Origin: an uncultured bacterium | Lineage (GTDB): Bacteria > Hydrothermota > UBA3073 > NMUJ01 > CBEVQO01 | DNA length: 64,000 bases | Reading direction: 5' to 3' | Assembly: GCA_965552055.1 (NCBI GenBank) | Contig: CBEVQO010000008.1 | Coordinates: 32,915 to 96,914, forward strand | Shown: positions 1 to 64,000 of the stretch, one piece after another | Layout: the number at the start of each line of letters is the position of its first letter | How positions within the stretch are numbered: position 1 is the stretch's first letter | Program-made: the position numbers and the translations under genes | Notes under the pieces: model-generated | Told to the model about the DNA's origin: nothing | Databases searched by the model: none | What the model saw: the letters and a program-made list of their open reading frames with translations, nothing else

Positions 1-1
1 A

Positions 2-127
2 TATGCAAAAAGATATTTAACGGTAAAAAGGATGCTTAGTTTAACAGATAAGTTATATAAGGAATTAATTAGCCCCTCCTCCGCTGTCCCCACCTTCCCG
101 ATTAAGTCAGCCCACTCCTACCGCTAA
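2..127 (+). CDS. 3' end of a gene running in from upstream, probably a GT4-family glycosyltransferase; its tail runs into the dispersed repeat
   Basis: Frame 2 reads YAKRYLTVKRMLSLTDKLYKELI...*, resembling the C-terminal helix of GT4 enzymes; stop at 125-127. Confidence 0.4.
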   Translation, partial: YAKRYLTVKRMLSLTDKLYKELISPSSAVPTFPIKSAHSYR

Positions 128-235
128 AATACGCAAACAGCAAATAAAGCCACAACCCCTGCCACAACCCAAACACCATAATGGGCTGACATATCAACCC
201 ATTATGTAATAGGCTCGCTTACGCTCGCATTAAAA
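69..235 (-). repeat. Dispersed GC-rich repeat, copy A (longest; inverted relative to B and C)
   Basis: Reverse complement begins TTTTAATGCGAGCGTAAGCGAGCC-TATTACATAATGGGTTG and ends GGTGGGGACAGCGGAGGAGGGGCTAA, matching 5186-5291 and 20050-20120. Confidence 0.8.
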
Positions 236-236
236 G

Positions 237-263
237 TTGACAAATAAAGAAATCCATTAAAAT
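237..263 (+). promoter_or_regulatory. sigma70-like promoter, leaderless start
   Basis: TTGACA(237-242)-15 bp-TAAAAT(258-263); ATG 6 nt downstream, no SD. Confidence 0.7.
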
Positions 264-269
264 AAAAAG

Positions 270-929
270 ATGAATGCTGAAGAAAAATTCTGGGAAGCAT
301 TAAAGAGATTATCGGAAGAAATAAACAAATTGCGAGAAGCACAAAAGAAAACAGATGAGCAATTAAGAAAAACAGACAAAGAAATAGATAAATTGCGAGA
401 ATCTCAAAAAAAGACGGATAAGCAATTAAAAGAGACAGATAAAGGTATGAAAGAATTACAAAAGCTCATCAAAGATTTATCTGACAATGTTGGTGGTCTC
501 AATCGCTCATTTGGCAAGATACCGGAAGCCCTAAGTGAACCACAGGTTGAAGAAAAATTTGAAGAAGCAGGGTTTGAAGTGCTTGGTGCCTATCCCAATA
601 TCTGGGGAAAATACAATGGCAAGAAAAAAGAAATCGACCTTTTGATAAAGGCAAGACGAAATGGCAAACCTTATATCATCGTAGTGGAAACTCAGGTGCA
701 ATTCAAATCGCGCAAAGAAATAGATGATTTTATCGAATTTTTAAAGGAAGATTTCAGGAAATATTTCGATGAATATGCAAAAATGAAGGTAATAGGTTGC
801 GTATGCGCACTTAAATTCAGCAGAGGAGTTGACGAACACGCCATAAATAGAGGTTTATACTGTATGAAACCAGTAAAAGGCATAATGGGGCTGATAAATC
901 CCAGAAACTTCAAACCCAAAGAATTCTAA
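270..929 (+). CDS. Coiled-coil heptad-repeat protein with C-terminal PD-(D/E)XK-like domain (DUF3782-like)
   Basis: KLRE(A/S)QKKTD repeats followed by EIDLL...IVVETQ. Confidence 0.7.
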   Translation: MNAEEKFWEALKRLSEEINKLREAQKKTDEQLRKTDKEIDKLRESQKKTDKQLKETDKGMKELQKLIKDLSDNVGGLNRSFGKIPEALSEPQVEEKFEEAGFEVLGAYPNIWGKYNGKKKEIDLLIKARRNGKPYIIVVETQVQFKSRKEIDDFIEFLKEDFRKYFDEYAKMKVIGCVCALKFSRGVDEHAINRGLYCMKPVKGIMGLINPRNFKPKEF

Positions 930-945
930 TTAATAAAATTTTTTC

Positions 946-972
946 TTGACGCACTCATATCATCATTATAAT
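946..972 (+). promoter_or_regulatory. sigma70-like promoter for the leader and the 1138 lipoprotein
   Basis: TTGACG(946-951)-15 bp-TATAAT(967-972). Confidence 0.65.
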
Positions 973-1003
973 TTCATGTGAACAATCAAATCTATACATT
1001 GAA

Positions 1004-1018
1004 CTCTCTCTCTCTCTC
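1004..1018 (+). repeat. (CT)7C microsatellite in the 5' leader
   Basis: ctctctctctctctc seen directly. Confidence 0.95.
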
Positions 1019-1137
1019 GTAGAGGTATATTTTCACAAAATCACCCTGTAAGCATTTTAAAAGTAAGACCGCCTCCTAATTGGCATCTTTATTATGCTTT
1101 GGTAAGTGCTCTTTGAGTAGTTTAAAAGGAGGGGGAG

Positions 1138-3717
1138 ATGAGAAAGTATGCAATTTTAATTTTAACCGGATTAATTTTAATTGTAGGATGTAAGAAAAAA
1201 GTTAAACACATAGGTGTGGAATATGACGAAGAAACTGGCGAAATATATGTACCTGATGCTACTATCATAGTAAACGGAAACACTTATAACGAAAGAGCAA
1301 CAATGTCAGACACTGGGCTAGCATTGATAATCACCGCAGACTCAAATTATTATTTCTATTCGCCAAAATTGGGAGATATAGATTCTCTTAATTTATTGAA
1401 CTCTCGTAAAGCAATAGTTAAGTATCTTGAAGGAATTCTTGGGCACGCTAAATCAGAGGAAAGAGTAGGAATAGAAATTACACAGGTGAATGATAATGAA
1501 TATGAATTTAAAAACAAATTGTTTAGATGGGCAGGGATAAAGCAAACAAGTATAAATAAAATAGTTTTAATTCGTCCGAAGAAGCTGTTTGATATTGATT
1601 TAATAAATACTCTAACGGGGAATTGGAGTGATGCAGTCATCGTGTGGCATTCTTATAGCGACACTCTGCAGGCTAATTCGACTGACACCTTCCACCTTGT
1701 CGGTGAATTCTCAATGGGTATCTTTGGCGGAGGTTTCATAGAAGCAGTATTAGAAGAAATCCAGCAAACTCTTTATAAAGACCAATTGCAAAAAGCGTAT
1801 AAAAATTGCAAAGATTTAGTTGTCAAAGTTCAGACAATGGGTGCCCTGAACAGCATTTTTGTAATAGTAAGAGCAGTAGCAGGAGCGTTGGGCACACAGC
1901 AAGTATTAGCACCAGCTGTAGAATCAGGGATAAATATCATAACATCAATTGTAGAAACAGGAGTAGAAAAAGCAATAACTCAGCAAAATGATGAAGAAAT
2001 GGTTCATACATTGAGTAACGATGTCCTAAAAGCAGTAGTCAATTATTTAATAGACGCAGTCAGTAAAAAAGAACAAAAATTTGTCTTGACAGCAGTAGTA
2101 ATATTAATATTAAAAGCAATAGCATTAGCGCTACCGGTTATAGAAGAAACTATCGGAAGTATACAAGCGACTTTTGCAGGAATATATGACACATTTAATG
2201 TCAGTATTGCTTTAAATAACCCACCAGATGCACCTGTAGTTTCGGGTCCTGATAGTGCACAGGTAAATGAGAGCGTAACTTTCACAGCAAGTGCAACAGA
2301 CCCTGATGAAGACAATGTAGCAATAAGATTTTCATGGGGTGATGGAGACACTTCTTCCTGGAGCTCTTATGTATCATCAGGACAATCAATATCAATGAGC
2401 CATACTTACACATCCACAGGCACTTACTATGTAAAAGCACAGGCAAAGGACATTAATGGTGCAATATCCGACTGGTCATCAACACATAAAATTGTAATAT
2501 ATTCAGGGCAAACAGAACAAATAACATGGACAAAAACTTATGGCGGAAGCGATGATGATTGGGGCTGTTCAGTTCAGCAGACACAGGATGGTGGATACAT
2601 AATTGCAGGTGGAACTTGGTCTTTCGGTGCAGGTGGGTATGATGTTTATCTCATAAAGACAGATGCTAATGGTAATGTTGAATGGACAAAAACTTATGGA
2701 GGAAGCTCTTATGATTGTGGCTTTTCAGTTCAGCAGACAAAGGATGGTGGCTTCATAATTGCAGGATACACCTGTTCTTTCGGTGCAGGTTATGCTGATG
2801 TTTATCTCATAAAGACAGATGCTTATGGTAATGTTGAATGGACTAAAACTTATGGCGGAAGCGATTATGATTTTGGCTATTCAGTTCAGCAGACACAGGA
2901 TGGTGGATACATAATTGCAGGCAAAACTTGCTCTTTCGGTGCAGGTGGATATGATGTTTATCTCATAAAGACAGATGCCAACGGTAATGTTGAATGGACA
3001 AAAACTTACGGAGGAGGCAGTGATGATTGTGGCTTTTCAGCTCAGCAAGCACAGGATGGTGGCTTCATAATTGCAGGTGGAACTTGGTCTTTCGGTGCAG
3101 GTGGGTATGATGTTTATCTCATAAAGACAGATGCTAATGGTAATGTTGAATGGACAAAAACTTATGGAGGAAGCTCTTATGATTGTGGCTTTTCAGTTCA
3201 GCAGACAAAGGATGGTGGCTTCATAATTGCAGGATACACCTGTTCTTTCGGTGCAGGTTATGCTGATGTTTATCTCATAAAGACAGATGCTTATGGTAAT
3301 GTTGAATGGACTAAAACTTATGGCGGAAGCTCTTATGATTATGGCAAGTCAGTTCAGCAGACACAGGATGGTGGTTTCATAATTGCAGGATACACCTGTT
3401 CTTTCGGTGCAGGTGGTGCTGATGTTTATCTCATAAAGACAGATGCAAACGGAAATGTTGAATGGACAAAAACTTATGGCGGAAGCGATGAGGATTATGG
3501 GTTTTCGGTTCAGCAGACACAGGATGACGGTTACATAATTGCAGGACGCACTTACTCTTTCGGTGCAGGTGGAGAGGATGTTTATCTCATAAAGACAGAT
3601 GCTAATGGTAATGTATCTTCAAAGATTTCTCTAAAAGTAGGGCATCAAAATGGTGTAAAACCCATTCGATGGAATCATCCACCTATGAAATTTAGGAAAT
3701 TAAGGAGTATGCACTGA
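1138..3717 (+). CDS. Surface lipoprotein: N-terminal unknown domain, PKD-like domain, 7 x 52-aa beta-propeller repeats
   Basis: Lipobox LIVGC; WGDG PKD motif; repeat WTKTYGGSxxDxGxSVQQTxDGGxIIAGxTxSFGAGxxDVYLIKTDAxGNVE; SD AGGAGGGGG. Confidence 0.85.
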   Translation: MRKYAILILTGLILIVGCKKKVKHIGVEYDEETGEIYVPDATIIVNGNTYNERATMSDTGLALIITADSNYYFYSPKLGDIDSLNLLNSRKAIVKYLEGILGHAKSEERVGIEITQVNDNEYEFKNKLFRWAGIKQTSINKIVLIRPKKLFDIDLINTLTGNWSDAVIVWHSYSDTLQANSTDTFHLVGEFSMGIFGGGFIEAVLEEIQQTLYKDQLQKAYKNCKDLVVKVQTMGALNSIFVIVRAVAGALGTQQVLAPAVESGINIITSIVETGVEKAITQQNDEEMVHTLSNDVLKAVVNYLIDAVSKKEQKFVLTAVVILILKAIALALPVIEETIGSIQATFAGIYDTFNVSIALNNPPDAPVVSGPDSAQVNESVTFTASATDPDEDNVAIRFSWGDGDTSSWSSYVSSGQSISMSHTYTSTGTYYVKAQAKDINGAISDWSSTHKIVIYSGQTEQITWTKTYGGSDDDWGCSVQQTQDGGYIIAGGTWSFGAGGYDVYLIKTDANGNVEWTKTYGGSSYDCGFSVQQTKDGGFIIAGYTCSFGAGYADVYLIKTDAYGNVEWTKTYGGSDYDFGYSVQQTQDGGYIIAGKTCSFGAGGYDVYLIKTDANGNVEWTKTYGGGSDDCGFSAQQAQDGGFIIAGGTWSFGAGGYDVYLIKTDANGNVEWTKTYGGSSYDCGFSVQQTKDGGFIIAGYTCSFGAGYADVYLIKTDAYGNVEWTKTYGGSSYDYGKSVQQTQDGGFIIAGYTCSFGAGGADVYLIKTDANGNVEWTKTYGGSDEDYGFSVQQTQDDGYIIAGRTYSFGAGGEDVYLIKTDANGNVSSKISLKVGHQNGVKPIRWNHPPMKFRKLRSMH
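2527..3614 (+). repeat. Seven tandem 156-bp coding repeats
   Basis: Units start at 2527, 2683, 2839, 2995, 3151, 3307, 3463. Confidence 0.95.
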
Positions 3718-3866
3718 AAATTAAAATCCATAGCAGAGGATATGACAAGCCGAGGTCTATGCAGCATGTGATGATTGTCATGTCGACAAATTTGAGTGGA
3801 CAGGCAAAAGAATGTACCAGAAGACTTCTAAGTGAGAAAATAGAAAAATTATAAAAGGAGGACAAA

Positions 3867-4457
3867 ATGAAAAATTCTTTCCCAAATTCCCACTGGATAA
3901 TATTTTTCATGGCGTTTATCTCGTTCTTAATATTATTATTTTCCAAAAAGCCTGCGAAAGAAGAGATAAGACACTACTTTTTAAATTTCCTTATGGCTAT
4001 CTCAGCAGCAACATTAACTGGAAGTATTGTAATTTACTTTGCAGGAGATGAAATAAAAGACAGAATTGACGCTGTTATAAATTCATTTGAGATACAAATT
4101 AAAAAAGTGAACTATTCTTTACAATCTTTAAATAATTTACTAAATACAAATATAGCAAAAGTGAAATGTGTGCAACGCCAGTTAACAAAATTAAATAAAA
4201 AGTTCGCATTGCACAGTGAAAGCGTGCTTACAACTGTGAAAAGGTTGCACACCAGTGTAGATAAATTAATTTTGACCTGTGAGCGAAACGACTCTTTGCG
4301 AAAAGAATTACATACGCTAATAGATTCACTTAAAAATTGGAATTATAGTCTCAACACCAAATTGGACACTTTTCAACATATTTTTAAGCTCATTTATAAA
4401 AAGGAAAAAGAAAAAAAAGCAAGAAGGAGAAGAAAAAATGAGAGCAAAAAGAAGTAA
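3867..4457 (+). CDS. Hypothetical membrane protein (2 TM helices plus coiled coil)
   Basis: SD AAGGAGG; two hydrophobic segments, then heptads. Confidence 0.6.
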   Translation: MKNSFPNSHWIIFFMAFISFLILLFSKKPAKEEIRHYFLNFLMAISAATLTGSIVIYFAGDEIKDRIDAVINSFEIQIKKVNYSLQSLNNLLNTNIAKVKCVQRQLTKLNKKFALHSESVLTTVKRLHTSVDKLILTCERNDSLRKELHTLIDSLKNWNYSLNTKLDTFQHIFKLIYKKEKEKKARRRRKNESKKK

Positions 4458-4524
4458 TTATCTCTTGGAAGTTTACGGCGAATAAGAATTAATTGACATA
4501 AATCGAAAATCAGATATAATATAG

Positions 4525-5202
4525 GTGGTTTGTGCGATTCATCAGCCACAGTATCTGCCCTATCTCGGCTATTTCCATAAGATGATGAATTGCGATGTTT
4601 TCGTCCTGCTCGATGATGTGCAATTTAAGAAGAATGAATGGCAGAATCGCAACAGAATAAAAACTGCAACTGGATGGCAATGGATAACCGTACCTGTTAT
4701 ACATAATTTCGGACAAAAAATAATCGATGTTAAAATCAACAATAGAGTAAACTGGAGAAGAAAACACATGAATGCACTGATAGCAAACTATTCAAAAGCA
4801 CCATATTTCAAAAAATACAGGGACTTTTTCGAAGAAACCTATCAGAAAGAATGGGAGTATTTATGCGATATAAACATACATTTCATTTTGTTTATCGCAA
4901 AAGAGTTAGAAATAGAAGTCCCGATAATAAGGTCTTCGACACTAGGTGTAACTTCAACCAGAACCCAGCGCCTAATAGATATATGCAAAAAAGTAGGTGC
5001 AGATACTTATTTATCGGGAATAGGTGGCTACTACTATCTTGATTTTTCACTTTTTGAACAGAAAGGCATAAAATTAATCTTTCAGGATTTCAAACATCCA
5101 GTTTATCCCCAGTTATACGGCGAATTTATACCAAATTTATCTGTTGTGGATGCACTTTTCAACTGCGGTAAAGATTTAAGAAAATTTTTAATGCGAGCGT
5201 GA
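4525..5202 (+). CDS. WbqC-family protein
   Basis: AIHQPQYLPYLGYFHK...DDVQF...WQNRNRIK...YLSG...LSVVDALFN; TTGACA-16-TATAAT just upstream. Confidence 0.9.
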   Translation: MVCAIHQPQYLPYLGYFHKMMNCDVFVLLDDVQFKKNEWQNRNRIKTATGWQWITVPVIHNFGQKIIDVKINNRVNWRRKHMNALIANYSKAPYFKKYRDFFEETYQKEWEYLCDINIHFILFIAKELEIEVPIIRSSTLGVTSTRTQRLIDICKKVGADTYLSGIGGYYYLDFSLFEQKGIKLIFQDFKHPVYPQLYGEFIPNLSVVDALFNCGKDLRKFLMRA

Positions 5203-5291
5203 GCGAGCCAATTACATATGGGTTGTAGGTCAACACCCCGACTGAAAGAGGGGTGTGCAAGAGGGCGGTGGGGACTGGGAGGAGGGGCTAA
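5186..5291 (+). repeat. Dispersed repeat, copy B (supplies the wbqC stop codon)
   Basis: TTTTAATGCGAGCGTGAGCGAGCCAATTACATATGGGTTGTAGG...GGTGGGGACTGGGAGGAGGGGCTAA; internal hairpin ACACCCC...GGGGTGT. Confidence 0.8.
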
Positions 5292-5336
5292 AAATTATGA
5301 AAACTTGACACTAAAATATTTTGATTAAATTAAAAG

Positions 5337-5717
5337 ATGGAAAGGTCAAAGGACTGGCTTCGTCAGGCAGAAAAAGATTTAGAACATGCTTTACATTCAA
5401 TTGAAGCAAAAGATTATGAATGGGCTTGTTTTTCGGCTCAGCAATCAGCAGAAAAAGCAATAAAAGCAGTATATCAGAAAAATCACATCGAAGCTTTTGG
5501 ACATTCAATTACAAAACTTCTTGAGAATTTAAAAGAAAAGCCTTCTGATGAAATAATAGAATGTGCTAAAATTCTGGATAAATTTTATATTCCAACAAGG
5601 TATCCAAATAGTTTTGATACAGGTGCACCCTGTGATTATTTTACTGAAAAAGAAGCAAAGGAAGCAATAAAGTGTGCAGAGAAAATAATTCGTTTTTGCA
5701 AAGAATTACTCAAATGA
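5337..5717 (+). CDS. HEPN-domain protein
   Basis: WLRQAEKDL...YEWACFSAQQSAEKAIKA...GHSI...LDKFYIPTRYP. Confidence 0.9.
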   Translation: MERSKDWLRQAEKDLEHALHSIEAKDYEWACFSAQQSAEKAIKAVYQKNHIEAFGHSITKLLENLKEKPSDEIIECAKILDKFYIPTRYPNSFDTGAPCDYFTEKEAKEAIKCAEKIIRFCKELLK

Positions 5718-6061
5718 TGAAAATTTATAAGTTTGATGAAGAAAAAGTTGAGAAAGCGATAGAAGAATTTATTAGGAAACTGTCAAAAGATGCGAATGTT
5801 TTAAAAATTGTAATTTTTGGCTCTTTTGTGAGAGGCGATTATGCTCCTGGAAGCGATGTTGACTTTTTGATAATTTTAAGAAATTCCGATAAAAAATTTA
5901 TCGACAGGATACCAGATTTTATTCCCCAAAATTTCCCTGTTGATGTAGATGTTTTCCCTTACACATTGGAAGAGATTGAAAAAATGAAAAAATCGGGCAA
6001 CACCTTTATAAAAAGAATTTTCAAAGAAGGCAAAGTTTTATTTGAAAGAGAAATCACCTGA
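5714..6061 (+). CDS. MNT (minimal nucleotidyltransferase) antitoxin-like protein
   Basis: IFGSFVRGD...SDVDFLI; ATGA overlap with the HEPN stop. Confidence 0.9.
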   Translation: MMKIYKFDEEKVEKAIEEFIRKLSKDANVLKIVIFGSFVRGDYAPGSDVDFLIILRNSDKKFIDRIPDFIPQNFPVDVDVFPYTLEEIEKMKKSGNTFIKRIFKEGKVLFEREIT

Positions 6062-6104
6062 AGGGTTTATGCTTGACATTTCCTTATTTATCATAAAATA
6101 TAAG

Positions 6105-6590
6105 ATGGCGAAAGTTGTTATAATAATGGGTTCAAAGTCGGATTTATCTCATTGTGAGAAGATAGCAAAAGTGCTGAAAGAATTTGATGTTGATTATGTG
6201 ATGAGGATAGCTTCTGCTCATAAAACACCGGAAAAAGTGCTTGAAATTATAAGAGAATATGGGGAAGAAGATGTAGTTTTCATAACAGTTGCAGGCAGGA
6301 GCAATGCTTTAAGTGGCTTTGTTGATGCAAATACTTTACATCCTGTTATCGCCTGTCCGCCATATAGCGATAAATTCGCAGGTGCAGACATCTTCTCGTC
6401 ACTGAGGATGCCATCGGGAGTGGCACCTTTAACAATACTTGAGCCAGAATCTGCCGCCATCGCAGCAATAAAAATACTGGCAATAAAAGATAAAAAATTG
6501 AAAGAAAAGTTAAAAGAATATCAACAAAAAAAGAAAAAAGAAATAGAAGATGCAGACAGAGATATTAGAGAAAAAATTAAGAACATTTGA
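6105..6590 (+). CDS. purE: N5-CAIR mutase / AIR carboxylase
   Basis: IIMGSKSD, SAHKTP, VAGRSNAL, MPSGVA motifs; start reset to ATG 6105 after TTGACA-15-TAAAAT. Confidence 0.95.
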   Translation: MAKVVIIMGSKSDLSHCEKIAKVLKEFDVDYVMRIASAHKTPEKVLEIIREYGEEDVVFITVAGRSNALSGFVDANTLHPVIACPPYSDKFAGADIFSSLRMPSGVAPLTILEPESAAIAAIKILAIKDKKLKEKLKEYQQKKKKEIEDADRDIREKIKNI

Positions 6591-7275
6591 AGAATTCAAG
6601 GAAAAAATTTTAAATTCAAAATACAAAAATCTAATAGCGAAGATGATTTTATTCGGAAGTGTAGTAGAAGGCGCACCTTCAGAAGATAGCGATATAGATG
6701 TGCTTATCTTTACAATTAAAAAAGATAAAAATTTTGAAAATTTTTGCTTCGAGATAGCAATAGATATTGGAATAAAACACAACGAAGGAATAGAACCCAT
6801 AATATTGCCTTTTTATAAATATCTTTCTAACGGATTTTTCATTGAATATATTAAAAAACATGGAAAGGAGGTATTTTCTATGGATGAGAAAAAATTGAGT
6901 GAAAATTTCATAAAATCTGCATTTGAAATAATAGACAGATACGAAGAAAATGCCAAAAAATTATTTGAAGAAGGAGAACACAGAATAGCAGTTGACCTTG
7001 CATATCACGCAATAGAAACAATGGCAAAAGTGTTGATTATTAAAAAAGAAGGAAAGATTCCTAAAAAACACTCTGGTGTCATAAATAGGTTTAGCAAACT
7101 TTTTGTAAAATCTGGGGAATTTCCAAAAGAATATGGAAGGAAATTAAATCGTGCTCTATCTTTGCGTAATATAGCGAGATATGGCTGGGGAGAAGATGTA
7201 AAGCGCTCAGATGCAGAAGAAGTAATCGAATTCCTTAAAGAATTCAGAGAGAAATTCAATGAGTATATCAAATAA
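6550..7275 (+). CDS. MNT-HEPN fusion protein
   Basis: LFGS...SDIDVL then AVDLAYHAIE...PKKHSG...LRNIARY. Confidence 0.85.
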   Translation: MQTEILEKKLRTFEEFKEKILNSKYKNLIAKMILFGSVVEGAPSEDSDIDVLIFTIKKDKNFENFCFEIAIDIGIKHNEGIEPIILPFYKYLSNGFFIEYIKKHGKEVFSMDEKKLSENFIKSAFEIIDRYEENAKKLFEEGEHRIAVDLAYHAIETMAKVLIIKKEGKIPKKHSGVINRFSKLFVKSGEFPKEYGRKLNRALSLRNIARYGWGEDVKRSDAEEVIEFLKEFREKFNEYIK

Positions 7276-8383
7276 AATTTACATATATGAGGATTACAAA
7301 TATAAAAATTTTTTGCCTTTGACCTATTTTCGTCCTGTTTTTGATTTATTATGCGGAATTTATACTTTTCGTGAAAGATTGCAGAAAATCTACAATTCGG
7401 AAATATTTCCCATTAGCAGGTTTCACAAAGTTAATTCGGAAATTTCCGGAACCTTTATATCGGGAAGGATAATCATTTATGAAAAATTACCGGATGTTAA
7501 AAACGCTGTTTATACAATGGGTGATGAAGTTGTGGGCTTTACATTACAAAAGCCGATAAAATTAGATATACCTTTAACTGCGGATTTTCTGGAAAAATTA
7601 AAACAGGAACTTGATAGGATAGAAATCAAAGGAATAAAATTTGATTACATCTGGGAGTTGATGGATAAGAATGGCGAAATTATAATTTCTGATTTTGAGA
7701 GGATAGGGTTTGATAAAGCAAAGAAATATAATATTCAGGGTGTTTATATTTTTGAGGAAGAAGGTCCTGTTATCATTGAAGAAGGTGCTATTTTGAAGCC
7801 ACCCACGATAATAGAGGGACCATGTTTTATACGCAAAAAAACAGTTATTGACGGTGCAAAGATAAGGTCAGGTTGTTCTTTTGGTGAAAATTGCAGGATA
7901 GGGGGCGAGGTCGAGGCATCAATTTTTATAGGTTATTCGAACAAACATCATGAAGGTTTTGTTGGACATTCTTATATTGGTGAATGGGTGAATCTTGGGG
8001 CACTTACAACAACATCCGACCTTAAAAACACTTATGGGAAGGTAAAAGTAATTTTGCCCGAAAGAGGAGAGATTAACACAGGGCTTATGAAAGTAGGTTC
8101 GTTTATAGGAGACCATACGAAAACAGGCATAGGCACACTTTTAACAACGGGATGCACAATAGGTGTATGTGCAAATATTTTCGGTGGAGGAGTTTTCCCG
8201 AAGTTTATCCCATCTTTCAGCTGGTATGATGGCAAAGAGTGGCGCACATTTTCTGTGGAAAAAGCAATAGAGATAGCAAAAAGAGTAATGCCGAGAAGAG
8301 GAATAACACCCGATGAGAATTATCTAAATTTAATAAGAAAAATTTATGAAGAGACAAAAGAGGAGCGCTTTTGGGAGAAATAA
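7259..8383 (+). CDS. Putative sugar nucleotidyltransferase with left-handed beta-helix (GlmU-related)
   Basis: NFLPLTYFRPVFDLLCG; NKHHEGFVGHSYIGEWVNLGA; hexapeptide repeats. Confidence 0.85.
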   Translation: MSISNKIYIYEDYKYKNFLPLTYFRPVFDLLCGIYTFRERLQKIYNSEIFPISRFHKVNSEISGTFISGRIIIYEKLPDVKNAVYTMGDEVVGFTLQKPIKLDIPLTADFLEKLKQELDRIEIKGIKFDYIWELMDKNGEIIISDFERIGFDKAKKYNIQGVYIFEEEGPVIIEEGAILKPPTIIEGPCFIRKKTVIDGAKIRSGCSFGENCRIGGEVEASIFIGYSNKHHEGFVGHSYIGEWVNLGALTTTSDLKNTYGKVKVILPERGEINTGLMKVGSFIGDHTKTGIGTLLTTGCTIGVCANIFGGGVFPKFIPSFSWYDGKEWRTFSVEKAIEIAKRVMPRRGITPDENYLNLIRKIYEETKEERFWEK

Positions 8384-8446
8384 GAATTTTCAAAATAAAA
8401 TTTAAAAATTTAGAAGAGTTTATGAACAAGGCGAGGCATATATTAG

Positions 8447-8776
8447 AAGGAGAGAAGGAGAGAAGCTATTATTTGGCTGGCAGATGAACCTGAGCGTAAT
8501 TTAGCCCGTAAGTTAAAGAGATATATTGATGAGAATTTTAAAAGTATAAAGAGTGTAAGGCAACTTGCGAGGGTATTTTCCTGTCATTATAACACAATAA
8601 GCAGGGTTTTTAAGCGAGAGTATAAAATAACACCTGCGAAATATTTGAGGAAGTTAAAGAAAGAGTATGCGGAGTTGAAGTTAAAGCAAGGAGCAAAACT
8701 TAAAAGCATCGCATACGAACTCGGCTACCACCCACAAAATCTCATTTATCTGATGAAAAATAAGAACAAAAAGTGA
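8447..8776 (+). CDS. Stand-alone AraC-type HTH protein missing from the ORF track (non-ATG start or frameshift)
   Basis: Frame 2: ...LARKLKRYIDENFKSIKSVRQLARVFSCHYNTISRVFKREYKITPAKYLRKLKKEYAELKLKQGAKLKSIAYELGY...*. Confidence 0.75.
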   Translation, partial: KERRREAIIWLADEPERNLARKLKRYIDENFKSIKSVRQLARVFSCHYNTISRVFKREYKITPAKYLRKLKKEYAELKLKQGAKLKSIAYELGYHPQNLIYLMKNKNKK

Positions 8777-8876
8777 AAATTAAGAATAGAAAAGTGTTGT
8801 AAAAAATACAAAATGAATAAAAAAATAAGATGTGCAATTGGAAAAATAAGGAAGGGAAGAATAAAAGGAGGGGGAA

Positions 8877-9836
8877 ATGTTTGAAAAAATTATAAAAAAT
8901 AAAATCTGGGGTATTGCCTTTTTACTTTTAATAATAGCGTGTAAAAAGGAAGAAAAAAGGACAAAACTCATGGAAATGCTAAAATTAATCCCAGCCGAAA
9001 TGAAAATAGTAGAGGGGACAGAGACAAGTTATTATAAGATAGAAGAGTTTTATTTTATAGACTATGAGCCAATAGAGACGTTGTTCAAAGATGTTTACGA
9101 TGAATCTCTTGCTTTTGTACGAAAGGCAGGTATTAGTACTGAATTACCTGAGGAGATTTTTATCCTCAAAATAGAAGGAAATAATTCAAAGATTGAAAAA
9201 AATCTGCAACGACAAGGTTTTAAATTACTAAAGAAATATAAAGGTGCTAAAGTATGGTTCTCTCCGGGAGAGTATGAAGATGCTTATTGTGCTATAGTCG
9301 ACGACAAATTTATTTTTGTAGAGAGATATCCACAAGTAATTTATAAATGTATTGATCTTATAAAAGGCAAAGGTAAGAGTGCAGCGGATATACCGCGAAT
9401 TAGAGAAGAAATAACGGAACTCTTGAACGATGTGCCAGTAAGTCCTATAATAGTAAATTTAGAGAAAAATGAGAAAATTGCGTATTGGATGGAAGAAAAA
9501 GGTAAAGTTAAATTTAAGCAGATTTATGAATACAATACAGTTAGTGAGCCCTCGATGGTGGTTCGAATATGGGAAAAAATAAAAGAAAAGGAAGACAAAT
9601 TAGGAGCAATTGACTCAATAACAAACGGAATAGTTGCAAATTTAAGAAAACACGGCTATACATTTTCTGCGATTTATGATACAATTCATACTATTATTTC
9701 TATCTTATGGCCACTAGAGCGTTTATTAGAGAAAGGAGCGACTATTATTTCACTTACACAGGATGGAAAATTTTTATCAATGATAGGAGAAATAGAAGTT
9801 ACTGAATTCAAAAAACTTTTATTTTATCGATTTTGA
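8877..9836 (+). CDS. Hypothetical lipoprotein
   Basis: SD AAGGAGGGGG; lipobox LIIAC. Confidence 0.7.
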   Translation: MFEKIIKNKIWGIAFLLLIIACKKEEKRTKLMEMLKLIPAEMKIVEGTETSYYKIEEFYFIDYEPIETLFKDVYDESLAFVRKAGISTELPEEIFILKIEGNNSKIEKNLQRQGFKLLKKYKGAKVWFSPGEYEDAYCAIVDDKFIFVERYPQVIYKCIDLIKGKGKSAADIPRIREEITELLNDVPVSPIIVNLEKNEKIAYWMEEKGKVKFKQIYEYNTVSEPSMVVRIWEKIKEKEDKLGAIDSITNGIVANLRKHGYTFSAIYDTIHTIISILWPLERLLEKGATIISLTQDGKFLSMIGEIEVTEFKKLLFYRF

Positions 9837-9854
9837 CAATAAAAAGGAGGTAGT

Positions 9855-10165
9855 ATGATTTACTTATATATTAACTATCCGGAGCCACATTTTACAATAC
9901 ATACGAATACATGTTGTGAAGAGATACGAAAACGACAAAAATCGGGCCAGCGCATTCTAAAAATAGGTCATCATAATTTAGCCATTGAATTGCTGAAATT
10001 TGACCAAGAGTACCAATTCGAGTCGACGCCGCCTAAAATGATATGTGGGTCGAGATAGATTTAGGAAACACTACTCAAGAAATATGTATTTCGCTTGCTA
10101 TTAAACATCTATTAGCACAACGAGTTGAGCGTTTTCGAAAAGCTGAAATAAAAATTCATTGTTGA
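9855..10165 (+). pseudogene. Small hypothetical gene with a frameshift near 10035
   Basis: SD AAGGAGG; one extra A in CCTAAAATG would continue as NDMWVEIDLG...KIHC* to 10165. Confidence 0.55.
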
Positions 10166-10198
10166 CAATCCGGTAATTACTTTAAAATTGAGAGAAAA

Positions 10199-10717
10199 AT
10201 GATAGTTTTGTTATTGATTTTAAGTTGGAAATGTTATAAACATCCTGAAAATGTGTTTAATATAATAATTCCTACTGATATGGAAATAGGAACTACATAT
10301 GTTTTCTCTGAGTGGAGTAGCACTCATTATATTACAAGTTTCATTTCAAAAAAGAAGACCTCTTTGATTAATAAACTAGTACTCGATTTAACAGAGTTTT
10401 CTTTGCCAAAAGTGTGGACAGAAAAAGAAATAGAGGACGAATTGTTCGGAGAAAGATTAAAAGCAGCAGCAAATGGTTTTGTAGGTATTGGAATTTTTCA
10501 ACGCTTTTGCGACGATAAAAATAGGATTTGGTATTTACTTGGGTTCATGAATAAAGAAGAAGAAATAGTATTATGCGGTCTTTTGTTTTATAAAAAAATA
10601 TTTTGTCGACTTTATTTTGTGACCGATAAAGAACATTTTGAGGGAAATAAGAAAGAAGTTTTTTCTGCCATTAATGAAATGATAAATTCATTTGAGTATT
10701 TAGAGCATAGAGAATGA
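10199..10717 (+). CDS. Hypothetical exported protein
   Basis: Hydrophobic N-terminus; TTGACA-15-TAAAAT upstream. Confidence 0.6.
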   Translation: MIVLLLILSWKCYKHPENVFNIIIPTDMEIGTTYVFSEWSSTHYITSFISKKKTSLINKLVLDLTEFSLPKVWTEKEIEDELFGERLKAAANGFVGIGIFQRFCDDKNRIWYLLGFMNKEEEIVLCGLLFYKKIFCRLYFVTDKEHFEGNKKEVFSAINEMINSFEYLEHRE

Positions 10718-10731
10718 GTTTATAAATGCCG

Positions 10732-10858
10732 ATTAACATTTTTGATTTGTCAACTTGATATTTGGGGATTTTGACTAAAAACAGAGATGGAGATAATTCT
10801 TGTGAGTGCGTGTATTCTGGGATTGAGGACAAGGTATGATGGCGAGAATTGCATTCCC
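10732..10858 (+). pseudogene. Duplicated promoter plus truncated 5' fragment of the DUF523 gene
   Basis: 10732-10846 matches 11665-11779 with 5 mismatches. Confidence 0.9.
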
Positions 10859-10942
10859 AGAATAACTCCCGATGTGAATTACCTCAATTTACATTAATGA
10901 AATGATAAATTCATTTGAGTATTTAGACCATAAAAAATAAGC

Positions 10943-11182
10943 TTATAAATATTTAAATGCATCTTTGTATTTTTTGCCGAAAAGGCGTATCATTAAATCC
11001 TTTTGTGCCTCCTCAATGGATGAGAAAAGATAAACACCTGATTTATACGGATTTTTTATAAATTTTTCGCTATGACGAGCCATTTCGAGTGCTAATTTTA
11101 TTACATCTTCTCTTTTCATTTTATAAAATTCCTTATACATGTCAATGCGCGCTAACAAAAATGAGTCAAAAAACTTAATCAT
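10943..11182 (-). CDS. Small hypothetical partner of the nucleotidyltransferase
   Basis: Overlaps the stop of the upstream NTase gene. Confidence 0.6.
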   Translation of the reverse strand: MIKFFDSFLLARIDMYKEFYKMKREDVIKLALEMARHSEKFIKNPYKSGVYLFSSIEEAQKDLMIRLFGKKYKDAFKYL

Positions 11183-11654
11183 TTTTGCTTAAATACTCTT
11201 TCCTGCCAATTAAAAAAAGCAAATCTTTTTTGTCCTGCTCTCTTACTGTCTTTTTTGTTTCAATAAGGTCATCGAGCCCTGCGACTTTCACTTCTTCATC
11301 ATTCACTTTCATAATTTCTGCATTTTTTATTAATTTTTCATATGTTATATCGGCAATGCGGGGTAGCAAATCTATATAAAAATTCTTATCGGTTCCTATT
11401 CTTATAACTCCCTTTTTTCTGTCATATTCTTTTAATAAATCAAAATTTAATTCTTCAATTTCAGGCACAATGTCTTTAAGGGCTTTTTTTATATTTTCTA
11501 TATTCTCCCGTGATACTTCGATCACAAAGTCAATGTCCATTGTTTCTCTAGGTAAACCGTGCAAAATTACAGCACATCCTCCTACGAGCACATATTTTAC
11601 TTTATTTTTATTAAAACGACGGCATATTTCAGGCAAATGTAAGAAAGCACTCAC
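11175..11654 (-). CDS. Nucleotidyltransferase (DUF6036/AbiEii-like)
   Basis: YVLVGGCAVILHGLPRETMDIDF...LIETKK..REQDKKD; GTG start just after TTGACA-16-TATAAT. Confidence 0.8.
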   Translation of the reverse strand: MSAFLHLPEICRRFNKNKVKYVLVGGCAVILHGLPRETMDIDFVIEVSRENIENIKKALKDIVPEIEELNFDLLKEYDRKKGVIRIGTDKNFYIDLLPRIADITYEKLIKNAEIMKVNDEEVKVAGLDDLIETKKTVREQDKKDLLFLIGRKEYLSKND

Positions 11655-11719
11655 TTCAATTATAATTAACATTTTTAATTTGTCAACTTGACATTTGGGG
11701 ATTTTGACTAAAAACAGAG

Positions 11720-12145
11720 ATGGAGATAATTCTTGTGAGTGCGTGTATTATGGGATTGAAGACAAGGTATGATGGTGAGGAATCAAAAGTAAAGTTTAAT
11801 CCGCCTGCTGATTGCATTCCCATCCCGATTTGTCCAGAGCAGATGGGAGGACTGCCTACTCCCCGTCCAAAGATGACCCTGCTAAACAGAGCAGAAGAAA
11901 TTTTGAAAGGCAAAGGTAAAGCGATAAATACAGAAGGAAAAGATGTAACCCAAAATTTAATAAGAGGAGCAGAAGAAGTTTTGAAAATAGCAAAGATGTT
12001 AAACATTAAAAAAGCGATTTTGAAAGACGGAAGTCCTTCGTGCGGTGTCATGCATACAAATATAAATTGGGAAAGAGTCAAAGGAAAAGGCATCACAGCA
12101 TTACTCCTTGAAAAAAACGGAATAAAAATAGAAACTATTGGTTGA
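11720..12145 (+). CDS. DUF523 family protein (2-thiouracil desulfurase TudS-like)
   Basis: ILVSAC..G...RYDG, PICPEQMGGLPTPR, LKDGSPSCG. Confidence 0.9.
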   Translation: MEIILVSACIMGLKTRYDGEESKVKFNPPADCIPIPICPEQMGGLPTPRPKMTLLNRAEEILKGKGKAINTEGKDVTQNLIRGAEEVLKIAKMLNIKKAILKDGSPSCGVMHTNINWERVKGKGITALLLEKNGIKIETIG

Positions 12146-12174
12146 CAAAGGAAAAACTTCGTTAAAATAATATT

Positions 12175-13176
12175 GTGATTAAAACAGTTGAAATAAAAAA
12201 TTTTAAGTCTATAGATAGAATTGTGTTACAATGTAAAAAGATAAATGTTTTTATAGGAGAACCAAACACAGGTAAATCCAATATCCTTGAAGCTCTTGGT
12301 TTATACACCTATATGGCAGTTGATGATAATGAGAAACGAAGAATCGGAGCATTTTTCCGGGGGGAAAAATTGATGTTTTTATTTAAGAACAATGATAAAG
12401 GCAAAACTATAAGCGTAAAATGTGACGATAAAGATTTGACTTTTAATTATGACGCTCACACCAAGTTATATATTTTAAGGTTAAAGGAAGAAAAACCTTT
12501 TTATAGTGAAGAAATTTATTGTGTGGAATTAGAAGAAGAAGGGATTGTTCGCCAAGCGACTACGCCGCTACCAAATTACTTAATTAAATTTTACCGTTAT
12601 ATACCGAGAAGTGTATTCCCTCGAGAAGAAACAGATTTTTTATTACCAATTGATGGTGATAATATGTTAGCAATTATAAAGAATGACAAGAAAATACAGG
12701 AATTTGTAAAAGATGTTTTAGAAAAGTTTAATTTAAAAATGGTGCTAAGACCACATGAGTATTTAATTGAGATTCATCCCAAAACTCAAAAAGAAGAAAT
12801 AATAACCGAATATTATCCTTATTCTTTACTATCCGATACTCTTCAGAGGTATATATTTATTTCTATAGCAATATTGTCAAATAAGCAATCAGTCTTATTG
12901 TTTGAAGAACCAGAAGCTCATGCCTTTCCTTATTATACAAAGCAGATTTCTGAGCTAATAGCGAATGACGAAAATAATCAGTTCTTTATTACTACACATA
13001 ACCCTCTTTTCTTAATGCGATTACTGGAAAAAAGTAAAAAATCAGATATAAATGTTTTTTTGACTTTTATAGAGAAGGATTCCACCAAAGTTAAAGCCCT
13101 TTCGGAAAAAGAAAAAGAAAAAATATTAGACGAAAGTTTTTCGTTTTTCTTTAATCTTAATAAATTAATTTTATGA
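12175..13176 (+). CDS. ABC-type ATPase (AAA_15/AAA_21, OLD/PARIS-like)
   Basis: IKNFKSI, Walker A GEPNTGKS, Walker B LLFEEPEAH, ITTHN. Confidence 0.85.
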   Translation: MIKTVEIKNFKSIDRIVLQCKKINVFIGEPNTGKSNILEALGLYTYMAVDDNEKRRIGAFFRGEKLMFLFKNNDKGKTISVKCDDKDLTFNYDAHTKLYILRLKEEKPFYSEEIYCVELEEEGIVRQATTPLPNYLIKFYRYIPRSVFPREETDFLLPIDGDNMLAIIKNDKKIQEFVKDVLEKFNLKMVLRPHEYLIEIHPKTQKEEIITEYYPYSLLSDTLQRYIFISIAILSNKQSVLLFEEPEAHAFPYYTKQISELIANDENNQFFITTHNPLFLMRLLEKSKKSDINVFLTFIEKDSTKVKALSEKEKEKILDESFSFFFNLNKLIL

Positions 13177-13635
13177 TAATAAAAGTTGAAAACACATCTC
13201 ATCGAGTGATATTAATGAGTTTAGGCTTTCAATATGAACAAATAGAAGAGGAAGGGCCAAAAAGTGAGGTTATAAAAGCGGTCTTCAAATGTAAAGCGAA
13301 TTATGGAGTAATAGATGAAGACCCACAGGGCACTAAACCGAGTTATTATCGACATTTCCACAAAATTAGACAAATTGATGATAAACATTTTGCAAATGAA
13401 AGACGCTAATAAATATTTGATAGAATTATCTCCTTTTGCTGAAAAATGGCTTATTAGACTCGTTGAAAAATGTGAAATGAATCCTATTCACTATTTCGGA
13501 ATAAATAATTGGAGGGAATTAAAACATAAAATTAAAAATAAGCCCGATTTCATTATAAATAAATTAAAAAAATTAACGCAGGAAGGTAAATTAAAGGTTT
13601 TCGATGAAATTAAAAAGTTTTTAAAGTTAGGCTAG
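13173..13635 (+). pseudogene. TOPRIM-like partner of the ATPase, split by a frameshift at about 13350-13385
   Basis: 13173 frame IIKVE...GVIDEDP joins 13315 frame ...YLIELSPFAEKWLI... to give one ~153-aa protein. Confidence 0.6.
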
Positions 13636-15173
13636 CTCAATACTTCTTTTAAAGCTTCGGGGATTTTTTCCATTACATCTGATGCTATTACCGAATATTC
13701 TGTTTTTTCTTTGCTTGCGAGTTCGCCTGCGAGCCCATGTAGATAAACCCCACAAAGCGCTGCTTCAAACGGCTTTAAGCCCTGTGCAAGTAAACCTGCA
13801 ATCATACCCGTAAGCACATCACCTGTTCCACCCGAAGCAAGCCCTGAATTACCTGTCAGGTTCATATACAAATCGCCTGAGGGTGATGCAATTATTGTCG
13901 GTGCTCCTTTTAAAGCCACCACTATTCCTGTTTCTTTCGCAACTCTTTCTGCAATGTCAACCCTGTTTTTATTTATCTCATCAACTGACATATTTATAAG
14001 GCGCGATAATTCACCGGGATGAGGTGTTATCACTATGTTTTTTCCATTTAATTTTTTGATATCTTCATAGGTCAAATTATTTAGTCCATCCGCATCTATC
14101 ACCGCAGGTTTTTCTATTTCAAAAATTATTTTTGTTATAATTTCGTGAAGCTCTTCATGTCGTCCGAGTCCAGGTCCTATTGCAAGCACATCGCACTTTT
14201 CAGCCCATAAGAGAAGGGTATCAAGCGCTTTTATGCTTAAAATTTTTTTATCTGTCTCGGGTAAGGGAATGGTTATAACTTCTTTTAAAAGGGATTCCAA
14301 AATTTGGTTTAAACTCTGGGGTATCGCAAGATAGCATAAACCTGCACCTATTTTTAAGCAAGATAGAGATGTGAGAGAAGCTGCTCCTGTCATGCCAATA
14401 GAACCCGCTATAACGAGCACTTTCCCGAATGTGCCTTTGTGGGAGAATTGAGGACGATGGGGTAATAAAAGTTTTACATTTTCTTTTTCTATCGTTTCAA
14501 GTTTTATTTTCTTGTATAAAGATTTCGGCACTTCTATATCCACAATGTGTATCTCTCCTGCGTAATCTCTTCCCGGGAAAAGGTAAAGCCCTCTTTTCGG
14601 CACCCCCATAGTGCAGGTATAGTTTGCTTTGACACATGCACCTTCTACCTGTCCGTTATAACAATTTAAGCCAGATGGCACATCAACAGCGATAACAGGT
14701 ACTCCTGATTCATTTATTGCATTTATTGTAAGTTCATAAACACCCGAAGGTTTTCCTTTAAATCCTGTTCCAAATATTGCATCAACGATAAGGTCAAAAT
14801 ATCTAAAACTTTCTGCAAATTCAAGCACATCGTGTTCTGAAGCAAGTTCATTAATATCTACTTTCATCTTTTCGAGTATATTAAGATTTACTTTTGCTGC
14901 TCCTTTTACCTCTTCTTTTTTGCATAGCAAAAAGACAGTGGGTGATGCATTACGGTTTATGAGGTGGCGTGCAACAACAAGCCCATCGCCCCCGTTATTG
15001 CCTTTGCCACATACAATCGCAACCTTCAATCCATCGAGTGATTTAAAAATTTTTTCAATGAGATGAGTAACCCCTCTTCCAGCATTTTCCATCATTACTT
15101 CAACGGGAATGCCTATCTCTTCGGACGCAATCCTGTCTATTATTCTCATCTCATCTGGTGTGGCTACTTTCAT
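13632..15173 (-). CDS. nnr: Bifunctional NAD(P)H-hydrate epimerase/dehydratase
   Basis: MENAG, CGKGNNGGDG, VDAIFGTG, HKGTFG, VIDADG, TPHPGE, GGTGDVLTG. Confidence 0.95.
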   Translation of the reverse strand: MKVATPDEMRIIDRIASEEIGIPVEVMMENAGRGVTHLIEKIFKSLDGLKVAIVCGKGNNGGDGLVVARHLINRNASPTVFLLCKKEEVKGAAKVNLNILEKMKVDINELASEHDVLEFAESFRYFDLIVDAIFGTGFKGKPSGVYELTINAINESGVPVIAVDVPSGLNCYNGQVEGACVKANYTCTMGVPKRGLYLFPGRDYAGEIHIVDIEVPKSLYKKIKLETIEKENVKLLLPHRPQFSHKGTFGKVLVIAGSIGMTGAASLTSLSCLKIGAGLCYLAIPQSLNQILESLLKEVITIPLPETDKKILSIKALDTLLLWAEKCDVLAIGPGLGRHEELHEIITKIIFEIEKPAVIDADGLNNLTYEDIKKLNGKNIVITPHPGELSRLINMSVDEINKNRVDIAERVAKETGIVVALKGAPTIIASPSGDLYMNLTGNSGLASGGTGDVLTGMIAGLLAQGLKPFEAALCGVYLHGLAGELASKEKTEYSVIASDVMEKIPEALKEVLS

Positions 15174-15202
15174 CTTACTATTTTAATTACTTTATGGAAA
15201 AG

Positions 15203-15815
15203 TCAATCTTTTTCTTCTTTTTCAATAATTTTTAAAATTTTTTCTTTAAGAACGGGAATTTCTTCTTTTACTATTTGCCATATTTTTTCGTAATCAATGT
15301 CATTATATTTTTTCCAATCCACTTCCGGATAATTATTGCGAAATTCCGAAGGTAATCTTTTTACTGCTTCGCCAATTATTTCCAGACATCTTTCAACAGC
15401 TCTTTTATATCGCCAATCTGAGTAAAACTCATCTTCTGTGATTTCTTGTAAGATTGAAATCAAATTTTCTGCTTCTTCTACTATTTGTTTTAAATATAAA
15501 ATACACCTCTCTTTCATGCTGACCTCCTTTTCGAGGATTAATCTACGCTTATCGGGATTCATTTTCTGAACTTCTTTCCATGTTAATAAGTCAATCTTAG
15601 TTTTAAATAAATCCTCGAGAAAAGTATAAAGTGCGAGCCAATTTTTATAATTTTCTTTATCTTCCTCAAATACTGCGATTAAATCTATATCACTTGCAGA
15701 GCTTTGCTTACCCTTTGCATAAGAGCCAAATAAAATAAATTTTTTGACGCCCAATTTTTTCCATTCTTTTTCGTTTTCTTTTAACTTTCTCATTATTTCT
15801 TTTTTTGGTCAGCAT
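15203..15815 (-). pseudogene. Degenerate MNT plus HepT/DUF86 fusion
   Basis: LFGS...SDIDL; AVERCLEIIGEAVK; RxxxxH motif missing; upstream ATG 15815 out of frame by one base in an A7 run. Confidence 0.7.
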
Positions 15816-16585
15816 TTTTCCACCACTGCAAAGGCATTATGGTTGTGGATGCTTTCGAGTGCTTCTACTTCTATTCTGTACCATTCTATTTCTTTTATTT
15901 TATTGAGTTTTAATGCGAGATTTCTTGCCACATCTTCAACGAATGCAGGATTATCATAAGCCATTTCTGTTACAAATTTTTCGTCTTCTCTTTTCAACAA
16001 AGAATAGACAGGTGCAGAACCAGATTCTTCCGCAAGTTTTATCAAATCTTCAAGCCATACAAATTCTTTTGGACTTCTGAGTTTGACTTTTATTTTTACA
16101 TAGGCACGCTGATTGTGAGCACCTTTTTCTGATATCTCTTTTGAACAGGGACAAACTGTTTGAATGGGAACCGTAACTTCGACCATTAAATGCTTTCCTT
16201 CTTTGTCAATGCTTCCTATAAATTTACAATCATATTTCATCATTGATTTTATGTGTGATACCGGTGCTTCTTTTTCTATAAAATACGGGAAAGAGATTTC
16301 AAGATGGGCGGATTCTGCGTTTAATCTTTCTTTTAATTTTTTCAGGATGTTAAATACATTCCACATTGCTATACCTTCTCTTTCTTCATTTAAAACTTCA
16401 ATAAACCTGCTCATATGAGTTCCTCTGTATTCTTTTGGCAAATTTACAGATAAAGTTAATTTTGCTACGGTAAACTGGCTTTTTGATTTTTTATCAAAAA
16501 CCCTTATTGGATAAGTTAAACCTTTTACTCCAACTTGCTTTATTTCAATGTTCCTTAAATCCCTCTCTTTTTGAATATCCCTCAT
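15809..16585 (-). CDS. folE2: GTP cyclohydrolase IB
   Basis: RGTHMSRF, TVCPCSKEIS, GAHNQR, LLKREDEK, FVEDVAR, ESIHNH. Confidence 0.95.
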   Translation of the reverse strand: MRDIQKERDLRNIEIKQVGVKGLTYPIRVFDKKSKSQFTVAKLTLSVNLPKEYRGTHMSRFIEVLNEEREGIAMWNVFNILKKLKERLNAESAHLEISFPYFIEKEAPVSHIKSMMKYDCKFIGSIDKEGKHLMVEVTVPIQTVCPCSKEISEKGAHNQRAYVKIKVKLRSPKEFVWLEDLIKLAEESGSAPVYSLLKREDEKFVTEMAYDNPAFVEDVARNLALKLNKIKEIEWYRIEVEALESIHNHNAFAVVEKC

Positions 16586-16699
16586 TTACAATTTCCTTAT
16601 TATTTTTACGGGTACTCTTATTGCCATAAATTTTTTCTCTTAAATGTGAAGGATAAAATCTACCCAAATATCCCAAAAATTTCCTCACTTTTATTCTAA

Positions 16700-18028
16700 T
16701 TATTTTTCTTTATTTGTCAAGTTCAACTTTCTTCTTTTTGATATGTGACTTCGATAGGAAATCTGTATTAAGAGAGTTGGTATTGATAGCATATTTTTCT
16801 TTATCATTCTCCATATTCTTTTTGTTATTCTTTTCAAGGAGTAAAAAGTATCCCATGCCCAATCTGTTCCTTCCTGTAATTCTTCAGGTGTCATTTTTGC
16901 AGGTTTATAAACTACATTGCCGATTGTATATTTTTCCCAATTTTCTGTCAATATTCTTCCTTCTTTTTTCAGGCGATTATAGAGGTTTGTCCCCGGGAAT
17001 GGCGTCAGTATGCCGAATTGCGCTGCATCAACCCCCACTTTGTCAGCAAATTCAACAGTCCTGTAAAATACCGATTTATCATCACTATCAAATCCAAATA
17101 TAAATGCACCTTCTATTGCTATCCCGTAATCATGAAAAACTTTAATATATTCTTTGAATTGATGGGGTTTTATAAAAGATTTGTGTGCTTCTTTTAAAGA
17201 TTCGGTTGATATTGATTCTAATCCACAGAATAATACTTTGCAACCTGATTTAGCCATTAATTCTACCAGTTTTCTATTTCTCGCAACATTTATCGTTGCC
17301 TGACCTCCCCACCATATTTTTAGTGGTATCATTTCTTTACATAATTTTTCGGTATAAGAAGGAACTGCTGCGATGTTGTCATCGATGAATGCAAAAATTT
17401 TTGACCTTAAAGAATTTCCCCTTAAGCTTTCGATTTCTTTGATAACATCTTTTACTGGTCGCAATCTATATTTTGCACCGAAAAATTTTGTAACTGTGCA
17501 GAAATCACATGCATGAGGACAGCCCCTTGATACCTGAATTGTGTTATTTATTACATATTTTTTGAGTTTCAATAAGTCTCTGCGGGGCTCAGGTAGATTT
17601 TCAAGATGCATCCTTTTATTTGCTTTATAAAATTTTTGTAATTTGCCTTTTTTGAAATCGTCAATTATTTTGTGCCAGACAGGTTCTGCTTCGCCGATTA
17701 CCACAGCATCGGCATATTTTGCTGCTTCTTCAGGTAAGGCAGATGCATGTATTCCACCGATGATTACTTTTGCTCCTCTTTTTCTGAATTCTTTTGCAAG
17801 CGAATAAGCACGGGGTGCCTGTGCTGTCATGCAGGTTATACCAACAAGGTCTGGTACATCATCCGGGTTTACATCTTCAATATTTTCGTCAATAATTTTT
17901 ACTTCTATATCTTTTGGGGTTAATGCTGCAATTATTGGCATATTCAAAGGAGGCCATTTAAATGCCAGTCCTAATTTCTTTCTTGCTTTTTCGTCTTCCC
18001 AAGTGGGGACGATAAGGTATAATCGCAT
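16700..18028 (-). CDS. B12-binding radical SAM protein
   Basis: GGIHAS, IGEAE, SRGCPHACDFC, TPFPGT. Confidence 0.9.
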   Translation of the reverse strand: MRLYLIVPTWEDEKARKKLGLAFKWPPLNMPIIAALTPKDIEVKIIDENIEDVNPDDVPDLVGITCMTAQAPRAYSLAKEFRKRGAKVIIGGIHASALPEEAAKYADAVVIGEAEPVWHKIIDDFKKGKLQKFYKANKRMHLENLPEPRRDLLKLKKYVINNTIQVSRGCPHACDFCTVTKFFGAKYRLRPVKDVIKEIESLRGNSLRSKIFAFIDDNIAAVPSYTEKLCKEMIPLKIWWGGQATINVARNRKLVELMAKSGCKVLFCGLESISTESLKEAHKSFIKPHQFKEYIKVFHDYGIAIEGAFIFGFDSDDKSVFYRTVEFADKVGVDAAQFGILTPFPGTNLYNRLKKEGRILTENWEKYTIGNVVYKPAKMTPEELQEGTDWAWDTFYSLKRITKRIWRMIKKNMLSIPTLLIQISYRSHISKRRKLNLTNKEK

Positions 18029-19983
18029 TAAACCGCCATTTTGGTCATATCTTTCAGCTGGTCATCGCGCAGGTTGCGCTGCTGACAGGCACCTGACGGA
18101 CAACCAGCGATACATGAGCCACATCCTTCACATAATATTTCTTCGACTTTGGCGATTTTCTTTCCTTCTTTTTCTATCAATTCCCTTGCACCATAGGGAC
18201 ATAGTGATACACAAATTCCGCATCCGGAGCACAATTCTTCATCAACATAGGCAACAATTGGCTCATGAACTAATTCTTTTTGACCGAACATTTCGAGAAC
18301 TTTTGAAGCAGCAGCTGATGCCTGTGTAACGGTATCAGGGATGTCTTTGGGTGCCTGAGCTGCTCCAACAAAGAAAAATCCGGCATTTAGTGACTCAACT
18401 GGACGGAGTTTTGGGTGTGCTTCCTGTAAGAAGCCATTTGCATCCGTTTGTAAGCGTAATTTTTCAACGATTTCGCGTGTGCCCTGTGATGGAACTACAG
18501 CCATCGCAAGCACTACAAGGTCGCATCTAACTTCAATTTGCTCACCAGTAAGAGTATCCGCACCCACCACCACAAGTTCGCCATTATCTTCGTAAATTTT
18601 GGCAACCTTGCCTCTTATGTAAAGTACTTTATCTTCTCTTTGAGCCCTTTCATAAAATTCCTCATAACCTTTGCCAGCTGCTCTTACATCGATGTAGAAA
18701 ATAATGGCTTCGCCATCAGGCACTCTATGTTTATAAAGCATTGCATGTTTTGTCATATACATACAGCATATTTTTGAGCAGTAAGGAAGATGGTTATCAG
18801 GGTCCCTTGAGCCACAGCATCCCACAAACACCACTCTTTTTGGTATTTTCCCATCAGAAGGTCTCCTTACTTCACCGCCTGTCGGTCCAGAAGCAGAAAG
18901 TAACCTCTCGAATTGCAATCCATTTATAACATCTTTAATTTTGCCACCCCCATATTCTGGTAATTTCTCCATCGGATAAAGGTCATATCCTGTTGCAACT
19001 ATCACAGCACCCACCTCTTCTTCTACAATCTGGTCTTCTTCATCAAAATTTATTGCATCAAAAGGACAAACTTTTTCACAAATCCTGCATTTACCTGTTT
19101 TAAAGTAAAGACAATTATCTTTGTCTATTACAGGACGATTTGGAACTGCTTGGGGAAAAGGCACATAAATTGCTTTCCTGGTTGCTAATCCCATTTCAAA
19201 CTCTGATGGCACTTTTGTTGGGCATTTTTCCGTGCATAAGCCACAACCTGTACATTTTTTCCAGTCAACATAACTCGCTTTTAAACGAATTTTCGCTTTG
19301 AAATTGCCCACATATCCCGATATTTCTTCAACTTCTGCGTAGTTGTAAAGTTTGATGTTGGGATGCTGTGCTACTTCTACCATCTTTGGAGTTAAAATAC
19401 ATTGCGAGCAGTCAAGAGTAGGGAAGGTTTCAGATAATTGAGCCATTCTTCCTCCGATAGATGGTGATTTTTCCACCAGTATGACTTCGTATCCTGCATT
19501 TGCAATATCAAGCGATGCCTGAATTCCTGCGATACCTCCACCTATAACGAGAGCCCTTTTTGTTATGCCAACTCCAATCTTTTCAAGAGGTTCATTTCCT
19601 GCTACTTTTTTCACAATCGTTTTCACTATTTTTATGGCTTTTTGAGTTGCTTTCTCTTTATCAACATGCACCCAGCTGCACTGCTCCCTTATATTTGCTA
19701 TTTCGCACAGGTAAGGGTTTAGTCCAGCAGATTCTACCACTCTTCTGAATGTATTCTCATGCAAAGTCGGTGAGCATGCGGCAATCACAACAGCATCAAG
19801 ATTCTTTTCTTTTATCCTTTTTTTGATGAGTTCCTGTCCCGGGTCGGAGCACATATATCTGTAATCCTCTGCATGCACTACTTCGGGCATTTTCGCAATC
19901 TCTTCGGCTACTCTTTTAACATCAACCGTTCCCGCGATGTTTATCCCGCAATGACAGACGAAAACCCCGATTCTCTCAGGCAT
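18028..19983 (-). CDS. hdrA: Heterodisulfide reductase subunit A-like Fe-S flavoprotein
   Basis: RIGVFVCHCGINI, ACSP..HE, NIREQCSWVH, GGGIAG, TFPTLDCSQC, ferredoxin motifs, YCSKICCMY. Confidence 0.95.
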   Translation of the reverse strand: MPERIGVFVCHCGINIAGTVDVKRVAEEIAKMPEVVHAEDYRYMCSDPGQELIKKRIKEKNLDAVVIAACSPTLHENTFRRVVESAGLNPYLCEIANIREQCSWVHVDKEKATQKAIKIVKTIVKKVAGNEPLEKIGVGITKRALVIGGGIAGIQASLDIANAGYEVILVEKSPSIGGRMAQLSETFPTLDCSQCILTPKMVEVAQHPNIKLYNYAEVEEISGYVGNFKAKIRLKASYVDWKKCTGCGLCTEKCPTKVPSEFEMGLATRKAIYVPFPQAVPNRPVIDKDNCLYFKTGKCRICEKVCPFDAINFDEEDQIVEEEVGAVIVATGYDLYPMEKLPEYGGGKIKDVINGLQFERLLSASGPTGGEVRRPSDGKIPKRVVFVGCCGSRDPDNHLPYCSKICCMYMTKHAMLYKHRVPDGEAIIFYIDVRAAGKGYEEFYERAQREDKVLYIRGKVAKIYEDNGELVVVGADTLTGEQIEVRCDLVVLAMAVVPSQGTREIVEKLRLQTDANGFLQEAHPKLRPVESLNAGFFFVGAAQAPKDIPDTVTQASAAASKVLEMFGQKELVHEPIVAYVDEELCSGCGICVSLCPYGARELIEKEGKKIAKVEEILCEGCGSCIAGCPSGACQQRNLRDDQLKDMTKMAV

Positions 19984-20049
19984 AATCCCTCCTGACTTTT
20001 ATTATAACCCAATATTATCATTGTCAAGTGATAAAAAATTTTTTAATAA

Positions 20050-20120
20050 TTTTTAATGCGAGCGTAAGCGAGCATGTTACATATGGGCTGTAGGGTGGCG
20101 GGGACAGGGGGCGGACAAAA
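20050..20120 (+). repeat. Dispersed repeat, copy C (shortest)
   Basis: TTTTTAATGCGAGCGTAAGCGAGCATGTTACATATGGGCTGTAGGGTGGCGGGGACAGGGGGCGG. Confidence 0.8.
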
Positions 20121-20230
20121 ATTTTCTTGACATATTCATTATGTGATTATTTAAAAAGAAGGGGCTATGTGTAAGTTAATTTCGGGGTGTGATTTTCTTG
20201 AAACATAACAACCTCAAAGGGCAAGATATT

Positions 20231-21214
20231 TTGAATGTAACAATTTTAGGAGCAGGAAACTGGGGAACTACTTTAGCAATCCTTTTAAGCAAAAAAGTAA
20301 GCAAAATACTCCTCTGGTCAATAGAGGAACCCGAAGAAATCGAAAGAACCCGTGAAAACAAAAAGTATTTGCCAGGGTTCAAAATACCCCAAAATGTAAG
20401 AGTTACAGGAGACCTATCAGAAGCTCTCTCTAAAACTGAAGTCGTCATTTTTGCAGTACCATCACATGTTATGAGAGAAGTAGCACAAAAGGTGTCAAAA
20501 ATAAGGAAAGATTTTATCGCAGTAAGTGTAGCAAAAGGAATTGAATTGCATACCTTCAAAAGGATGACACAAATTCTCGAAGAAGAATTAAATACAGATA
20601 AGGTTTGTGCATTATCAGGACCAACGATAGCAAGAGAAGTTGTTAGAGGTTTGCCGACCGCATGTGTATGTGCATCAAAAAATAAATCTATAGGTGAAAA
20701 GATACAAAAATTGTTCAATACAAATACCTTTAGGGTTTATTACAGTGATGATGTCATTGGAGTGGAACTCGGTGGTGCTTTGAAGAATGTCATTGTGCTT
20801 GCAGCCGGTATGTGTGATGGTTTAAATCTCGGTGTAAATGCAAAGAGTGCTCTTTTAACAAGGGGACTTTATGAGATGCAGAAACTTGGTGTTAAAATGG
20901 GTGCCAAACCTTTGACATTTGCTGGCTTATCGGGTATGGGCGACCTTATAACAACTGCTTTCAGTCAATATAGTAGAAACAGATATGTTGGAGAAGAGCT
21001 CGGTAAAGGCAAAAAGTTAAAAGATATATTATCGGGAATGGTTATGGTAGCAGAGGGAGTAAAGACAGCAAAGGCGGTTTATGAATTATCGCAGAAATAC
21101 GAAATTGATATGCCGATAACAAAAGTAGTTTACGAAATATTATATGAAGACTTACCACCAAAAGAAGGCATAAAAAAATTGATGGAAAGACCATTAAAAT
21201 CCGAGCTTGGCTAA
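20231..21214 (+). CDS. gpsA: NAD(P)H-dependent glycerol-3-phosphate dehydrogenase
   Basis: GAGNWGT, SGPTIA, GVELGGALKNV, GLSGMGDLITT, SRNR; TTG start inferred. Confidence 0.95.
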   Translation: MNVTILGAGNWGTTLAILLSKKVSKILLWSIEEPEEIERTRENKKYLPGFKIPQNVRVTGDLSEALSKTEVVIFAVPSHVMREVAQKVSKIRKDFIAVSVAKGIELHTFKRMTQILEEELNTDKVCALSGPTIAREVVRGLPTACVCASKNKSIGEKIQKLFNTNTFRVYYSDDVIGVELGGALKNVIVLAAGMCDGLNLGVNAKSALLTRGLYEMQKLGVKMGAKPLTFAGLSGMGDLITTAFSQYSRNRYVGEELGKGKKLKDILSGMVMVAEGVKTAKAVYELSQKYEIDMPITKVVYEILYEDLPPKEGIKKLMERPLKSELG

Positions 21215-22913
21215 AATGCAAAAATATGTTGTAATTGTTGGTGGTGTTATAAGTGGTGTTGGAAAAGGAGTAGCAACTGCTTCCATTGGTAAAATTTTGC
21301 AAGAATACGGCTATACAACAACTGCAATAAAGATTGACCCTTACATAAATTACGATGCAGGAACTTTGCGTCCAACAGAACATGGTGAAGTTTGGGTTAC
21401 AGATGACGGAGGCGAAATAGACCAGGATTTGGGTAGCTACGAGCGCTTCCTTGGAAGAAGCATTCCAAAGAAAAATAACATAACAACGGGACAAATCTAT
21501 AAAGCAGTAATTGACAGGGAAAGAAGAGGAGAATATCTTGGACAAACAGTGCAGTTTATACCCCATGTTACAGATGAGATAAAAAGAAGGATAAAAGAAG
21601 CAGCGGAAGATTATGAAATTGTCCTGATAGAAATAGGTGGAACTGTGGGTGACTATGAAAATATACCTTATCTTTTCGCAATTAAAGGAATGGAGCTTGA
21701 AATCGGAAAGGAAAATGTTTCTTACATTTTAATAACATTTTTACCTGTGCCTTATCATATTGGGGAAATGAAAACAAAACCCACTCAGCAAGCGATCAAG
21801 CATCTGCAAGAAGTGGGCATCTCTCCCGATATTATTTTATGCAGAGGACCTGTTCCTCTTGACAGCGTACGCCGTAAAAAAATAGAAATCTACGCAAATA
21901 TAAAATCGGACTATGTAATATCTGCACCCGACACCGATAACATTTATGAAATTCCTTTGAATTTTGAAAAAGAACATCTCGGTTTAAAAATCCTTGAGAA
22001 ATTAAATTTAAAACCAAGAAAAAATCCTGATTTTTCTGAATGGAGGAGAAGAGTCGAAAATCTCGAAAAACCCGATGACATTGTCAAAATAGCAATGGTC
22101 GGTAAATATGTGAAAATTGGCGATTACATTTTAAAAGATTCTTATATTTCTATAAATGAGGCATTAAAGCATGCTTCTGCTGAAACAAAAATAGGTGTCG
22201 AAATTGACTGGCTTGATTCAAACAAAATAACTTTTGATGATTTAAAAGGCTACCATGGCATAATTGTACCTGGAGGTTTTGGCTCTACAGGAATTGAGGG
22301 CAAAATTCTTGCAATACAGTATGCTCGTGAAAAAGATGTGCCTTTCTTGGGACTGTGTCTTGGCATGCAGTTAGCTGTCTGCGAATATGCTCGTAATGTA
22401 TGCGGATTGACAGGTGCAACATCTGCTGAATTTTCGCCAGATGCAAAATATAAAGTGATAGATTTCATTCCTTCACAGAAACGCCTTATTGAAAAAAAGA
22501 AATACGGAGGAACGATGAGATTGGGTGCATACGCTGCTTTCCTTTCCGAAAATTCTTTAGTTTATAAACTTTATAAAGAAACAGGAAGATTAGAAAAAGA
22601 TATGCAAATTGATTTACCACGAAAGCGCAAAGGCAAAATTCCAAAGGATAAAAAATATTTTGTTGTAGAAAGACATCGCCATAGATATGAAGTCAACCCT
22701 GAATTTATTCCTATCTTAGAACAAAATGGTCTTAAATTTTCGGGGGTTCATATAAATTTGCATGGTGAGGAATTGATGGAATTTCTCGAATTACCCGGGC
22801 ACATCTTCTTTGTTGCCACTCAAAGCCATCCCGAATTTAAATCACGCTTCCTTGACCCTGCTCCACTTTTTATCGGATTTTTAAAAGCCTGCCAGAAAAA
22901 GAAATATTCCTAA
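21207..22913 (+). CDS. pyrG: CTP synthase
   Basis: GGVISGVGKG, KIDPYIN, KTKPTQ, GLCLGMQ, RHRHRYE, QSHPEF. Confidence 0.97.
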   Translation: MAKMQKYVVIVGGVISGVGKGVATASIGKILQEYGYTTTAIKIDPYINYDAGTLRPTEHGEVWVTDDGGEIDQDLGSYERFLGRSIPKKNNITTGQIYKAVIDRERRGEYLGQTVQFIPHVTDEIKRRIKEAAEDYEIVLIEIGGTVGDYENIPYLFAIKGMELEIGKENVSYILITFLPVPYHIGEMKTKPTQQAIKHLQEVGISPDIILCRGPVPLDSVRRKKIEIYANIKSDYVISAPDTDNIYEIPLNFEKEHLGLKILEKLNLKPRKNPDFSEWRRRVENLEKPDDIVKIAMVGKYVKIGDYILKDSYISINEALKHASAETKIGVEIDWLDSNKITFDDLKGYHGIIVPGGFGSTGIEGKILAIQYAREKDVPFLGLCLGMQLAVCEYARNVCGLTGATSAEFSPDAKYKVIDFIPSQKRLIEKKKYGGTMRLGAYAAFLSENSLVYKLYKETGRLEKDMQIDLPRKRKGKIPKDKKYFVVERHRHRYEVNPEFIPILEQNGLKFSGVHINLHGEELMEFLELPGHIFFVATQSHPEFKSRFLDPAPLFIGFLKACQKKKYS

Positions 22914-24919
22914 AAACTAAATTCTTCGATTTCTTCATACTCTTCGAGTTTCCATTCTGGTATTTTATGGAGATCGCAATATCTTTTTGGTTCTGTTCCT
23001 TTTATGAAATATTCTCTCCTTTTCCTCGGACAATTTTCAGTAGCTAGCAATCCGCTATCAAGGCATATCACCCTTTCTACAATTCCTGAAGGTGGTTTAA
23101 AATTTTTTACAGGTTTGCCTGCTTCTGCCCTTTTCATAAACTCAGCCCAGATAGGTGCTGCGAATCTGCCACCCGTTGCACCGCGCACAATTGTCTTCGG
23201 CTTATCAAACCCAACCCATACTCCACAAACATAATAAGGAGTAAAGCCGATAAACCATGCATCGGTATAATCATCTGTGGTGCCTGTCTTACCTGCACAG
23301 GGTCTTAAAAACCCCTTACGCCGTATAGAACGAGCAGTACCATATTTCACAACACTCTGCATCATGCTTTGCATCAAAAAAGCAACTTGGGGCGTTAAAA
23401 CACGGTCCCTAACGGGCTCCGATTTGTAGATGATATTACCATTTCTATCAACGATTTTTAAAATATAAATGGGTTTCACTCTATATCCTCCGTTCGCAAA
23501 AGCACAATAAGCTGTCACCATATCAAGCAAAGTAACGCAATTTGAACCAAGTGCAAGAGAAATAACAGGCAATAATTTGTGCTCTATTCCCATATTTTCT
23601 GCAAGGTCAACTACTTTTTCTGGTGAAAATTTCATAATCAGCCTGACGGATACTAAATTGCGAGAATATGCTAAAGCATCTCTCAAAGTAATTCTTCCTA
23701 AAAATCTTCTATCATAATTCATCGGTGAATAAATAGTATCTCCTGCATCTACAACGATTGGTGCATCGAGCACCATTGTACCCGGTGTATAACCATTTTG
23801 TAAAGCAACAGCCCATACAAAAGGTTTAAAAGCAGAACCTGGCTGTCTCAATGCCTGAGTAGCACGGTTAAACATGCTCTCCCTGAAATCCCTTCCTCCT
23901 ACCATCGCGAGTATCTCTCCTGTCCTTGGATTCATACAAAGCAAAGCACACTGCAAAGGTTCGCCTTTTTCCTCTCTCACCATATAAAATTTCTTCAACC
24001 TCTTTAACTCTCTTTTGACAACACTCTCTGCAATTTTTTGCAATCGAGAAGACAAAGTTGTATAAATTTTTGCACCACTTGTATAAAGAAATTCTTCGCC
24101 ATATTCTCTTATCAAAATTTTTTTGACTTCTTCCACAAAATAAGGTCCAATTCCTGTTGTCTTTTTCTTCTTTTTCAATCCCAAAGGCGCATTTTTTGCG
24201 TATTCTGCTATATTTCTCGCAATTATACCCTTTTTTGCAAGCAAATCCAGAACTTTTGCCCTCATCTCAACTGCTTTCACAGGGTTAACAAACGGATTAT
24301 AAGAAGAAGGAGCTCTCGGCAAACTTGCAAGTAAAGCACATTCTGGTAATGTTAAATCTTTTACATGTTTACCAAAATATTTTTCTGCTGCTGCTTCCAC
24401 ACCATATGCTCCCTGACCAAAATAAATGTTTGTAAGATACATCTCAAGGATTTCGTCTTTTGAAAATACTCTCTCAATTTTGACAGCAAGAATTGCTTCT
24501 TTTAATTTTCTAATCCATGTTCTTTCCATTGAAAGAAATAAATTCCTTGCCAGCTGCTGAGTTATAGTACTTGCACCTTGTACTACTCTTCCAGCTCTTA
24601 AATTTGTAAGAAAAGCACGAGCAACACCGAAAATATCAATACCCCAATGTTTGTAAAACCTTTTATCTTCTTTTAAAATTATCGCTTTCTTCAAATATTC
24701 AGGTACTTCTGTAAGTTCCACAGGCTTTCTGCGTTGCCCCTGAAATTCATAGATAACATTTCCATCGCGATCAAGTATAACCGCAGGAATTGGAGGTTTA
24801 TATTCTTTTAACCTTGAAATCGAAGGCAGAGTTTTATTAAGAGAGTAAATTACTCCAAATCCCAATCCAAAGATTGTTCCCCATATTCCGCAACATATTA
24901 AAAAAGCTTTTCTCCACAT
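22910..24919 (-). CDS. Class A penicillin-binding protein (PBP1A family)
   Basis: EDKRFY.H.G, GASTITQQLAR, RQPGSAFKP, SRN, KTG; leaderless ATG 24919 inferred (ORF track starts at 24925). Confidence 0.95.
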   Translation of the reverse strand: MWRKAFLICCGIWGTIFGLGFGVIYSLNKTLPSISRLKEYKPPIPAVILDRDGNVIYEFQGQRRKPVELTEVPEYLKKAIILKEDKRFYKHWGIDIFGVARAFLTNLRAGRVVQGASTITQQLARNLFLSMERTWIRKLKEAILAVKIERVFSKDEILEMYLTNIYFGQGAYGVEAAAEKYFGKHVKDLTLPECALLASLPRAPSSYNPFVNPVKAVEMRAKVLDLLAKKGIIARNIAEYAKNAPLGLKKKKKTTGIGPYFVEEVKKILIREYGEEFLYTSGAKIYTTLSSRLQKIAESVVKRELKRLKKFYMVREEKGEPLQCALLCMNPRTGEILAMVGGRDFRESMFNRATQALRQPGSAFKPFVWAVALQNGYTPGTMVLDAPIVVDAGDTIYSPMNYDRRFLGRITLRDALAYSRNLVSVRLIMKFSPEKVVDLAENMGIEHKLLPVISLALGSNCVTLLDMVTAYCAFANGGYRVKPIYILKIVDRNGNIIYKSEPVRDRVLTPQVAFLMQSMMQSVVKYGTARSIRRKGFLRPCAGKTGTTDDYTDAWFIGFTPYYVCGVWVGFDKPKTIVRGATGGRFAAPIWAEFMKRAEAGKPVKNFKPPSGIVERVICLDSGLLATENCPRKRREYFIKGTEPKRYCDLHKIPEWKLEEYEEIEEFSF

Positions 24920-24961
24920 CTTCATATTTTATTCTAAAAAGAAAAAAGTCAAGCAAATAAT

Positions 24962-24982
24962 AAAAAAGCCCCCTGAGGGGGC
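24962..24982 (-). terminator. Rho-independent terminator-like hairpin on the minus strand
   Basis: GCCCCC-TCA-GGGGGC followed by TTTTTT on the minus strand. Confidence 0.55.
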
Positions 24983-25068
24983 GGAAGGGGGAAGGGGCCT
25001 GTGCCTCTTATCTTATAACCAAATTCGTGTCAAAAGCCCTTGACTTTCCCATATTTTGACAATATTTA

Positions 25069-26049
25069 ATGATGGAAATAACAAATCCAATACGGCAGGT
25101 AGGCGACGAAACGATAGAGAAAACCCTAAGACCACAAAAACTGGAAGATTTTGTAAATCAAGAGAGAATAAAAGAAATATTGAAAATATCAATTGAATCC
25201 GCGAAAAAAAGGGGAGCTTCTCTCGACCACATTTTGCTTTATGGACCACCGGGTCTCGGTAAAACAACCCTTGCTCACATAATCGCAAAGGAAATGGGCA
25301 AAAAAATAATTGCAACTTCAGGACCCGCACTCGAGAAAAAGGTAGATCTGGTAGGAATACTAACAAAGTTAGAAGACGGAGATATTTTATTCATTGACGA
25401 AATCCACAGATTATCAAAACCTTTAGAAGAATACCTTTATCCAGCGATGGAAGATTTCAAAGTCGATGTAATAATAGAACCGGGTCCAAATGCAAAGACA
25501 ATAAAATTGAATTTGAATAAATTTACATTGATAGGAGCAACAACAAGAACAGGTCTATTATCTTCTCCATTTAAGTCAAGATTTGAATTTGAATTCCGTT
25601 TAACTTACTATCGACCTGAACATCTCAAAAAAATTATATTGAGGTCGGCAAAAATACTCGGAATAGACATTGATGAAGAAGCCGCTTTTGAGATAGCAAA
25701 AAGGTCTCGTGGCACTCCCCGTATAGCAAACAGATTACTGAAAAGAGCAAGAGATATGGCATTGTATATGTCAGAAAAAAAGATAACAAAAAAAGTTGCA
25801 AAAGAAATGCTCGATAAACTGGGAATTGACGAAAACGGTCTTTGTGAACTCGACAGGAAAATACTGGAGACAATTGTAAAAAAATATGCAGGTGGACCTG
25901 TTGGCTTAAAAACGATATCAGCTTCTGTGGGAGAAGACCCGGGAACAATTGAGGCAGATTTTGAACCTTACTTATTACAGGAAGGTTATATACAGAGAAC
26001 CCAAAGAGGAAGAAAAGCAACTCAAAAAGCTTTTAATCTTTTTAGATGA
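25069..26049 (+). CDS. ruvB: Holliday junction branch migration helicase
   Basis: LRPQKL, GPPGLGKTTLA, FIDEIHR, LYPAMEDF, RGTPRIA, GGPVG. Confidence 0.97.
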   Translation: MMEITNPIRQVGDETIEKTLRPQKLEDFVNQERIKEILKISIESAKKRGASLDHILLYGPPGLGKTTLAHIIAKEMGKKIIATSGPALEKKVDLVGILTKLEDGDILFIDEIHRLSKPLEEYLYPAMEDFKVDVIIEPGPNAKTIKLNLNKFTLIGATTRTGLLSSPFKSRFEFEFRLTYYRPEHLKKIILRSAKILGIDIDEEAAFEIAKRSRGTPRIANRLLKRARDMALYMSEKKITKKVAKEMLDKLGIDENGLCELDRKILETIVKKYAGGPVGLKTISASVGEDPGTIEADFEPYLLQEGYIQRTQRGRKATQKAFNLFR

Positions 26050-27125
26050 AAATAATATCTGTAATCGGAGCAAGACCACAGTTTATAAAACTAGCACCAA
26101 TTTATAAAGAGATTAAAAAATATGATAAAATAGAACATAAAGTTTTGCATACAGGTCAGCATTACGATTTTAATATGTCTGACATTTTCTTTTTTGAACT
26201 GGATTTAAAGGCAGATTATAATCTTGGGATAGGTTCTGGCACTCATTCTGAGCAAACAGGCAGGATGCTTATAGAAATAGAGAAAGTTTTGATGGAAGAA
26301 AAGCCCGACCTTGTAATGGTTTATGGTGATACGAATTCCACGCTCGCAGGAGCTCTTGCAGCCGCAAAACTGCATATACCCGTGGCACATGTAGAAGCAG
26401 GGGTCAGAAGTTTTAATATGAAAATGCCAGAAGAAATAAATAGATTACTTACAGACAGAATCTCAAAAATTTTATTTTGCCCCACAAAAACAGCGGTAAA
26501 AAATCTGAAAAAAGAAGGTCATAAAAGGGGAATTCATTTTGTAGGTGATGTGATGCTCGATATACTTTTGAACTCGAAAAATAAAATCGAAGAAAAATAT
26601 AAAGAAGTGCTTCAAAAATTCAAATTAGAGGAAAAAAATTTTTGTGTCGCTACGATACATCGTCAGGAAAATACAGATGATAAGAATAGATTAAAAGAAA
26701 TTTTTTCCGCATTATCAGAAATTGGTAAAAAAATAAAAGTTTTGATTCCTTTGCATCCAAGGACAAAAAAGAGATTAAAAGAATTCAATTTGAATCCCCA
26801 AAATATTGAAATAATTGAACCTGTATCTTATTTTGAAATGTTGTGCCTGCAAAAGGGAGCAAAAATTGTTCTCACGGATTCCGGTGGAATGCAAAAAGAG
26901 TCCGCATTCTTAAAAACTCCATGCTTAACATTGAGAGAAGAAACAGAATGGATAGAAACCATAACATCGGGATGGAACATCCTCGCAGGAAAAATAAAAA
27001 AAGAAGTAATCCTGGAGAAATTTGAAAAAATATTAATCTCAAAATCTAAAAAGGAAATTTACAAACAATTTGGTGCAGGCAAAGCAACAAAAAATATCGT
27101 TAAAATTTTAAATTCTTTTGCTTGA
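26046..27125 (+). CDS. wecB: UDP-N-acetylglucosamine 2-epimerase (non-hydrolysing)
   Basis: GARPQFIK, HTGQHYD, GDTNSTLAG, HVEAG.RS, TDSGG.QKE. Confidence 0.93.
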   Translation: MKIISVIGARPQFIKLAPIYKEIKKYDKIEHKVLHTGQHYDFNMSDIFFFELDLKADYNLGIGSGTHSEQTGRMLIEIEKVLMEEKPDLVMVYGDTNSTLAGALAAAKLHIPVAHVEAGVRSFNMKMPEEINRLLTDRISKILFCPTKTAVKNLKKEGHKRGIHFVGDVMLDILLNSKNKIEEKYKEVLQKFKLEEKNFCVATIHRQENTDDKNRLKEIFSALSEIGKKIKVLIPLHPRTKKRLKEFNLNPQNIEIIEPVSYFEMLCLQKGAKIVLTDSGGMQKESAFLKTPCLTLREETEWIETITSGWNILAGKIKKEVILEKFEKILISKSKKEIYKQFGAGKATKNIVKILNSFA

Positions 27126-27153
27126 CTTTTTAGGGGATACGATAAAATAAATT

Positions 27154-28065
27154 GTGAAAGAGATTTCTGTCATAATACCTGCTTACAATGAAGAAAAAAA
27201 TATCCCTGTACTAATACAGAAATTTAAAGAATTTTTGGAGAAAAATCCATTAAATCTCGAAGTGATAATTGTTGATGATGGAAGCACAGATAAAACCTAT
27301 GAAATAGCAAAAAATCTCGAAAAGGAAGTAAATTTTTTAAAAGTAATTAAGCATAGGGCAAATATGGGAAAAACCGAAGCTATTTTAACGGGCTTTGAAA
27401 AAGCAGAAGGTAAATACATCGTCATTATGGATGCAGATTTACAATATCTCCCCGAATCTATCACAAAACTCTATTCAAAAATAAAAGAAGGATTTGACAT
27501 TGTAACAGGATGGAAGCGCGGTAAATATGAGAAAAAATTCGTATCTTCTGTCTATAACTGGCTATCGAGGAAACTTTTTAATCTCCCAATTCATGACCAG
27601 AATGCGATTAAAATTTTAAAAAGAGAAATTCTTGAAAATATTTTTTTAAGAAAGGACTGGCACAGGTATATCGTTGCACTCGCGTGCGAACAGGGTTATA
27701 AGGCAGGAGAGGTAGAAGTAGAGCTTCATCCCCGTCTTTATGGAGAATCAAAATACAGAGGATTTAAAAGAGTAATAATCGGCTTACTCGATTTAATAGC
27801 GGTTAAATTTCAGACTTCATTTATGAAAAAGCCGATGTTACTCTTTGGTTCTTTTGGCGGTGCTTTAACACTTGCTGGCATACTCGTAGCAATCTATGCT
27901 TTTTACATGAGATTTGTAAAAGGAATAGGTTACAGACCTTTACTTTATCTTGTTATGCTTTTAATAATTGTTGGCATTGTGCTTTTTGTTATGGGTTTTC
28001 TTGCAGAAGCTATAAGTGGGTTGGCAGAGCGTGTTGATCGCCTTGAAAGAAGGTTGACAAAATGA
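27154..28065 (+). CDS. GT2 glycosyltransferase, ArnC/GtrB-like, with C-terminal TM helices
   Basis: IIPAYNEE, VDDGSTD, MDADLQ. Confidence 0.9.
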   Translation: MKEISVIIPAYNEEKNIPVLIQKFKEFLEKNPLNLEVIIVDDGSTDKTYEIAKNLEKEVNFLKVIKHRANMGKTEAILTGFEKAEGKYIVIMDADLQYLPESITKLYSKIKEGFDIVTGWKRGKYEKKFVSSVYNWLSRKLFNLPIHDQNAIKILKREILENIFLRKDWHRYIVALACEQGYKAGEVEVELHPRLYGESKYRGFKRVIIGLLDLIAVKFQTSFMKKPMLLFGSFGGALTLAGILVAIYAFYMRFVKGIGYRPLLYLVMLLIIVGIVLFVMGFLAEAISGLAERVDRLERRLTK

Positions 28066-28094
28066 AAATTTTGAATATATAAAATGGAGGGGGT

Positions 28095-28850
28095 ATGGCA
28101 GGGCATTCACATTGGGCACAAATAAAAAGGAAAAAAATGGCTCAAGACCAGAAGAGAGGAAAACTCTTCTCAAAATTGATGCGAGAGATAATGGTAGCTG
28201 CAAGATTGGGAGGTGGCAATCCCGACACAAATCCCAGACTAAGAAGGGCGATAGATGCTGCAAAAGATGCAGGGATGCCCAAGGATAACATAGAAAGAGC
28301 CATCAAAAAAGGAACAGGCGAGTTGCCGGGTGAAGCACTCGAAGAGGTTAGCTACGAGGGATATGGACCTGCAGGTGTAGCTTTTATGCTCGAAGCGATA
28401 ACGGATAACAAAAACAGGACAACGAATGAGATAAGAAGGATATTCTCAAATTATGGCGGTAACCTCGGACAACACGGTTGTGTGTCATGGATGTTTGAAA
28501 GCAAGGGAATAATCTATGTAGATGAAAATGCGGTTTCCGAAGAAGAATTGTATGATATCGTGATAGATGCAGGTGCAGAAGATATCGAAAAGGAAGGAGG
28601 GATGTATAAAATAACAACCTCGCCAGATGCATTTGAACAGGTAAAAGAGGCATTGAGAGCTCACAATATTGAATTTAAAGCAGAATTCACAAAGATACCC
28701 AAAAACATAATAAAGATAACAAATAAATCGGATGCCGAGAAAATTTTGAAAATGATGGAAGCATTTGACGAACATGATGATATAAGACATGTTTATGCGA
28801 ATTTTGATATCCCTGTAGAAATAATGGAAGAAATAGCATCGAAAGGATGA
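28095..28850 (+). CDS. yebC: YebC/PmpR family protein
   Basis: MAGHSHWAQIKRKK, NPRLR, YEGYGPAGVA, TDNKNRT. Confidence 0.95.
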   Translation: MAGHSHWAQIKRKKMAQDQKRGKLFSKLMREIMVAARLGGGNPDTNPRLRRAIDAAKDAGMPKDNIERAIKKGTGELPGEALEEVSYEGYGPAGVAFMLEAITDNKNRTTNEIRRIFSNYGGNLGQHGCVSWMFESKGIIYVDENAVSEEELYDIVIDAGAEDIEKEGGMYKITTSPDAFEQVKEALRAHNIEFKAEFTKIPKNIIKITNKSDAEKILKMMEAFDEHDDIRHVYANFDIPVEIMEEIASKG

Positions 28851-29308
28851 GGATAATGGGTGTTGACCTTGGATTGCGTGAGCTCGGCTACGCAGTCCTT
28901 GAAAAATCAAAAGTAGTAAAAGCAGGAAAAATAAAAGTAAAGAGTAAAAATCCACTTGAAAAAAGGGTTTATACAATTTATGAAGAATTCAAAAGGCTTC
29001 TCGATGATTTAAATCCCGATATTGTGGTGTATGAAAGCGCTTTTTATAGCGCAAATCCGCGCTCTTACTCCGCACTTTCGCTTTCGCTCGGTGCAGTGTT
29101 AATTGCATCTGCTGAAAAAGGCAAAAAGGTAGAAGAACTTACACCTGCGGAAATCAAAAAATCAATAACAGGAAAAGGAAATGCAGGTAAAAATGCGGTA
29201 AAATATATGGTCTCAAAAATACTTAATATTGAAAAAATTTCTGACGAACATATATCTGATGCAATAGCATGTGCATTATGTTATCAAATGAGGAGTGAAA
29301 ATGAATAG
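28847..29308 (+). CDS. ruvC: Crossover junction endodeoxyribonuclease
   Basis: IMGVDLG, VVYE, IKKSITGKGNAGK, HISDAIACA. Confidence 0.93.
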   Translation: MRIMGVDLGLRELGYAVLEKSKVVKAGKIKVKSKNPLEKRVYTIYEEFKRLLDDLNPDIVVYESAFYSANPRSYSALSLSLGAVLIASAEKGKKVEELTPAEIKKSITGKGNAGKNAVKYMVSKILNIEKISDEHISDAIACALCYQMRSENE

Positions 29309-29522
29309 GAAATTACCTGCAAAAATAGAAAAGGTAGTTGCACCATGTCCTGTTTGCAAGTCGATAACAGATATATGGATAAAAGAGAAAGACGGCGACC
29401 TATACGGAATATGCTCATTCTGTAAAAGCATCGTGTTCTACTTAAACAAAGATGTACCCCAACCTTTCTTCGTAATAGAAGCATTTAAGCAAAAGGATTA
29501 CGAAAGATTCATAAAAGTTTAA
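29301..29522 (+). CDS. Small zinc-ribbon protein
   Basis: CPVC...CSFC; SD GAGGAG; overlaps both ruvC and ruvA. Confidence 0.65.
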   Translation: MNRKLPAKIEKVVAPCPVCKSITDIWIKEKDGDLYGICSFCKSIVFYLNKDVPQPFFVIEAFKQKDYERFIKV

Positions 29523-30064
29523 TGATCGCTAAACTGCGGGGGAAGGTAATCGAAAAAGGGCTAACCTATATTTTTCTCGATGTAAATGGAATTACTTTTT
29601 TACTGAAAATACCTTTAAGTACAGGAAGGGAGATAAAATCGGAAAAAGTAGAATTATTTACTCATCTCGAAATAACAGAAAAAGGTCCGGAATTGTATGG
29701 CTTTTTGACAAAAGAAGAGAAAGAGTTTTTTGAAGATTTGATAGGAATAGCAGGGGTGGGAGGTGCAATTGCTCTCAAAGTTTTGTCTTCATTTTCTTAC
29801 GATGAATTCAAAGAAATTGTCCTTGAAAATAAAGTTTATGAGTTAAAGGCAATAAAAGGGATTGGCGAGAAAACCGCCTTAAGAATAATAGCAGATTTAA
29901 CAGAGAAATACAAAAGAGAAGTGATAACGGATATCGAGAGAGAAGCAGTTAAAGCACTATGTTCCATGGGAGTTGATAGGAAAAAAGCAAGAGAAGTAAT
30001 AAAAAAATGCAAAGAGAGAAAAAACCTTGAAAATTTAATAAAAGAAGCACTAAAAATGCTCTAA
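29522..30064 (+). CDS. ruvA: Holliday junction branch migration protein
   Basis: MIAKLRGKV, LYGF, GVGGAIAL, IKGIGEKTA, ALCSMG. Confidence 0.93.
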   Translation: MIAKLRGKVIEKGLTYIFLDVNGITFLLKIPLSTGREIKSEKVELFTHLEITEKGPELYGFLTKEEKEFFEDLIGIAGVGGAIALKVLSSFSYDEFKEIVLENKVYELKAIKGIGEKTALRIIADLTEKYKREVITDIEREAVKALCSMGVDRKKAREVIKKCKERKNLENLIKEALKML

Positions 30065-30619
30065 CTCTTCTTTAATCTTCAAAAGCATTTCAAATTTCTT
30101 TAAAAAGTTCTTTTCATATTCCTCATCAAGAGTTTTGCATAATTGATTTATCTTTTCCCAATTAAGATTAAGATTTTTATTCATCAAAATACCCTTTATA
30201 TCTTCAATATCTTTGGGTTTTTCTGCTGCCAGTTTGTAAACTATCAATTCTTCAGGCGGACAGATTTTCCATTTTTTGCCCCATATCTCAACTTCCTTTG
30301 CACCATCTAATGCTTCATAATCAATTGTGAAAGACGCAATCCTTACATCAACGGATATACCCTCTTTATACCACAATTTTGCAGGACGCCCTTCTTCTAA
30401 TTTACACAAAGTTTTATCAAAATCAAATTTTAACCCTATTTTTTCCATTTCGAGAAGAAAATTCTTAATATCTTCTTTTTCAATGGAAATCACGATATCG
30501 ATGTTTAATGTAGCAGCAGGTATACCCCAGCATGCCACAGCTACTCTGCCCATCACAAAATAATCGATTTGCAATCGGGATAAAACTTCATTTACCTTCT
30601 GGGCTATTTCTTTTAACAT
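30050..30619 (-). CDS. Nucleotidyltransferase-like protein with degenerate motif
   Basis: VMGRVAVACWGIPAATLNIDI...PEELIVYKL...KPKDIEDI. Confidence 0.7.
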   Translation of the reverse strand: MLKEIAQKVNEVLSRLQIDYFVMGRVAVACWGIPAATLNIDIVISIEKEDIKNFLLEMEKIGLKFDFDKTLCKLEEGRPAKLWYKEGISVDVRIASFTIDYEALDGAKEVEIWGKKWKICPPEELIVYKLAAEKPKDIEDIKGILMNKNLNLNWEKINQLCKTLDEEYEKNFLKKFEMLLKIKEELEHF

Positions 30620-30776
30620 AATTTCTGCCGGCTATATAAAATTGGAAAACAAAGTCAACAAGTTCTTCAAATAATTTGATTTTCTTTCTAAGAGGGAGAT
30701 TCGCTATTTTCACATTTTCTTCTCTTTTCATTTCTTCGAAATCTTTCTTGATTTTTTCCCCTGGTGTTTGTTTCAC
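30588..30776 (-). CDS. Small partner protein of the nucleotidyltransferase
   Basis: Coupled to flanking genes; LPLRKKIKLFEEL. Confidence 0.55.
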   Translation of the reverse strand: MKQTPGEKIKKDFEEMKREENVKIANLPLRKKIKLFEELVDFVFQFYIAGRNYVKRNSPEGK

Positions 30777-31711
30777 TTCGGGATATTTTTTATAAGTTTA
30801 AGCCAGGTTCCTTTGCCAAGTTGCATTCCTTTTACTTTTGGTGCGGAACTTATTTCAACTTTATCAAAAATTTTTCTCAAAGCATCAAGTCCACCGCCTT
30901 TCTTTAATTTCCCACCAAATCCTATGCCCTTGCCGTAATCTATCACATTTACTATTACTTTTCTGGGCTCCATTTCATAACTTATTTCAATGATGCCATC
31001 TTTTCTTCCTCCATATCCATGCTGTATTGCATTCATCATCGCTTCTTTTGCAACAAATTCAAGAGTAGATTCCGGAATCTCTTCCCTCGTAAATCTTGCT
31101 TCCTGATAAAACACTTTCTCAAGGAAAACATAGAAAGCGGCAATATATTTGGGTTCACTTGGTAAGGTAATCACATCTTTTAATCTTGCTTCAACGATAT
31201 ATTTTCTGATATTCTCGGCTTCTATTTGCACTTTTCCTTTTCCAACATAACTTGCGAGCACCTCGAGCCATGTTTTCCTTGCACTTACACCAATCATGCT
31301 TTTTACACGCTGCTCCTGCATCACACGAGCAAGCACCTGTGAAATAACTCCTTCTTCCGCTAATTTCTCAAGCGATGAGTAAACAGTAAAATGCCGAAAA
31401 ACATCAAGAAGCTCAAGGGTTGATTTCACTCCATCTGCTGGCTCCGATAAATAGGCATATTCCCTTTTTGCTTTTCCTATATTTAACAAAAGTTTTATGC
31501 CAGTTGACGAAATAAATCTCAGATTAACAATATCAATTATAAAATTCGATGGCTTTGAAAGGCACTTCCATTTTATATCATTTAAAAGCTCAGCTGCTAC
31601 TTCGGTCTCAAGTGAACCCCCGAAAACAAATCCCCATGTATCGTGTGCAAAATCATAATTCATAAATGCTTTAAAACTGGGAAAATTACGCTCGTAAGTT
31701 TTTACACTCAT
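30773..31711 (-). CDS. STAS (anti-anti-sigma) plus RsbW-like HATPase (anti-sigma kinase) fusion
   Basis: IDIVNLRFISSTGIKLL; EAMMNAIQHG, VIDYGKG, GGGL; ATG 31711 five nt after TTGACA-15-TATAAT. Confidence 0.75.
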   Translation of the reverse strand: MSVKTYERNFPSFKAFMNYDFAHDTWGFVFGGSLETEVAAELLNDIKWKCLSKPSNFIIDIVNLRFISSTGIKLLLNIGKAKREYAYLSEPADGVKSTLELLDVFRHFTVYSSLEKLAEEGVISQVLARVMQEQRVKSMIGVSARKTWLEVLASYVGKGKVQIEAENIRKYIVEARLKDVITLPSEPKYIAAFYVFLEKVFYQEARFTREEIPESTLEFVAKEAMMNAIQHGYGGRKDGIIEISYEMEPRKVIVNVIDYGKGIGFGGKLKKGGGLDALRKIFDKVEISSAPKVKGMQLGKGTWLKLIKNIPK

Positions 31712-31723
31712 CAATTATTATAA

Positions 31724-33118
31724 TCATCCCGGAGATTTGTCAACAGAAAATAAAAATACTTCAATGCAGGGAAATTCATATTTCCCGAGTAACTTAAAAT
31801 CCTTTCTTAATATCTCAAAGTATTTATGTTTCGTTTTCCAGTTATGTGATAAAATTAACCAGATTCTATTGTAATTTTTCAGTTCATCTTTTATTTTTTG
31901 ATAAAATTCTTCCGGATTTTCCGATGACAATCCTATTCTTCTGCATCTTCCCCTGTAGTAAAAATCAAAAGGCATCCGCATATATCCTGCATCAAAAAGT
32001 AAAATGTCTTTTTCCTTTGCTTTTTCTTCCATAAAGTGTGCAAATTTACGCCAATCTTCCTCGGGATAAATCCATCTTTTATAAATCGAAATCAAATTCA
32101 GAAAAATGATAAATGCAACCAAAATGTTACGATGATTTCCTTTGAATTGAGATAATCCTTCGCAAAAAAGATAAAAGAAAACAGGATAAAGCCATAGCAA
32201 ATATTTCGGATGATGCATAACCCTATACAACTTGAAACTCAAAAGAAAAGTAAAAATCAAAGATAAAAGAAGACAATATCCCATAAATTTCCCTTTCCAG
32301 TTTTTCTTAAATCCACGATATAAAATGAATACATTTAAAAGGAACAAAATTAAAAGAGGAAATGCTTTTGCAAAACACTTTGCATCGCTTATACCTTTTA
32401 CCTTTATCAGATATTCTCCGAAGCAGAAAACATGAATAAAATAAGGAATAACTGCACCTGTGGAAAGATGAAAACTCGCTACCTCCTTGCGATGGGATAA
32501 TTGCTCTTTAAAAAGAAAAAACAAAGGCAAAATAAGTATAAAAACGAAAAGATAGGACAAAATATAAAATTTAAATGGTGATCGGGATTTCCTTTTGAAA
32601 ATTAAATAAAGGAAAAATAAAACAATAAGCAAAACAGAAGATAGATAAAAATTGTAAAGAGAAAGGACAGAAAAAATGACAAAAAATATAAAATTCCTAA
32701 AATTGTTTTCTTCGAATGTTTTTATGAAGAAATAAATTAACGCTGAAGAAAAGAGGATAACGAGTGGATACATACGCGCTTCTATTCCCCATTCCCACAG
32801 ATAAGCGCTGAAACAGCATATCAGCAGCGAATACCAGCTCTTATGCAGCTTAAATAGAAAAATAATGGATAAAAGTCCGGATATTAAAAATATAAATCTT
32901 ATTCCAATTTCGGACTTTGAAATATCAAAAATTTTATGCAGGAAATAATGCAAAGGAGGATGTGCATCGTATTTTACTTCCTGTAATATCTGTGCAAAAC
33001 TTTTTTGTCCTACATAAAAGGCAAATACTTCATCCAAGTCAAGAGGTCTGTGAATAGCGAAAATAACCCGCAGTAATAAGGCGATAATTATTAATGGAAA
33101 AAATTTTTTATTCTGCAC
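31724..33118 (-). CDS. GT-C (PMT/ArnT-like, family 39) membrane glycosyltransferase
   Basis: LDLDE, DAHPPLHY, EARMY; many TM helices. Confidence 0.8.
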   Translation of the reverse strand: MQNKKFFPLIIIALLLRVIFAIHRPLDLDEVFAFYVGQKSFAQILQEVKYDAHPPLHYFLHKIFDISKSEIGIRFIFLISGLLSIIFLFKLHKSWYSLLICCFSAYLWEWGIEARMYPLVILFSSALIYFFIKTFEENNFRNFIFFVIFSVLSLYNFYLSSVLLIVLFFLYLIFKRKSRSPFKFYILSYLFVFILILPLFFLFKEQLSHRKEVASFHLSTGAVIPYFIHVFCFGEYLIKVKGISDAKCFAKAFPLLILFLLNVFILYRGFKKNWKGKFMGYCLLLSLIFTFLLSFKLYRVMHHPKYLLWLYPVFFYLFCEGLSQFKGNHRNILVAFIIFLNLISIYKRWIYPEEDWRKFAHFMEEKAKEKDILLFDAGYMRMPFDFYYRGRCRRIGLSSENPEEFYQKIKDELKNYNRIWLILSHNWKTKHKYFEILRKDFKLLGKYEFPCIEVFLFSVDKSPG

Positions 33119-34124
33119 TCGTAAGGATACTCAACATCAAACACCCAACTATGGGTGCTACAACAACGGATGCTATTTTAACGACATCATCATCTGTACC
33201 AAAAAATGAACTTTTTCCCAGAACCGTCCCCATTTTTACAAATACACCATCATGATAATACTCTCCGCCAAAATTAGCATAGACAAAATTATAGCCCAGT
33301 TGCATCAAAACTCTGAAGTCATAAAACCTGAACATCGAATAGCCGATAAATGCACTTAAAGAGAGGCCACTGGTAGATTCCCGTTCCCATTCTCCAATCT
33401 CGTATGTTATCCCTCTTATCCCGATGTTAAAACCCATGATAGTTGAGTTATCACTCTGTGGCTTATTATATTTCATCACTCCAATATCTACCCCCATCAT
33501 TGTTAAATTGTTCGCTGCAGAAAAAGAAAAATCAACATTCGCAGAATATTTCATAGCTTCCGCAAGAATGGAAATGCCAAATTCCGTTAAAATATCTTCC
33601 ACATTACTATACCCTGCAATTGGTATTAAAGAGCCAACATAAACACCACTGCTCTTGAAAGCTCCTTTTCTTATTTTTTCCCGAATAAGCTCACGAGAGG
33701 TAATCGCTCCTATTCGCACTGTTGAATAAAATTTTGTATTATAAGAGACACTTATACCTGCTCTTTTCATAACAACATCGAGAGAATAAATATGAAAGGG
33801 AATCTGGTCTGTAAATTCAACTCCTTTGTTAACATCTACCTTGTAAAGCATTAAAATGTATTTTTTCTCCGTCAGCTGCGATAATTTTGCATAAATAGCT
33901 TTCTGTGCTCCTTTTTCTTTAGCAACGGCAAGCGCTTTTTCCACATCATCGCAATAATCCTTAACGAATATTAAATCAAATTTCCTTACATCATGGAGCG
34001 AAGAAAGAAATAATTCGGTCGATGTTTCAATTATATTTTCCTTAATTTCTCCAACGGGCGTTACTTTAAAGACAACCGCTTTGGGGCGTGTCTCCACCAT
34101 GACCAAAAATAAAAGACATAACAT
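33108..34124 (-). CDS. Hypothetical exported protein, probably with an outer-membrane beta-barrel
   Basis: SD AAGGAGG; signal-like N-terminus; alternating beta-strand C-terminal half. Confidence 0.55.
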   Translation of the reverse strand: MLCLLFLVMVETRPKAVVFKVTPVGEIKENIIETSTELFLSSLHDVRKFDLIFVKDYCDDVEKALAVAKEKGAQKAIYAKLSQLTEKKYILMLYKVDVNKGVEFTDQIPFHIYSLDVVMKRAGISVSYNTKFYSTVRIGAITSRELIREKIRKGAFKSSGVYVGSLIPIAGYSNVEDILTEFGISILAEAMKYSANVDFSFSAANNLTMMGVDIGVMKYNKPQSDNSTIMGFNIGIRGITYEIGEWERESTSGLSLSAFIGYSMFRFYDFRVLMQLGYNFVYANFGGEYYHDGVFVKMGTVLGKSSFFGTDDDVVKIASVVVAPIVGCLMLSILTSAE

Positions 34125-34232
34125 TTCGCCCTCCTTAAATTATGTTAAGGAATTTATCAAAATGTCAAGTGTAAAATGAAAAAATATAAAAAGAGTATGC
34201 TTGACAATTTCTAAAATCTGATAACATTTTAT

Positions 34233-34592
34233 GTGGGTGAAACTATTGCAAAAATAAAAGTATTCGATTTGACAGGTAAAAGAAGTATAGAAGTAAATGC
34301 ACTCGTAGATACAGGTGCAACCTATACCGCAATACCAGAAAAATTACTGGAAAGCATAGGAATTAAAAAAGATGGTAAAATAAAAATAAAGTTTGCAAAT
34401 GGAAAAATCGAAGAAAGATACATCGGAAATGTTTTAATAGAAGTGGAAGGAATTAAAAGAGCAAATCCCGTTATTTTTGCAAAAGAAGAAGATGCAATTG
34501 TAATTGGACTAATAACACTCGAATCATGTGGATTGACAGTTGACCCCATAAGTAAAAAATTAATTCCGCTCCCGGAAATACACCATTATTAA
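34233..34592 (+). CDS. Clan AA retroviral-like aspartyl protease
   Basis: ALVDTGAT...IGLITLE..GLTVDP. Confidence 0.85.
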   Translation: MGETIAKIKVFDLTGKRSIEVNALVDTGATYTAIPEKLLESIGIKKDGKIKIKFANGKIEERYIGNVLIEVEGIKRANPVIFAKEEDAIVIGLITLESCGLTVDPISKKLIPLPEIHHY

Positions 34593-34628
34593 TCCCATTG
34601 ACACAGATATTGCTTTAAAACAATTGAG

Positions 34629-35753
34629 ATGACCGAAGGCATTAGAATACTGGCAGGAGGATTGCTCGCACGAGAAAAAGCACTTTTCATACTATCAAAT
34701 AACATAGCAAACATAAATACCCCGGGATACAAAAGGGATATTCCTTTCTTCCAGAATTATATCCTGAAAAAAATTACGGAAAAAGAATTTATGGAAATCA
34801 AACCTTTACTCGATAAAATAGCACCCTTTAATCCACTTATTGAAAAAGCAGGAAAGAAATTTAGAATTGACCCGGATATTATAAGAGCAATGATTATGAA
34901 GGAATCCGGAGGTAACCCCAAAGCAGTATCAAGAGCAGGTGCAAAGGGCTTAATGCAGTTAACAGACCCTGTAATAAAGATGTACGGAGTGAAAGACCCA
35001 TTTGACCCCAAAGAAAACATAATGGCAGGTGCAAAATATTTAAGATATTTGCTCGATAGATATAACGGGGATAAAAAACTCGCTCTCGCAGCATATAACG
35101 CAGGACCCACAGCAGTTGATAGATGGGGAGGAATACCACCTTACAGAGAAACAGTGCATTATGTCATGGATGTAGAAAGATGGGCAAAAATAATGAAAAA
35201 AGGAAGAAAAGTAAGACCATTTGTGAGAACTGTAATTGACATGAAACCGGGCAAAATTGAGAAAACAGGAAATCCACTCGATCTTGCAATAGATGGAAAG
35301 GGCTTTTTCGCAATAATGACACCTTTTGGATTGAGATATACAAGGAATGGAAACTTCACAATCAACAAAGACGGAGTTATAACAACCATGACAGGTGAAC
35401 CACTTTGTAGCACAAAATACGACAAAATAGTGATCCCAAGAGATGCAAAATTAATAGAAATTGATGAAGATGGAAAAGTATATGCTGATAAAAACTTTAT
35501 CGCACAAATCCTTGTGCTTGACTTCGATGAAGTTAAAAAAGAAGGTGAAAATTTATTTATAGCACTTTCGGATGCAAAAAAACCGAATTGCAGGATATTG
35601 CAGGGATACCTTGAAGCATCAAATGTCAATCCTTTGAGAGAAGTCACCACATTAATCACCAACTTTAGATTTTTTGAAGCGAGTCAAACATCTTTATCCG
35701 CTCAGGATAGAACTTTGCAGAGCTTGATTAGGGAGGCACCGAGATTAACATAA
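34629..35753 (+). CDS. flgF: Flagellar rod protein FlgF with an internal SLT lytic transglycosylase domain
   Basis: SNNIANINTPGYK; SLT motifs ES/GLMQ/AYNAG at aa ~67-185; TGNPLDLAIDGKGFF, YTRNGNF, QGYLEASNVN; directly upstream of flgG. Confidence 0.88.
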   Translation: MTEGIRILAGGLLAREKALFILSNNIANINTPGYKRDIPFFQNYILKKITEKEFMEIKPLLDKIAPFNPLIEKAGKKFRIDPDIIRAMIMKESGGNPKAVSRAGAKGLMQLTDPVIKMYGVKDPFDPKENIMAGAKYLRYLLDRYNGDKKLALAAYNAGPTAVDRWGGIPPYRETVHYVMDVERWAKIMKKGRKVRPFVRTVIDMKPGKIEKTGNPLDLAIDGKGFFAIMTPFGLRYTRNGNFTINKDGVITTMTGEPLCSTKYDKIVIPRDAKLIEIDEDGKVYADKNFIAQILVLDFDEVKKEGENLFIALSDAKKPNCRILQGYLEASNVNPLREVTTLITNFRFFEASQTSLSAQDRTLQSLIREAPRLT

Positions 35754-35763
35754 AGGAGGGGCT

Positions 35764-36555
35764 ATGTTGCGAGCTATGAAAACAGCGGTAACGGGCATGA
35801 ATGCCCAGCAAATTTTGATAGACACCATCGCTAACAACCTCGCAAATATAAACACCGTGGGATATAAGGCACAGAGAGCTACTTTTAGAGACCTCTTATA
35901 TCAAACGATAAAAGAACCCGGCAGAATAGTAAGGCTAAATTATACAGCACCCATTGGGATTCAACTTGGATGCGGAACAGAAGTATCAGCAGTAGAAAGG
36001 GATTTTAGAAAAGGCAGGGTATTACAGACGGGTAATCCTCTTGATGTCTTAATCGATGGAGATGGATTTTTCGAGGTAGAACTCCCTGATGGAAGAATAG
36101 CATATACAAGGGATGGTGCATTTAAACTCTCTGCAGATGGATTACTCGTAACAAGCGAAGGATATCCACTTCTACAAAGGATTTATATACCACCGGAAGC
36201 AGAATCTATCATCATTTCAAAAGACGGAACTGTTTCTGTAACTTATCCCGATGAAGTAGAGCCTGAAGTTTTGGGACAGATTATGATTGCGAAGTTCGTA
36301 AACCCTCAGGGACTCAAAGCAATAGGCGAAAACTTATATGTTGAGACACCGGCATCAGGAAAGCCAATAGAAGGAGTGCCAGGTGAAGAAGGATTCGGTG
36401 AACTGCGACAATCATATCTTGAAATGGCAAATGTTGATATAGTAAAAGAGATGGTAAATATGATTATGGCTCAAAGAGCATTCGAGATAGCAAGCAGGGT
36501 AATTACAACATCAGATAGAATGTTCGAGATAACAAATAGATTGGTAAGAGCATGA
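35764..36555 (+). CDS. flgG: Flagellar distal rod protein
   Basis: ANNLANINTVGYK, F.DLLYQ, TGNPLD, YTRDG, LEMANV..V.EMV.MI.AQRAFE. Confidence 0.95.
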   Translation: MLRAMKTAVTGMNAQQILIDTIANNLANINTVGYKAQRATFRDLLYQTIKEPGRIVRLNYTAPIGIQLGCGTEVSAVERDFRKGRVLQTGNPLDVLIDGDGFFEVELPDGRIAYTRDGAFKLSADGLLVTSEGYPLLQRIYIPPEAESIIISKDGTVSVTYPDEVEPEVLGQIMIAKFVNPQGLKAIGENLYVETPASGKPIEGVPGEEGFGELRQSYLEMANVDIVKEMVNMIMAQRAFEIASRVITTSDRMFEITNRLVRA

Positions 36556-37151
36556 TTGCTTTATTCTTAATCTTTTTAAATCTTGATTCATTAATCAACT
36601 GCGAAATCAAAAAAGCATTTGGCGATAATTATATTGCAGAAATTGAGAACAAAAATACATTAAAATTCGATAGTATTGCGATTTTAAATCTTCCGCAGAA
36701 ATTATCCGAAAATTTGATAATACCTGTTTTAGCTTCTGTTGATACTCTGACACAAAGATTGTTTATAAGTATAAGGGTGGAAAAGGAGGCTGAAGTGCCT
36801 CTGGCTTTGAGGGATATAAAAAGAGGAGAGATAATAAAAGAAGGGGATTATAAAATCGTTCACAAAAAAATTCCGATTTATTTGAATGTCAAGGAAAATA
36901 TTTGCGGTATGAGAGCCAAAAGATTGATAAGAGCAGGTGAAGTTATTACATTGGAAGATGTTGAAAAACCTCCTCTTGTGAGGTATGGCGATATAGTGAT
37001 GGTAATTTTGAAAGAGGGCAATCTAAAAATATCGACGAGAGGAAGGGCGATGCGTGATGGCTGGGAAGGCGATATAATTCCTGTGCGATTATACAACGGG
37101 AAAATTTTACAGGGAAAAGTTTTATCAAACGGGAAAATTATTCTAATGTAG
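36552..37151 (+). CDS. flgA: P-ring assembly chaperone
   Basis: SAF-like RDIKRGEII; PPLVRYGDIV; GRAMRDG..GD.I.V. Confidence 0.85.
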   Translation: MIALFLIFLNLDSLINCEIKKAFGDNYIAEIENKNTLKFDSIAILNLPQKLSENLIIPVLASVDTLTQRLFISIRVEKEAEVPLALRDIKRGEIIKEGDYKIVHKKIPIYLNVKENICGMRAKRLIRAGEVITLEDVEKPPLVRYGDIVMVILKEGNLKISTRGRAMRDGWEGDIIPVRLYNGKILQGKVLSNGKIILM

Positions 37152-37159
37152 GAGGGATT

Positions 37160-37702
37160 ATGCTTTTATTCTTACTTTTGCAATTTGAATCACTTTACAG
37201 TGACCTCAAACCCAAAACCGTGGGTGATATCGTAACAGTCATAATTGTGGAAGAAGCTTCAGGATTGCACGAAACAGAAGTATCTACCGGTAAAGAGGCG
37301 AAACTGGGATTTGAAGAAGAAGCAGCAGGATTATCATACATTGCAAAATTCCTCAGCAAGATACCTTTAAGTGCATCTTTCGGATTCGGTGCTCATAATA
37401 AACATAAGGGTAAAGGCAAAATTAAAAGAAAGAATATGTTGACTGGAATAATAACTTGCAGGGTTACGGATGTGCTTGAAAATGGAAATCTGATGATTTA
37501 TGGAAAAAAGGAAGTAGTGGTAAATAGAGAAAGATGTGCAATTGAACTATCAGGAATAATAAGACCCGAAGATGTAGAACCAGACAATACAATACTATCA
37601 ACAAAAATAGCGGATGCAAAAATTAAATACACAGGAAAAGGTGTGGTATCGGGAGGAACAAAAAAGGGAATATTTCACAGATTGCTTGACTGGATATTCT
37701 GA
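37160..37702 (+). CDS. flgH: Flagellar L-ring protein
   Basis: SLYSD..VGDIVTVII.E, VLENGNL.I.G, SGIIRPED, STKIADA. Confidence 0.9.
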   Translation: MLLFLLLQFESLYSDLKPKTVGDIVTVIIVEEASGLHETEVSTGKEAKLGFEEEAAGLSYIAKFLSKIPLSASFGFGAHNKHKGKGKIKRKNMLTGIITCRVTDVLENGNLMIYGKKEVVVNRERCAIELSGIIRPEDVEPDNTILSTKIADAKIKYTGKGVVSGGTKKGIFHRLLDWIF

Positions 37703-37704
37703 AA

Positions 37705-38697
37705 ATGAAAGGATTTTTTAAATATATTGTGATTTTCATAGCATTCTCCTTATCAGCCGAAAGAATTAAAGATATAACGGAGATAAAAGGGCTACCTAAA
37801 ATTCATGCCGTTGGATACGGACTGGTCGTTGGATTAAAAGGTACAGGTGACCACAGATTGAACACTTACACGATACATTCAATTGTAAATATGCTAAAGA
37901 GATTTGGGATATCGGTTTCTCCCCGGCATTTAACCGCAAGAAATGCTGCTGCCTGCATCGTAACAGCAGAAATACCTCCTTTCGCAAAGATAAATTCAAG
38001 AATAGATGTAAGGGTATCTTCAATGGGCGATGCAAGAAGCCTGGAGGGAGGGGTATTATTGATGACACCTTTAATGGACGAAACAGGAGAAATTTGCTGT
38101 ATCGCACAGGGACCCCTTACTTTATCGGAAAATATTAAAACAACGGGCTACATCCCGAACGGCGGGATAATTGTGAAAACGGTCGTAAGCGAGATAGGAG
38201 ACACATTCTCTTTAATATTGCGTCAGCCAGATTTAACCACGGCTCGCAATTTAAGAGATGTTATAAATGCACAATTCCCTGGAGTAGCACGACTCATTGA
38301 CCCTGCAGAAGTGAGAATAATAGTGCCCCCTCCCTACAGGGGGAGAGGCGCGGCATTCCTTGCCGTCATAGAAACTTTAAATGTAGTAACAGATGAACCA
38401 GCAGTGGTAGTAATAAATCAAAGGACAGGCACAGTGATATCCGGCAGGAATGTCGTGCTCTCCCCCTGTTGTATCGCACATAACGGCTTAAAAATTGAAA
38501 TTTTACCTCAAGCACCTGTACCTCCAGGTTCTCTTTATGTAGTATCAAGGCATGTTATGGCTTTCGAAGGAGCAGCGACTGTCGGAGATGTAGCAAATGC
38601 ACTCAACAAACTTGGAGCAAAACCCGAAGACATAATCTATATTTTCCAGGCAATGAAAAGAGCAGGAGTTTTAAAAGCAAAATTAATAATAATGTAG
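37705..38697 (+). CDS. flgI: Flagellar P-ring protein
   Basis: RIKDI, GYGLVVGLKGTGD, VSSMGDARSLEGG.LL.TPL, VINQRTGTV. Confidence 0.95.
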   Translation: MKGFFKYIVIFIAFSLSAERIKDITEIKGLPKIHAVGYGLVVGLKGTGDHRLNTYTIHSIVNMLKRFGISVSPRHLTARNAAACIVTAEIPPFAKINSRIDVRVSSMGDARSLEGGVLLMTPLMDETGEICCIAQGPLTLSENIKTTGYIPNGGIIVKTVVSEIGDTFSLILRQPDLTTARNLRDVINAQFPGVARLIDPAEVRIIVPPPYRGRGAAFLAVIETLNVVTDEPAVVVINQRTGTVISGRNVVLSPCCIAHNGLKIEILPQAPVPPGSLYVVSRHVMAFEGAATVGDVANALNKLGAKPEDIIYIFQAMKRAGVLKAKLIIM

Positions 38698-38705
38698 GAG
38701 GAAAA

Positions 38706-39137
38706 ATGAAAGTATGGGCTGAAAATCACATGGCAATAACAAAATGCAAATTAAAAAATAATTTAGAGCCTCTAATATTATGCGAAGAACTAGCAGAAGC
38801 AGAAATATCAATCGAATACCTCACTTTCATAAACTTCGATGAAGAAAAAGAAATGACTTTAATATTAAGAAACGGCTGTTTTAAAAAATTACAAAACACA
38901 TTTAAAAAAATAAAAAGGATGTTAAAAATAAAAAACGCAGATTTAAAAGAGACACATTGCTTAACGGTAGCAATTTCCAATGCAAAATACAATTTAGATA
39001 AAAAATCAGAATTGCTTAACACCATTGAAAAGAATATGGAGAGTGAATTTTTATTAATGACACCAATTTCCATGAAAATATTTACGAGCAAGTTAATAAA
39101 TAAAGATTTGAAAACTAAAATAAAGGAGGGGCAATGA
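38706..39137 (+). CDS. Divergent tandem ACT-domain-like protein
   Basis: LCEELAEAEISIEYL; size and pattern parallel the next gene; SD AGGAGG. Confidence 0.5.
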   Translation: MKVWAENHMAITKCKLKNNLEPLILCEELAEAEISIEYLTFINFDEEKEMTLILRNGCFKKLQNTFKKIKRMLKIKNADLKETHCLTVAISNAKYNLDKKSELLNTIEKNMESEFLLMTPISMKIFTSKLINKDLKTKIKEGQ

Positions 39138-39595
39138 CAGCGAGGTCTCCTGTCTGGGTTGAGCAAGATAAAGGTTGTATACTTTTAAAATGCGAAGCAA
39201 AGATAGGAATAGCAAGGACAATTTGCCAGATTATGGCAAGAGAAGGCATAAACATAGAATATATGGTGACAGCAACGATGCCAAAAGAAAAAGAAGGGAC
39301 AATTGTCATAATAGTAAACGCTACAAATCTAAAGAAAGCAGCAGATATATTAAAATCTGCAAGAAAGGAAATTGCTCTTAAGTCCTTAAAATCAGAAGTT
39401 CTCACATGCATAACCGTTGATATAGTTAAAGTGCGGCATGTGCCAGGGGTGGGAGCCAAACTGTTTGCCGAATTCGCGGAAAGGAAAATCGGAGTTTTAA
39501 TAGCAATCACAACAGCTGCCGGGATGAAATTCTATGTGCGACCGGAGGACGCAACACCCGCCATTATAAGCGCTTTAAGGAGGTTAGTGGAATGA
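39134..39595 (+). CDS. Tandem ACT-domain protein (aspartokinase beta-subunit-like)
   Basis: GIARTICQIMAREGINIEYM and HVPGVGAKLFAEFAERKIGV match the AK ACT1/ACT2 patterns. Confidence 0.7.
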   Translation: MTARSPVWVEQDKGCILLKCEAKIGIARTICQIMAREGINIEYMVTATMPKEKEGTIVIIVNATNLKKAADILKSARKEIALKSLKSEVLTCITVDIVKVRHVPGVGAKLFAEFAERKIGVLIAITTAAGMKFYVRPEDATPAIISALRRLVE

Positions 39596-39867
39596 TCCAT
39601 CTTAATACAATACCACCTCATTTACCACCCGATAAAAAGATTGAAGTAGCGGCAAAGGAATTTTATAGAATTTTCAACTATTATCTTTTAAGAGCAATGC
39701 AGAAAACCGTTGATTTTGATGGAAATGGAGACAGTTTCGAGAAAAAATTCTGGCTCGATGTTTTTTGCGATATGCTTTCTGAAGTTTTAGCAGAATGGGA
39801 GGCAAAATGCAGGGGAGGAATATTGCAGAACTTAGCAGAATCCTTGAAAAAGAACTTACAGCGGTAA
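39592..39867 (+). CDS. flgJ: Short rod-cap FlgJ without muramidase domain
   Basis: AAKEF...LLRAMQKTV....G....F....D.....A pattern; position between flgI and flgN. Confidence 0.7.
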   Translation: MIHLNTIPPHLPPDKKIEVAAKEFYRIFNYYLLRAMQKTVDFDGNGDSFEKKFWLDVFCDMLSEVLAEWEAKCRGGILQNLAESLKKNLQR

Positions 39868-40286
39868 AAAATCTAATTTCACTATCGATAAGAAAAAAAG
39901 AATGCCTGTTAAAATCCGACCATGAAAATCTTGCAGAAACCGTAACAGAATTCGAGAAAGAATTACAAAAATTATTGAACATGGAAGAAGAAAGGAAAAA
40001 AATTACTGTAAAAGTAGCAAAAGAGTATAAAATGGAAAATCCAAATTTAAAAGAAATAATAAAAATCGCAGGTAATGAAGCAGAAAGGTTAGAAAAAATA
40101 AGAAACGAATTAAACTCTTCACTAAAAAAATTGACAAAGATAAACTATGATAACGCTTATTTGATATCGAGCCATTTATCCCTATTGAATGAAGTAATTA
40201 ATGTCATTGCGAAAAGGGAGGAAGAGGTCTATTCGAAATCCGGCAAATTAAAGGTCGAAAGGAATATTCTGGAGGGCAAAGCATGA
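39807..40286 (+). CDS. flgN: Flagellar export chaperone FlgN
   Basis: Helical; LEKEL...KKECL...LTKIN..N..L; directly before flgK. Confidence 0.75.
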   Translation: MQGRNIAELSRILEKELTAVKNLISLSIRKKECLLKSDHENLAETVTEFEKELQKLLNMEEERKKITVKVAKEYKMENPNLKEIIKIAGNEAERLEKIRNELNSSLKKLTKINYDNAYLISSHLSLLNEVINVIAKREEEVYSKSGKLKVERNILEGKA

Positions 40287-41647
40287 GCAGGATTCAGGAT
40301 TTATTATACATCGGCAGAAGTGCTTTATTAGCGCAGAGAATAGCAGAATGGGTTACACAGCATAACATCGCAAATGCCAATACACCGGGATATACAAGAC
40401 AGGAGGCAGTTCTATCGCCAGGGATACCAATAAGAATGGTAGGAGCACCGGATTTGCTTGGAACAGGTGTAGAAGTCGAAAGAATAAGAAGAATGAGAGA
40501 TATTTATCTCGATGCAAGATTCTGGTATCAGCAGGGAGTTTTTTCACACTGGGAGATGCGTGAAAAATCTCTAAAAGATATTGAAGAAGTTTTATCACCT
40601 ACTGCTGGTCCAAATTTATCAGATGTTTTAACGGAATTCTGGATGGCATGGCAGGACCTCGCAAATGACCCAGAAAATATGGCTGTAAGACAGGCACTCA
40701 TAGATAAAGCAGATATGCTATGCAGAGAATTCCATAGACTTTATAGCCATTTGACAGATATACAGAGAATGCTCGATGAAGATGTTAAAATTAAAGTTGA
40801 TAGAATAAACACTATAATTAAACAAATCGCAAAAATAAACGAAGATATCGCAAAAGCAGGAGGAAATGCAAATGACTTACTCGACAAAAGAGATAAACTT
40901 GTAGATGAACTTGCAAAATATGTAAATGTGAGAGCAGACCTCGATGAAGAAGAAGTATTTACAGTTAGAATTGGTGGCTTGATCGTCGTACAAGGCAGAG
41001 AATATGTTGAAATAGGATTACAAAGAGAAGAAACCGGATGGAAACTTGTTTATACACCTACTGGTAAAATAATGGATATAGAAGAAGGCGAAATAAAAGG
41101 AATTTACGAAGTAAGAGACGAAATTATCCCTGATTTTCTTAACAAACTTAACACACTTGCATCAACTATAATTAATGAAGTAAACAGGATTCACAGAACA
41201 GGTTATGCTCTTGATGGGATAACAACGGGTCTCGATTTCTTCGATGGAACAGATGCATCGGATATAGAAGTGCGTGCAAATATTGTAGCAGACCCATCTC
41301 TCATCGCAGCATCAGCTGATGGCTCACCGGGTAACAACGGGATAGCCCTCCAGATAGCAGACCTGCAGTATAAACCCATAATGAACGGCGGAACAGAATC
41401 TTTCTCAAAATACTATAACAGTTTGCTAACAAAAATAGGTAACCTTGTGCAGGACGCAGAAGGACGCAGACAGCACGAAGAAGCATTTTTGACATCATTG
41501 GAAGACCAGAAGCAACAGATAGAAGGTGTTGACCTCGATGAAGAAATGCTAAACCTTATGAAATACCAGTATGCATATGAAGCAGCTGTAAAAATGATAA
41601 ATATAACAAATGAAATGATAGATGAACTATTTACGATAATATCATGA
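40283..41647 (+). CDS. flgK: Hook-associated protein 1
   Basis: HNIANANTPGYTRQ, GTGVEV..I.R.RD, NDLLDKRD, GVDLDEEM.NL. Confidence 0.95.
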   Translation: MSRIQDLLYIGRSALLAQRIAEWVTQHNIANANTPGYTRQEAVLSPGIPIRMVGAPDLLGTGVEVERIRRMRDIYLDARFWYQQGVFSHWEMREKSLKDIEEVLSPTAGPNLSDVLTEFWMAWQDLANDPENMAVRQALIDKADMLCREFHRLYSHLTDIQRMLDEDVKIKVDRINTIIKQIAKINEDIAKAGGNANDLLDKRDKLVDELAKYVNVRADLDEEEVFTVRIGGLIVVQGREYVEIGLQREETGWKLVYTPTGKIMDIEEGEIKGIYEVRDEIIPDFLNKLNTLASTIINEVNRIHRTGYALDGITTGLDFFDGTDASDIEVRANIVADPSLIAASADGSPGNNGIALQIADLQYKPIMNGGTESFSKYYNSLLTKIGNLVQDAEGRRQHEEAFLTSLEDQKQQIEGVDLDEEMLNLMKYQYAYEAAVKMINITNEMIDELFTIIS

Positions 41648-42558
41648 GAATAAGTTTGCACACATTCATCAAAAAAGCATTGTTTGATATATGGACTGCA
41701 AAAGAAAGATTATTTAAGGTGCACGAACATTTATCATCGGGTAAAAGATTAACAAAACCTTCCGATGACCCCATCGCCATTTATCATGCTGAAAATATAA
41801 AAAATGATAAAAAAGCAATCTCTCAATATTCAGAAAATATAGCGAATGCAATCGGATGGATGAGATTTACAGAATCCGTCCTTGATACTTTAACAGAAAA
41901 ATTAACAAGGGCAAAACAACTGGCACTTCAGGGCTCAAACGATACTTACACAACAGAAGAAAGACAAAAGATAGCTGAAGAAGTAAATCAAATCTTAGAA
42001 AATATTTATGCAATGTCAAATACCCGTTATAAAGAAAAATATATATTCGGAGGAACAGAGACCCTGACAGAAGCATATTCAGCTGTATATGACCCTGTAA
42101 CAGGCGAGATAACGGATGTATTGCCAAATCCCGCAGGAATAACAGGTCAGATTTTAAGAGAAATAAACGAAAACGAATTCATAGTTATAAACCTATCCGG
42201 AGAAGAAGTATTTTCAGGTCCGGATGTCGATATTTTCGATGTATTAATAGATTTAAGAGACTCATTAAGAACGGATGACATAAATGGTATAAAGCAGGCA
42301 ATTGAAGACCTTGAAACTGCACTAAATCAGGTACTGAGAGCAAGGACAAAACTCGGTGGTATGATGAATAGATTAGAAAATTGCGATTCATTCCTGAAAT
42401 CAAAAGATTTAAGTTTGGAAAAGAATTTAAGCCAGCTCGAAGACGCAGATATTGCAGAAGAAGTAATAATGCTTGAGAAAGAACAGATGTTATATCAGAT
42501 GGCTCTCGCAGCTACCCAAAAAGTTTTATCACTTTCACTTACACAATTTATAGTATAA
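41644..42558 (+). CDS. flgL: Hook-associated protein 3
   Basis: LSSGKRLTKPSDDP, YIFGG, EDADIAE, SLTQF. Confidence 0.93.
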   Translation: MRISLHTFIKKALFDIWTAKERLFKVHEHLSSGKRLTKPSDDPIAIYHAENIKNDKKAISQYSENIANAIGWMRFTESVLDTLTEKLTRAKQLALQGSNDTYTTEERQKIAEEVNQILENIYAMSNTRYKEKYIFGGTETLTEAYSAVYDPVTGEITDVLPNPAGITGQILREINENEFIVINLSGEEVFSGPDVDIFDVLIDLRDSLRTDDINGIKQAIEDLETALNQVLRARTKLGGMMNRLENCDSFLKSKDLSLEKNLSQLEDADIAEEVIMLEKEQMLYQMALAATQKVLSLSLTQFIV

Positions 42559-42639
42559 ACTTTCCCGAAATTTTTCCGAAATATTAAATGCATGCTTGAC
42601 AAAGCTGTAATAAGATTAAAATATAAAGAAGGAGGGAGT

Positions 42640-43431
42640 ATGTGTAAGAAGATTTTATTTATTATGCTAATGACCACGGGAATACTTGTAGCGCAGGAGA
42701 CACCGGAAAAACCTGCAGAAGCACCGGCTGAAATACCGGGAGTGAAGCCATTGAAAGGACCATTCGGAGGAGGTATAGGTTTACTCGCAGGAACTTATTA
42801 CATGCCAGGACTATCCGACCTTGATAAAAAATTATCGGGAACATGGAAAACTATACTGACGGGAGCAGGTAAACTTCCATCCAATCTTTTCATATCGGGT
42901 GTGAGGGCATATGTTTACATTACTCAAAATTTTAGACTGGGAGCATTGTCAATGAATGGAATAACACGAGCAGGTAATGTCTCTGAAATCGATACTTATC
43001 ATTATTCGTGTGAATTCTCAATCTCAAACTGGGCATTTTTAATGGAGTTCTCACCCATAAAGTTTACGGGAAGGGAGTTAACGGTAAGCATAGGTGTAGG
43101 CGGAGGCACTGCAACATTGAGGCTTTTGAAAATATTGAGATTACCCAGCTGGGATGAAATTTGCAGAGGTGATGAAAGAGCATGGGGAGAAGGTTTTGCC
43201 TCGGAGCTGGATGCGGATTTCTTGAACTTTAGAGGCGGATTGGAATTCCTTTTCCCTATAACTGCATGGTTCAAATTGGGATTTGCATTAAACATATCTT
43301 ATGCCAAAATACCTTTCGGAGGATGGTATCTGCACTCTAAGGAACACAGAATAGCAAACTCACCGAGTGTAAGCTTATTTGGAGTGACCTTTGAAATAAC
43401 TCCAAGATTCGACAATAGACCAAGATGGTAA
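42640..43431 (+). CDS. Exported beta-barrel-like protein, paralog 1
   Basis: Signal peptide; GPFGG; LPSWDEI; WYLHS...NSPSV...RFDNR; own promoter and SD. Confidence 0.65.
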   Translation: MCKKILFIMLMTTGILVAQETPEKPAEAPAEIPGVKPLKGPFGGGIGLLAGTYYMPGLSDLDKKLSGTWKTILTGAGKLPSNLFISGVRAYVYITQNFRLGALSMNGITRAGNVSEIDTYHYSCEFSISNWAFLMEFSPIKFTGRELTVSIGVGGGTATLRLLKILRLPSWDEICRGDERAWGEGFASELDADFLNFRGGLEFLFPITAWFKLGFALNISYAKIPFGGWYLHSKEHRIANSPSVSLFGVTFEITPRFDNRPRW

Positions 43432-44102
43432 TACTATTGATGTGCGCATTATGGAAAGCTACGGGCGGAGGAATAGGCACTTACTATTCGTTATTTTTCG
43501 GAAATTTCCAGAAAATGGAAAGGAGACTAAATTTCGGAAACAAAATGGAAATAAACGGAATTTATAGCTACGCATATACAAAGAAAGGAGATAGAATCGG
43601 AATTATTTCTGGAAAGGGATTTATTAGCACTCTGCCCAAATCCCTGAATAACGATACCTTAAATTTTATCTGCAAACTGAAAGTACTTGGCGTTGCCTTT
43701 GAAAAGCCTTTTTTAAAATATTGCATTTTCGGTATAAATTTTTCCCAGATTTCTGCCGAATATTTTATTGGAATGTTTAAAAAAGAAAAAATTAACTGGA
43801 GTGAAGCCTGTGAAGGAGAAAACTTTAGAGCAATTCAGGTAGATGGGAAGTATACTTCCTTTTCTGCATACACGGGATTTGAATTCGGGGTTATTCGTCG
43901 ATTTAAACTCTTTATCGGGGGCGGGATAAACTTTTTAATCATACCAAAAGGTTCTTTCTGGATACATGGAAATAGATATCTCCTCGTAGATTCCCCACAA
44001 ACTTTCATTCACTCATTTTATCTGATAATTAATCCAAAATTTGATGTCAAAGGTTATTATAGAAAAATTTTCTTAAAAGAAAAGAAGGGGAGGAAAAAAT
44101 GA
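43425..44102 (+). CDS. Exported beta-barrel-like protein, paralog 2
   Basis: INWSEA; FWIHG...DSPQT...PKFD. Confidence 0.6.
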   Translation: MVILLMCALWKATGGGIGTYYSLFFGNFQKMERRLNFGNKMEINGIYSYAYTKKGDRIGIISGKGFISTLPKSLNNDTLNFICKLKVLGVAFEKPFLKYCIFGINFSQISAEYFIGMFKKEKINWSEACEGENFRAIQVDGKYTSFSAYTGFEFGVIRRFKLFIGGGINFLIIPKGSFWIHGNRYLLVDSPQTFIHSFYLIINPKFDVKGYYRKIFLKEKKGRKK

Positions 44103-44881
44103 AAAAATTACTTATTTTATGCATACTCGCAGGCAGTGCACTTTGGGCACAGGAAGAGGGTCCGTTTGGCGCCACTTTCACAGTGCATGGAGGTTTACAT
44201 TTTCTCTCTTTCAACAAAGAAATATTAAAAGGACTGGCATTCGCTGGAATTTATAGCGATACACTCCCGGAAACTTATAAAAAGGAGAAAAAATATGGAT
44301 TCGGCAATTCACTTACATCCGTAGGATTCGATGCCTTCGCATATTTCTCTGACCACCATAAAATTGGCATTTTTTATGCACAGGGCTTCAGTAAAGCAAA
44401 AAGGAGAATAAAAAATTGGCCAGTTATAACAGATACCGGTACTATTTATTCACAGGCAAATTCTATTGCAGAAATTTCAATGAGAACCTATGGATTCGAA
44501 CTCGGTTATTCTTCATGGGTAACAGAATCAATAGAACTTGGAGTAGCCTGTGGAATCGGTAAAGCATCTTCTGTCTTCCGAAGATTATTATTACTTTATC
44601 TGCCTACATGGGAGCAAATTAACGAAGGAACGGAAAAACCTCCTTTCTTCATGAGTGAAATATCTTCAAACTTCTTCCTCATAAGACTTGTCCTCTCTGT
44701 TAAATACAAATTCGTTAAATGGTTGATAGTAGGATTACAAACAGGTGGATGGTTTGGAAGAACAAAATTCGGCAACTGGTACATACACGGAATGCAAAAC
44801 ATACCCGATTCTCCCAATGTCAGCTTCAATGGATTTTTCTTTAACCTATCATTAACACTTGACAATAGATCATTAAGATAA
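44099..44881 (+). CDS. Exported beta-barrel-like protein, paralog 3
   Basis: Signal peptide; GPFGA; LPTWEQI; WYIHG...DSPNV...LDNR. Confidence 0.65.
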   Translation: MKKLLILCILAGSALWAQEEGPFGATFTVHGGLHFLSFNKEILKGLAFAGIYSDTLPETYKKEKKYGFGNSLTSVGFDAFAYFSDHHKIGIFYAQGFSKAKRRIKNWPVITDTGTIYSQANSIAEISMRTYGFELGYSSWVTESIELGVACGIGKASSVFRRLLLLYLPTWEQINEGTEKPPFFMSEISSNFFLIRLVLSVKYKFVKWLIVGLQTGGWFGRTKFGNWYIHGMQNIPDSPNVSFNGFFFNLSLTLDNRSLR

Positions 44882-44970
44882 AAATCCAAAAATTTCAGCT
44901 TGACAATCGAATATTTTGGTAATTATTAATAAACAGATGGGGTGGGGGTATAAAATAAAAAGGAGGGGTC

Positions 44971-45564
44971 ATGCGTAAATTATTAATACCCCTAACAGCA
45001 ATTATTATTTTAGCATGTGCAGGAGGCGGTAAAGAAAAAATGCCCGACTGGGTAAAGAGAGGTCCAGGTGCTTTCCCCGGCGACGAAGGAAAATATATCT
45101 ATGGAGTGGGAGTAGCGGACTGGGCAGGTAGTGTTGCAATGACCTATGAGAAAGCAAACCACAGAGCAAGGGTTGAGCTCGCAAGAGCAATTAAAACCTA
45201 TGTAGCTGCAATGGTAAAAGATTTCATGGAATCCTATCCAGAATATTTCACTGACGAAGCAAAAGTTCACACATCAGAATATACGATGAAAATAAGTAAA
45301 GAAATATCGGAAGCCACACTCAGAGGTGCGGTGATAATAGACCACTGGCCAGATGAACCCAAACCCGGAAAACCACTGTATGCACTCGCAAGAGTGGAAA
45401 AAGGTGGAGGAGTTGACGAATGGATTAAAAAACATATTCAGGGATTAATTTTAAAAGCAAAGGCAGAAGCTGCACTTGAAGAACTCGACAAGGAACTTAA
45501 AAAAGTAGATTTGAGAGAAAAAGAAAATATAGAGAAATACCTTGGTGTCCCGATGTCAAAATAA
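44971..45564 (+). CDS. LPP20-family lipoprotein
   Basis: Lipobox ILAC; PDWV; YGVG; A..RARVELA; LRGA. Confidence 0.75.
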   Translation: MRKLLIPLTAIIILACAGGGKEKMPDWVKRGPGAFPGDEGKYIYGVGVADWAGSVAMTYEKANHRARVELARAIKTYVAAMVKDFMESYPEYFTDEAKVHTSEYTMKISKEISEATLRGAVIIDHWPDEPKPGKPLYALARVEKGGGVDEWIKKHIQGLILKAKAEAALEELDKELKKVDLREKENIEKYLGVPMSK

Positions 45565-46720
45565 TTTTTTAAACTTTTTTAAAAAACACCCCCACCCCAT
45601 CTTACTCTGCCTGCTACTTTTAAAGCCACCAGCAAAAACAAAAATTTGTGAAAATTGCGCAGAAGGAATAAGTGCAAAAACTTTCTTCTTAAAAGATGCA
45701 ATAAGAAATGCTAAAGAAAATGCTCTCGAAAAACTCGGAAAACAAATAGAAATAAAACTAAAATCTTTTTTCGAAGAAAATAAAAATACTTTAAAATCCT
45801 TTAACCTCGAATATTCCGATGTGATGCTATTGGGTGCCTATGTGAAAAAGGGTCCATGGCAGGATAAAGACGGCAACACCCACATAATAATGTGCTGGGA
45901 CGAAAAACTCGCCCTTAATCTGTTACAAAAATTAAATTCACAAAAAATTAATTGCATCGGAATAGATACCTTTGCATTAAAATCCCTGATAGATTCAATT
46001 AAAAATTATTATGTTGAAAAACTAAAAGACAAAATTAAATCAGGCAAACTGCCCGCATGGGTTAAAAAACCTCCAAAAGGATATGCAGTGGGATATTGCC
46101 CGAGGACTTTTGAGCGCACAGATGCAATAAAAAATGCAATAGAACAGGGAGCTTATGAACTCGCATCAATGATGGGTGTAAAAGTGCAAAGTTTATTCAT
46201 AACAGCATCGGTGGGACATAACTCATACTGGGATAGAGAAGTGGTAACTTTTGTCGATTTTAAATCTTATTTATCTGCATTGCTCGGAATTAGTGTTGTT
46301 GACGGATATTTCGATAAAAGGGGAAAAATCGAAAAAGATGCAACTTATCTATTATGCTATTTTGATGAAGAAAAATTCAGAGAAAACTTTAAAAAAATAA
46401 GAATAGAAAACAGATTAAAAACGGGAGATATTATACTAACAGATAAAGATACAGCAATCGCTCTCTTAAATTCAGAAATCAATGTAATTGCGAAAAAAGA
46501 TACAATAGGAATATTCCCGATTTATGACGCAATATCAAAGAAGGGAATTTCGTTCTACAGACCGGATACCTCAAAAAGCTTTTTAGAAAAATCGGATTCC
46601 ATTAAAATATTTCTCGAAAAATTTAAGGGAGATACAATATCAATGGAAAAACTCATCAAAACATTTCTCAAAAAATTTGGAAAAGACACCATTATTAAAA
46701 ATCTTCCAAAAATTTATTAA
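45542..46720 (+). CDS. Protein with LPP20-like domain(s); start uncertain
   Basis: LPAWVKKPP..YAVG...AIKNA.....ELA. Confidence 0.55.
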   Translation: MVSRCQNNFLNFFKKHPHPILLCLLLLKPPAKTKICENCAEGISAKTFFLKDAIRNAKENALEKLGKQIEIKLKSFFEENKNTLKSFNLEYSDVMLLGAYVKKGPWQDKDGNTHIIMCWDEKLALNLLQKLNSQKINCIGIDTFALKSLIDSIKNYYVEKLKDKIKSGKLPAWVKKPPKGYAVGYCPRTFERTDAIKNAIEQGAYELASMMGVKVQSLFITASVGHNSYWDREVVTFVDFKSYLSALLGISVVDGYFDKRGKIEKDATYLLCYFDEEKFRENFKKIRIENRLKTGDIILTDKDTAIALLNSEINVIAKKDTIGIFPIYDAISKKGISFYRPDTSKSFLEKSDSIKIFLEKFKGDTISMEKLIKTFLKKFGKDTIIKNLPKIY

Positions 46721-46763
46721 TTTTCACTTGACAAATAAAAATTTTGAATATATTTCCCGCAAG

Positions 46764-47249
46764 ATGAGAAAATACACTGTTTTTATGCTACTGGCTATAA
46801 TACTGGCAAACACCTGCAAAATTAAAGAAAATCCCCCGCATTTCATATATAAATTATATGAATTCGACCCTTTGATCGAGGAAATCGCAAAGAAACATAA
46901 CATAGACCCTGTTCTCATAAGGGCAATTATAATTCAGGAATCGGGCTGTAATCCATACGCCGTATCAAGAAAAGGAGCAAAAGGCTTAATGCAGATAACA
47001 CACTGGATAATAAAAAAGTATAAAATAAATGACCCATTTGACCCTTATCTCAACATATACGCTGGCACTCTTTATTTCAAAGAATTGCTCAATAAATTTA
47101 AAGATGTAAATCTCGCATTAGCAGCATATAATGCAGGACCTACTGCAGTAAAAAAATACAAAGGAATACCACCCTATAGGGAGACAAAAAGATTTGTCCG
47201 TAAAGTATTAAAATATTACGAAATTCTCAAAAGATATTACAAAACTTAA
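46764..47249 (+). CDS. Stand-alone SLT lytic transglycosylase, possibly a lipoprotein
   Basis: IIQESG, GAKGLMQ, ALAAYNAG, IPPYRET; LANTC. Confidence 0.9.
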   Translation: MRKYTVFMLLAIILANTCKIKENPPHFIYKLYEFDPLIEEIAKKHNIDPVLIRAIIIQESGCNPYAVSRKGAKGLMQITHWIIKKYKINDPFDPYLNIYAGTLYFKELLNKFKDVNLALAAYNAGPTAVKKYKGIPPYRETKRFVRKVLKYYEILKRYYKT

Positions 47250-49738
47250 TCGGGTTTAGCTTCATATAAATTTTTGCCCACCCCTATATCCACTTTAACG
47301 GGCACCTTTAAAGGAAGAGCATTTTCCATTTCATACCTTATAATTTCTTTAACTTTATCTACTTCTTCGTCAGGTACTTCAAAAACAAGTTCATCATGAA
47401 TTTGCAAAATTATTTTGGATTTAGGTGATTCCTTTTCGAACCTTTTATCTATATTTATCATCGCTATTTTTATCATATCGGCTGCTGTGCCCTGTATTGG
47501 CATATTGATCGCCACTCTTTCTTCAAATTGCCTCACTCTTGCATTTTTACTGTTTATACCCTCAACATATCTACGCCTGCCGAGTAATGTCCTGACATAA
47601 CCATTCTGGCGTGCAAAAGAAAGCGTATTTTCAATCCATTTTTTAACACCCGGATATGTTTCAAAATATTTCGTTATAAACTTATGGGCATCATGGACAT
47701 CTATTCCGAGTTCCTGTGATAATCCATAAGCGCTCATCCCATAAACAATCCCAAAATTGACAACTTTGGCTTTGCGACGATGGTCATGGGTTACTTCTTC
47801 GGGTTTTATACCAAAAATAGCACATGCAGTTTTTGTGTGTATATCTTCGCCTCGCTCAAATGCTTTTCGCAAATTTTCATCACCGGATACCGATGCAAGT
47901 ATTCGTAATTCAATTTGAGAATAGTCAGCAGATATAAGAGAATAGCCTTCTGGTGCTATAAACCCCTTTTTTATCTCCAAATGAGGCAATGTTTGAAGAT
48001 TTGGATTACTTGCCGATAATCTTCCTGTTGCAGTAACCGTTTGATTCCATGTGGCATGCACCCTGCCTGTGCGCGGATTACGCAAATTCAACATAACATC
48101 AACATAAGTGGATTTAAGTTTAAATAACTCTCTATATTCAAGTAACTTGCGGGGCAAAGGATGTATCTCTGCCAGCTTCTCAAGCACCTCTTGGTCTGTC
48201 GAATACCCTGTTTTTGTCTTTTTAATTGGTTTCAACTTCAACCTGTTAAATAAAACATTACTCAATTGAGATGGAGAATTTATGTTAAACCTCACACCCG
48301 CCATTTTATAAATCTCTTCTTCTATTTCTCTCAATTTTTGGATTATTTTCCTCTGCTCCTCTTTGAAAAATTCAACATCGATCAAAATCCCTGTTTTCTC
48401 CATCTTCGCAAGTACTTTCGTTAAAGGCAATTCAACTTCGTAATATAATTTTAGTAATTCCTTTTCTTTTAATTCATTTTCAAGTGGTTCTCGCAATCTC
48501 CAGCCTGCATAAGCTCTTTCTGCAAGGCATTCGTAAAAATCATCTTTGCCAATTTTACGCAAAGGCAATTTCAAAAATTCAAGAGAAATCCAGTCAAATG
48601 ATAGCTCTCTTATGCCGGGTTTTAAAAGATAAGCAGCAACTTCAAGGTCAAAAATCTTTCCTTTAACATTAAATTCTTTATGTAAAGGTTTCGCAGACAA
48701 AACAATTTTCTCAACTTTTTCATTCTCAATAACCGAATGTAAATTTTTAAAATTGCCCTGAATAACATAAACATCTTTATCAGAGATAGCAACAGAATAA
48801 TATTTATCATCGTAAACAAAAACGGAAATCTTATCCTTAATCTTCGGAATAATTTCCGAAACATTCTGTAATTTCTTAAATTTTATTTCTTCTTTCAAAC
48901 CCATTCTCTCAATTATCGAGAAAAATTCAAGGTCTTTAAAAATTTCGATTAGGCGCTGGAAATTTGGCTTGCCTATTTTGAATTCTTCAGGTTTAAATTC
49001 AACAGGTACATCTGTCCGCAATTTAACAAGTTCACGGGATTTCAGGCATCTCTCTTTATTTCGCATCAATGCCATTTTTATACTTTCGGGATACACTTTA
49101 TGGATATTCTGATAGATGTTATCTATATTTCCGAATTCTTCCAGTAACTTTTTTGCTGTTTTCTCGCCAATGCCGGGAATGCCAGGCACATTATCAATCT
49201 GGTCACCGCATAATGCAAGGAAATCAGCGATTTGATGTGATTTCACACCCAAACGCTTCTCAGGAGTATCCCACTCAAAGGTTCTCGGATTTAAAATCCT
49301 TATTTTATCATCAACAAGTTGAAGAAAATCCTTATCACCTGCAAAAATAACTACTTTGAAACCATTTTCTTTTGCCTTTATAGCAAGAGTGCTTATAACA
49401 TCGTCTGCTTCAAAACCTTCTACTTCTACAATTTTTATGCCAAGATTTTTCAAAATCTCTTTTATCTTTGGGATTTGTGGTTTTAGTTCATCTGGTGCTT
49501 TTGGGCGTTTTGCTTTGTATTCTGCAAAAAGGTGATGACGGAAAGTGGGCTTCGGTAGGTCAAATGCAACGCATAAATATTCTGGGCGATATTCTTTTAA
49601 CAGTTTAAGAATCGTGTTTGTAAAACCATAAACAGCGCTTGTATTTTCGCCCTTTGAATTTATTAAAGGATTTCTTATAAAAGCAAAAAATGTTCTGTAA
49701 GCAAGTGAAGAACCGTCGACTAAATAAATTTCCTTCAA
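47246..49738 (-). CDS. polA: DNA polymerase I (3'-5' exonuclease domain appears vestigial)
   Basis: LVDGSS, EADDVI, GIGEKTA, ADYSQIELR, KVVNFGIVYG, QIHDEL. Confidence 0.97.
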   Translation of the reverse strand: MKEIYLVDGSSLAYRTFFAFIRNPLINSKGENTSAVYGFTNTILKLLKEYRPEYLCVAFDLPKPTFRHHLFAEYKAKRPKAPDELKPQIPKIKEILKNLGIKIVEVEGFEADDVISTLAIKAKENGFKVVIFAGDKDFLQLVDDKIRILNPRTFEWDTPEKRLGVKSHQIADFLALCGDQIDNVPGIPGIGEKTAKKLLEEFGNIDNIYQNIHKVYPESIKMALMRNKERCLKSRELVKLRTDVPVEFKPEEFKIGKPNFQRLIEIFKDLEFFSIIERMGLKEEIKFKKLQNVSEIIPKIKDKISVFVYDDKYYSVAISDKDVYVIQGNFKNLHSVIENEKVEKIVLSAKPLHKEFNVKGKIFDLEVAAYLLKPGIRELSFDWISLEFLKLPLRKIGKDDFYECLAERAYAGWRLREPLENELKEKELLKLYYEVELPLTKVLAKMEKTGILIDVEFFKEEQRKIIQKLREIEEEIYKMAGVRFNINSPSQLSNVLFNRLKLKPIKKTKTGYSTDQEVLEKLAEIHPLPRKLLEYRELFKLKSTYVDVMLNLRNPRTGRVHATWNQTVTATGRLSASNPNLQTLPHLEIKKGFIAPEGYSLISADYSQIELRILASVSGDENLRKAFERGEDIHTKTACAIFGIKPEEVTHDHRRKAKVVNFGIVYGMSAYGLSQELGIDVHDAHKFITKYFETYPGVKKWIENTLSFARQNGYVRTLLGRRRYVEGINSKNARVRQFEERVAINMPIQGTAADMIKIAMINIDKRFEKESPKSKIILQIHDELVFEVPDEEVDKVKEIIRYEMENALPLKVPVKVDIGVGKNLYEAKPD

Positions 49739-49745
49739 CTTATTA

Positions 49746-50978
49746 TTAATGCTTGCCTATTATTACGATTTCAGCGGGATCAGACCAATCCGAACTCGCT
49801 TCGTACTTATCTTTCGCCTGCGCCTGTATCATAAAACTACCGGAACTCGTATAAATGTGACTCATATAAACTGTATCACCACTCGCTATCCATTTACTCC
49901 AGTTAGAAGTATTCCCGTCTCCCCAAGAAAATCTTATACTTATGCTATCACCGTTTGGATCTACTGTCGTCGTCCAGAATGTTACTTCCACATTAATTTG
50001 CGCTGTATCTGGACCTACAGGCTTCTGTGGCATCTCTGGTGCATAATTCACTTCTATTAAAATCGAAGCAGATTGAGACCATTCACCTTCTAAGCCATAA
50101 TGGTCTTTTGCTTTAACTTTCACATAATAAACACCTGATTTCGAAAAACTATGTAATACCGAAACTGTATCACCACTTTCTACCCAGTTCGACCAGACAC
50201 TATGTCCATCTCCGAAATCAAAAAGTAGTTTTACGAAATTATTTTCCGGATCTTCGGCAGATGATTTTATTTCAACTATCTCATTTACCTTGGCTTTTGA
50301 TGGCAAAATAGGCTTCATTGGTTTTTCGGGTGGATATTCAATTAATATCTCACAGGGGTCTGACCATTCTGACATCTCACCTGCAGGGTCTCTGGCTTGG
50401 GCTCTCACTTCAAATTCACCTGCGATTTCATATTTATGACTCATAGAAATCAGCGACCCGGAAGGATAAAAACTGCTCCATAAAGATGTATCCCCGTCCC
50501 CCCAATCAAATCGCACACAAACACTATCTCTATCAGGGTCACTAACATAAGTTGAGAATGTAACAAATGAACCCACAGCATAGACACTATCTGAACTTAC
50601 AGGTTTGTCAGGAGGATATGGAGAAGTATTTGGTTGCACCCTTATTTTTGTGCTGTCTGACCAGGCTGACTCTTTACCATATATATCCTTTGCCTGTGCT
50701 CTCAGATAAAATATTCCAGTGTCTTTATAAATGTGACTGAAAGTTATATGAGTATCGCTTGCAAAGTAAGAGCTCCAGTCCGATATGCTTCCATCACCCC
50801 ATGATACCCTTGCACAAACCATATCACCATCAGGGTCAGAAACATAAACCTCAAAAAGAGCTTCCTTTGCTATCTGTATTTTATCAGTTAAAGGAACAGG
50901 AGCAGATGGCTCTGGAGGATTATTCTTTCTGCAATTTAAAATCAAAGTTACAATTAAAAACAACGCTTTCTTTTTCAT
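49746..50978 (-). CDS. Lipoprotein with 4 PKD-like domains
   Basis: LILNC; repeated DPDGD...WGDG...W.S...SH.Y...G.....A.AKD..G..S.WS. Confidence 0.8.
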   Translation of the reverse strand: MKKKALFLIVTLILNCRKNNPPEPSAPVPLTDKIQIAKEALFEVYVSDPDGDMVCARVSWGDGSISDWSSYFASDTHITFSHIYKDTGIFYLRAQAKDIYGKESAWSDSTKIRVQPNTSPYPPDKPVSSDSVYAVGSFVTFSTYVSDPDRDSVCVRFDWGDGDTSLWSSFYPSGSLISMSHKYEIAGEFEVRAQARDPAGEMSEWSDPCEILIEYPPEKPMKPILPSKAKVNEIVEIKSSAEDPENNFVKLLFDFGDGHSVWSNWVESGDTVSVLHSFSKSGVYYVKVKAKDHYGLEGEWSQSASILIEVNYAPEMPQKPVGPDTAQINVEVTFWTTTVDPNGDSISIRFSWGDGNTSNWSKWIASGDTVYMSHIYTSSGSFMIQAQAKDKYEASSDWSDPAEIVIIGKH

Positions 50979-51913
50979 TTGATAATTATCTTACAAGAGC
51001 CAGACCACTCTGATTTTGCATTAAATTCATCTTTTGCCTGCGCGCGAATATAAAAAGTACCTGCCTCTTTATAAGTATAAGAAACATAAATAATTTCACC
51101 ACTTTCAACAAAATCAGACCAATTAGAAGTATCACCGTTTCCAAAGTCGAACCTTATGCTAACAGGATTGCCATCGGGGTCAGTTGTGGAAGAAGAGATC
51201 ACAATACTTTCACCAATATAAGCACTATCAGGTGCAGAGGGTGTTTCAGGTATTTTCGGCTCCCTATTTACTATTATTTTACGAAAACCTGACCACCCTG
51301 ATTCAAATCCCCATATATCGGATGCTTTTGCCCTTATGTAATATACGCCAGGTTCATTATAAACATGATAAAGAGTCACCAATTCACCACTTTCAACGAA
51401 ATCAGACCAATCAGAAGTATCTCCGTCATCCCACAATATTTTTATGGCTACCTTATCGCCATCGGGGTCTAGCGCCCTTGTTGTTGCTTCCAATCTATCT
51501 CCCGGATTAACCATATCCTGCGCATAAGGTGTCTCAGGAATAGAAGGAGAACGATTTACCCTTATTTCTTCCTGACACCTGTCTTTATAACCATATTCAT
51601 CTTTTGCCTCTATTGTTATTTCATAAATCCCTGCAGTAAAATACTTATAGTAAAATTTTAAAGTTTCACCCGAAGGATTATAGGATGTCCATTCATTACA
51701 ATTTCCATCACCCCAGTCTATTTTAACACTAATACTATCTGTATCGGGGTCAGTAACATAAACCTTTAAAGTAAATAGCTCACCTATACCAACCACATCT
51801 TGCGATAGCTTTGAAGAAATTAAAGGACTATTATTGGCCTTCCAGTCATAATCATCAGTATGATGGCAGCTTACCAAAAATACAAAGAAAATTATGAGAA
51901 ATTTCTTCCTCAT
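50975..51913 (-). CDS. Lipoprotein with 3 PKD-like domains
   Basis: LVSC; same repeat as the adjacent gene. Confidence 0.8.
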   Translation of the reverse strand: MRKKFLIIFFVFLVSCHHTDDYDWKANNSPLISSKLSQDVVGIGELFTLKVYVTDPDTDSISVKIDWGDGNCNEWTSYNPSGETLKFYYKYFTAGIYEITIEAKDEYGYKDRCQEEIRVNRSPSIPETPYAQDMVNPGDRLEATTRALDPDGDKVAIKILWDDGDTSDWSDFVESGELVTLYHVYNEPGVYYIRAKASDIWGFESGWSGFRKIIVNREPKIPETPSAPDSAYIGESIVISSSTTDPDGNPVSIRFDFGNGDTSNWSDFVESGEIIYVSYTYKEAGTFYIRAQAKDEFNAKSEWSGSCKIIIK

Positions 51914-51917
51914 AAAA

Positions 51918-52115
51918 TTAACGCTTCAATTCCTTGATTATCATCTCTGTGCGAATGTCCACAAGTTCTATTAATTTCTTTATCATATCTTGATTCTGCT
52001 TTATCAATTCCTGATTTTGCCTTATATATTTTCCGTTTTGTATCAAAAGCTTTGTTAGTATCACAGACAGGAACGCACCTATCACCGTCCATATTATCTG
52101 GAAAATAATCTGCAT
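51918..52115 (-). CDS. Small single-TM coiled-coil protein
   Basis: SD GAGGGGG; TTGACA-16-TAAAAT upstream. Confidence 0.55.
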   Translation of the reverse strand: MQIIFQIIWTVIGAFLSVILTKLLIQNGKYIRQNQELIKQNQDMIKKLIELVDIRTEMIIKELKR

Positions 52116-52145
52116 CTTGCCCCCTCTTATTTTAACCCATTATCC

Positions 52146-53066
52146 TTATTTGTCAACCTTTTTCTGCATCTCCAGCATCGTCAAAAATGCCTCTATTCGC
52201 GTGCGTAAACCTACTTCGCTCGCATGCTCATCCACAACAACAGGTAAATACGAAACCTTTGATTTCTTTGCTTTGCTCTCTATCAACTGGCTCACCATAG
52301 CATCAGGACCACATTGAAAAGATACTACATAAATCATACCCTGATACTTATCTTCTCTGTCAAGAAAATAATAAGCAGCCCCCAAATTTCTCTCTGCCAT
52401 AGAGTAATAAACGCGCTTATAAACATCACGCGCTTTATACAAACAAAGCTCATAAGGCACATTGTCGGATGTGTGCACCTCTACATCATGCTCCCCCAGT
52501 ATCTCAAACAACTTTAGATTAACATATTTATCATAGACTATGTAAGAACGGGCTACCACTCCTATTCTCAACTTTTTGCCATCAACAAGTTTCGACTTTA
52601 ATCTTTTTTCTTTAAACTTCTTATATTCTTCCATCGCAATCTTTATCGCCTTCTTAATTTTTTTCTTCCCTTTCCCAAGCATTTTACCGAGTTCATAAAG
52701 CCCTGCTTCAAAAGGTTTTTCGCGCACATGAAAAGTAGGTGACAGAATTTGCGGCAAATTATCAAATACCGCTCTTATATAATCAGGAAAGGCAATAAAT
52801 TTGGGACACATCCATTGATATTTGGCAATACTGCGCATGTAAGGAAGCAAAATTGCATCACATTTATCTTTCAACATATAAATATGTCCATAAGCAACTT
52901 TTACAGGATAACAGGTATCCGAATGTGCATATTTCACACCTATCCTTACAATTTCTTTATTTGTTTCGGGTGATAAAACTACATCCTCTCCGAGTTCTCG
53001 CAAAAATACTTCAAAAAGATATCCCCATTCATGATAAAAAAGTGCTCGCGGAAGACCTATCCTCAC
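52146..53066 (-). CDS. Acyl-CoA dehydratase activase-related protein (DUF2229-like)
   Basis: RIGLPRAL, DTCYPVKVAYGH, CPKF...PD, SFQCGPD, DEH....G..TR.EAF. Confidence 0.85.
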   Translation of the reverse strand: MRIGLPRALFYHEWGYLFEVFLRELGEDVVLSPETNKEIVRIGVKYAHSDTCYPVKVAYGHIYMLKDKCDAILLPYMRSIAKYQWMCPKFIAFPDYIRAVFDNLPQILSPTFHVREKPFEAGLYELGKMLGKGKKKIKKAIKIAMEEYKKFKEKRLKSKLVDGKKLRIGVVARSYIVYDKYVNLKLFEILGEHDVEVHTSDNVPYELCLYKARDVYKRVYYSMAERNLGAAYYFLDREDKYQGMIYVVSFQCGPDAMVSQLIESKAKKSKVSYLPVVVDEHASEVGLRTRIEAFLTMLEMQKKVDK

Positions 53067-55600
53067 CTTTTAATTCTCCTGTAATTATGCAAAACCTCTT
53101 TATTTACCTCAAGCAACATTTTTTCTTCCAGCAATTCTTTAATCTCCGGAATATCACACTTCACAATAGCATTAACACATTGCGACTTTATTATGGAACT
53201 TACATCACTTTCAAGCAATTTAAACAAATATTTACAAAGTAACCTTTGATTGTCAACCGAAACAGAATCCATTAACTTTCCGCAAATCCTCACAAGATGA
53301 AAAATCTTTCTTTCATCTTCTTCTTTCTTCAATCTATCTACAACTTCTTTAACCGCATCATCTTTATATCTTTTAACCGCCTCCTCTACTGCTATCCTCA
53401 CGATCAATTTTTTATCAGATAACATATCGAGAATTTCTGGCAATACTTTTTGCGATTTTATCCTGCCAAGTGCAGAAACAGCTATCGTCCTTATCATATC
53501 ATCTTTATCCCTTAAATACGGCAATATTTCCGAAATAAGTGTGGTATCTCCTATTTTGCCAAGGGCACGAAGCACACCCAAACTCTTTTTCTCTTTCAGA
53601 ATCTCCAAAAGTGGCTTTATCGCCTTTTTAGATTTTATCTCACCGAGCAAATAAACAGCATTTCCTTTTATCCATTTATTTTTCGATGACAGCGCCTTTA
53701 TCAAAGAATCCTCAACCAAATCTGGATTTGCTTTTGCATACTCTTTCAATGCTCTCAATGTTGTCCCCCTTTTTGTTCCCAGTTTTTTCTTGAAAAAAGA
53801 AAGGGCTTCCTCTTTCCTTTCTGCAAGCACTTTGCGTGCTAAACGCACTTCTTCCCTCTGCTCCTCAACCCCCCATTTACACGCTATCCTTATCAATTTT
53901 TCAATCGGCATTTTCTCAAAATCTTCTTTCTTTATTTTTTTCTTCTTTTTCTTTATCAAATTTGTATCAAGACCAGCACCTAATGTCCCCTGCACCCATC
54001 TTATATCATCATCTCCTTTGGAATACTTATCCTTGCCACCCAAATCAATAAAAAGAGCAATCCCTCCAAAATCCCTATCTGCACGGGAAAAACCTGTTGC
54101 TCCTTTTTCAACATTCAAATAATAATCTTTGCCCTCTCTATCATACAAAAGACCAAAAGAATTAGCAAGAGACATGCCCTGTCCACCACTAACATAATAG
54201 AAATCATCACCGGATAAATCCATCAATATTCCACACGACAAATCATGACCCTCACCCTGTGAAGGTCCGAATTTTGAAAAATAAACATCATTGCCCGAAG
54301 AATCCACAAGAATACCGCATGATAAATGAATGCCCGCGCCCTGAGCGTATTCAATTGCATTGTAAAAATCAGAACCTCCACCGTCATAAAGGATACCAAG
54401 AGAATACCAGTAAGATGAACCCTGAGCATAAACTTCTGCATTGTAAAAATCATTGCCTTCGAAGTCAAAAAGAATACCTACCCCACCACCGGCATCAGGT
54501 CTTATACCCAGCCCAAATCCCTGTGCAAAGGAGAAATAGTTTTTGGGTAAAAGGGGGGATGCTCTTTGCCTTCCTCCAGCATAGTAAACATCTATCCCTT
54601 TAAAATCACAAAGTAAACCTGCTCCCCATGTGAAACCAAATCCTTCCGAACATTCATTTGCACGATAAACATCATTACCGGAAAAGTCCATAAGCAAACC
54701 CAAACCAAAAGCACCTGCACCAAGAGATAACTGACCTGCACCGTAAAAGTCATTACCAGAAAAATCAAAAAGACCACCAACACCAAAAACACCACAACAA
54801 GATAAAAAAGGCATATCATAAAAATCATCACCACTTAAATCAAAAACAAAAGATATGGAAAAATAACCACGAGAAACAGGAAAACAATACCTGTCATCAC
54901 CACCCAAATCTATAACAAAAGCAAAAGTATCACGATAAACATCAGAACCAAACCCACCTATCGCAAATTTGCCAAATTTTGTATCAAAAATTTTTAACTT
55001 TTCTTTAAAATTTTTAACATCTTCTTCAAAATTTTTAACATTTTCTTTTAAAAATTTAACAAAATCATCAAAAATTTTAATAAGATTTGCACCCGCTATG
55101 AGTATTTTTCTGATATTGACTTTTGATGCATATTTGATAAGGATTGTGTCTTTTTCTTCTTTATCTTTTAAAAAAACTAAATCTGCGAGTATTTCCAATG
55201 ATTCTTTTTCTGAAGGTGTTAATTTTTCGAATGCTTTTTCATACTCTGGATAGATTTTGTTTATTTCCTCTATTAATTTTTTAATATTTTCATCTAAATT
55301 TCCTGCAAATTTTATTTTTCTTTCTGATATTTTGATATCGGGACATAGAATTTTTGCCAGCCATTTATAAGCTTCTACGATTCTCTTTCTGAGTTTTCTT
55401 TTCCCGCTATCTGTCAGTGAAAGCATGAAAAATGGGTCATCAAGTGATTTTGCGACTACAGGAAGCAGAAAAACGGTATCTTTCATCCATTTCCTGTCAT
55501 AAAAAACATCTTCCCTCTCTGCATAAATCACAGAAAATGCTTTATCAAGATATTTTTCAAAAAGAGTATCCCCAAATATCAACATTAAAAATAATGTCAT
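53063..55600 (-). CDS. Exported protein with DxxGxDxY Gly-rich repeats and C-terminal HEAT repeats
   Basis: DLGGDDRY/DFSGNDFY repeats; AVYLLGEIKSKKAI, ALGKIG, ALGRIK. Confidence 0.75.
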   Translation of the reverse strand: MTLFLMLIFGDTLFEKYLDKAFSVIYAEREDVFYDRKWMKDTVFLLPVVAKSLDDPFFMLSLTDSGKRKLRKRIVEAYKWLAKILCPDIKISERKIKFAGNLDENIKKLIEEINKIYPEYEKAFEKLTPSEKESLEILADLVFLKDKEEKDTILIKYASKVNIRKILIAGANLIKIFDDFVKFLKENVKNFEEDVKNFKEKLKIFDTKFGKFAIGGFGSDVYRDTFAFVIDLGGDDRYCFPVSRGYFSISFVFDLSGDDFYDMPFLSCCGVFGVGGLFDFSGNDFYGAGQLSLGAGAFGLGLLMDFSGNDVYRANECSEGFGFTWGAGLLCDFKGIDVYYAGGRQRASPLLPKNYFSFAQGFGLGIRPDAGGGVGILFDFEGNDFYNAEVYAQGSSYWYSLGILYDGGGSDFYNAIEYAQGAGIHLSCGILVDSSGNDVYFSKFGPSQGEGHDLSCGILMDLSGDDFYYVSGGQGMSLANSFGLLYDREGKDYYLNVEKGATGFSRADRDFGGIALFIDLGGKDKYSKGDDDIRWVQGTLGAGLDTNLIKKKKKKIKKEDFEKMPIEKLIRIACKWGVEEQREEVRLARKVLAERKEEALSFFKKKLGTKRGTTLRALKEYAKANPDLVEDSLIKALSSKNKWIKGNAVYLLGEIKSKKAIKPLLEILKEKKSLGVLRALGKIGDTTLISEILPYLRDKDDMIRTIAVSALGRIKSQKVLPEILDMLSDKKLIVRIAVEEAVKRYKDDAVKEVVDRLKKEEDERKIFHLVRICGKLMDSVSVDNQRLLCKYLFKLLESDVSSIIKSQCVNAIVKCDIPEIKELLEEKMLLEVNKEVLHNYRRIKR

Positions 55601-55609
55601 TTTTTAGAT

Positions 55610-55678
55610 TTTAAACCAATTCGGCGATTGTCAACTTTAATTTTTAATTGACAGATAAAAACACTATTTAAAATTTTT
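55610..55678 (+). repeat. Direct repeat, left copy (divergent promoter pair)
   Basis: TTTAAACCAATTCGGCGATTGTCAAC...AATTGACAG...AAAATTTT, also at 56473-56540. Confidence 0.9.
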
Positions 55679-55743
55679 AAAATAAATAAAAATTTTTTGT
55701 TGACAACTCTGATATTTCTCTATAATTTAAAAAAGGGGGGAGT

Positions 55744-56469
55744 ATGAAAAGGTTAATTTGGCTTTGTCTTATTGCAATTGTGGGATGCAGGAAAGGCGAA
55801 ATTGTTCTGGAAGAAGGCTACTTCACAGTAGGCTCAAACAGCACAATGTATTACTGCTTCAAACTAACTAAAGGCACAAAAATCGATGTAGATTTTAGAG
55901 TAACAGCGGGGGACAGCGTAGATGTTTTGCTCTTAAATAAATCGGGTTTCAAAGAGTATCTCGAAATGTTTGAACCTCCTGATACCGTTGATACTAATAT
56001 TTACAAAGAGGAAAACATCACAATAATACCCTACCAGGTTAAAGAAAGTTCTACCCCTGAAGTGGATTCAGGAATTGCACTTAGTTTCATTTTCTTTGCC
56101 TCAGACTCCTGCAAAGTAAAAGTTTATTATACTGTGAATGATAGCATGCTAAACTCATGGTATGATGATACTATTTGTTATAGATGGATAAATCAGAAAA
56201 AGAGTCCCCTAAAAGTGCATATTTACAATGATTCAAAGGATACAATAAATTATAGTTTCTGGCTGAATAAATATCACCTTAATTATAAGCGAAATCAATT
56301 TACTTACGAAGAAGAAGGCACACAATTTAACACTTCTTCTTTCTCTTACGAATTTAAAGCAGCAGAAACGGATTCATTTTATATAGTGATAGATAATCGT
56401 GACATTCCGGTGATTGAGGATGCCATACCAAAGGGCAATGTTACCTACTACATAAAGATTACAAGATAA
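55744..56469 (+). CDS. Lipoprotein, paralog of 60872-61585
   Basis: IVGC lipobox; EGTQF...FSY...YIVIDN...DAIP...IKIT; TTGACA-15-TATAAT at 55700-55726. Confidence 0.75.
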   Translation: MKRLIWLCLIAIVGCRKGEIVLEEGYFTVGSNSTMYYCFKLTKGTKIDVDFRVTAGDSVDVLLLNKSGFKEYLEMFEPPDTVDTNIYKEENITIIPYQVKESSTPEVDSGIALSFIFFASDSCKVKVYYTVNDSMLNSWYDDTICYRWINQKKSPLKVHIYNDSKDTINYSFWLNKYHLNYKRNQFTYEEEGTQFNTSSFSYEFKAAETDSFYIVIDNRDIPVIEDAIPKGNVTYYIKITR

Positions 56470-56472
56470 TCC

Positions 56473-56540
56473 TTTAAACCAATTCGGCGATTGTCAACCT
56501 TAATTTTTAATTGACAGAGATAAAACACCATTAAAATTTT
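56473..56540 (+). repeat. Direct repeat, right copy
   Basis: Matches 55610-55678. Confidence 0.9.
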
Positions 56541-56542
56541 AT

Positions 56543-57076
56543 GTGATCGATAAAGACATTATCCTGCAAAAACTTCAGAATGTAGATAAAAAATTAACAA
56601 AATATAGCAATAAATTAAAAGAGAAATTAAATGTTATCCTAATCGGTGCTTCCTCTTTAATCTTAAAATACAACCTTAAAAGAACAACTTTTGATATAAA
56701 TATGCTGGACAGAGGTGAGTTTAAAATTTATGGCGTTGGAACAGTATTTGAAGAAGAAGGTTTTCATATAGTAAGTGAGGCAATATTAAATTTACATCCA
56801 GATTATGAAGAAAGGTTAGAAAAGGTTTTAGAATTAAAAAATATCAATGTTTATTGCATGAATCCTTATGATATTGCAATATCAAAAATCGCAAGAGGTT
56901 TTCAGAAGGATTTCGACGATATTTTAAAATCCGGCTTGATAAAAGAGATAGATATTGAAAAATTGAAAAAGTTATATTTTGAAGCAATGGATTACTGGAT
57001 TGGAGATGTAAGAAAATTCAAAACAAATTTTGAATTATTTGAAAATGAATATAGAAGAAATAAAGCAAAAAATTAA
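56543..57076 (+). CDS. DUF6036-like nucleotidyltransferase
   Basis: ILIGASSLIL.Y...RTTFDIN; PYDIAISKIARGFQKDFDDI. Confidence 0.75.
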   Translation: MIDKDIILQKLQNVDKKLTKYSNKLKEKLNVILIGASSLILKYNLKRTTFDINMLDRGEFKIYGVGTVFEEEGFHIVSEAILNLHPDYEERLEKVLELKNINVYCMNPYDIAISKIARGFQKDFDDILKSGLIKEIDIEKLKKLYFEAMDYWIGDVRKFKTNFELFENEYRRNKAKN

Positions 57077-57356
57077 AAAATTTTTAGAGATGTTTGATGG
57101 CGAAAGAAGAGAACTTTTCCTGCCTTTTCACATCGTTTTAAATGATATAAAAGAGCACAAATTATACAATTGGAGTTTATTTATTTGTAAATATTTTGTT
57201 GACAACGCACAACTTTTTACAAAAGAAGACGAAGAATTCTGGAAAGTGATAAAATCAAAAGTGAATGGAAAAGAAATAAATGTTAAAGGCGAGTATCCTT
57301 TTAAGTTAAATCCAGCAAATTTTCTTAAAATAATTTATTGCATGAGGGAGAAATGA
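57045..57356 (+). CDS. Hypothetical protein
   Basis: Overlaps the NTase gene and the regulator gene. Confidence 0.55.
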   Translation: MNIEEIKQKIKKFLEMFDGERRELFLPFHIVLNDIKEHKLYNWSLFICKYFVDNAQLFTKEDEEFWKVIKSKVNGKEINVKGEYPFKLNPANFLKIIYCMREK

Positions 57357-60295
57357 TTAAAAGAAAGCATTTACTTGAGAAAGTCAAAGGTAAAAGAATT
57401 GTGATTGCGGATGCAGGCGCTGGTTATGGCAAAACCGTATTTTTAAATCAAATAGCACAGCATAAAGACAAGAAATTATGGATAACATTGAGAGAGGAAG
57501 ATGCATCACAAAAAATTTTCTCACAAAAATTGACAAAAATATTGTCCGGGTATTTTGAAAAAGATTTTGAAAATTTAACAGAGGCACTTAATTTTTTATG
57601 CAAAGCAAGACCTTCTTTATCCTTCTTCATAGATGACATCCATAACCTATCTCAAGGATCTTCATCTTTGCTTCGCTATTTTATAAATTATTCGCCTGAT
57701 TCTTGTGAATTTTTCCTTGCAGGAAGAGGAATTAGAAAATTACTCGGTGATATTGTAATTAAAGAAGAAACTTTAATTTTAACAGAAAAAGACCTCTCAT
57801 TAAAATTAAAAGAGGTGGAGAAATTACTCGAGATAAACGACTTGGAAATTGATTTTGCAAAGAGAATTTATAATGTGACAAAGGGCTTTCCTGTCGCGGT
57901 TTCCCTTATAATAAATCTTTTATGCGAAAAATATGATTTTGATAAAGTATTGAAAGAATTTGAAGAAAAACATTTACTACCTTTCTTTGAATTTGCACTT
58001 GAAAAACTGGAACCTTCTCTCAAAGAAAAATTGATTTTATTATCCTTTTTACCTTCCCGTATTTTTCGCAAATATTTTTCGAGAAGTGATTTAGAAAAGA
58101 TGCGTAAAGCAGGACTTCCACTCACATATACAGAGGAAAAGCCAGAACCCCATAATCTCTTAATAAACTTCATAAGAAAACATTACGAAGATTTCTTCAA
58201 AAATAAAAGAGATTTTTATAAGAAAATAGCGGAAAAAGAGCCACTTTTGGGAAAGTTAATAGTTTTATTAACAATTGAAGATTATGAGGAAGCCGAAAAA
58301 CTTGTCGAAACTGAAGGCTTTGAAAAATTTCGAGAGTTTTTATACATATCCGATGAACAACTGCCGGCATCTGCATTGGAACTCGTTGAAAATATAAAGA
58401 AGTATCCACACTTATCTGTACTCCTTGGAGCAAATGTTATCTACAATCCACCGAAATATAATTTGCCAGATAGAGAAAATGTCCTCAATAAAATGATAGA
58501 AATTTTAACTAAATCTTTGCCTTCAATTCATAAAGAAAAAGATTTTGTCTACAATTTTATTCTGCGTGCCTTAAATTTAATCAGAAATTATGGAAAAATG
58601 GGAAAAATATTGCGAACAGTTCTCGAAACATTCTCCGAAGCCAGCCCTTATTATGCCGAATTTTTAAGACATAAAGCGTTATATCATCTATATGAAGAAA
58701 ATAACTTCGAAAAAGCAAAAGAGTATATAACAAAAGCACTTGAACATGCAGAAAAATATTCTTATGAGTCAAACATTTATGATATTTTATTACATACCTA
58801 TTATGATTTTCTGTTAATATCTGGTTATTATGGTGGCAATCAATCAGAATATGAGTCTGTAATAAAAAAAGCATTAGATATCTGTAACCTTTGTGATAAT
58901 TTGAAAATGAAGGCTATTTTTCTGATAGAACTGGCAGATTGTTATTTTTGTTCAGGCGATTTTAAAAAAGCGCTGATATATTATCAGGAAGGTTTAAAAT
59001 TAGGAGAATTTCTACAAAATGAAGAAACAATTTATTCGGCACTCGGACAAATATTTCACATTTATTATTTCACAAAGAAATTTGAAAAATTAGAAGAAAT
59101 ACTGAGGAAAATAGAAAAATTAAATGTAATTAAGACGAATATGGGATTTAAGGCAGCGTATCTCTCAATAAAAGGCACATATTTATGCATCTGTGGAAAA
59201 TACAGGGAAGCTCTCAGGTATTTTGAAGAAACTGCAAAAATCTTTAAAGAAACAAAGAATGAATCTGCACTACCCGGTATTTTGATATTTATTGGGTCGG
59301 TTTTCAGAGAATTAAATAAGAAAAAAGAAGCAATCGATGAATTTTCAAAAACATATATGCTTGCAGAAAAAATAGAAAATGGTCAGGTTATGGCTGATAG
59401 TTTATTGAATCTTGCATATTTAGGGGTGGAAAAAGATAAAAATCTTGAAAAAGCTTTAGCCATTGTAGAGAAATATGGATTGAAAGGAAATTTTTATGTC
59501 GATTGGCTGATTTCTCCACAAAAGGTGAAAATTCCTCTTCTTAAATACGCAAAAGAAAAAGGCATAAAGAAAAATGTTGTTGAAGATATTTTAAAAGACT
59601 TACCTTACTGGAACGAATTGCATGTGCTTGGCAAAGCCGTGCTTTACCGCGAAGGCGAGCCTGTAGAAATCAAAAGTAAAAGATTAATTGAACTTCTCTG
59701 CTTTTTCTTATGTAATTATGGAAAATGGATATCGAGAGATAGCATTCTTGATGAAGTTTATTTCCATTATGGCAGAAAGGATGTTAAAAAGTTGCAGGGG
59801 AAATTGAGAAAAGATTTACATGATTTGCGAAAAATAATAGACCCTGATAAGAAATTTTTACAATATGACCCTTATACTGGCAGTTATAAACTTGATTTTG
59901 GAGAAGATTTTAAAGTTGATGTTATAGAATTTAAAAGGTTGGCAGAAAAGGGATTACAATATGGAGATGAAGATTTGTTACAGGAAGCGATTAAACTATG
60001 GAAAGGCGAACCTTTTGAAGAATATGAATATTTGATAGATTTTCTGTATTTTTTAACATGGAAGGAAAATTTGAAGAATTTATTTTTGAAAGTTTTATAT
60101 AAGCTTTGTGAAATAAATTTTGACAAAGGATTATATGAAGAAGTTCTTTCTTTGTGTGAGAGGGGGTCAATTTATGAGCCTGAAGATGAGATTTTGCAGA
60201 AATGGCGGATAAAAGCGTTGCGTGCACAAAATAACTTCATTGCAGCAAATAAAGCACAGGAAGAATTCGAAAAATTAAAAAGAAAATTTTTGTAA
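57353..60295 (+). CDS. MalT/SARP-like large regulator: P-loop ATPase, TPR repeats, wHTH, BTAD
   Basis: AGAGYGKT, FFIDDIH, T.GFP.A, TPR helices, LLCFFL...W.SRD, VDVIEF, AIKLWKGEPF. Confidence 0.8.
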   Translation: MIKRKHLLEKVKGKRIVIADAGAGYGKTVFLNQIAQHKDKKLWITLREEDASQKIFSQKLTKILSGYFEKDFENLTEALNFLCKARPSLSFFIDDIHNLSQGSSSLLRYFINYSPDSCEFFLAGRGIRKLLGDIVIKEETLILTEKDLSLKLKEVEKLLEINDLEIDFAKRIYNVTKGFPVAVSLIINLLCEKYDFDKVLKEFEEKHLLPFFEFALEKLEPSLKEKLILLSFLPSRIFRKYFSRSDLEKMRKAGLPLTYTEEKPEPHNLLINFIRKHYEDFFKNKRDFYKKIAEKEPLLGKLIVLLTIEDYEEAEKLVETEGFEKFREFLYISDEQLPASALELVENIKKYPHLSVLLGANVIYNPPKYNLPDRENVLNKMIEILTKSLPSIHKEKDFVYNFILRALNLIRNYGKMGKILRTVLETFSEASPYYAEFLRHKALYHLYEENNFEKAKEYITKALEHAEKYSYESNIYDILLHTYYDFLLISGYYGGNQSEYESVIKKALDICNLCDNLKMKAIFLIELADCYFCSGDFKKALIYYQEGLKLGEFLQNEETIYSALGQIFHIYYFTKKFEKLEEILRKIEKLNVIKTNMGFKAAYLSIKGTYLCICGKYREALRYFEETAKIFKETKNESALPGILIFIGSVFRELNKKKEAIDEFSKTYMLAEKIENGQVMADSLLNLAYLGVEKDKNLEKALAIVEKYGLKGNFYVDWLISPQKVKIPLLKYAKEKGIKKNVVEDILKDLPYWNELHVLGKAVLYREGEPVEIKSKRLIELLCFFLCNYGKWISRDSILDEVYFHYGRKDVKKLQGKLRKDLHDLRKIIDPDKKFLQYDPYTGSYKLDFGEDFKVDVIEFKRLAEKGLQYGDEDLLQEAIKLWKGEPFEEYEYLIDFLYFLTWKENLKNLFLKVLYKLCEINFDKGLYEEVLSLCERGSIYEPEDEILQKWRIKALRAQNNFIAANKAQEEFEKLKRKFL

Positions 60296-60382
60296 ATAAA
60301 GTTCCCACCATAAAATAGGGAAAAATTGTAACACCAAAATAACACCCATTGATTAAAATTGATGAAGCAAAAAGGAGGGGGT

Positions 60383-60820
60383 ATGAAGAAATTATTAGGC
60401 ATTCTGATCTTATTCTCAGGGGCACTATTTGCAAAAGAAGCGACATGGAGATTGGTGGGAAGTTTCCCGAATAAGTCTGCAGATGAAGTATGGAGTATCA
60501 TAACAGATGTTGTACTGGAAAAGGGATACGAATTTACTGTCATTGAAAGAGGTTCAGGGTATCTAAAGACAGGCACTCGTATTGAGGAAAAAGATGACAT
60601 GTGGCTTCCAGCAATAAGGGAATACTGGCTTGAAGTTAAAATGAAAACTTCTCCGCCTTACGATGTAAAAATCAGAGTACCGTATAAAGAATCACAGGGA
60701 TTGGCATGTTGCTTTATTCCTTTGGTAGAGCCGAAGTTGGAAGAAGCCGAAATGAAAGGCAATTATAAAGAGAAAGAAGAAGAAATCATTAAAGAAATAC
60801 AGATAAGATTACAGAAATAA
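60383..60820 (+). CDS. Hypothetical exported protein
   Basis: SD AAGGAGGGGG; signal peptide; SGYLKT. Confidence 0.65.
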   Translation: MKKLLGILILFSGALFAKEATWRLVGSFPNKSADEVWSIITDVVLEKGYEFTVIERGSGYLKTGTRIEEKDDMWLPAIREYWLEVKMKTSPPYDVKIRVPYKESQGLACCFIPLVEPKLEEAEMKGNYKEKEEEIIKEIQIRLQK

Positions 60821-60826
60821 AAATGG

Positions 60827-61608
60827 TGCCGGGATGCGGGCTAAAGTATTTAAATTAAAAAGGAGGGGAATATGAGAAGGTGGATGCCTTTTATTGGAGT
60901 CATTATTCTTATATTAACTGCATGTAAAGAGAAGGAGACAGTAGTAAAGGATGAAACACAGACTTGTAAAAAGGGTTGCCACTATTGCTATTGGAAAAAT
61001 TTCAGTGCGAATAAGTCGATTCGCGTGGAGTTTGAATTGCTATCTGGAAACTCCGCCGATATCCTCTTACTAACGGAAGAAGATTATAATGATTATGTAA
61101 ATACTTTTAAAAAAGACACTATTGATAAGGTGGTTAATTATATTATTCCTGCGGGATTATTTGAATTATTCTGGTCAGAAAAAGCGATTAATAAAGGGGA
61201 TTGGGTTTCTTTTTATTTTTCGGCCTCTATCCCTTGCAGTGTGGCTATAGCTTATAAAAAATCAGGTCAAATGATAAATAAGTGGTGGGCTTCTTCAATC
61301 AGTTATGAATGGAAATCCACTGAAACAGATTCATTGATAGTAGCAGTTATGAATTGTTCCTCTATGGATGCAAATGTTAGCTTATTCCTCTGCAAACGAA
61401 AAAGTAGTTCCTTTAATTACATTCCTGAAGGAACGAAATTCAAAGTAAGTGAGTTCTCTTATTCCTACACCATTCCATCGAATGGAAATTATTATATTGT
61501 GATAGATAACACTGATATAATTGGTATTGACGATGCTCTTCCTACACAAGATTTACAATTCCATATAAAAATAACAGAAAAATAAATTTGTTGGCCCGCA
61601 TCCCGGCA
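60827..61608. repeat. Perfect 15-bp inverted repeats (60827-60841 / 61594-61608) bracketing one gene
   Basis: TGCCGGGATGCGGGC ... GCCCGCATCCCGGCA. Confidence 0.9.
60872..61585 (+). CDS. Lipoprotein, paralog of 55744-56469
   Basis: LTAC lipobox; EGTKF...FSY...YIVIDN...DALP...IKIT. Confidence 0.75.
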   Translation: MRRWMPFIGVIILILTACKEKETVVKDETQTCKKGCHYCYWKNFSANKSIRVEFELLSGNSADILLLTEEDYNDYVNTFKKDTIDKVVNYIIPAGLFELFWSEKAINKGDWVSFYFSASIPCSVAIAYKKSGQMINKWWASSISYEWKSTETDSLIVAVMNCSSMDANVSLFLCKRKSSSFNYIPEGTKFKVSEFSYSYTIPSNGNYYIVIDNTDIIGIDDALPTQDLQFHIKITEK

Positions 61609-61634
61609 GTGGTTATTTTTAAAAAGGAGGTATT

Positions 61635-62045
61635 ATGAAAGAGAAAATGTTAAAGTGTGGAGAATTAAACGAGGTGAGAAATCAGAAATGGTAAAGGAAT
61701 GCTTATCTCATGAAAATGATAAACCTCATTTGCTCATTAAAGTAGAAATTGACTACATTAGATCGCATACTCGGAATAATTTGTGATACCAATGGAAAGC
61801 CTTTAACCTCTCGGCGATGCCAAGAAGAAAGATATGACTTTTATGAAAAATATAAAGAAGGAGAGGAAATTCTATTTTGTACTTCCGTCAGAAACATATG
61901 GAAAGTAATACGAATGGATATAGATAAAAATGACATTATATGGGTATGGCTTGAACATTTATTAATAAAACTATCGCCTCCGATAGTGACCCAAAAAACT
62001 ATCGCCTCCGATAGTGACCCAATAAGTAGTATTGCAAGTCAGTAA
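61635..62045 (+). pseudogene. Probable gene remnant with several frameshifts
   Basis: SD AAGGAGGT plus ATG 61635 stops after 19 codons; coding-like text continues in other frames; 28-bp tandem duplication at the end. Confidence 0.45.
61967..62022 (+). repeat. 28-bp tandem duplication containing a hairpin
   Basis: AAAACTATCGCCTCCGATAGTGACCCAA x2. Confidence 0.95.
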
Positions 62046-62203
62046 TAAGGAGTACTATAGATCTTATCTTCAATGCTCCTTTTGTGAAAGAAGAACGGTA
62101 AAAAGGCACACAATGCAATTGTGGGAAATCAATAAATATAACAACTGTTATTAAGCAAATTTAGACTGATAGTTCCTTCTTTTGTCCTCAGTGCTATTCT
62201 CAC

Positions 62204-62833
62204 TTAAGACTCTTTCTTCGGTAATATCCTTACTCTCCTTCCTTCGATTTTGAGGCGTCCTTCTGCAAAAAGGTTAACTGCCTCTGTATAAATTTGATGC
62301 TCAACTTTTAAAATCCTTTCTGCAAGTGTTTCTTCTGTATCATCTTCTTTCACTTCCACTGCCCTCTGGATTATTATTGGACCCGTATCTATCCCTTCAT
62401 CAACAAAATGCACAGTAGCTCCTGTAACCTTCACCCCGTAATCAAGCGCCTGTTTCTGCGCCCTCAATCCTGGAAACGCAGGCAAAAGCGAAGGATGAAT
62501 GTTCATAATTCTATTTGGAAACGCCTCTAAAAATTTCTTTTTCAAAATCCTCATAAAACCTGCAAGACAGACAAGTTCTACTCCATGCTTTTTCAAACAT
62601 TCAATATATTTTTCTTCGGCTTCAGGTGATAGCACTGTCTTTTTCGGACCAGGTGGTATGTAATACGCAGGTATGCCTGCTTTCCTTGCTCTTTCAAGTG
62701 CTTTAGCATTTGGATTATCGGATATAACACAAACAATTTCTGCCTTCAATTTTCCGGATTTCATATTATCAATAAGTGCCTGTAAATTCGTCCCCCTACC
62801 AGATGCAAGAACACCGATTTTTAACTTACTCAT
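62204..62833 (-). CDS. purN: Phosphoribosylglycinamide formyltransferase
   Basis: SGRGTNLQA, LAGFMRIL, NIHPSLLP, GATVHFV..GIDTGPII. Confidence 0.97.
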   Translation of the reverse strand: MSKLKIGVLASGRGTNLQALIDNMKSGKLKAEIVCVISDNPNAKALERARKAGIPAYYIPPGPKKTVLSPEAEEKYIECLKKHGVELVCLAGFMRILKKKFLEAFPNRIMNIHPSLLPAFPGLRAQKQALDYGVKVTGATVHFVDEGIDTGPIIIQRAVEVKEDDTEETLAERILKVEHQIYTEAVNLFAEGRLKIEGRRVRILPKKES

Positions 62834-63525
62834 AACAACTTTTTTAATTCCTCATACAGATTTATAATTTTTTCCGCATCCTCTTTCCTTATTTCTTTGT
62901 CATAAACATATCGAGCATCATTTCGCTTATTAAGTCCATCATATAATTCAGCTACAATTTCCTTTGGTATTTTCCCTGTTTTCACAAACAGTTCACTAAA
63001 TTTGGAGAGCAATCCGCCATGAGTTTTTGGCAGAGTATCCATCTCTTTTATCAGCATAGATTTAATAAGCAATTCACATGCATTGTAAGAAGTATCAACA
63101 GCTATCCTGTATTCTCCCATCTCGAGATTTTTCTTAGCTCCATTGATGTAATCTTCTGCAAGTTTTTGATAATTTAATGACATTTTTTCTTTTAATTCTT
63201 CTTTTTTCATTTTGTAAACCTCCTTACCATTTTCTTTTATATGATAAATAAAATAATCAGAGGGATAAAGATAATCGTTTAAATGAACTGTAAAAACTTG
63301 TATCAACTCACCTCTTTCAATAAGTGTATTTACTGCAAATTCTTTTAATTTTTCATTTAAAGCACCATTTTTAAAAGTAACAACGAGCACATCAATATCG
63401 CTTTCTTTTGTGAAATCACCCCGTGCTACACTACCAAACAATACAATGTGAGTTATAAAATCCTTATAATTAGAGGTTATTTTTTTAACAAAGTCATTAA
63501 GCGCTCTCTCTTTTTCTCCTTTCAC
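62830..63525 (-). CDS. MNT-HEPN fusion protein
   Basis: LFGSVARGD...SDIDVL then AVDTSYNACE...PKTHGG...RNDARY. Confidence 0.85.
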   Translation of the reverse strand: MKGEKERALNDFVKKITSNYKDFITHIVLFGSVARGDFTKESDIDVLVVTFKNGALNEKLKEFAVNTLIERGELIQVFTVHLNDYLYPSDYFIYHIKENGKEVYKMKKEELKEKMSLNYQKLAEDYINGAKKNLEMGEYRIAVDTSYNACELLIKSMLIKEMDTLPKTHGGLLSKFSELFVKTGKIPKEIVAELYDGLNKRNDARYVYDKEIRKEDAEKIINLYEELKKLL

Positions 63526-64000
63526 TTCACTTTAATTATCTTGCGGTTGATGATTTTATCTCCTGCTTTCATTTTCAAAATGTAAACACCTGCTGGTAAT
63601 TCTCTCATATCATATTTTGCTCTGTTAATGCCCGATTTCATCTCACCGCAATACAATACTTTTACCAATCTACCACAGAGATCATAAAGATTTAATTCAA
63701 TTTTTGATTTCTGAGGCAAAGTATAAATCACAATCAAATTATCTGCGAATGGATTTGGATATGAAAATAGATTAAAGCTCCAGAATTTTCTTTTTGACTT
63801 TAAACTTATCGGTATTCCTTTCAGGTTCCAGTGTATATCTTCTGAAGGTGCTGATGGATGCAGTGGGTCTGAATTTTGTGCCCCCATGTAGTATGCCATT
63901 AAAGCAATATCTGCAATATGGCGGGCTCCGGGTCTATATCCCCTTTCCCAATAATCATCAATCCCACCATTTAAACCCTGACCCACTCCAAGAACATAGA
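63522..64000 (-). CDS. 3' part of a secreted protein with T9SS type A C-terminal sorting domain (runs off the window)
   Basis: SYPNPF...I.Y.LP....I.L.LYD..GRLV...LPAGVYIL......KIIKVK; frame open to 64000. Confidence 0.85.
   Translation of the reverse strand, partial: YVLGVGQGLNGGIDDYWERGYRPGARHIADIALMAYYMGAQNSDPLHPSAPSEDIHWNLKGIPISLKSKRKFWSFNLFSYPNPFADNLIVIYTLPQKSKIELNLYDLCGRLVKVLYCGEMKSGINRAKYDMRELPAGVYILKMKAGDKIINRKIIKVK

Follow-up and report, generated by a model that had tools for sequence, protein, structure and literature searches.

The dominant promoter-like class in the genome of this uncultured bacterium combines textbook −35 and −10 hexamers with a spacer of only 15 bp, in contrast to the canonical σ70 optimum of 17 ± 1 bp. 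These promoters are probably read by an RNA polymerase holoenzyme with a 15-bp optimum, most likely through a divergent RpoD, a reading to which a probability of roughly 0.6 can be assigned from the sequence evidence. An earlier note on this DNA had proposed that the σA/RNA polymerase of the lineage, or an accessory factor, reads a shorter spacer. The genome-wide mode of 15 and the position of the start codons support the proposal of a shorter spacer.

Within the window, the whole 64-kb stretch of DNA that was analysed, re-measurement gave a spacer of exactly 15 bp, from TTGAC(A/T/G) to TAnnnT, at all of the sites first listed (18/18). Among 118 TTGAC[ATG] sites, TTGAC[ATG]/TAnnnT pairs numbered 21 at 15 bp, six at 16 bp and six at 17 bp, against a chance background at unrelated spacings with a mean of 2.9 and a maximum of 7. 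The excess over this background corresponds to p = 1.6e-12 at 15 bp and p = 0.07 at 17 bp, and at two of the six 17-bp positions (946 and 55700) the match overlaps a 15-bp site and re-reads it. Three 15-bp matches had been overlooked, at 9833, 55648 and 57530, and those at 9833 and 57530 look like chance.

The 15-bp spacing is present across the whole genome. In its 2.23 Mb, TTGACA-Nx-TAWAAT occurs 12, 253, 47, 17 and 8 times for x = 14, 15, 16, 17 and 18, respectively, compared with two matches to the same motif read backwards. The mode of the genome-wide histogram, suggested earlier as a check, is therefore 15 and not 17, and lies outside the canonical range. With TTGACA alone as anchor outside long ORFs (n = 786), TAnnnT is found at 15 bp in 378 cases, compared with 57 at 16 bp and 83 at 17 bp, and 54 of these 83 match at 15 too. 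Within long ORFs (n = 1032) the peak is nearly gone, with TAnnnT at 15 bp in 38 cases and at 16 in 36, and TAWAAT at 15 bp in 15. Very probably the sites act as promoters and their 15-bp geometry is genuine.

The class has the form (A/T tract)-cTTGACA-N15-TAWAAT; (T)GAT immediately precedes the −10 box, and a start codon frequently lies 5–6 nt beyond it. The −35 hexamer is TTGACA, and single-base variants of its first five positions give no peak. The −10 hexamer follows TAnnnT, with unforced frequencies of 73% for T and 71% for A, and of 79% for the last T given TA. A G stands at −15 in 192 of 379 sites, whereas the canonical extended −10 TG at −15/−14 is found in 19/379 and TG at −16/−15 in 109/379; in the relative G009, TG occupies its canonical place in 11/21. 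The idea that this G tracks the start site instead of the boxes was rejected, since G at −15 is as frequent at 5-nt starts as at 6–7-nt starts (p = 1.0). A division into two promoter classes serving two sigma factors was likewise discarded: BIC prefers a single class (43694 for K = 1 versus 43865 for K = 2), and the split merely separates leaderless from Shine–Dalgarno-led promoters.

The T-tract/purine boundary of the spacer lies at −16/−15 here versus −17/−16 in 17-bp and 16-bp relatives. Seven promoters have a poly-T spacer and may be phase-variable. Reproducible base preferences in the spacer and the upstream A/T tract would fit an accessory DNA- or polymerase-binding factor that remodels the spacer or repositions σ4 at nearly all promoters. 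However, the preferences are weak and similar to those of 16- and 17-bp relatives, CarD was searched for and only Mfd was found, and both boxes are near consensus, unlike those of activator-dependent promoters. Such a factor is very unlikely to be the explanation.

Start codons lie most often 5 nt past the −10 box (122), followed by 6 (52) and 7 nt (20), distances that give only an upper bound on +1. An ATG is found 5 nt past the box in 112/399 sites, and 94 of these open frames of 80 or more codons. When TAWAAT-N5-RTG at ORF heads was used as anchor (n = 111, ties assigned to 15), TTGACA was present at 15 bp in exact form in 70 cases and with a single mismatch in 21, compared with one weak match at 17 bp. 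Start codons at 2 nt are ATG-ATG in 20/23 cases, the second ATG being at 5 nt, and in three proteins with a start codon 5 nt past the box the Pfam domains start at residues 3–5. Many target genes thus look leaderless, with start codons peaking 5 nt past the box compared with the 6–7 nt given for Deinococcus in PMC12340547.

These start codons bear on the possibility that the spacer is short in appearance only. In Staphylococcus aureus σB promoters, with a nominal spacer of ~14 bp, the shortening is described as apparent, part of the −10 element being read as duplex and the −7T pocket being absent (PMC11156646). By this precedent, TA would be read as duplex here, the flipped A would be the fourth base of TAWAAT, and the 17-bp geometry would be kept; the fourth base is indeed A in 77%, and a section of the spacer profile matches that of 17-bp relatives best if anchored at −35 (r = 0.53 vs 0.13). 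Transcription would then begin 3 nt inside the many genes with a start codon 5 nt past the box, which excludes at these genes the −10 box 2 bp further downstream that the earlier note had named as one refuting outcome. Furthermore, the final T of the hexamer is conserved without being forced, the base two positions beyond it is A or T about equally, and the hexamers are of the housekeeping type. Judged from the start codons and the last T, melting downstream of the hexamer start with an unconserved −7T does not describe this class, and an apparent shortening is extremely improbable.

The 15-bp class heads 192/334 divergent genes and is found at 20/47 tRNA/tmRNA entries, all but one of the 21 that match at any spacing of 13–19 bp. 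Because of this use at tRNA genes and at the majority of divergent gene heads, the label "housekeeping" given to it earlier is fair. A search for the 16S 5′ end by primer motif, to place the rRNA operon head, did not find it.

In the window, predicted 15-bp promoters with a start codon 5 nt past the −10 box lie at 5305..5331 (+; ATG 5337, HEPN domain from residue 5), 6073..6099 (+; ATG 6105, PurE (AIR carboxylase) domain from residue 3), 27122..27148 (+; GTG 27154, GT2 domain from residue 5), 31717..31743 (−; ATG 31711), 34201..34227 (+; GTG 34233) and 56511..56537 (+; GTG 56543). The distance is 6 nt for those predicted at 237..263 (+; ATG 270, leaderless-type), 12142..12168 (+; GTG 12175, AAA ATPase), 15180..15206 (−; ATG 15173, YjeF/NAD(P)H-hydrate repair enzyme) and 24926..24952 (−; ATG 24919, penicillin-binding protein), 7 nt at 55608..55634 (−; ATG 55600), 9 nt at 46728..46754 (+; ATG 46764, SLT transglycosylase) and 10 nt at 10162..10188 (+; ATG 10199). 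Shine–Dalgarno-led ATG codons at 17 nt follow the predicted promoters at 20001..20027 (−; ATG 19983, Fe-S oxidoreductase), 34142..34168 (−; ATG 34124, back to back with the 34201 promoter), 42596..42622 (+; ATG 42640) and 55700..55726 (+; ATG 55744), the last being preceded in tandem by the extra site at 55648..55674 (+). The predicted promoter at 946..972 (+; TTGACG) has no start codon within 25 nt, the next ORF being at 1138. Minor forms of the same class with 16 bp are located at 4493..4520 (+; GTG 4525 at 4 nt), 11659..11686 (−; GTG at 4 nt) and 52129..52156 (−). An Rfam scan of the window found nothing.

The genome is set apart from its relatives by 283 15-bp sites, versus at most 18 in every other of 272 genomes of the same phylum, which is probably WOR-3. 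Sampled relatives mostly peak at 16 or 17, with a 16-bp mode in 11/30, and the same search in family f4 gives 146–265 sites at 17. Among viruses, 57 contigs had this promoter form with one match each, offering no lead. In a genus of the same order (G001–G003), a match to RpoD is absent from 3/3 genomes (99, 87 and 66% complete), with an unrelated gene after dnaG at 2/2 loci. One of them, G001 (390 kb searched), also peaks at 15, with 26/10/2 sites at 15/16/17. A 15-bp optimum therefore does not require the changes in RpoD described below.

The RpoD gene of the present genome is intact (575 aa; G000:C7:57373-59097) and lies behind dnaG. Pfam regions 1.1, 1.2, 2, 3 and 4 together with the adjacent dnaG point to a group 1 sigma factor, and the predicted model contains two tandem 1.1-like folds. 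Its score against TIGR02393 is 284.8 bits, under the cut-off of 354; four relatives score 318–361 bits, three of them under the cut-off (318–350). The protein differs at 20/94 conserved columns, compared with 13, 10, 7, 7 and 0–4 in 25 relatives. These changes cluster in regions 2.4–3.0 (8/16 vs 12/79, p = 0.0045, the region having been picked after looking at the data). Regions 3–4, to which the earlier note had pointed, contribute a 1-residue deletion in the σ3 helix; in region 4 all changes are conservative, and the melting residues are conserved as well. By alignment offset, the changed residues include the equivalents of R441, T440 and E458, residues that in E. coli touch position −12 and the G at −14 (PMC2613000), a pattern that matches the scarcity of TG at −15/−14 beside the frequent G at −15. 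The AlphaFold model and fold search return an ordinary σ70 and are uninformative on domain spacing in the holoenzyme. Among 120 listed matches none falls between 100% and 48% identity; a metagenome scan gave one identical copy and a genome scan distant matches only.

RpoD is probably the reader of the 15-bp promoters. Promoter style weakly favours it, resembling that of RpoD-bearing class relatives and not that of the RpoD-less genus: C precedes TTGAC in 56% of sites here and in 91% and 79% in the RpoD-bearing class relatives tested, versus 12% in the RpoD-less genus, where the −10 box is T-rich instead of TAWAAT. The argument is weak because the RpoD-bearing phylum relative G027 also has this C in only 18–26%.

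A second candidate is a short sigma factor of 272 aa that lacks region 1.1 and whose gene is flanked by htrA and an M23 peptidase gene. It could now be the housekeeping sigma of the order and read 15 bp, with RpoD decaying here and lost in the sister genus. That genus keeps the syntenic short sigma together with its 15-bp peak, and a 15-bp promoter heads the htrA–sigma operon. Moreover, RpoD is fast-evolving here, with a branch (1.27, from a quick tree) ~3 times longer than that of rpoC (0.42), and this branch and the sub-cut-off score also fit a decaying gene. The short sigma, too, is without the E458 equivalent, which weakens the case for RpoD. A parallel exists in Bacteroidota, where a short primary sigma without region 1.1 has replaced RpoD; in the sister genus the short sigma is the only RpoD-like sigma found. 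However, Bacteroidota promoters have different boxes, while canonical boxes and RpoD are retained here. The short sigma has a match in most relatives, strict 17-bp ones included, and the local copy is ordinarily divergent (4/39 conserved columns; 18/26 sequences aligned). Its region 2.4 pattern is the same as in RpoD-bearing relatives. The promoter style, the conserved region 4 and melting residues of RpoD, and the rpoC tree, in which this genome and the RpoD-less genus are not resolved as sisters, also speak against it. The short sigma is a possible reader, although an unlikely one.

The use of 15 by two lineages with apparently different readers could also reflect the core enzyme, a shifted β-flap/zipper geometry making any sigma of the order read 15 bp, which would be compatible with the preferred reading. 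Both lineages share a K to R change near the flap (15/15 others K) and an E to D change at the β′ zipper (21/21 others E), and this genome alone has YK for YR in the zipper (1/25), a residue reported to touch the spacer (PMC3173786). However, in comparison with the sequences extracted (19/28 rpoB, 25 rpoC and 17/21 rpoA), no indels were seen here in the flap, where the earlier note had suggested looking for them, nor in the zipper, the zinc-binding domain or the α-CTD DNA-binding residues. The substitutions common to both lineages are conservative and may be no more than ordinary markers of lineage. As to the β insertion that follows the flap, this genome, the sister genus and the 16-bp class families have a short form, and the strict 17-bp family and three phylum relatives a long one; its length was rejected as the determinant, 15 and 16 not being separated by it. 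FliA promoters were considered as an internal gauge of the core, but GCCGATA-type boxes gave no spacing peak, and the lone flagellin site fits 14 or 15. A cause within the core is rather improbable.

Within the class, reverse gyrase is encoded in this genome and the sister genus, a search of the remaining 18 members having found none, and relaxed DNA is reported to favour short spacers in E. coli (PMC9303308). It is scarcely credible that relaxed or positively supercoiled DNA selects short spacers for an ordinary polymerase: 48/272 genomes of the phylum carry reverse gyrase, among them G026 (mode 17) and G029 (mode 16), no others exceed 18 15-bp sites, and a GyrA/ParC-family gene is also present here. 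Reverse gyrase is not sufficient and is at most a contributing factor.

With RpoD as the favoured reader, TAWAAT would be read in the normal −12 to −7 register and transcription would start at or before the start codon, so that TTGACA would begin ~32, not 35, nt upstream of +1. The known flexibility of the σ4/β-flap module would take up the first base pair, as in 16-bp relatives, and the second would be absorbed in the extended −10 zone, where a remodelled 2.4–3.0 surface would read G at −15 in place of TG at −15/−14. A divergent RpoD, altered most in 2.4–3.0, including the E458 equivalent, would match a promoter whose upstream G shifted from −14 to −15. Because a single evolutionary event is involved, the cause is not demonstrable from this correlation.

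The class shares with canonical σ70/σA promoters (TTGACA-N17-TATAAT, +1 six bases past −10) both hexamers, the last T of −10, the upstream A/T tract, a T-rich distal spacer and use at tRNA genes and gene heads, and differs in its modal spacer and in the place of the upstream G. A spacer of 17 is reported for 49 TSS-mapped species (PMC12641261) and across taxa (PMC8407463), and a 2026 survey of 56,742 genomes found that it holds across the bacterial domain, with an allowed range of only 16–18 bp. The 16-bp promoters of E. coli rRNA and tRNA genes, also short and read by the primary sigma, are accommodated by σ4/β-flap rotation (PMC9303308, PMC10216364). They are a suboptimal minority, whereas the present genome uses 15 as its general norm and has almost no 17.

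The 17-bp spacer is commonly regarded as set by holoenzyme architecture, and promoter finders restricted to 16–18 bp would miss entire genomes. This lineage has probably changed the spacer length preferred by its primary holoenzyme, from 17 to a true 15 bp, without giving up the textbook −35 and −10 boxes, by way of the 17, 16, 15 series visible within one class and with either a remodelled sigma 2.4–3.0 surface or two different sigmas that arrived at 15 within the same order; slippage of poly-T tracts about this optimum would switch exported-protein genes. If true, a 15-bp optimum with unchanged boxes beside 16- and 17-bp relatives would make the spacer determinant testable by subunit or domain swaps. 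It would also constitute a partly orthogonal polymerase–promoter pair, which should hamper the expression of foreign DNA that arrives with 17-bp promoters.

The genome of the uncultured bacterium studied here (G000; 2.23-Mb, 35.6% GC, 97% complete) contains TTGACA-Nx-TAWAAT at 12, 253, 47, 17 and 8 sites for x = 14, 15, 16, 17 and 18, respectively. The genome-wide mode is thus 15 bp; a mode of 17 bp would have gone against the earlier note's reading. Reading the pattern backwards as a control gave 2 matches, and no spacing peak appeared across the genome when the first five -35 positions were varied singly. Within the window, which spans C8:32915-96914, all 18 coordinate pairs in that note do have 15 bp between TTGAC(A/T/G) and TAnnnT. 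Across its 118 TTGAC[ATG] sites, TAnnnT lies at 15 bp 21 times and at 16 and 17 bp six times each, the mean at other spacings being 2.9 (p=1.6e-12 for 15 bp; p=0.07 for 17 bp). Divergent 15-bp promoters stand back to back at 34142-34227, with -35 boxes (34168/34201) separated by 32 bp, and at 55608-55726, with -35 boxes (55634/55648) separated by 13 bp.

Three anchors that leave the spacing open were used (TTGACA alone, TAWAAT alone and TAWAAT-N5-RTG at ORF heads), and all of them agree on 15 bp. From TTGACA outside long ORFs (n=786), TAnnnT was found at 15 bp in 378, at 16 bp in 57 and at 17 bp in 83, 54 of which match at 15 bp too; inside ORFs, the 15-bp peak is nearly gone. TAWAAT alone (n=3056) is preceded by TTGAC at 15, 16 and 17 bp in 276, 46 and 14 cases, and TAWAAT-N5-RTG (n=111) by TTGACA at 15 bp in 70 exact matches and 21 with one mismatch, with a weak 17-bp match in one. 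Half of the strict 17-bp sites (10/20) are re-readings of a 15-bp register. The 15-bp class occurs at 192 of 334 divergent gene heads, compared with 23 for 16 bp and 34 for 17 bp (shadows counted in), and at 20 of the 21 tRNA/tmRNA genes, among 47 listed, having any match at 13-19 bp. A division into two promoter components was rejected, since the mixture was no better than a single class (BIC 43865 vs 43694).

The consensus runs from an A tract and a T tract through cTTGACA, a 15-bp spacer with a T tract and GAT at its end, and TAWAAT to the start; the last T of the -10 box, when unforced, is present in 79%. Leaderless-type starts lie 5, 6 and 7 nt past the -10 box at 122, 52 and 20 of 379 sites, and a second, Shine-Dalgarno-led group starts 17-18 nt past it; the 18 sites of the window comprise 11 of the former type and 4 of the latter. 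ATG is found 5 nt past the box at 112/399 sites, 94 of them opening frames of 80+ codons, and, counting from this start codon, the Pfam domain is already entered at residue 3-5 in three proteins (PurE, a GT2 enzyme and a HEPN protein). The usual gap between box and +1 is reported as 6 nt (PMC8407463), so a box placed 2 bp further downstream, the arrangement that the earlier note had set against its own reading, would put +1 3 nt inside the genes with 5-nt starts. As a transcript cannot start past its start codon, these starts argue that the box is not displaced. They likewise speak against a short spacer that is merely apparent, as described for sigmaB (PMC11156646).

For Deinococcus, leaderless transcripts that begin with the start codon have been described (PMC4007540, PMC12340547). 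In G000, a G usually stands directly before leaderless-type starts (93/131 at 5 nt genome-wide; e.g., window positions 5337, 6105 and 27154). The base at -1 is commonly a pyrimidine, and +1 at these promoters may be either the preceding G or the start codon itself. The modal box-to-start distance is 5 nt in G000 vs 6 in G001, from the sister genus.

All seven A/T homopolymer runs of at least 10 nt in the genome fall within promoter spacers, at C2 1691, 2684, 17571 and 30502 (minus strand), C4 232457 (plus) and C12 1385 and 10392 (minus) (stretches L317-L321). These spacers measure 13, 16, 16, 16, 17, 17 and 17 bp, none being 15. In the 283 strict 15-bp sites, A/T runs reach 8 nt at most. At C1 354087, a similar promoter whose T tract is interrupted has a spacer of 15 bp. 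The four downstream ORFs that were read have N-termini with hydrophobic signal-like stretches. By analogy with slipped-strand phase variation, the seven promoters resemble phase-variable candidates that would vary around a 15-bp optimum. A GC-rich intergenic repeat also recurs upstream of genes (C1 36175, C2 155121, C4 186873 and others).

Thirty relatives were searched at spacings of 15, 16 and 17 bp. The modal spacer was 17 bp in 14, 16 bp in 11, weakly 15 bp in three (G002, G003 and G004) and tied between 15 and 16 bp in two (G001 and G008). The 17-bp peak is sharp in family f4 (e.g., 3/5/265 sites at 15/16/17 bp), so the method detects 17 where it is present. The 16-bp mode (4/94/42 in one example) was seen in G006, G012, G014, G018, G020, G021, G023, G024, G027, G029 and G030, which indicates that spacer length is labile across the phylum. 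A count of TTGACW-N15-TAWAAT over 272 phylum genomes gave 283 for G000 and no more than 18 for any other, although this strict pattern undercounts the same-order sister genus (G001-G003) because of its T-rich -10 box, and other lineages with different boxes could escape it likewise. In 390 kb of the 1.4-Mb G001 genome, 26/10/2 sites were counted at 15/16/17 bp. Since the kin are non-independent and the rpoC tree gave no settled branching between G000 and the sister genus, a single origin of the 15-bp spacer is not implied.

Inspection of the core subunits revealed no indels in the zipper, the zinc-binding domain or the beta flap, the last being a place where the earlier note had proposed to look for them. 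Two conservative changes, in flap and zipper, are common to G000 and the sister genus; YK for YR in the zipper is found in G000 alone, at a residue reported to contact the spacer (PMC3173786). A search of G000 for CarD did not find it. Compared with the strict 17-bp family f4 and three phylum relatives, G000, three class families and the sister genus have an rpoB whose insertion after the flap is smaller by about 50 residues. rpoB and rpoC are non-adjacent in the sister genus (G001:C18/C31; G002:C62/C115; G003:C68/C48), and another relative, G005, has two rpoB copies (C13, C30) with identical match scores, possibly an assembly duplicate.

Five sigma70-family genes were found in G000: RpoD (575 aa; C7:57373-59097), a 272-aa short sigma lacking region 1.1, a FliA-like one next to flagellar genes and two small members. 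A homologue of the short sigma, 47% identical, is named 'candidate division WOR-3', in line with WOR-3 as the probable lineage of G000; the RpoD homologues among those listed are 29-48% identical, the only closer one being an identical metagenome copy. RpoD seems to hold two region-1.1-like domains in tandem, one at about residues 1-52 and one at about 67-117, with a basic linker between them. Of 94 columns that 25 relatives conserve, it deviates at 20, a higher number than in any of these relatives (G030 left out), and the changes are denser in regions 2.4-3.0 (8/16 vs 12/79, p=0.0045, the region having been picked after inspection). As to sigma regions 3-4, also raised in the earlier note, a one-residue deletion was found in the sigma3 helix, region 3.2 has a short insertion, and every change in region 4 is conservative.

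When residues are numbered as in E. coli sigma70 (offset 41), the changed sites include the equivalents of T440, R441 and E458, which have been linked to position -12 and to the G at -14 in the extended -10 (PMC2613000). G000 promoters have TG at -15/-14 in 19/379 and G at -15 in 192/379, while G009 retains TG in 11/21; promoter and RpoD changes thus fall in the same zone. The T-tract/purine boundary of the spacer lies at -17/-16 in relatives with spacers of 17 bp (n=64) or 16 bp (n=14) and at -16/-15 in G000. In these small samples, and with G027 showing no such profile, the shift suggests that the step from 16 to 15 bp lost a base pair beside the -10 box, not beside the -35 box.

RpoD is favoured as the reader of the 15-bp promoters in G000. 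It keeps an intact -35 recognition helix and intact melting residues, its changes cluster where the promoter changed, and the local short sigma is ordinary (4/39 conserved columns changed). The promoter style also fits the RpoD-bearing class relatives tested and not the RpoD-less genus: C precedes TTGAC in 56% of sites in G000, 91% and 79% in the former and 12% in the latter, although RpoD-bearing G027, with just 18-26%, runs counter to this argument. In the sister genus, which likewise uses 15 bp, no RpoD match was obtained in 3/3 genomes, the only sigmas found being the short one and another of 175 aa, and dnaG is directly followed by another gene in 2/2 loci; the short sigma must read there, unless RpoD was missed. 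It could therefore read 15 bp in G000 too, with RpoD decaying, and the long RpoD branch (1.27 vs 0.42 for rpoC) is consistent with this. If 15 bp is read by two different sigmas within a single order, a contribution of the core to this length is probable. Relaxed DNA is reported to favour short spacers (PMC9303308), and the presence of reverse gyrase seemed correlated with the 15-bp spacer; however, the enzyme occurs in 48/272 phylum genomes, 17- and 16-bp ones among them, and is not sufficient as an explanation. Judged from sequence alone, the 15-bp geometry is well supported, and the candidate reader subunits remain several.

The G000 class resembles sigma70 housekeeping promoters in its boxes and placement but differs in the spacer and the extended -10. 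Spacers are described as predominantly 17-bp in 49 TSS-mapped species (PMC12641261), and a preprint of 2026 covering 56,742 genomes states that the canonical spacer holds domain-wide, with only 16-18 bp allowed (10.64898/2026.09.23.753901). The sigma4/flap module is reported to rotate with spacer length (PMC10216364). Among the open-access papers listed in literature searches, titles and abstract openings described no 15-bp genome-wide optimum and nothing on WOR-3 promoters with sigma factors; the per-species spacer tables of the surveys could bear on novelty. The genomic evidence points to the 15-bp spacer of G000 as a real, strong and genome-wide departure from a near-universal rule.

What the first reader, a model, noticed from the sequence alone, without database searches (positions are those of the whole stretch)
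34629..35753. Flagellar rod protein FlgF with its own built-in lytic transglycosylase
Seen: an intact SLT domain (aa ~67-185, nt ~34827-35183; catalytic E92 in IMKESGG, GLMQL, AGAKYL, ALAAYNAG, IPPYRET) sits in frame between the FlgF N-terminal motif (SNNIANINTPGYK) and its D1 domain (TGNPLDLAIDGKGFF). Known: rods cross peptidoglycan using the FlgJ muramidase (enterics) or a separate enzyme such as SltF (Rhodobacter). Inference: here a structural rod subunit, exported through the flagellar T3SS, would itself cut the wall. I do not know of this arrangement being described.
Basis: partly seen in the sequence, partly recalled or inferred. Interest (0 to 1): 0.9.

Follow-up and report, generated by a model that had tools for sequence, protein, structure and literature searches.

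The report
Flagellar rod subunit carrying wall-cutting enzyme
In the few flagellated members of an uncultured bacterial phylum (WOR-3), a structural subunit of the flagellar drive shaft has a complete cell-wall-cutting enzyme domain inserted into it, so the shaft itself likely opens the hole through the wall that other bacteria open with a temporary cap protein or a separate enzyme.

Summary
Confirmed, and not an assembly artefact. Window 34629-35753 encodes the genome's only FlgF, with an intact lytic transglycosylase (SLT; E92 aligns with Slt70 E478) inserted at the tip of the Dc/L-stretch hairpin. Of 272 genomes in the phylum (WOR-3), 6 have rod/hook D1 genes and all 6 carry this fusion: three families, 37-43% identity to the window protein. 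The SLT is under purifying selection (dN/dS 0.02-0.09). In the 5 genomes whose locus reaches it, FlgJ is cap-only, and no GH73 was found. Neighbouring phyla have FlgJ-SLT plus a normal FlgF in the same operon, and the fused SLT falls weakly among those domains, so it likely moved from cap to rod. A deltaproteobacterial species has an SLT inserted at a different FlgF site; one origin is rejected for the rod part (p=0.002). Best reading: five rod-bound enzymes cut the wall just above the MS-ring as the rod grows. Activity, incorporation and expression are untested, and this genome also has a secreted SLT paralog. Nine literature searches and this scan's notes showed no such fusion.

The parts
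34629..35753 (+). flgF::slt, 374-aa FlgF with an inserted lytic transglycosylase; first flagellar gene of the flgF-G-A-H-I-(ACT x2)-J-N-K-L run
   Evidence: no other flgF found in the genome
34629..34751 (+). FlgF N-terminal D0 helix and first Dc strand (aa 1-41); no Sec-like hydrophobic core
   Evidence: Pfam Flg_bb_rod 5-35; model helix 3-27, strand 37-41; peak hydropathy 1.66 vs 2.65 for FlgI
34752..34826 (+). linker before the SLT (25 aa here, 10-11 aa in the five relatives), low model confidence
34827..35186 (+). SLT / family-1 lytic transglycosylase domain (aa 67-186); catalytic Glu92 at 34902-34904; ES, GLMQL, AAYNAG and PPYxET motifs in all six genomes
   Evidence: VIA Z 19.1 (rmsd 3.8, 136 aligned) to MltF 4oxv
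35223..35750 (+). second Dc strand, D1 domain and C-terminal D0 helix of FlgF (aa 199-374)
   Evidence: Pfam D1 220-286 and Flg_bbr_C 325-368; VIA Z 21.4 (rmsd 3.2, 227 aligned) to 8wk3_o
35764..36555 (+). flgG, distal rod, normal length
   Evidence: TIGR02488 348 bits vs cut-off 252.75
36552..38697 (+). flgA, flgH, flgI (P- and L-ring genes)
   Evidence: Pfam ChapFlgA, FlgH, FlgI
38706..39595 (+). two tandem-ACT-like genes between flgI and flgJ, conserved in the relatives' operons
   Evidence: the first gene has no Pfam hit and aligns at 19%
39592..39867 (+). flgJ reduced to the rod-binding (cap) domain, 91 aa, no enzyme domain
   Evidence: no Pfam hit; own HMM of 57 FlgJ N-termini E 9.2e-13, only significant hit among 9421 genome ORFs (E 4.8e-9), hhalign 98.4%
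39795..42558 (+). flgN, flgK, flgL
46764..47249 (+). free SLT paralog (161 aa) with a hydrophobic signal-like N-terminus; sister to the fused domain of this genome; no such short close paralog found in the five relatives
   Evidence: (SH-aLRT 91)

Best explanation
This is the flagellar rod subunit FlgF with an intact lytic transglycosylase inserted at the tip of its Dc hairpin, and it likely works as a rod-mounted wall cutter: predicted to be exported by the flagellar type III system, to assemble as the five-copy FlgF layer just above the MS-ring collar, and to cleave peptidoglycan glycan strands there so that the FlgG rod and P-ring can pass. Shown here: the domain order, an intact catalytic site, conservation in every rod-bearing genome of the phylum, purifying selection, no other flgF found, a cap-only FlgJ and no GH73 found. 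[quoted passage not shown] Inferred from phylogeny and gene order, with weak branch support: the enzyme domain moved from an ancestral FlgJ-SLT into FlgF. Unlike the cap, FlgF is not discarded, so the enzyme would stay on the finished motor. Its action probably speeds assembly rather than being strictly essential.
For: Architecture. E92 aligns without gaps to Slt70 residue 478 (that E478 is catalytic is recalled; the ES-GLMQ-AYNAG definition is from PMC8517470). 6 of 272 phylum genomes have a PF22692 match and all 6 have the fused gene. SLT dN/dS is 0.02-0.09 in the 4 within-genus pairs, at or below the D1 part (0.08-0.11); invariant columns are 49 of 119 in the SLT vs 44 of 171 in D1+D0C. The AF2 model (89-row alignment, pLDDT 87.3) has both modules folded, strands 37-41 and 199-203 flanking the insert, and soft linkers. 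The insertion sits in a loop of 25-75 residues in 70 unfused FlgF-like proteins. FlgJ is 91-105 aa and cap-only in 5 of 5 loci that reach it. No PF01832 match in any of the 6 genomes. In 4 of the 5 relatives the only other SLT sits in a 637-733-codon frame; G012 has one more, weaker match. 37 of 159 loci from other lineages have FlgJ(rod-binding)+SLT and none has a fused FlgF. All 6 fused SLT rows fall in a 103-row group holding 82 of the 84 FlgJ-SLT rows (SH-like 85). Room exists at this level: the Borrelia FrbA pentamer, 133 A across, sits at the FlgC/F/G junction above the collar and contacts FlgF Glu46 (10.64898/2026.10.14.759264). An SLT can pass the flagellar export channel: CwlQ (10.1101/2021.01.13.426625). 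A second insertion exists at another site (P0135).
Against: No biochemistry, no cultured host in the data and no rod docking (no coordinates on the script machine). FliF loops slot between FlgB, FlgC and FlgF (10.1101/2020.12.05.413195), and one review places the whole proximal rod inside the beta-collar (PMC11673145), so a 14-kDa domain could clash or fall short of the wall; the relatives' linkers are only 10-14 aa. This genome has a signal-bearing free SLT paralog. Cap-only FlgJ is common anyway (26 of 159 loci), so it is consistent rather than diagnostic. FlgJ hydrolysis is dispensable in Salmonella and CwlQ is not needed for flagellar assembly. The SLT tree has no starred branch for the donor, the fused SLTs come out in 3 places, and the candidates were gathered with the fusions as queries.
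Confidence: 0.64

Rival explanations
1. The enzyme cuts the wall off the rod. FlgF would serve as export tag and timer, and the cutting would be done by surplus unassembled molecules or by an SLT clipped out at its soft linkers, much like CwlQ or SltF.
For: Linkers are low-confidence and variable. CwlQ is a T3SS-exported soluble SLT. FliK+SLT proteins (9 of 120 rows) show that exported, non-structural flagellar proteins also carry SLTs. A clan-AA aspartyl protease gene lies 36 bp upstream here.
Against: An internal insertion needs two cuts to free the domain and would split the only FlgF into two chains; a terminal fusion would do the job more simply. The protease gene is not upstream in the five relatives, by ORF listing. 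The rod part is as constrained as the enzyme.
Confidence: 0.15
2. The domain is mainly structural or wall-binding: five helical domains brace the proximal/distal rod junction like Borrelia FrbA, or hold the nascent rod at the wall, with catalysis secondary.
For: FrbA shows that a helical pentamer works at this level. Eight other FlgF/G-like proteins carry a non-enzymatic insert of about 100 aa at the same site.
Against: The catalytic Glu and all motifs are invariant in 11 of 11 sequences and the SLT is more conserved than D1. Binding a rotor to the wall would oppose rotation (inference). The enzyme domain is missing from FlgJ in these genomes.
Confidence: 0.09
3. The main role is after assembly: enzymes left on the rotating shaft keep a ring of wall clear around the motor as the cell wall grows.
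For: FlgF is a permanent five-copy subunit, whereas the cap is dislodged at PL-ring completion (PMC13584718). Two separate moves of an SLT into FlgF suggest something a cap fusion does not give.
Against: There is no direct evidence. The P-ring already separates rod and wall. Other bacteria rotate without it.
Confidence: 0.1
4. Assembly chimera, or a neutral passenger domain.
For: All genomes are metagenome assemblies; the second type (P0135) is known from one species and no DNA context could be fetched.
Against: Six genomes in three families have the same insertion point; contigs of other runs span both junctions; dN/dS is under 0.1.
Confidence: 0.02

Closest known systems
Dual-domain FlgJ of Salmonella / E. 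coli (rod cap + GH73 N-acetylglucosaminidase)
   Same: A wall-cutting domain is carried on a T3SS-exported rod-assembly protein and delivered where the rod meets the wall (PMC13584718, Introduction and Discussion read).
   Different: Here the carrier is a permanent structural subunit, not the transient cap; the enzyme is an SLT, not GH73; it is inserted internally, not appended; FlgJ is cap-only.
FlgJ(Rod-binding PF10135)+SLT proteins of Fibrobacterota, Zixibacteria, Ignavibacteriota, Kapabacteria and others
   Same: Same operon (flgF-G-A-H-I-J-N-K-L) and the closest SLT domains (best matches 62-68% identity); the likely donor.
   Different: There the SLT is the C-terminal half of FlgJ and the FlgF gene has no SLT; none of 37 such loci has a fused FlgF.
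Rhodobacter SltF, Borrelia BB0259, Caulobacter PleA (cap-only FlgJ plus a separate lytic transglycosylase)
   Same: SLT chemistry paired with a single-domain FlgJ; SltF binds FlgJ and is modulated by rod proteins (PMC7277832, PMC8517470, passages). A reference title names FlgB and FlgF as SltF modulators (seen only in a reference list; paper not held).
   Different: Those are separate proteins, and SltF is Sec-exported; here enzyme and rod subunit are one chain with no signal peptide. NF047373 (BB0259) scores 74 vs cut-off 234.
Bacillus subtilis CwlQ
   Same: An SLT exported by the flagellar T3SS through N-terminal information (10.1101/2021.01.13.426625, abstract and Discussion read).
   Different: CwlQ is not a rod subunit and is not needed for flagellar assembly.
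Borrelia FrbA rod brace
   Same: Five helical units at the FlgC/FlgF/FlgG junction above the beta-collar (10.64898/2026.10.14.759264, passages).
   Different: A separate signal-peptide protein with a mechanical role and no catalytic role described in the passages read; used here only as a steric precedent.

Membership tests
FlgE/F/G axial protein family (TIGR03506) | Flg_bb_rod N-terminus, D1 domain and Flg_bbr_C C-terminus, score over cut-off | tested here: met
   TIGR03506 153.6 bits vs 70.25
FlgF orthologue | gene directly upstream of flgG, with flgG and flgE present separately | tested here: met
   same in the five relatives
FlgF orthologue | rod part groups with FlgF, not FlgG | tested here: met
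   99* split from six FlgG rows; FlgE rows were not included in the tree
FlgF equivalog model TIGR02490 | whole-protein score at or over 178.5 bits | tested here: not met
   158.8 bits in two stretches, though the best-scoring model; not filed as a TIGR02490 equivalog, FlgF identity rests on position, exclusion and tree
FlgF orthologue | exported by the flagellar T3SS and built into the rod in five copies | not testable with these tools
   no Sec-like N-terminus; copy number from Salmonella
Family-1 lytic transglycosylase (SLT, PF01464) | Pfam score over cut-off and ES-GLMQ-AYNAG motifs | tested here: met
   motif definition from PMC8517470
Family-1 lytic transglycosylase (SLT, PF01464) | single catalytic Glu at the end of the first core helix | tested here: met
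   E92 aligns with Slt70 residue 478 (its catalytic role recalled); model helix 82-93
Family-1 lytic transglycosylase (SLT, PF01464) | fold of solved lytic transglycosylases | tested here: met
   VIA Z 19.1, rmsd 3.8, 136 aligned (4oxv); Z 17.4, rmsd 2.6, 130 aligned (5mpq)
Family-1 lytic transglycosylase (SLT, PF01464) | release of 1,6-anhydromuropeptides | not testable with these tools
   needs an assay
Dual-domain FlgJ | rod-binding cap domain in the same chain as the enzyme | tested here: not met
   no PF10135 in P0001; the cap domain is a separate 91-aa gene. Works like it, is not it.
SltF / BB0259 / PleA stand-alone flagellar transglycosylases | separate protein with a signal peptide | tested here: not met
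   the paralog at 46764-47249 does fit this pattern by sequence
CwlQ-type secreted transglycosylase | T3SS-secreted SLT without structural axial domains | tested here: not met
   full D0/D1 rod domains present and constrained

The most novel reading that the evidence does not exclude
The flagellar drive shaft is itself an enzyme: five lytic transglycosylases stay on the finished, rotating rod and act as a hole-saw that cuts, and then keeps clear, a round opening in the wall. This design arose at least twice (WOR-3 and a deltaproteobacterial species) by inserting unrelated SLT domains into two different surface loops of FlgF.
Probability: 0.25. Interest if true: 0.92.

Novelty: new variant of a known kind. 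Interest (0 to 1): 0.74.

Why it matters
How the rod crosses the wall is being re-argued: the 2026 Salmonella paper (PMC13584718) finds the cap hydrolase helpful but not essential, and names only cap-fused or separate enzymes. This adds a third placement, on a permanent rod subunit, fixed in every rod-bearing genome of a phylum, which argues that local cutting is under selection there. It gives a one-gene test of where and when cutting matters: the same domain on cap, on rod or free. It also marks two FlgF loops that tolerate a 120-150-residue insert, useful for labelling the proximal rod. Automatic annotation hides the fusion: relatives are named only 'flagellar hook-basal body complex protein'.

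Tried and rejected
Chimera: rejected. Second normal flgF: none found. First AF2 run with 11 rows folded only the SLT (pLDDT 53). A mixed 134-row alignment was misaligned and dropped; the 89-row one was used. Pfam did not recognise the short FlgJ proteins (0 of 22 genomes over cut-off); an own profile did. Longer (656-2000 aa) rod/hook+SLT fusions: none among the 120 listed of 1460 hits, which is weak evidence. DNA context for P0135: two metagenome scans, 401 phylum genomes and 101 class genomes gave only unfused relatives; the E-value cut and candidate limits could hide distant cases. AU test on the SLT domain alone did not reject one origin for both fusion types (p=0.127). ESM Atlas gave no usable hit, which shows nothing. 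No RNA holder was listed. The promoter/terminator scan was at chance level (34 vs 44 and 9 vs 9.7). The upstream aspartyl protease as a processing enzyme was set aside as not seen upstream in the relatives. No complex prediction was sent. PMC6153662 and PMC4907107 are not held. Small-share sequencing runs were not used for habitat.

Full report
Observation. Window 34629-35753 (+) is one 374-aa ORF with the Pfam order Flg_bb_rod 5-35, SLT 70-169, FlgE/F/G D1 220-286, Flg_bbr_C 325-368, all over their cut-offs. It opens a run flgF-flgG-flgA-flgH-flgI-two ACT-like genes-91-aa ORF-flgN-flgK-flgL. TIGR02490 (FlgF) is the best NCBIfam model but stays under its cut-off (158.8 vs 178.5, two stretches); TIGR03506 passes and the next gene passes as FlgG. 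tblastn of the genome (G000, 97% complete) finds no second flgF. Of 25 flagellar proteins from relatives, 24 have a match in G000 (FliK did not), and flagellin is on C4. A class-A PBP at window 22910-24925 indicates a peptidoglycan wall.

It is real. Among the 120 listed of 7278 hits, four other 90% clusters match full length at 37-40% with the same four Pfams; the five clusters hold 12 members, 11 full-length and one 113-aa fragment. Four of 19 listed runs were laid: X1 has one contig over 34300-36600 with 35 other letters and no gaps, X3 one over 34300-35307, X2 one over 34735-36074, and X5 only short pieces. The well-covered runs that carry a label are hydrothermal vent metagenomes.

Distribution. 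Protein names for relatives in the same class and phylum read candidate division WOR-3, Ca. Stahlbacteria and Ca. Hydrothermia. PF22692 matches 6 of 272 genomes of the phylum (G000, G004, G006, G008, G012, G020; three families, one class). All 6 have the fused gene at the flgF position, 42-43% identical to the window protein, with no stop inside. A seventh genome (G021, 61% complete) has flagellin but no rod gene assembled. The four FlgG rows of the class form a starred clade, so the flagellum looks inherited within the class. These are kin, so the six count as one event: one clade is not rejected for the rod part (p-AU 0.557, 40 rows) or for the SLT with the window paralog (p-AU 0.473, 53 rows), although the free trees did not recover it and P0001 is a long branch.

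Enzyme. E92 aligns without gaps to Slt70 residue 478 (its catalytic role is recalled). The ES-GLMQ-AYNAG motifs named in PMC8517470 (passages) are invariant in 11 of 11 sequences. In the four within-genus pairs SLT dN/dS is 0.09, 0.02, 0.09 and 0.08, against 0.09, 0.11, 0.09 and 0.08 for D1+D0C; the other 11 pairs are saturated or near it. Invariant columns: SLT 49 of 119, D1+D0C 44 of 171, N-terminus 12 of 41.

Structure. With an 89-row alignment AF2 gives pLDDT 87.3 and pTM 0.61: helix 3-27, strand 37-41, a low-confidence stretch 44-65, the SLT 67-193, strand 199-203, D1 and the C-terminal helix. The relative orientation of the two modules is not reliable. VIA-align gives Z 21-22 to rod subunits and Z 14-19 to lytic transglycosylases (Foldseek agrees). 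By sequence, residues 6-50 and 187-367 match Salmonella FlgG 6-50 and 64-258, so the insert replaces the tip of the Dc hairpin (L-stretch; PMC11673145, passages). The stretch is 25-75 residues long in 70 unfused FlgF-like proteins and 149-166 in the fusions. [quoted passage not shown] In Borrelia a 133-A helical pentamer sits at this junction above the collar and contacts FlgF Glu46 (10.64898/2026.10.14.759264, passages). That makes an outward-facing ring of five SLT domains plausible. I could not dock it, and the FliF loops or the short linkers of the relatives (10-14 aa) could argue against it.

The cap lost its enzyme. The gene in the flgJ slot is 91-105 aa in 5 of 5 loci that reach it (G008's contig ends earlier). 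Pfam misses it, but a profile of 57 FlgJ N-termini scores all five (E 9e-13 to 9e-8), finds it as the only significant hit among 9421 ORFs of G000, and hhalign gives 98.4%. No GH73 match was found in the six genomes (1 of 22 in the class, under cut-off). In 159 loci from other lineages, 37 have FlgJ(rod-binding)+SLT (Fibrobacterota, Zixibacteria, Ignavibacteriota, Kapabacteria and others) and none has a fused FlgF; 26 have a FlgJ-like gene without SLT beside rod genes, so a short FlgJ alone is not diagnostic. In a 218-row SLT tree (7 fused rows and 211 of 357 others, after a 72% redundancy filter) the six WOR-3 rows lie in a 103-row group holding 82 of 84 FlgJ-SLT rows (SH-like 85, not starred); a 53-row IQ-TREE run agrees. 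Support is weak and the candidates were gathered with the fusions as queries, so 'moved from FlgJ into FlgF' is likely, not shown.

A second fusion. A profile search of 1.84 billion 50% representatives listed, among the best 150, two proteins with both rod and SLT domains: P0003 and P0135; more distant fusions under 184 bits would be missed. P0135 (371 aa) has its SLT after D1, a clean insert of about 138 residues against 230-aa relatives at 51-67% identity, some named Deltaproteobacteria or Ca. Desulfofervidaceae. Its catalytic motifs are intact. One clade with the WOR-3 type is rejected on the rod part (p-AU 0.002) but not on the SLT alone (0.127), where it falls among free SLTs. It is known from four near-identical sequences on four contigs; its four closest GTDB relatives are unfused and no DNA context was found. 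It is a good lead, weaker than the main finding.

Results against or limiting. G000 has a free 161-aa SLT at 46764-47249 with a hydrophobic N-terminus (2.93 vs 1.66 for the fusion), sister to its own fused domain (91). It could be an SltF-like helper; the relatives lack a close short paralog. The Salmonella cap hydrolase improves but is not required for assembly (PMC13584718; abstract, Introduction, Discussion). CwlQ is exported by the flagellum yet not needed to build it (10.1101/2021.01.13.426625; abstract, Discussion). Nothing here measures activity, export, incorporation or expression.

Mechanism. Most likely (0.64): export through the flagellar T3SS, assembly under the cap-only FlgJ as the FlgF layer, and local cleavage of glycan strands just before and while FlgG extends (pores 2-7 nm, rod 8-13 nm). 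Rivals: cutting by unassembled or clipped enzyme (0.15), post-assembly clearing as the main role (0.10), structural brace (0.09), artefact (0.02).

Novelty. Nine full-text searches returned no description of an enzyme domain inside a rod subunit. Passages of PMC7277832, PMC8517470, PMC6913195, PMC13277936, PMC10746217 and PMC7509429 describe only cap-fused or separate enzymes, or do not bear on it. Subscription journals are mostly not held, two SltF papers could not be read, and supplements (for example of PMC13277936) were not examined and could list such architectures. This scan's notes had no match by words, in this genome or among relatives; one note on another genome gave the CwlQ lead. 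Verdict: a new variant of a known kind (dedicated flagellar wall lysis) with an apparently undescribed placement on a permanent rod subunit; interest 0.74.

Noticed in passing
P0135, P0398-P0400 (proteins, no locus): Second FlgF-SLT fusion with the enzyme inserted after D1, in a deltaproteobacterial species; close relatives are unfused.
   Followed up: partly
L033:7524-8402, L041:7614-8432, L048:7503-8378 and 34 more loci: FlgJ with rod-binding + SLT (not GH73) is widespread in Fibrobacterota, Zixibacteria, Ignavibacteriota, Kapabacteria and others (37 of 159 loci); no paper on this type turned up.
   Followed up: partly
P0313, P0493, P0495 and 7 more proteins: FliK-like proteins (PF02120 C-terminal) with an SLT domain, N-terminal in the three scanned; 9 of 120 rows plus P0313. 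Possibly another exported carrier of a wall-cutting domain.
   Followed up: partly
window 38706-39595; L128:13248-13703; L131:6239-7170; L132:6948-7893: One or two tandem-ACT genes sit between flgI and flgJ in 5 of 5 WOR-3 loci that cover the slot; a possible metabolite-sensing input to flagellar assembly, unexplained.
   Followed up: partly
window 46764-47249: Free SLT with a signal-like N-terminus, sister to this genome's fused domain, at the end of the + strand run after flgL; perhaps a lineage-specific duplicate released from the fusion.
   Followed up: partly
P0150, P0152, P0158, P0212, P0225, P0235, P0257, P0277: FlgF/G-like proteins of 346-366 aa with an insert of about 100 aa, no Pfam SLT, at the same Dc-tip site; by eye beta-rich and D1-like.
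   Followed up: partly
L045:7776-9152; L039:7698-10439: Free SLT genes directly upstream of a flgF-like gene (L045) or of a 567-aa gene in a flagellar-looking cluster (Gastranaerophilales; by eye).
   Followed up: no
phylum-wide: Flagella are rare in WOR-3: rod/hook genes in 6 of 272 genomes, all in one class; flagellin in 7 of 22 genomes of that class.
   Followed up: partly
window 34233-34592: Clan-AA aspartyl protease gene 36 bp upstream of flgF on the same strand; not seen upstream in the relatives; run X1 differs most here.
   Followed up: partly
window 42592-46720: Three related-looking secreted proteins without a firm Pfam hit (one weak autotransporter-beta match) and an LPP20 lipoprotein follow flgL on the same strand.
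   Followed up: no
window 30773-31714 (-): STAS + HATPase_c_2 in one chain, an anti-anti-sigma/anti-sigma fusion.
   Followed up: no
window 49746-51913 (-): Two lipoprotein-like genes built of repeated 'F/WGDG' modules, PKD-like by eye.
   Followed up: no
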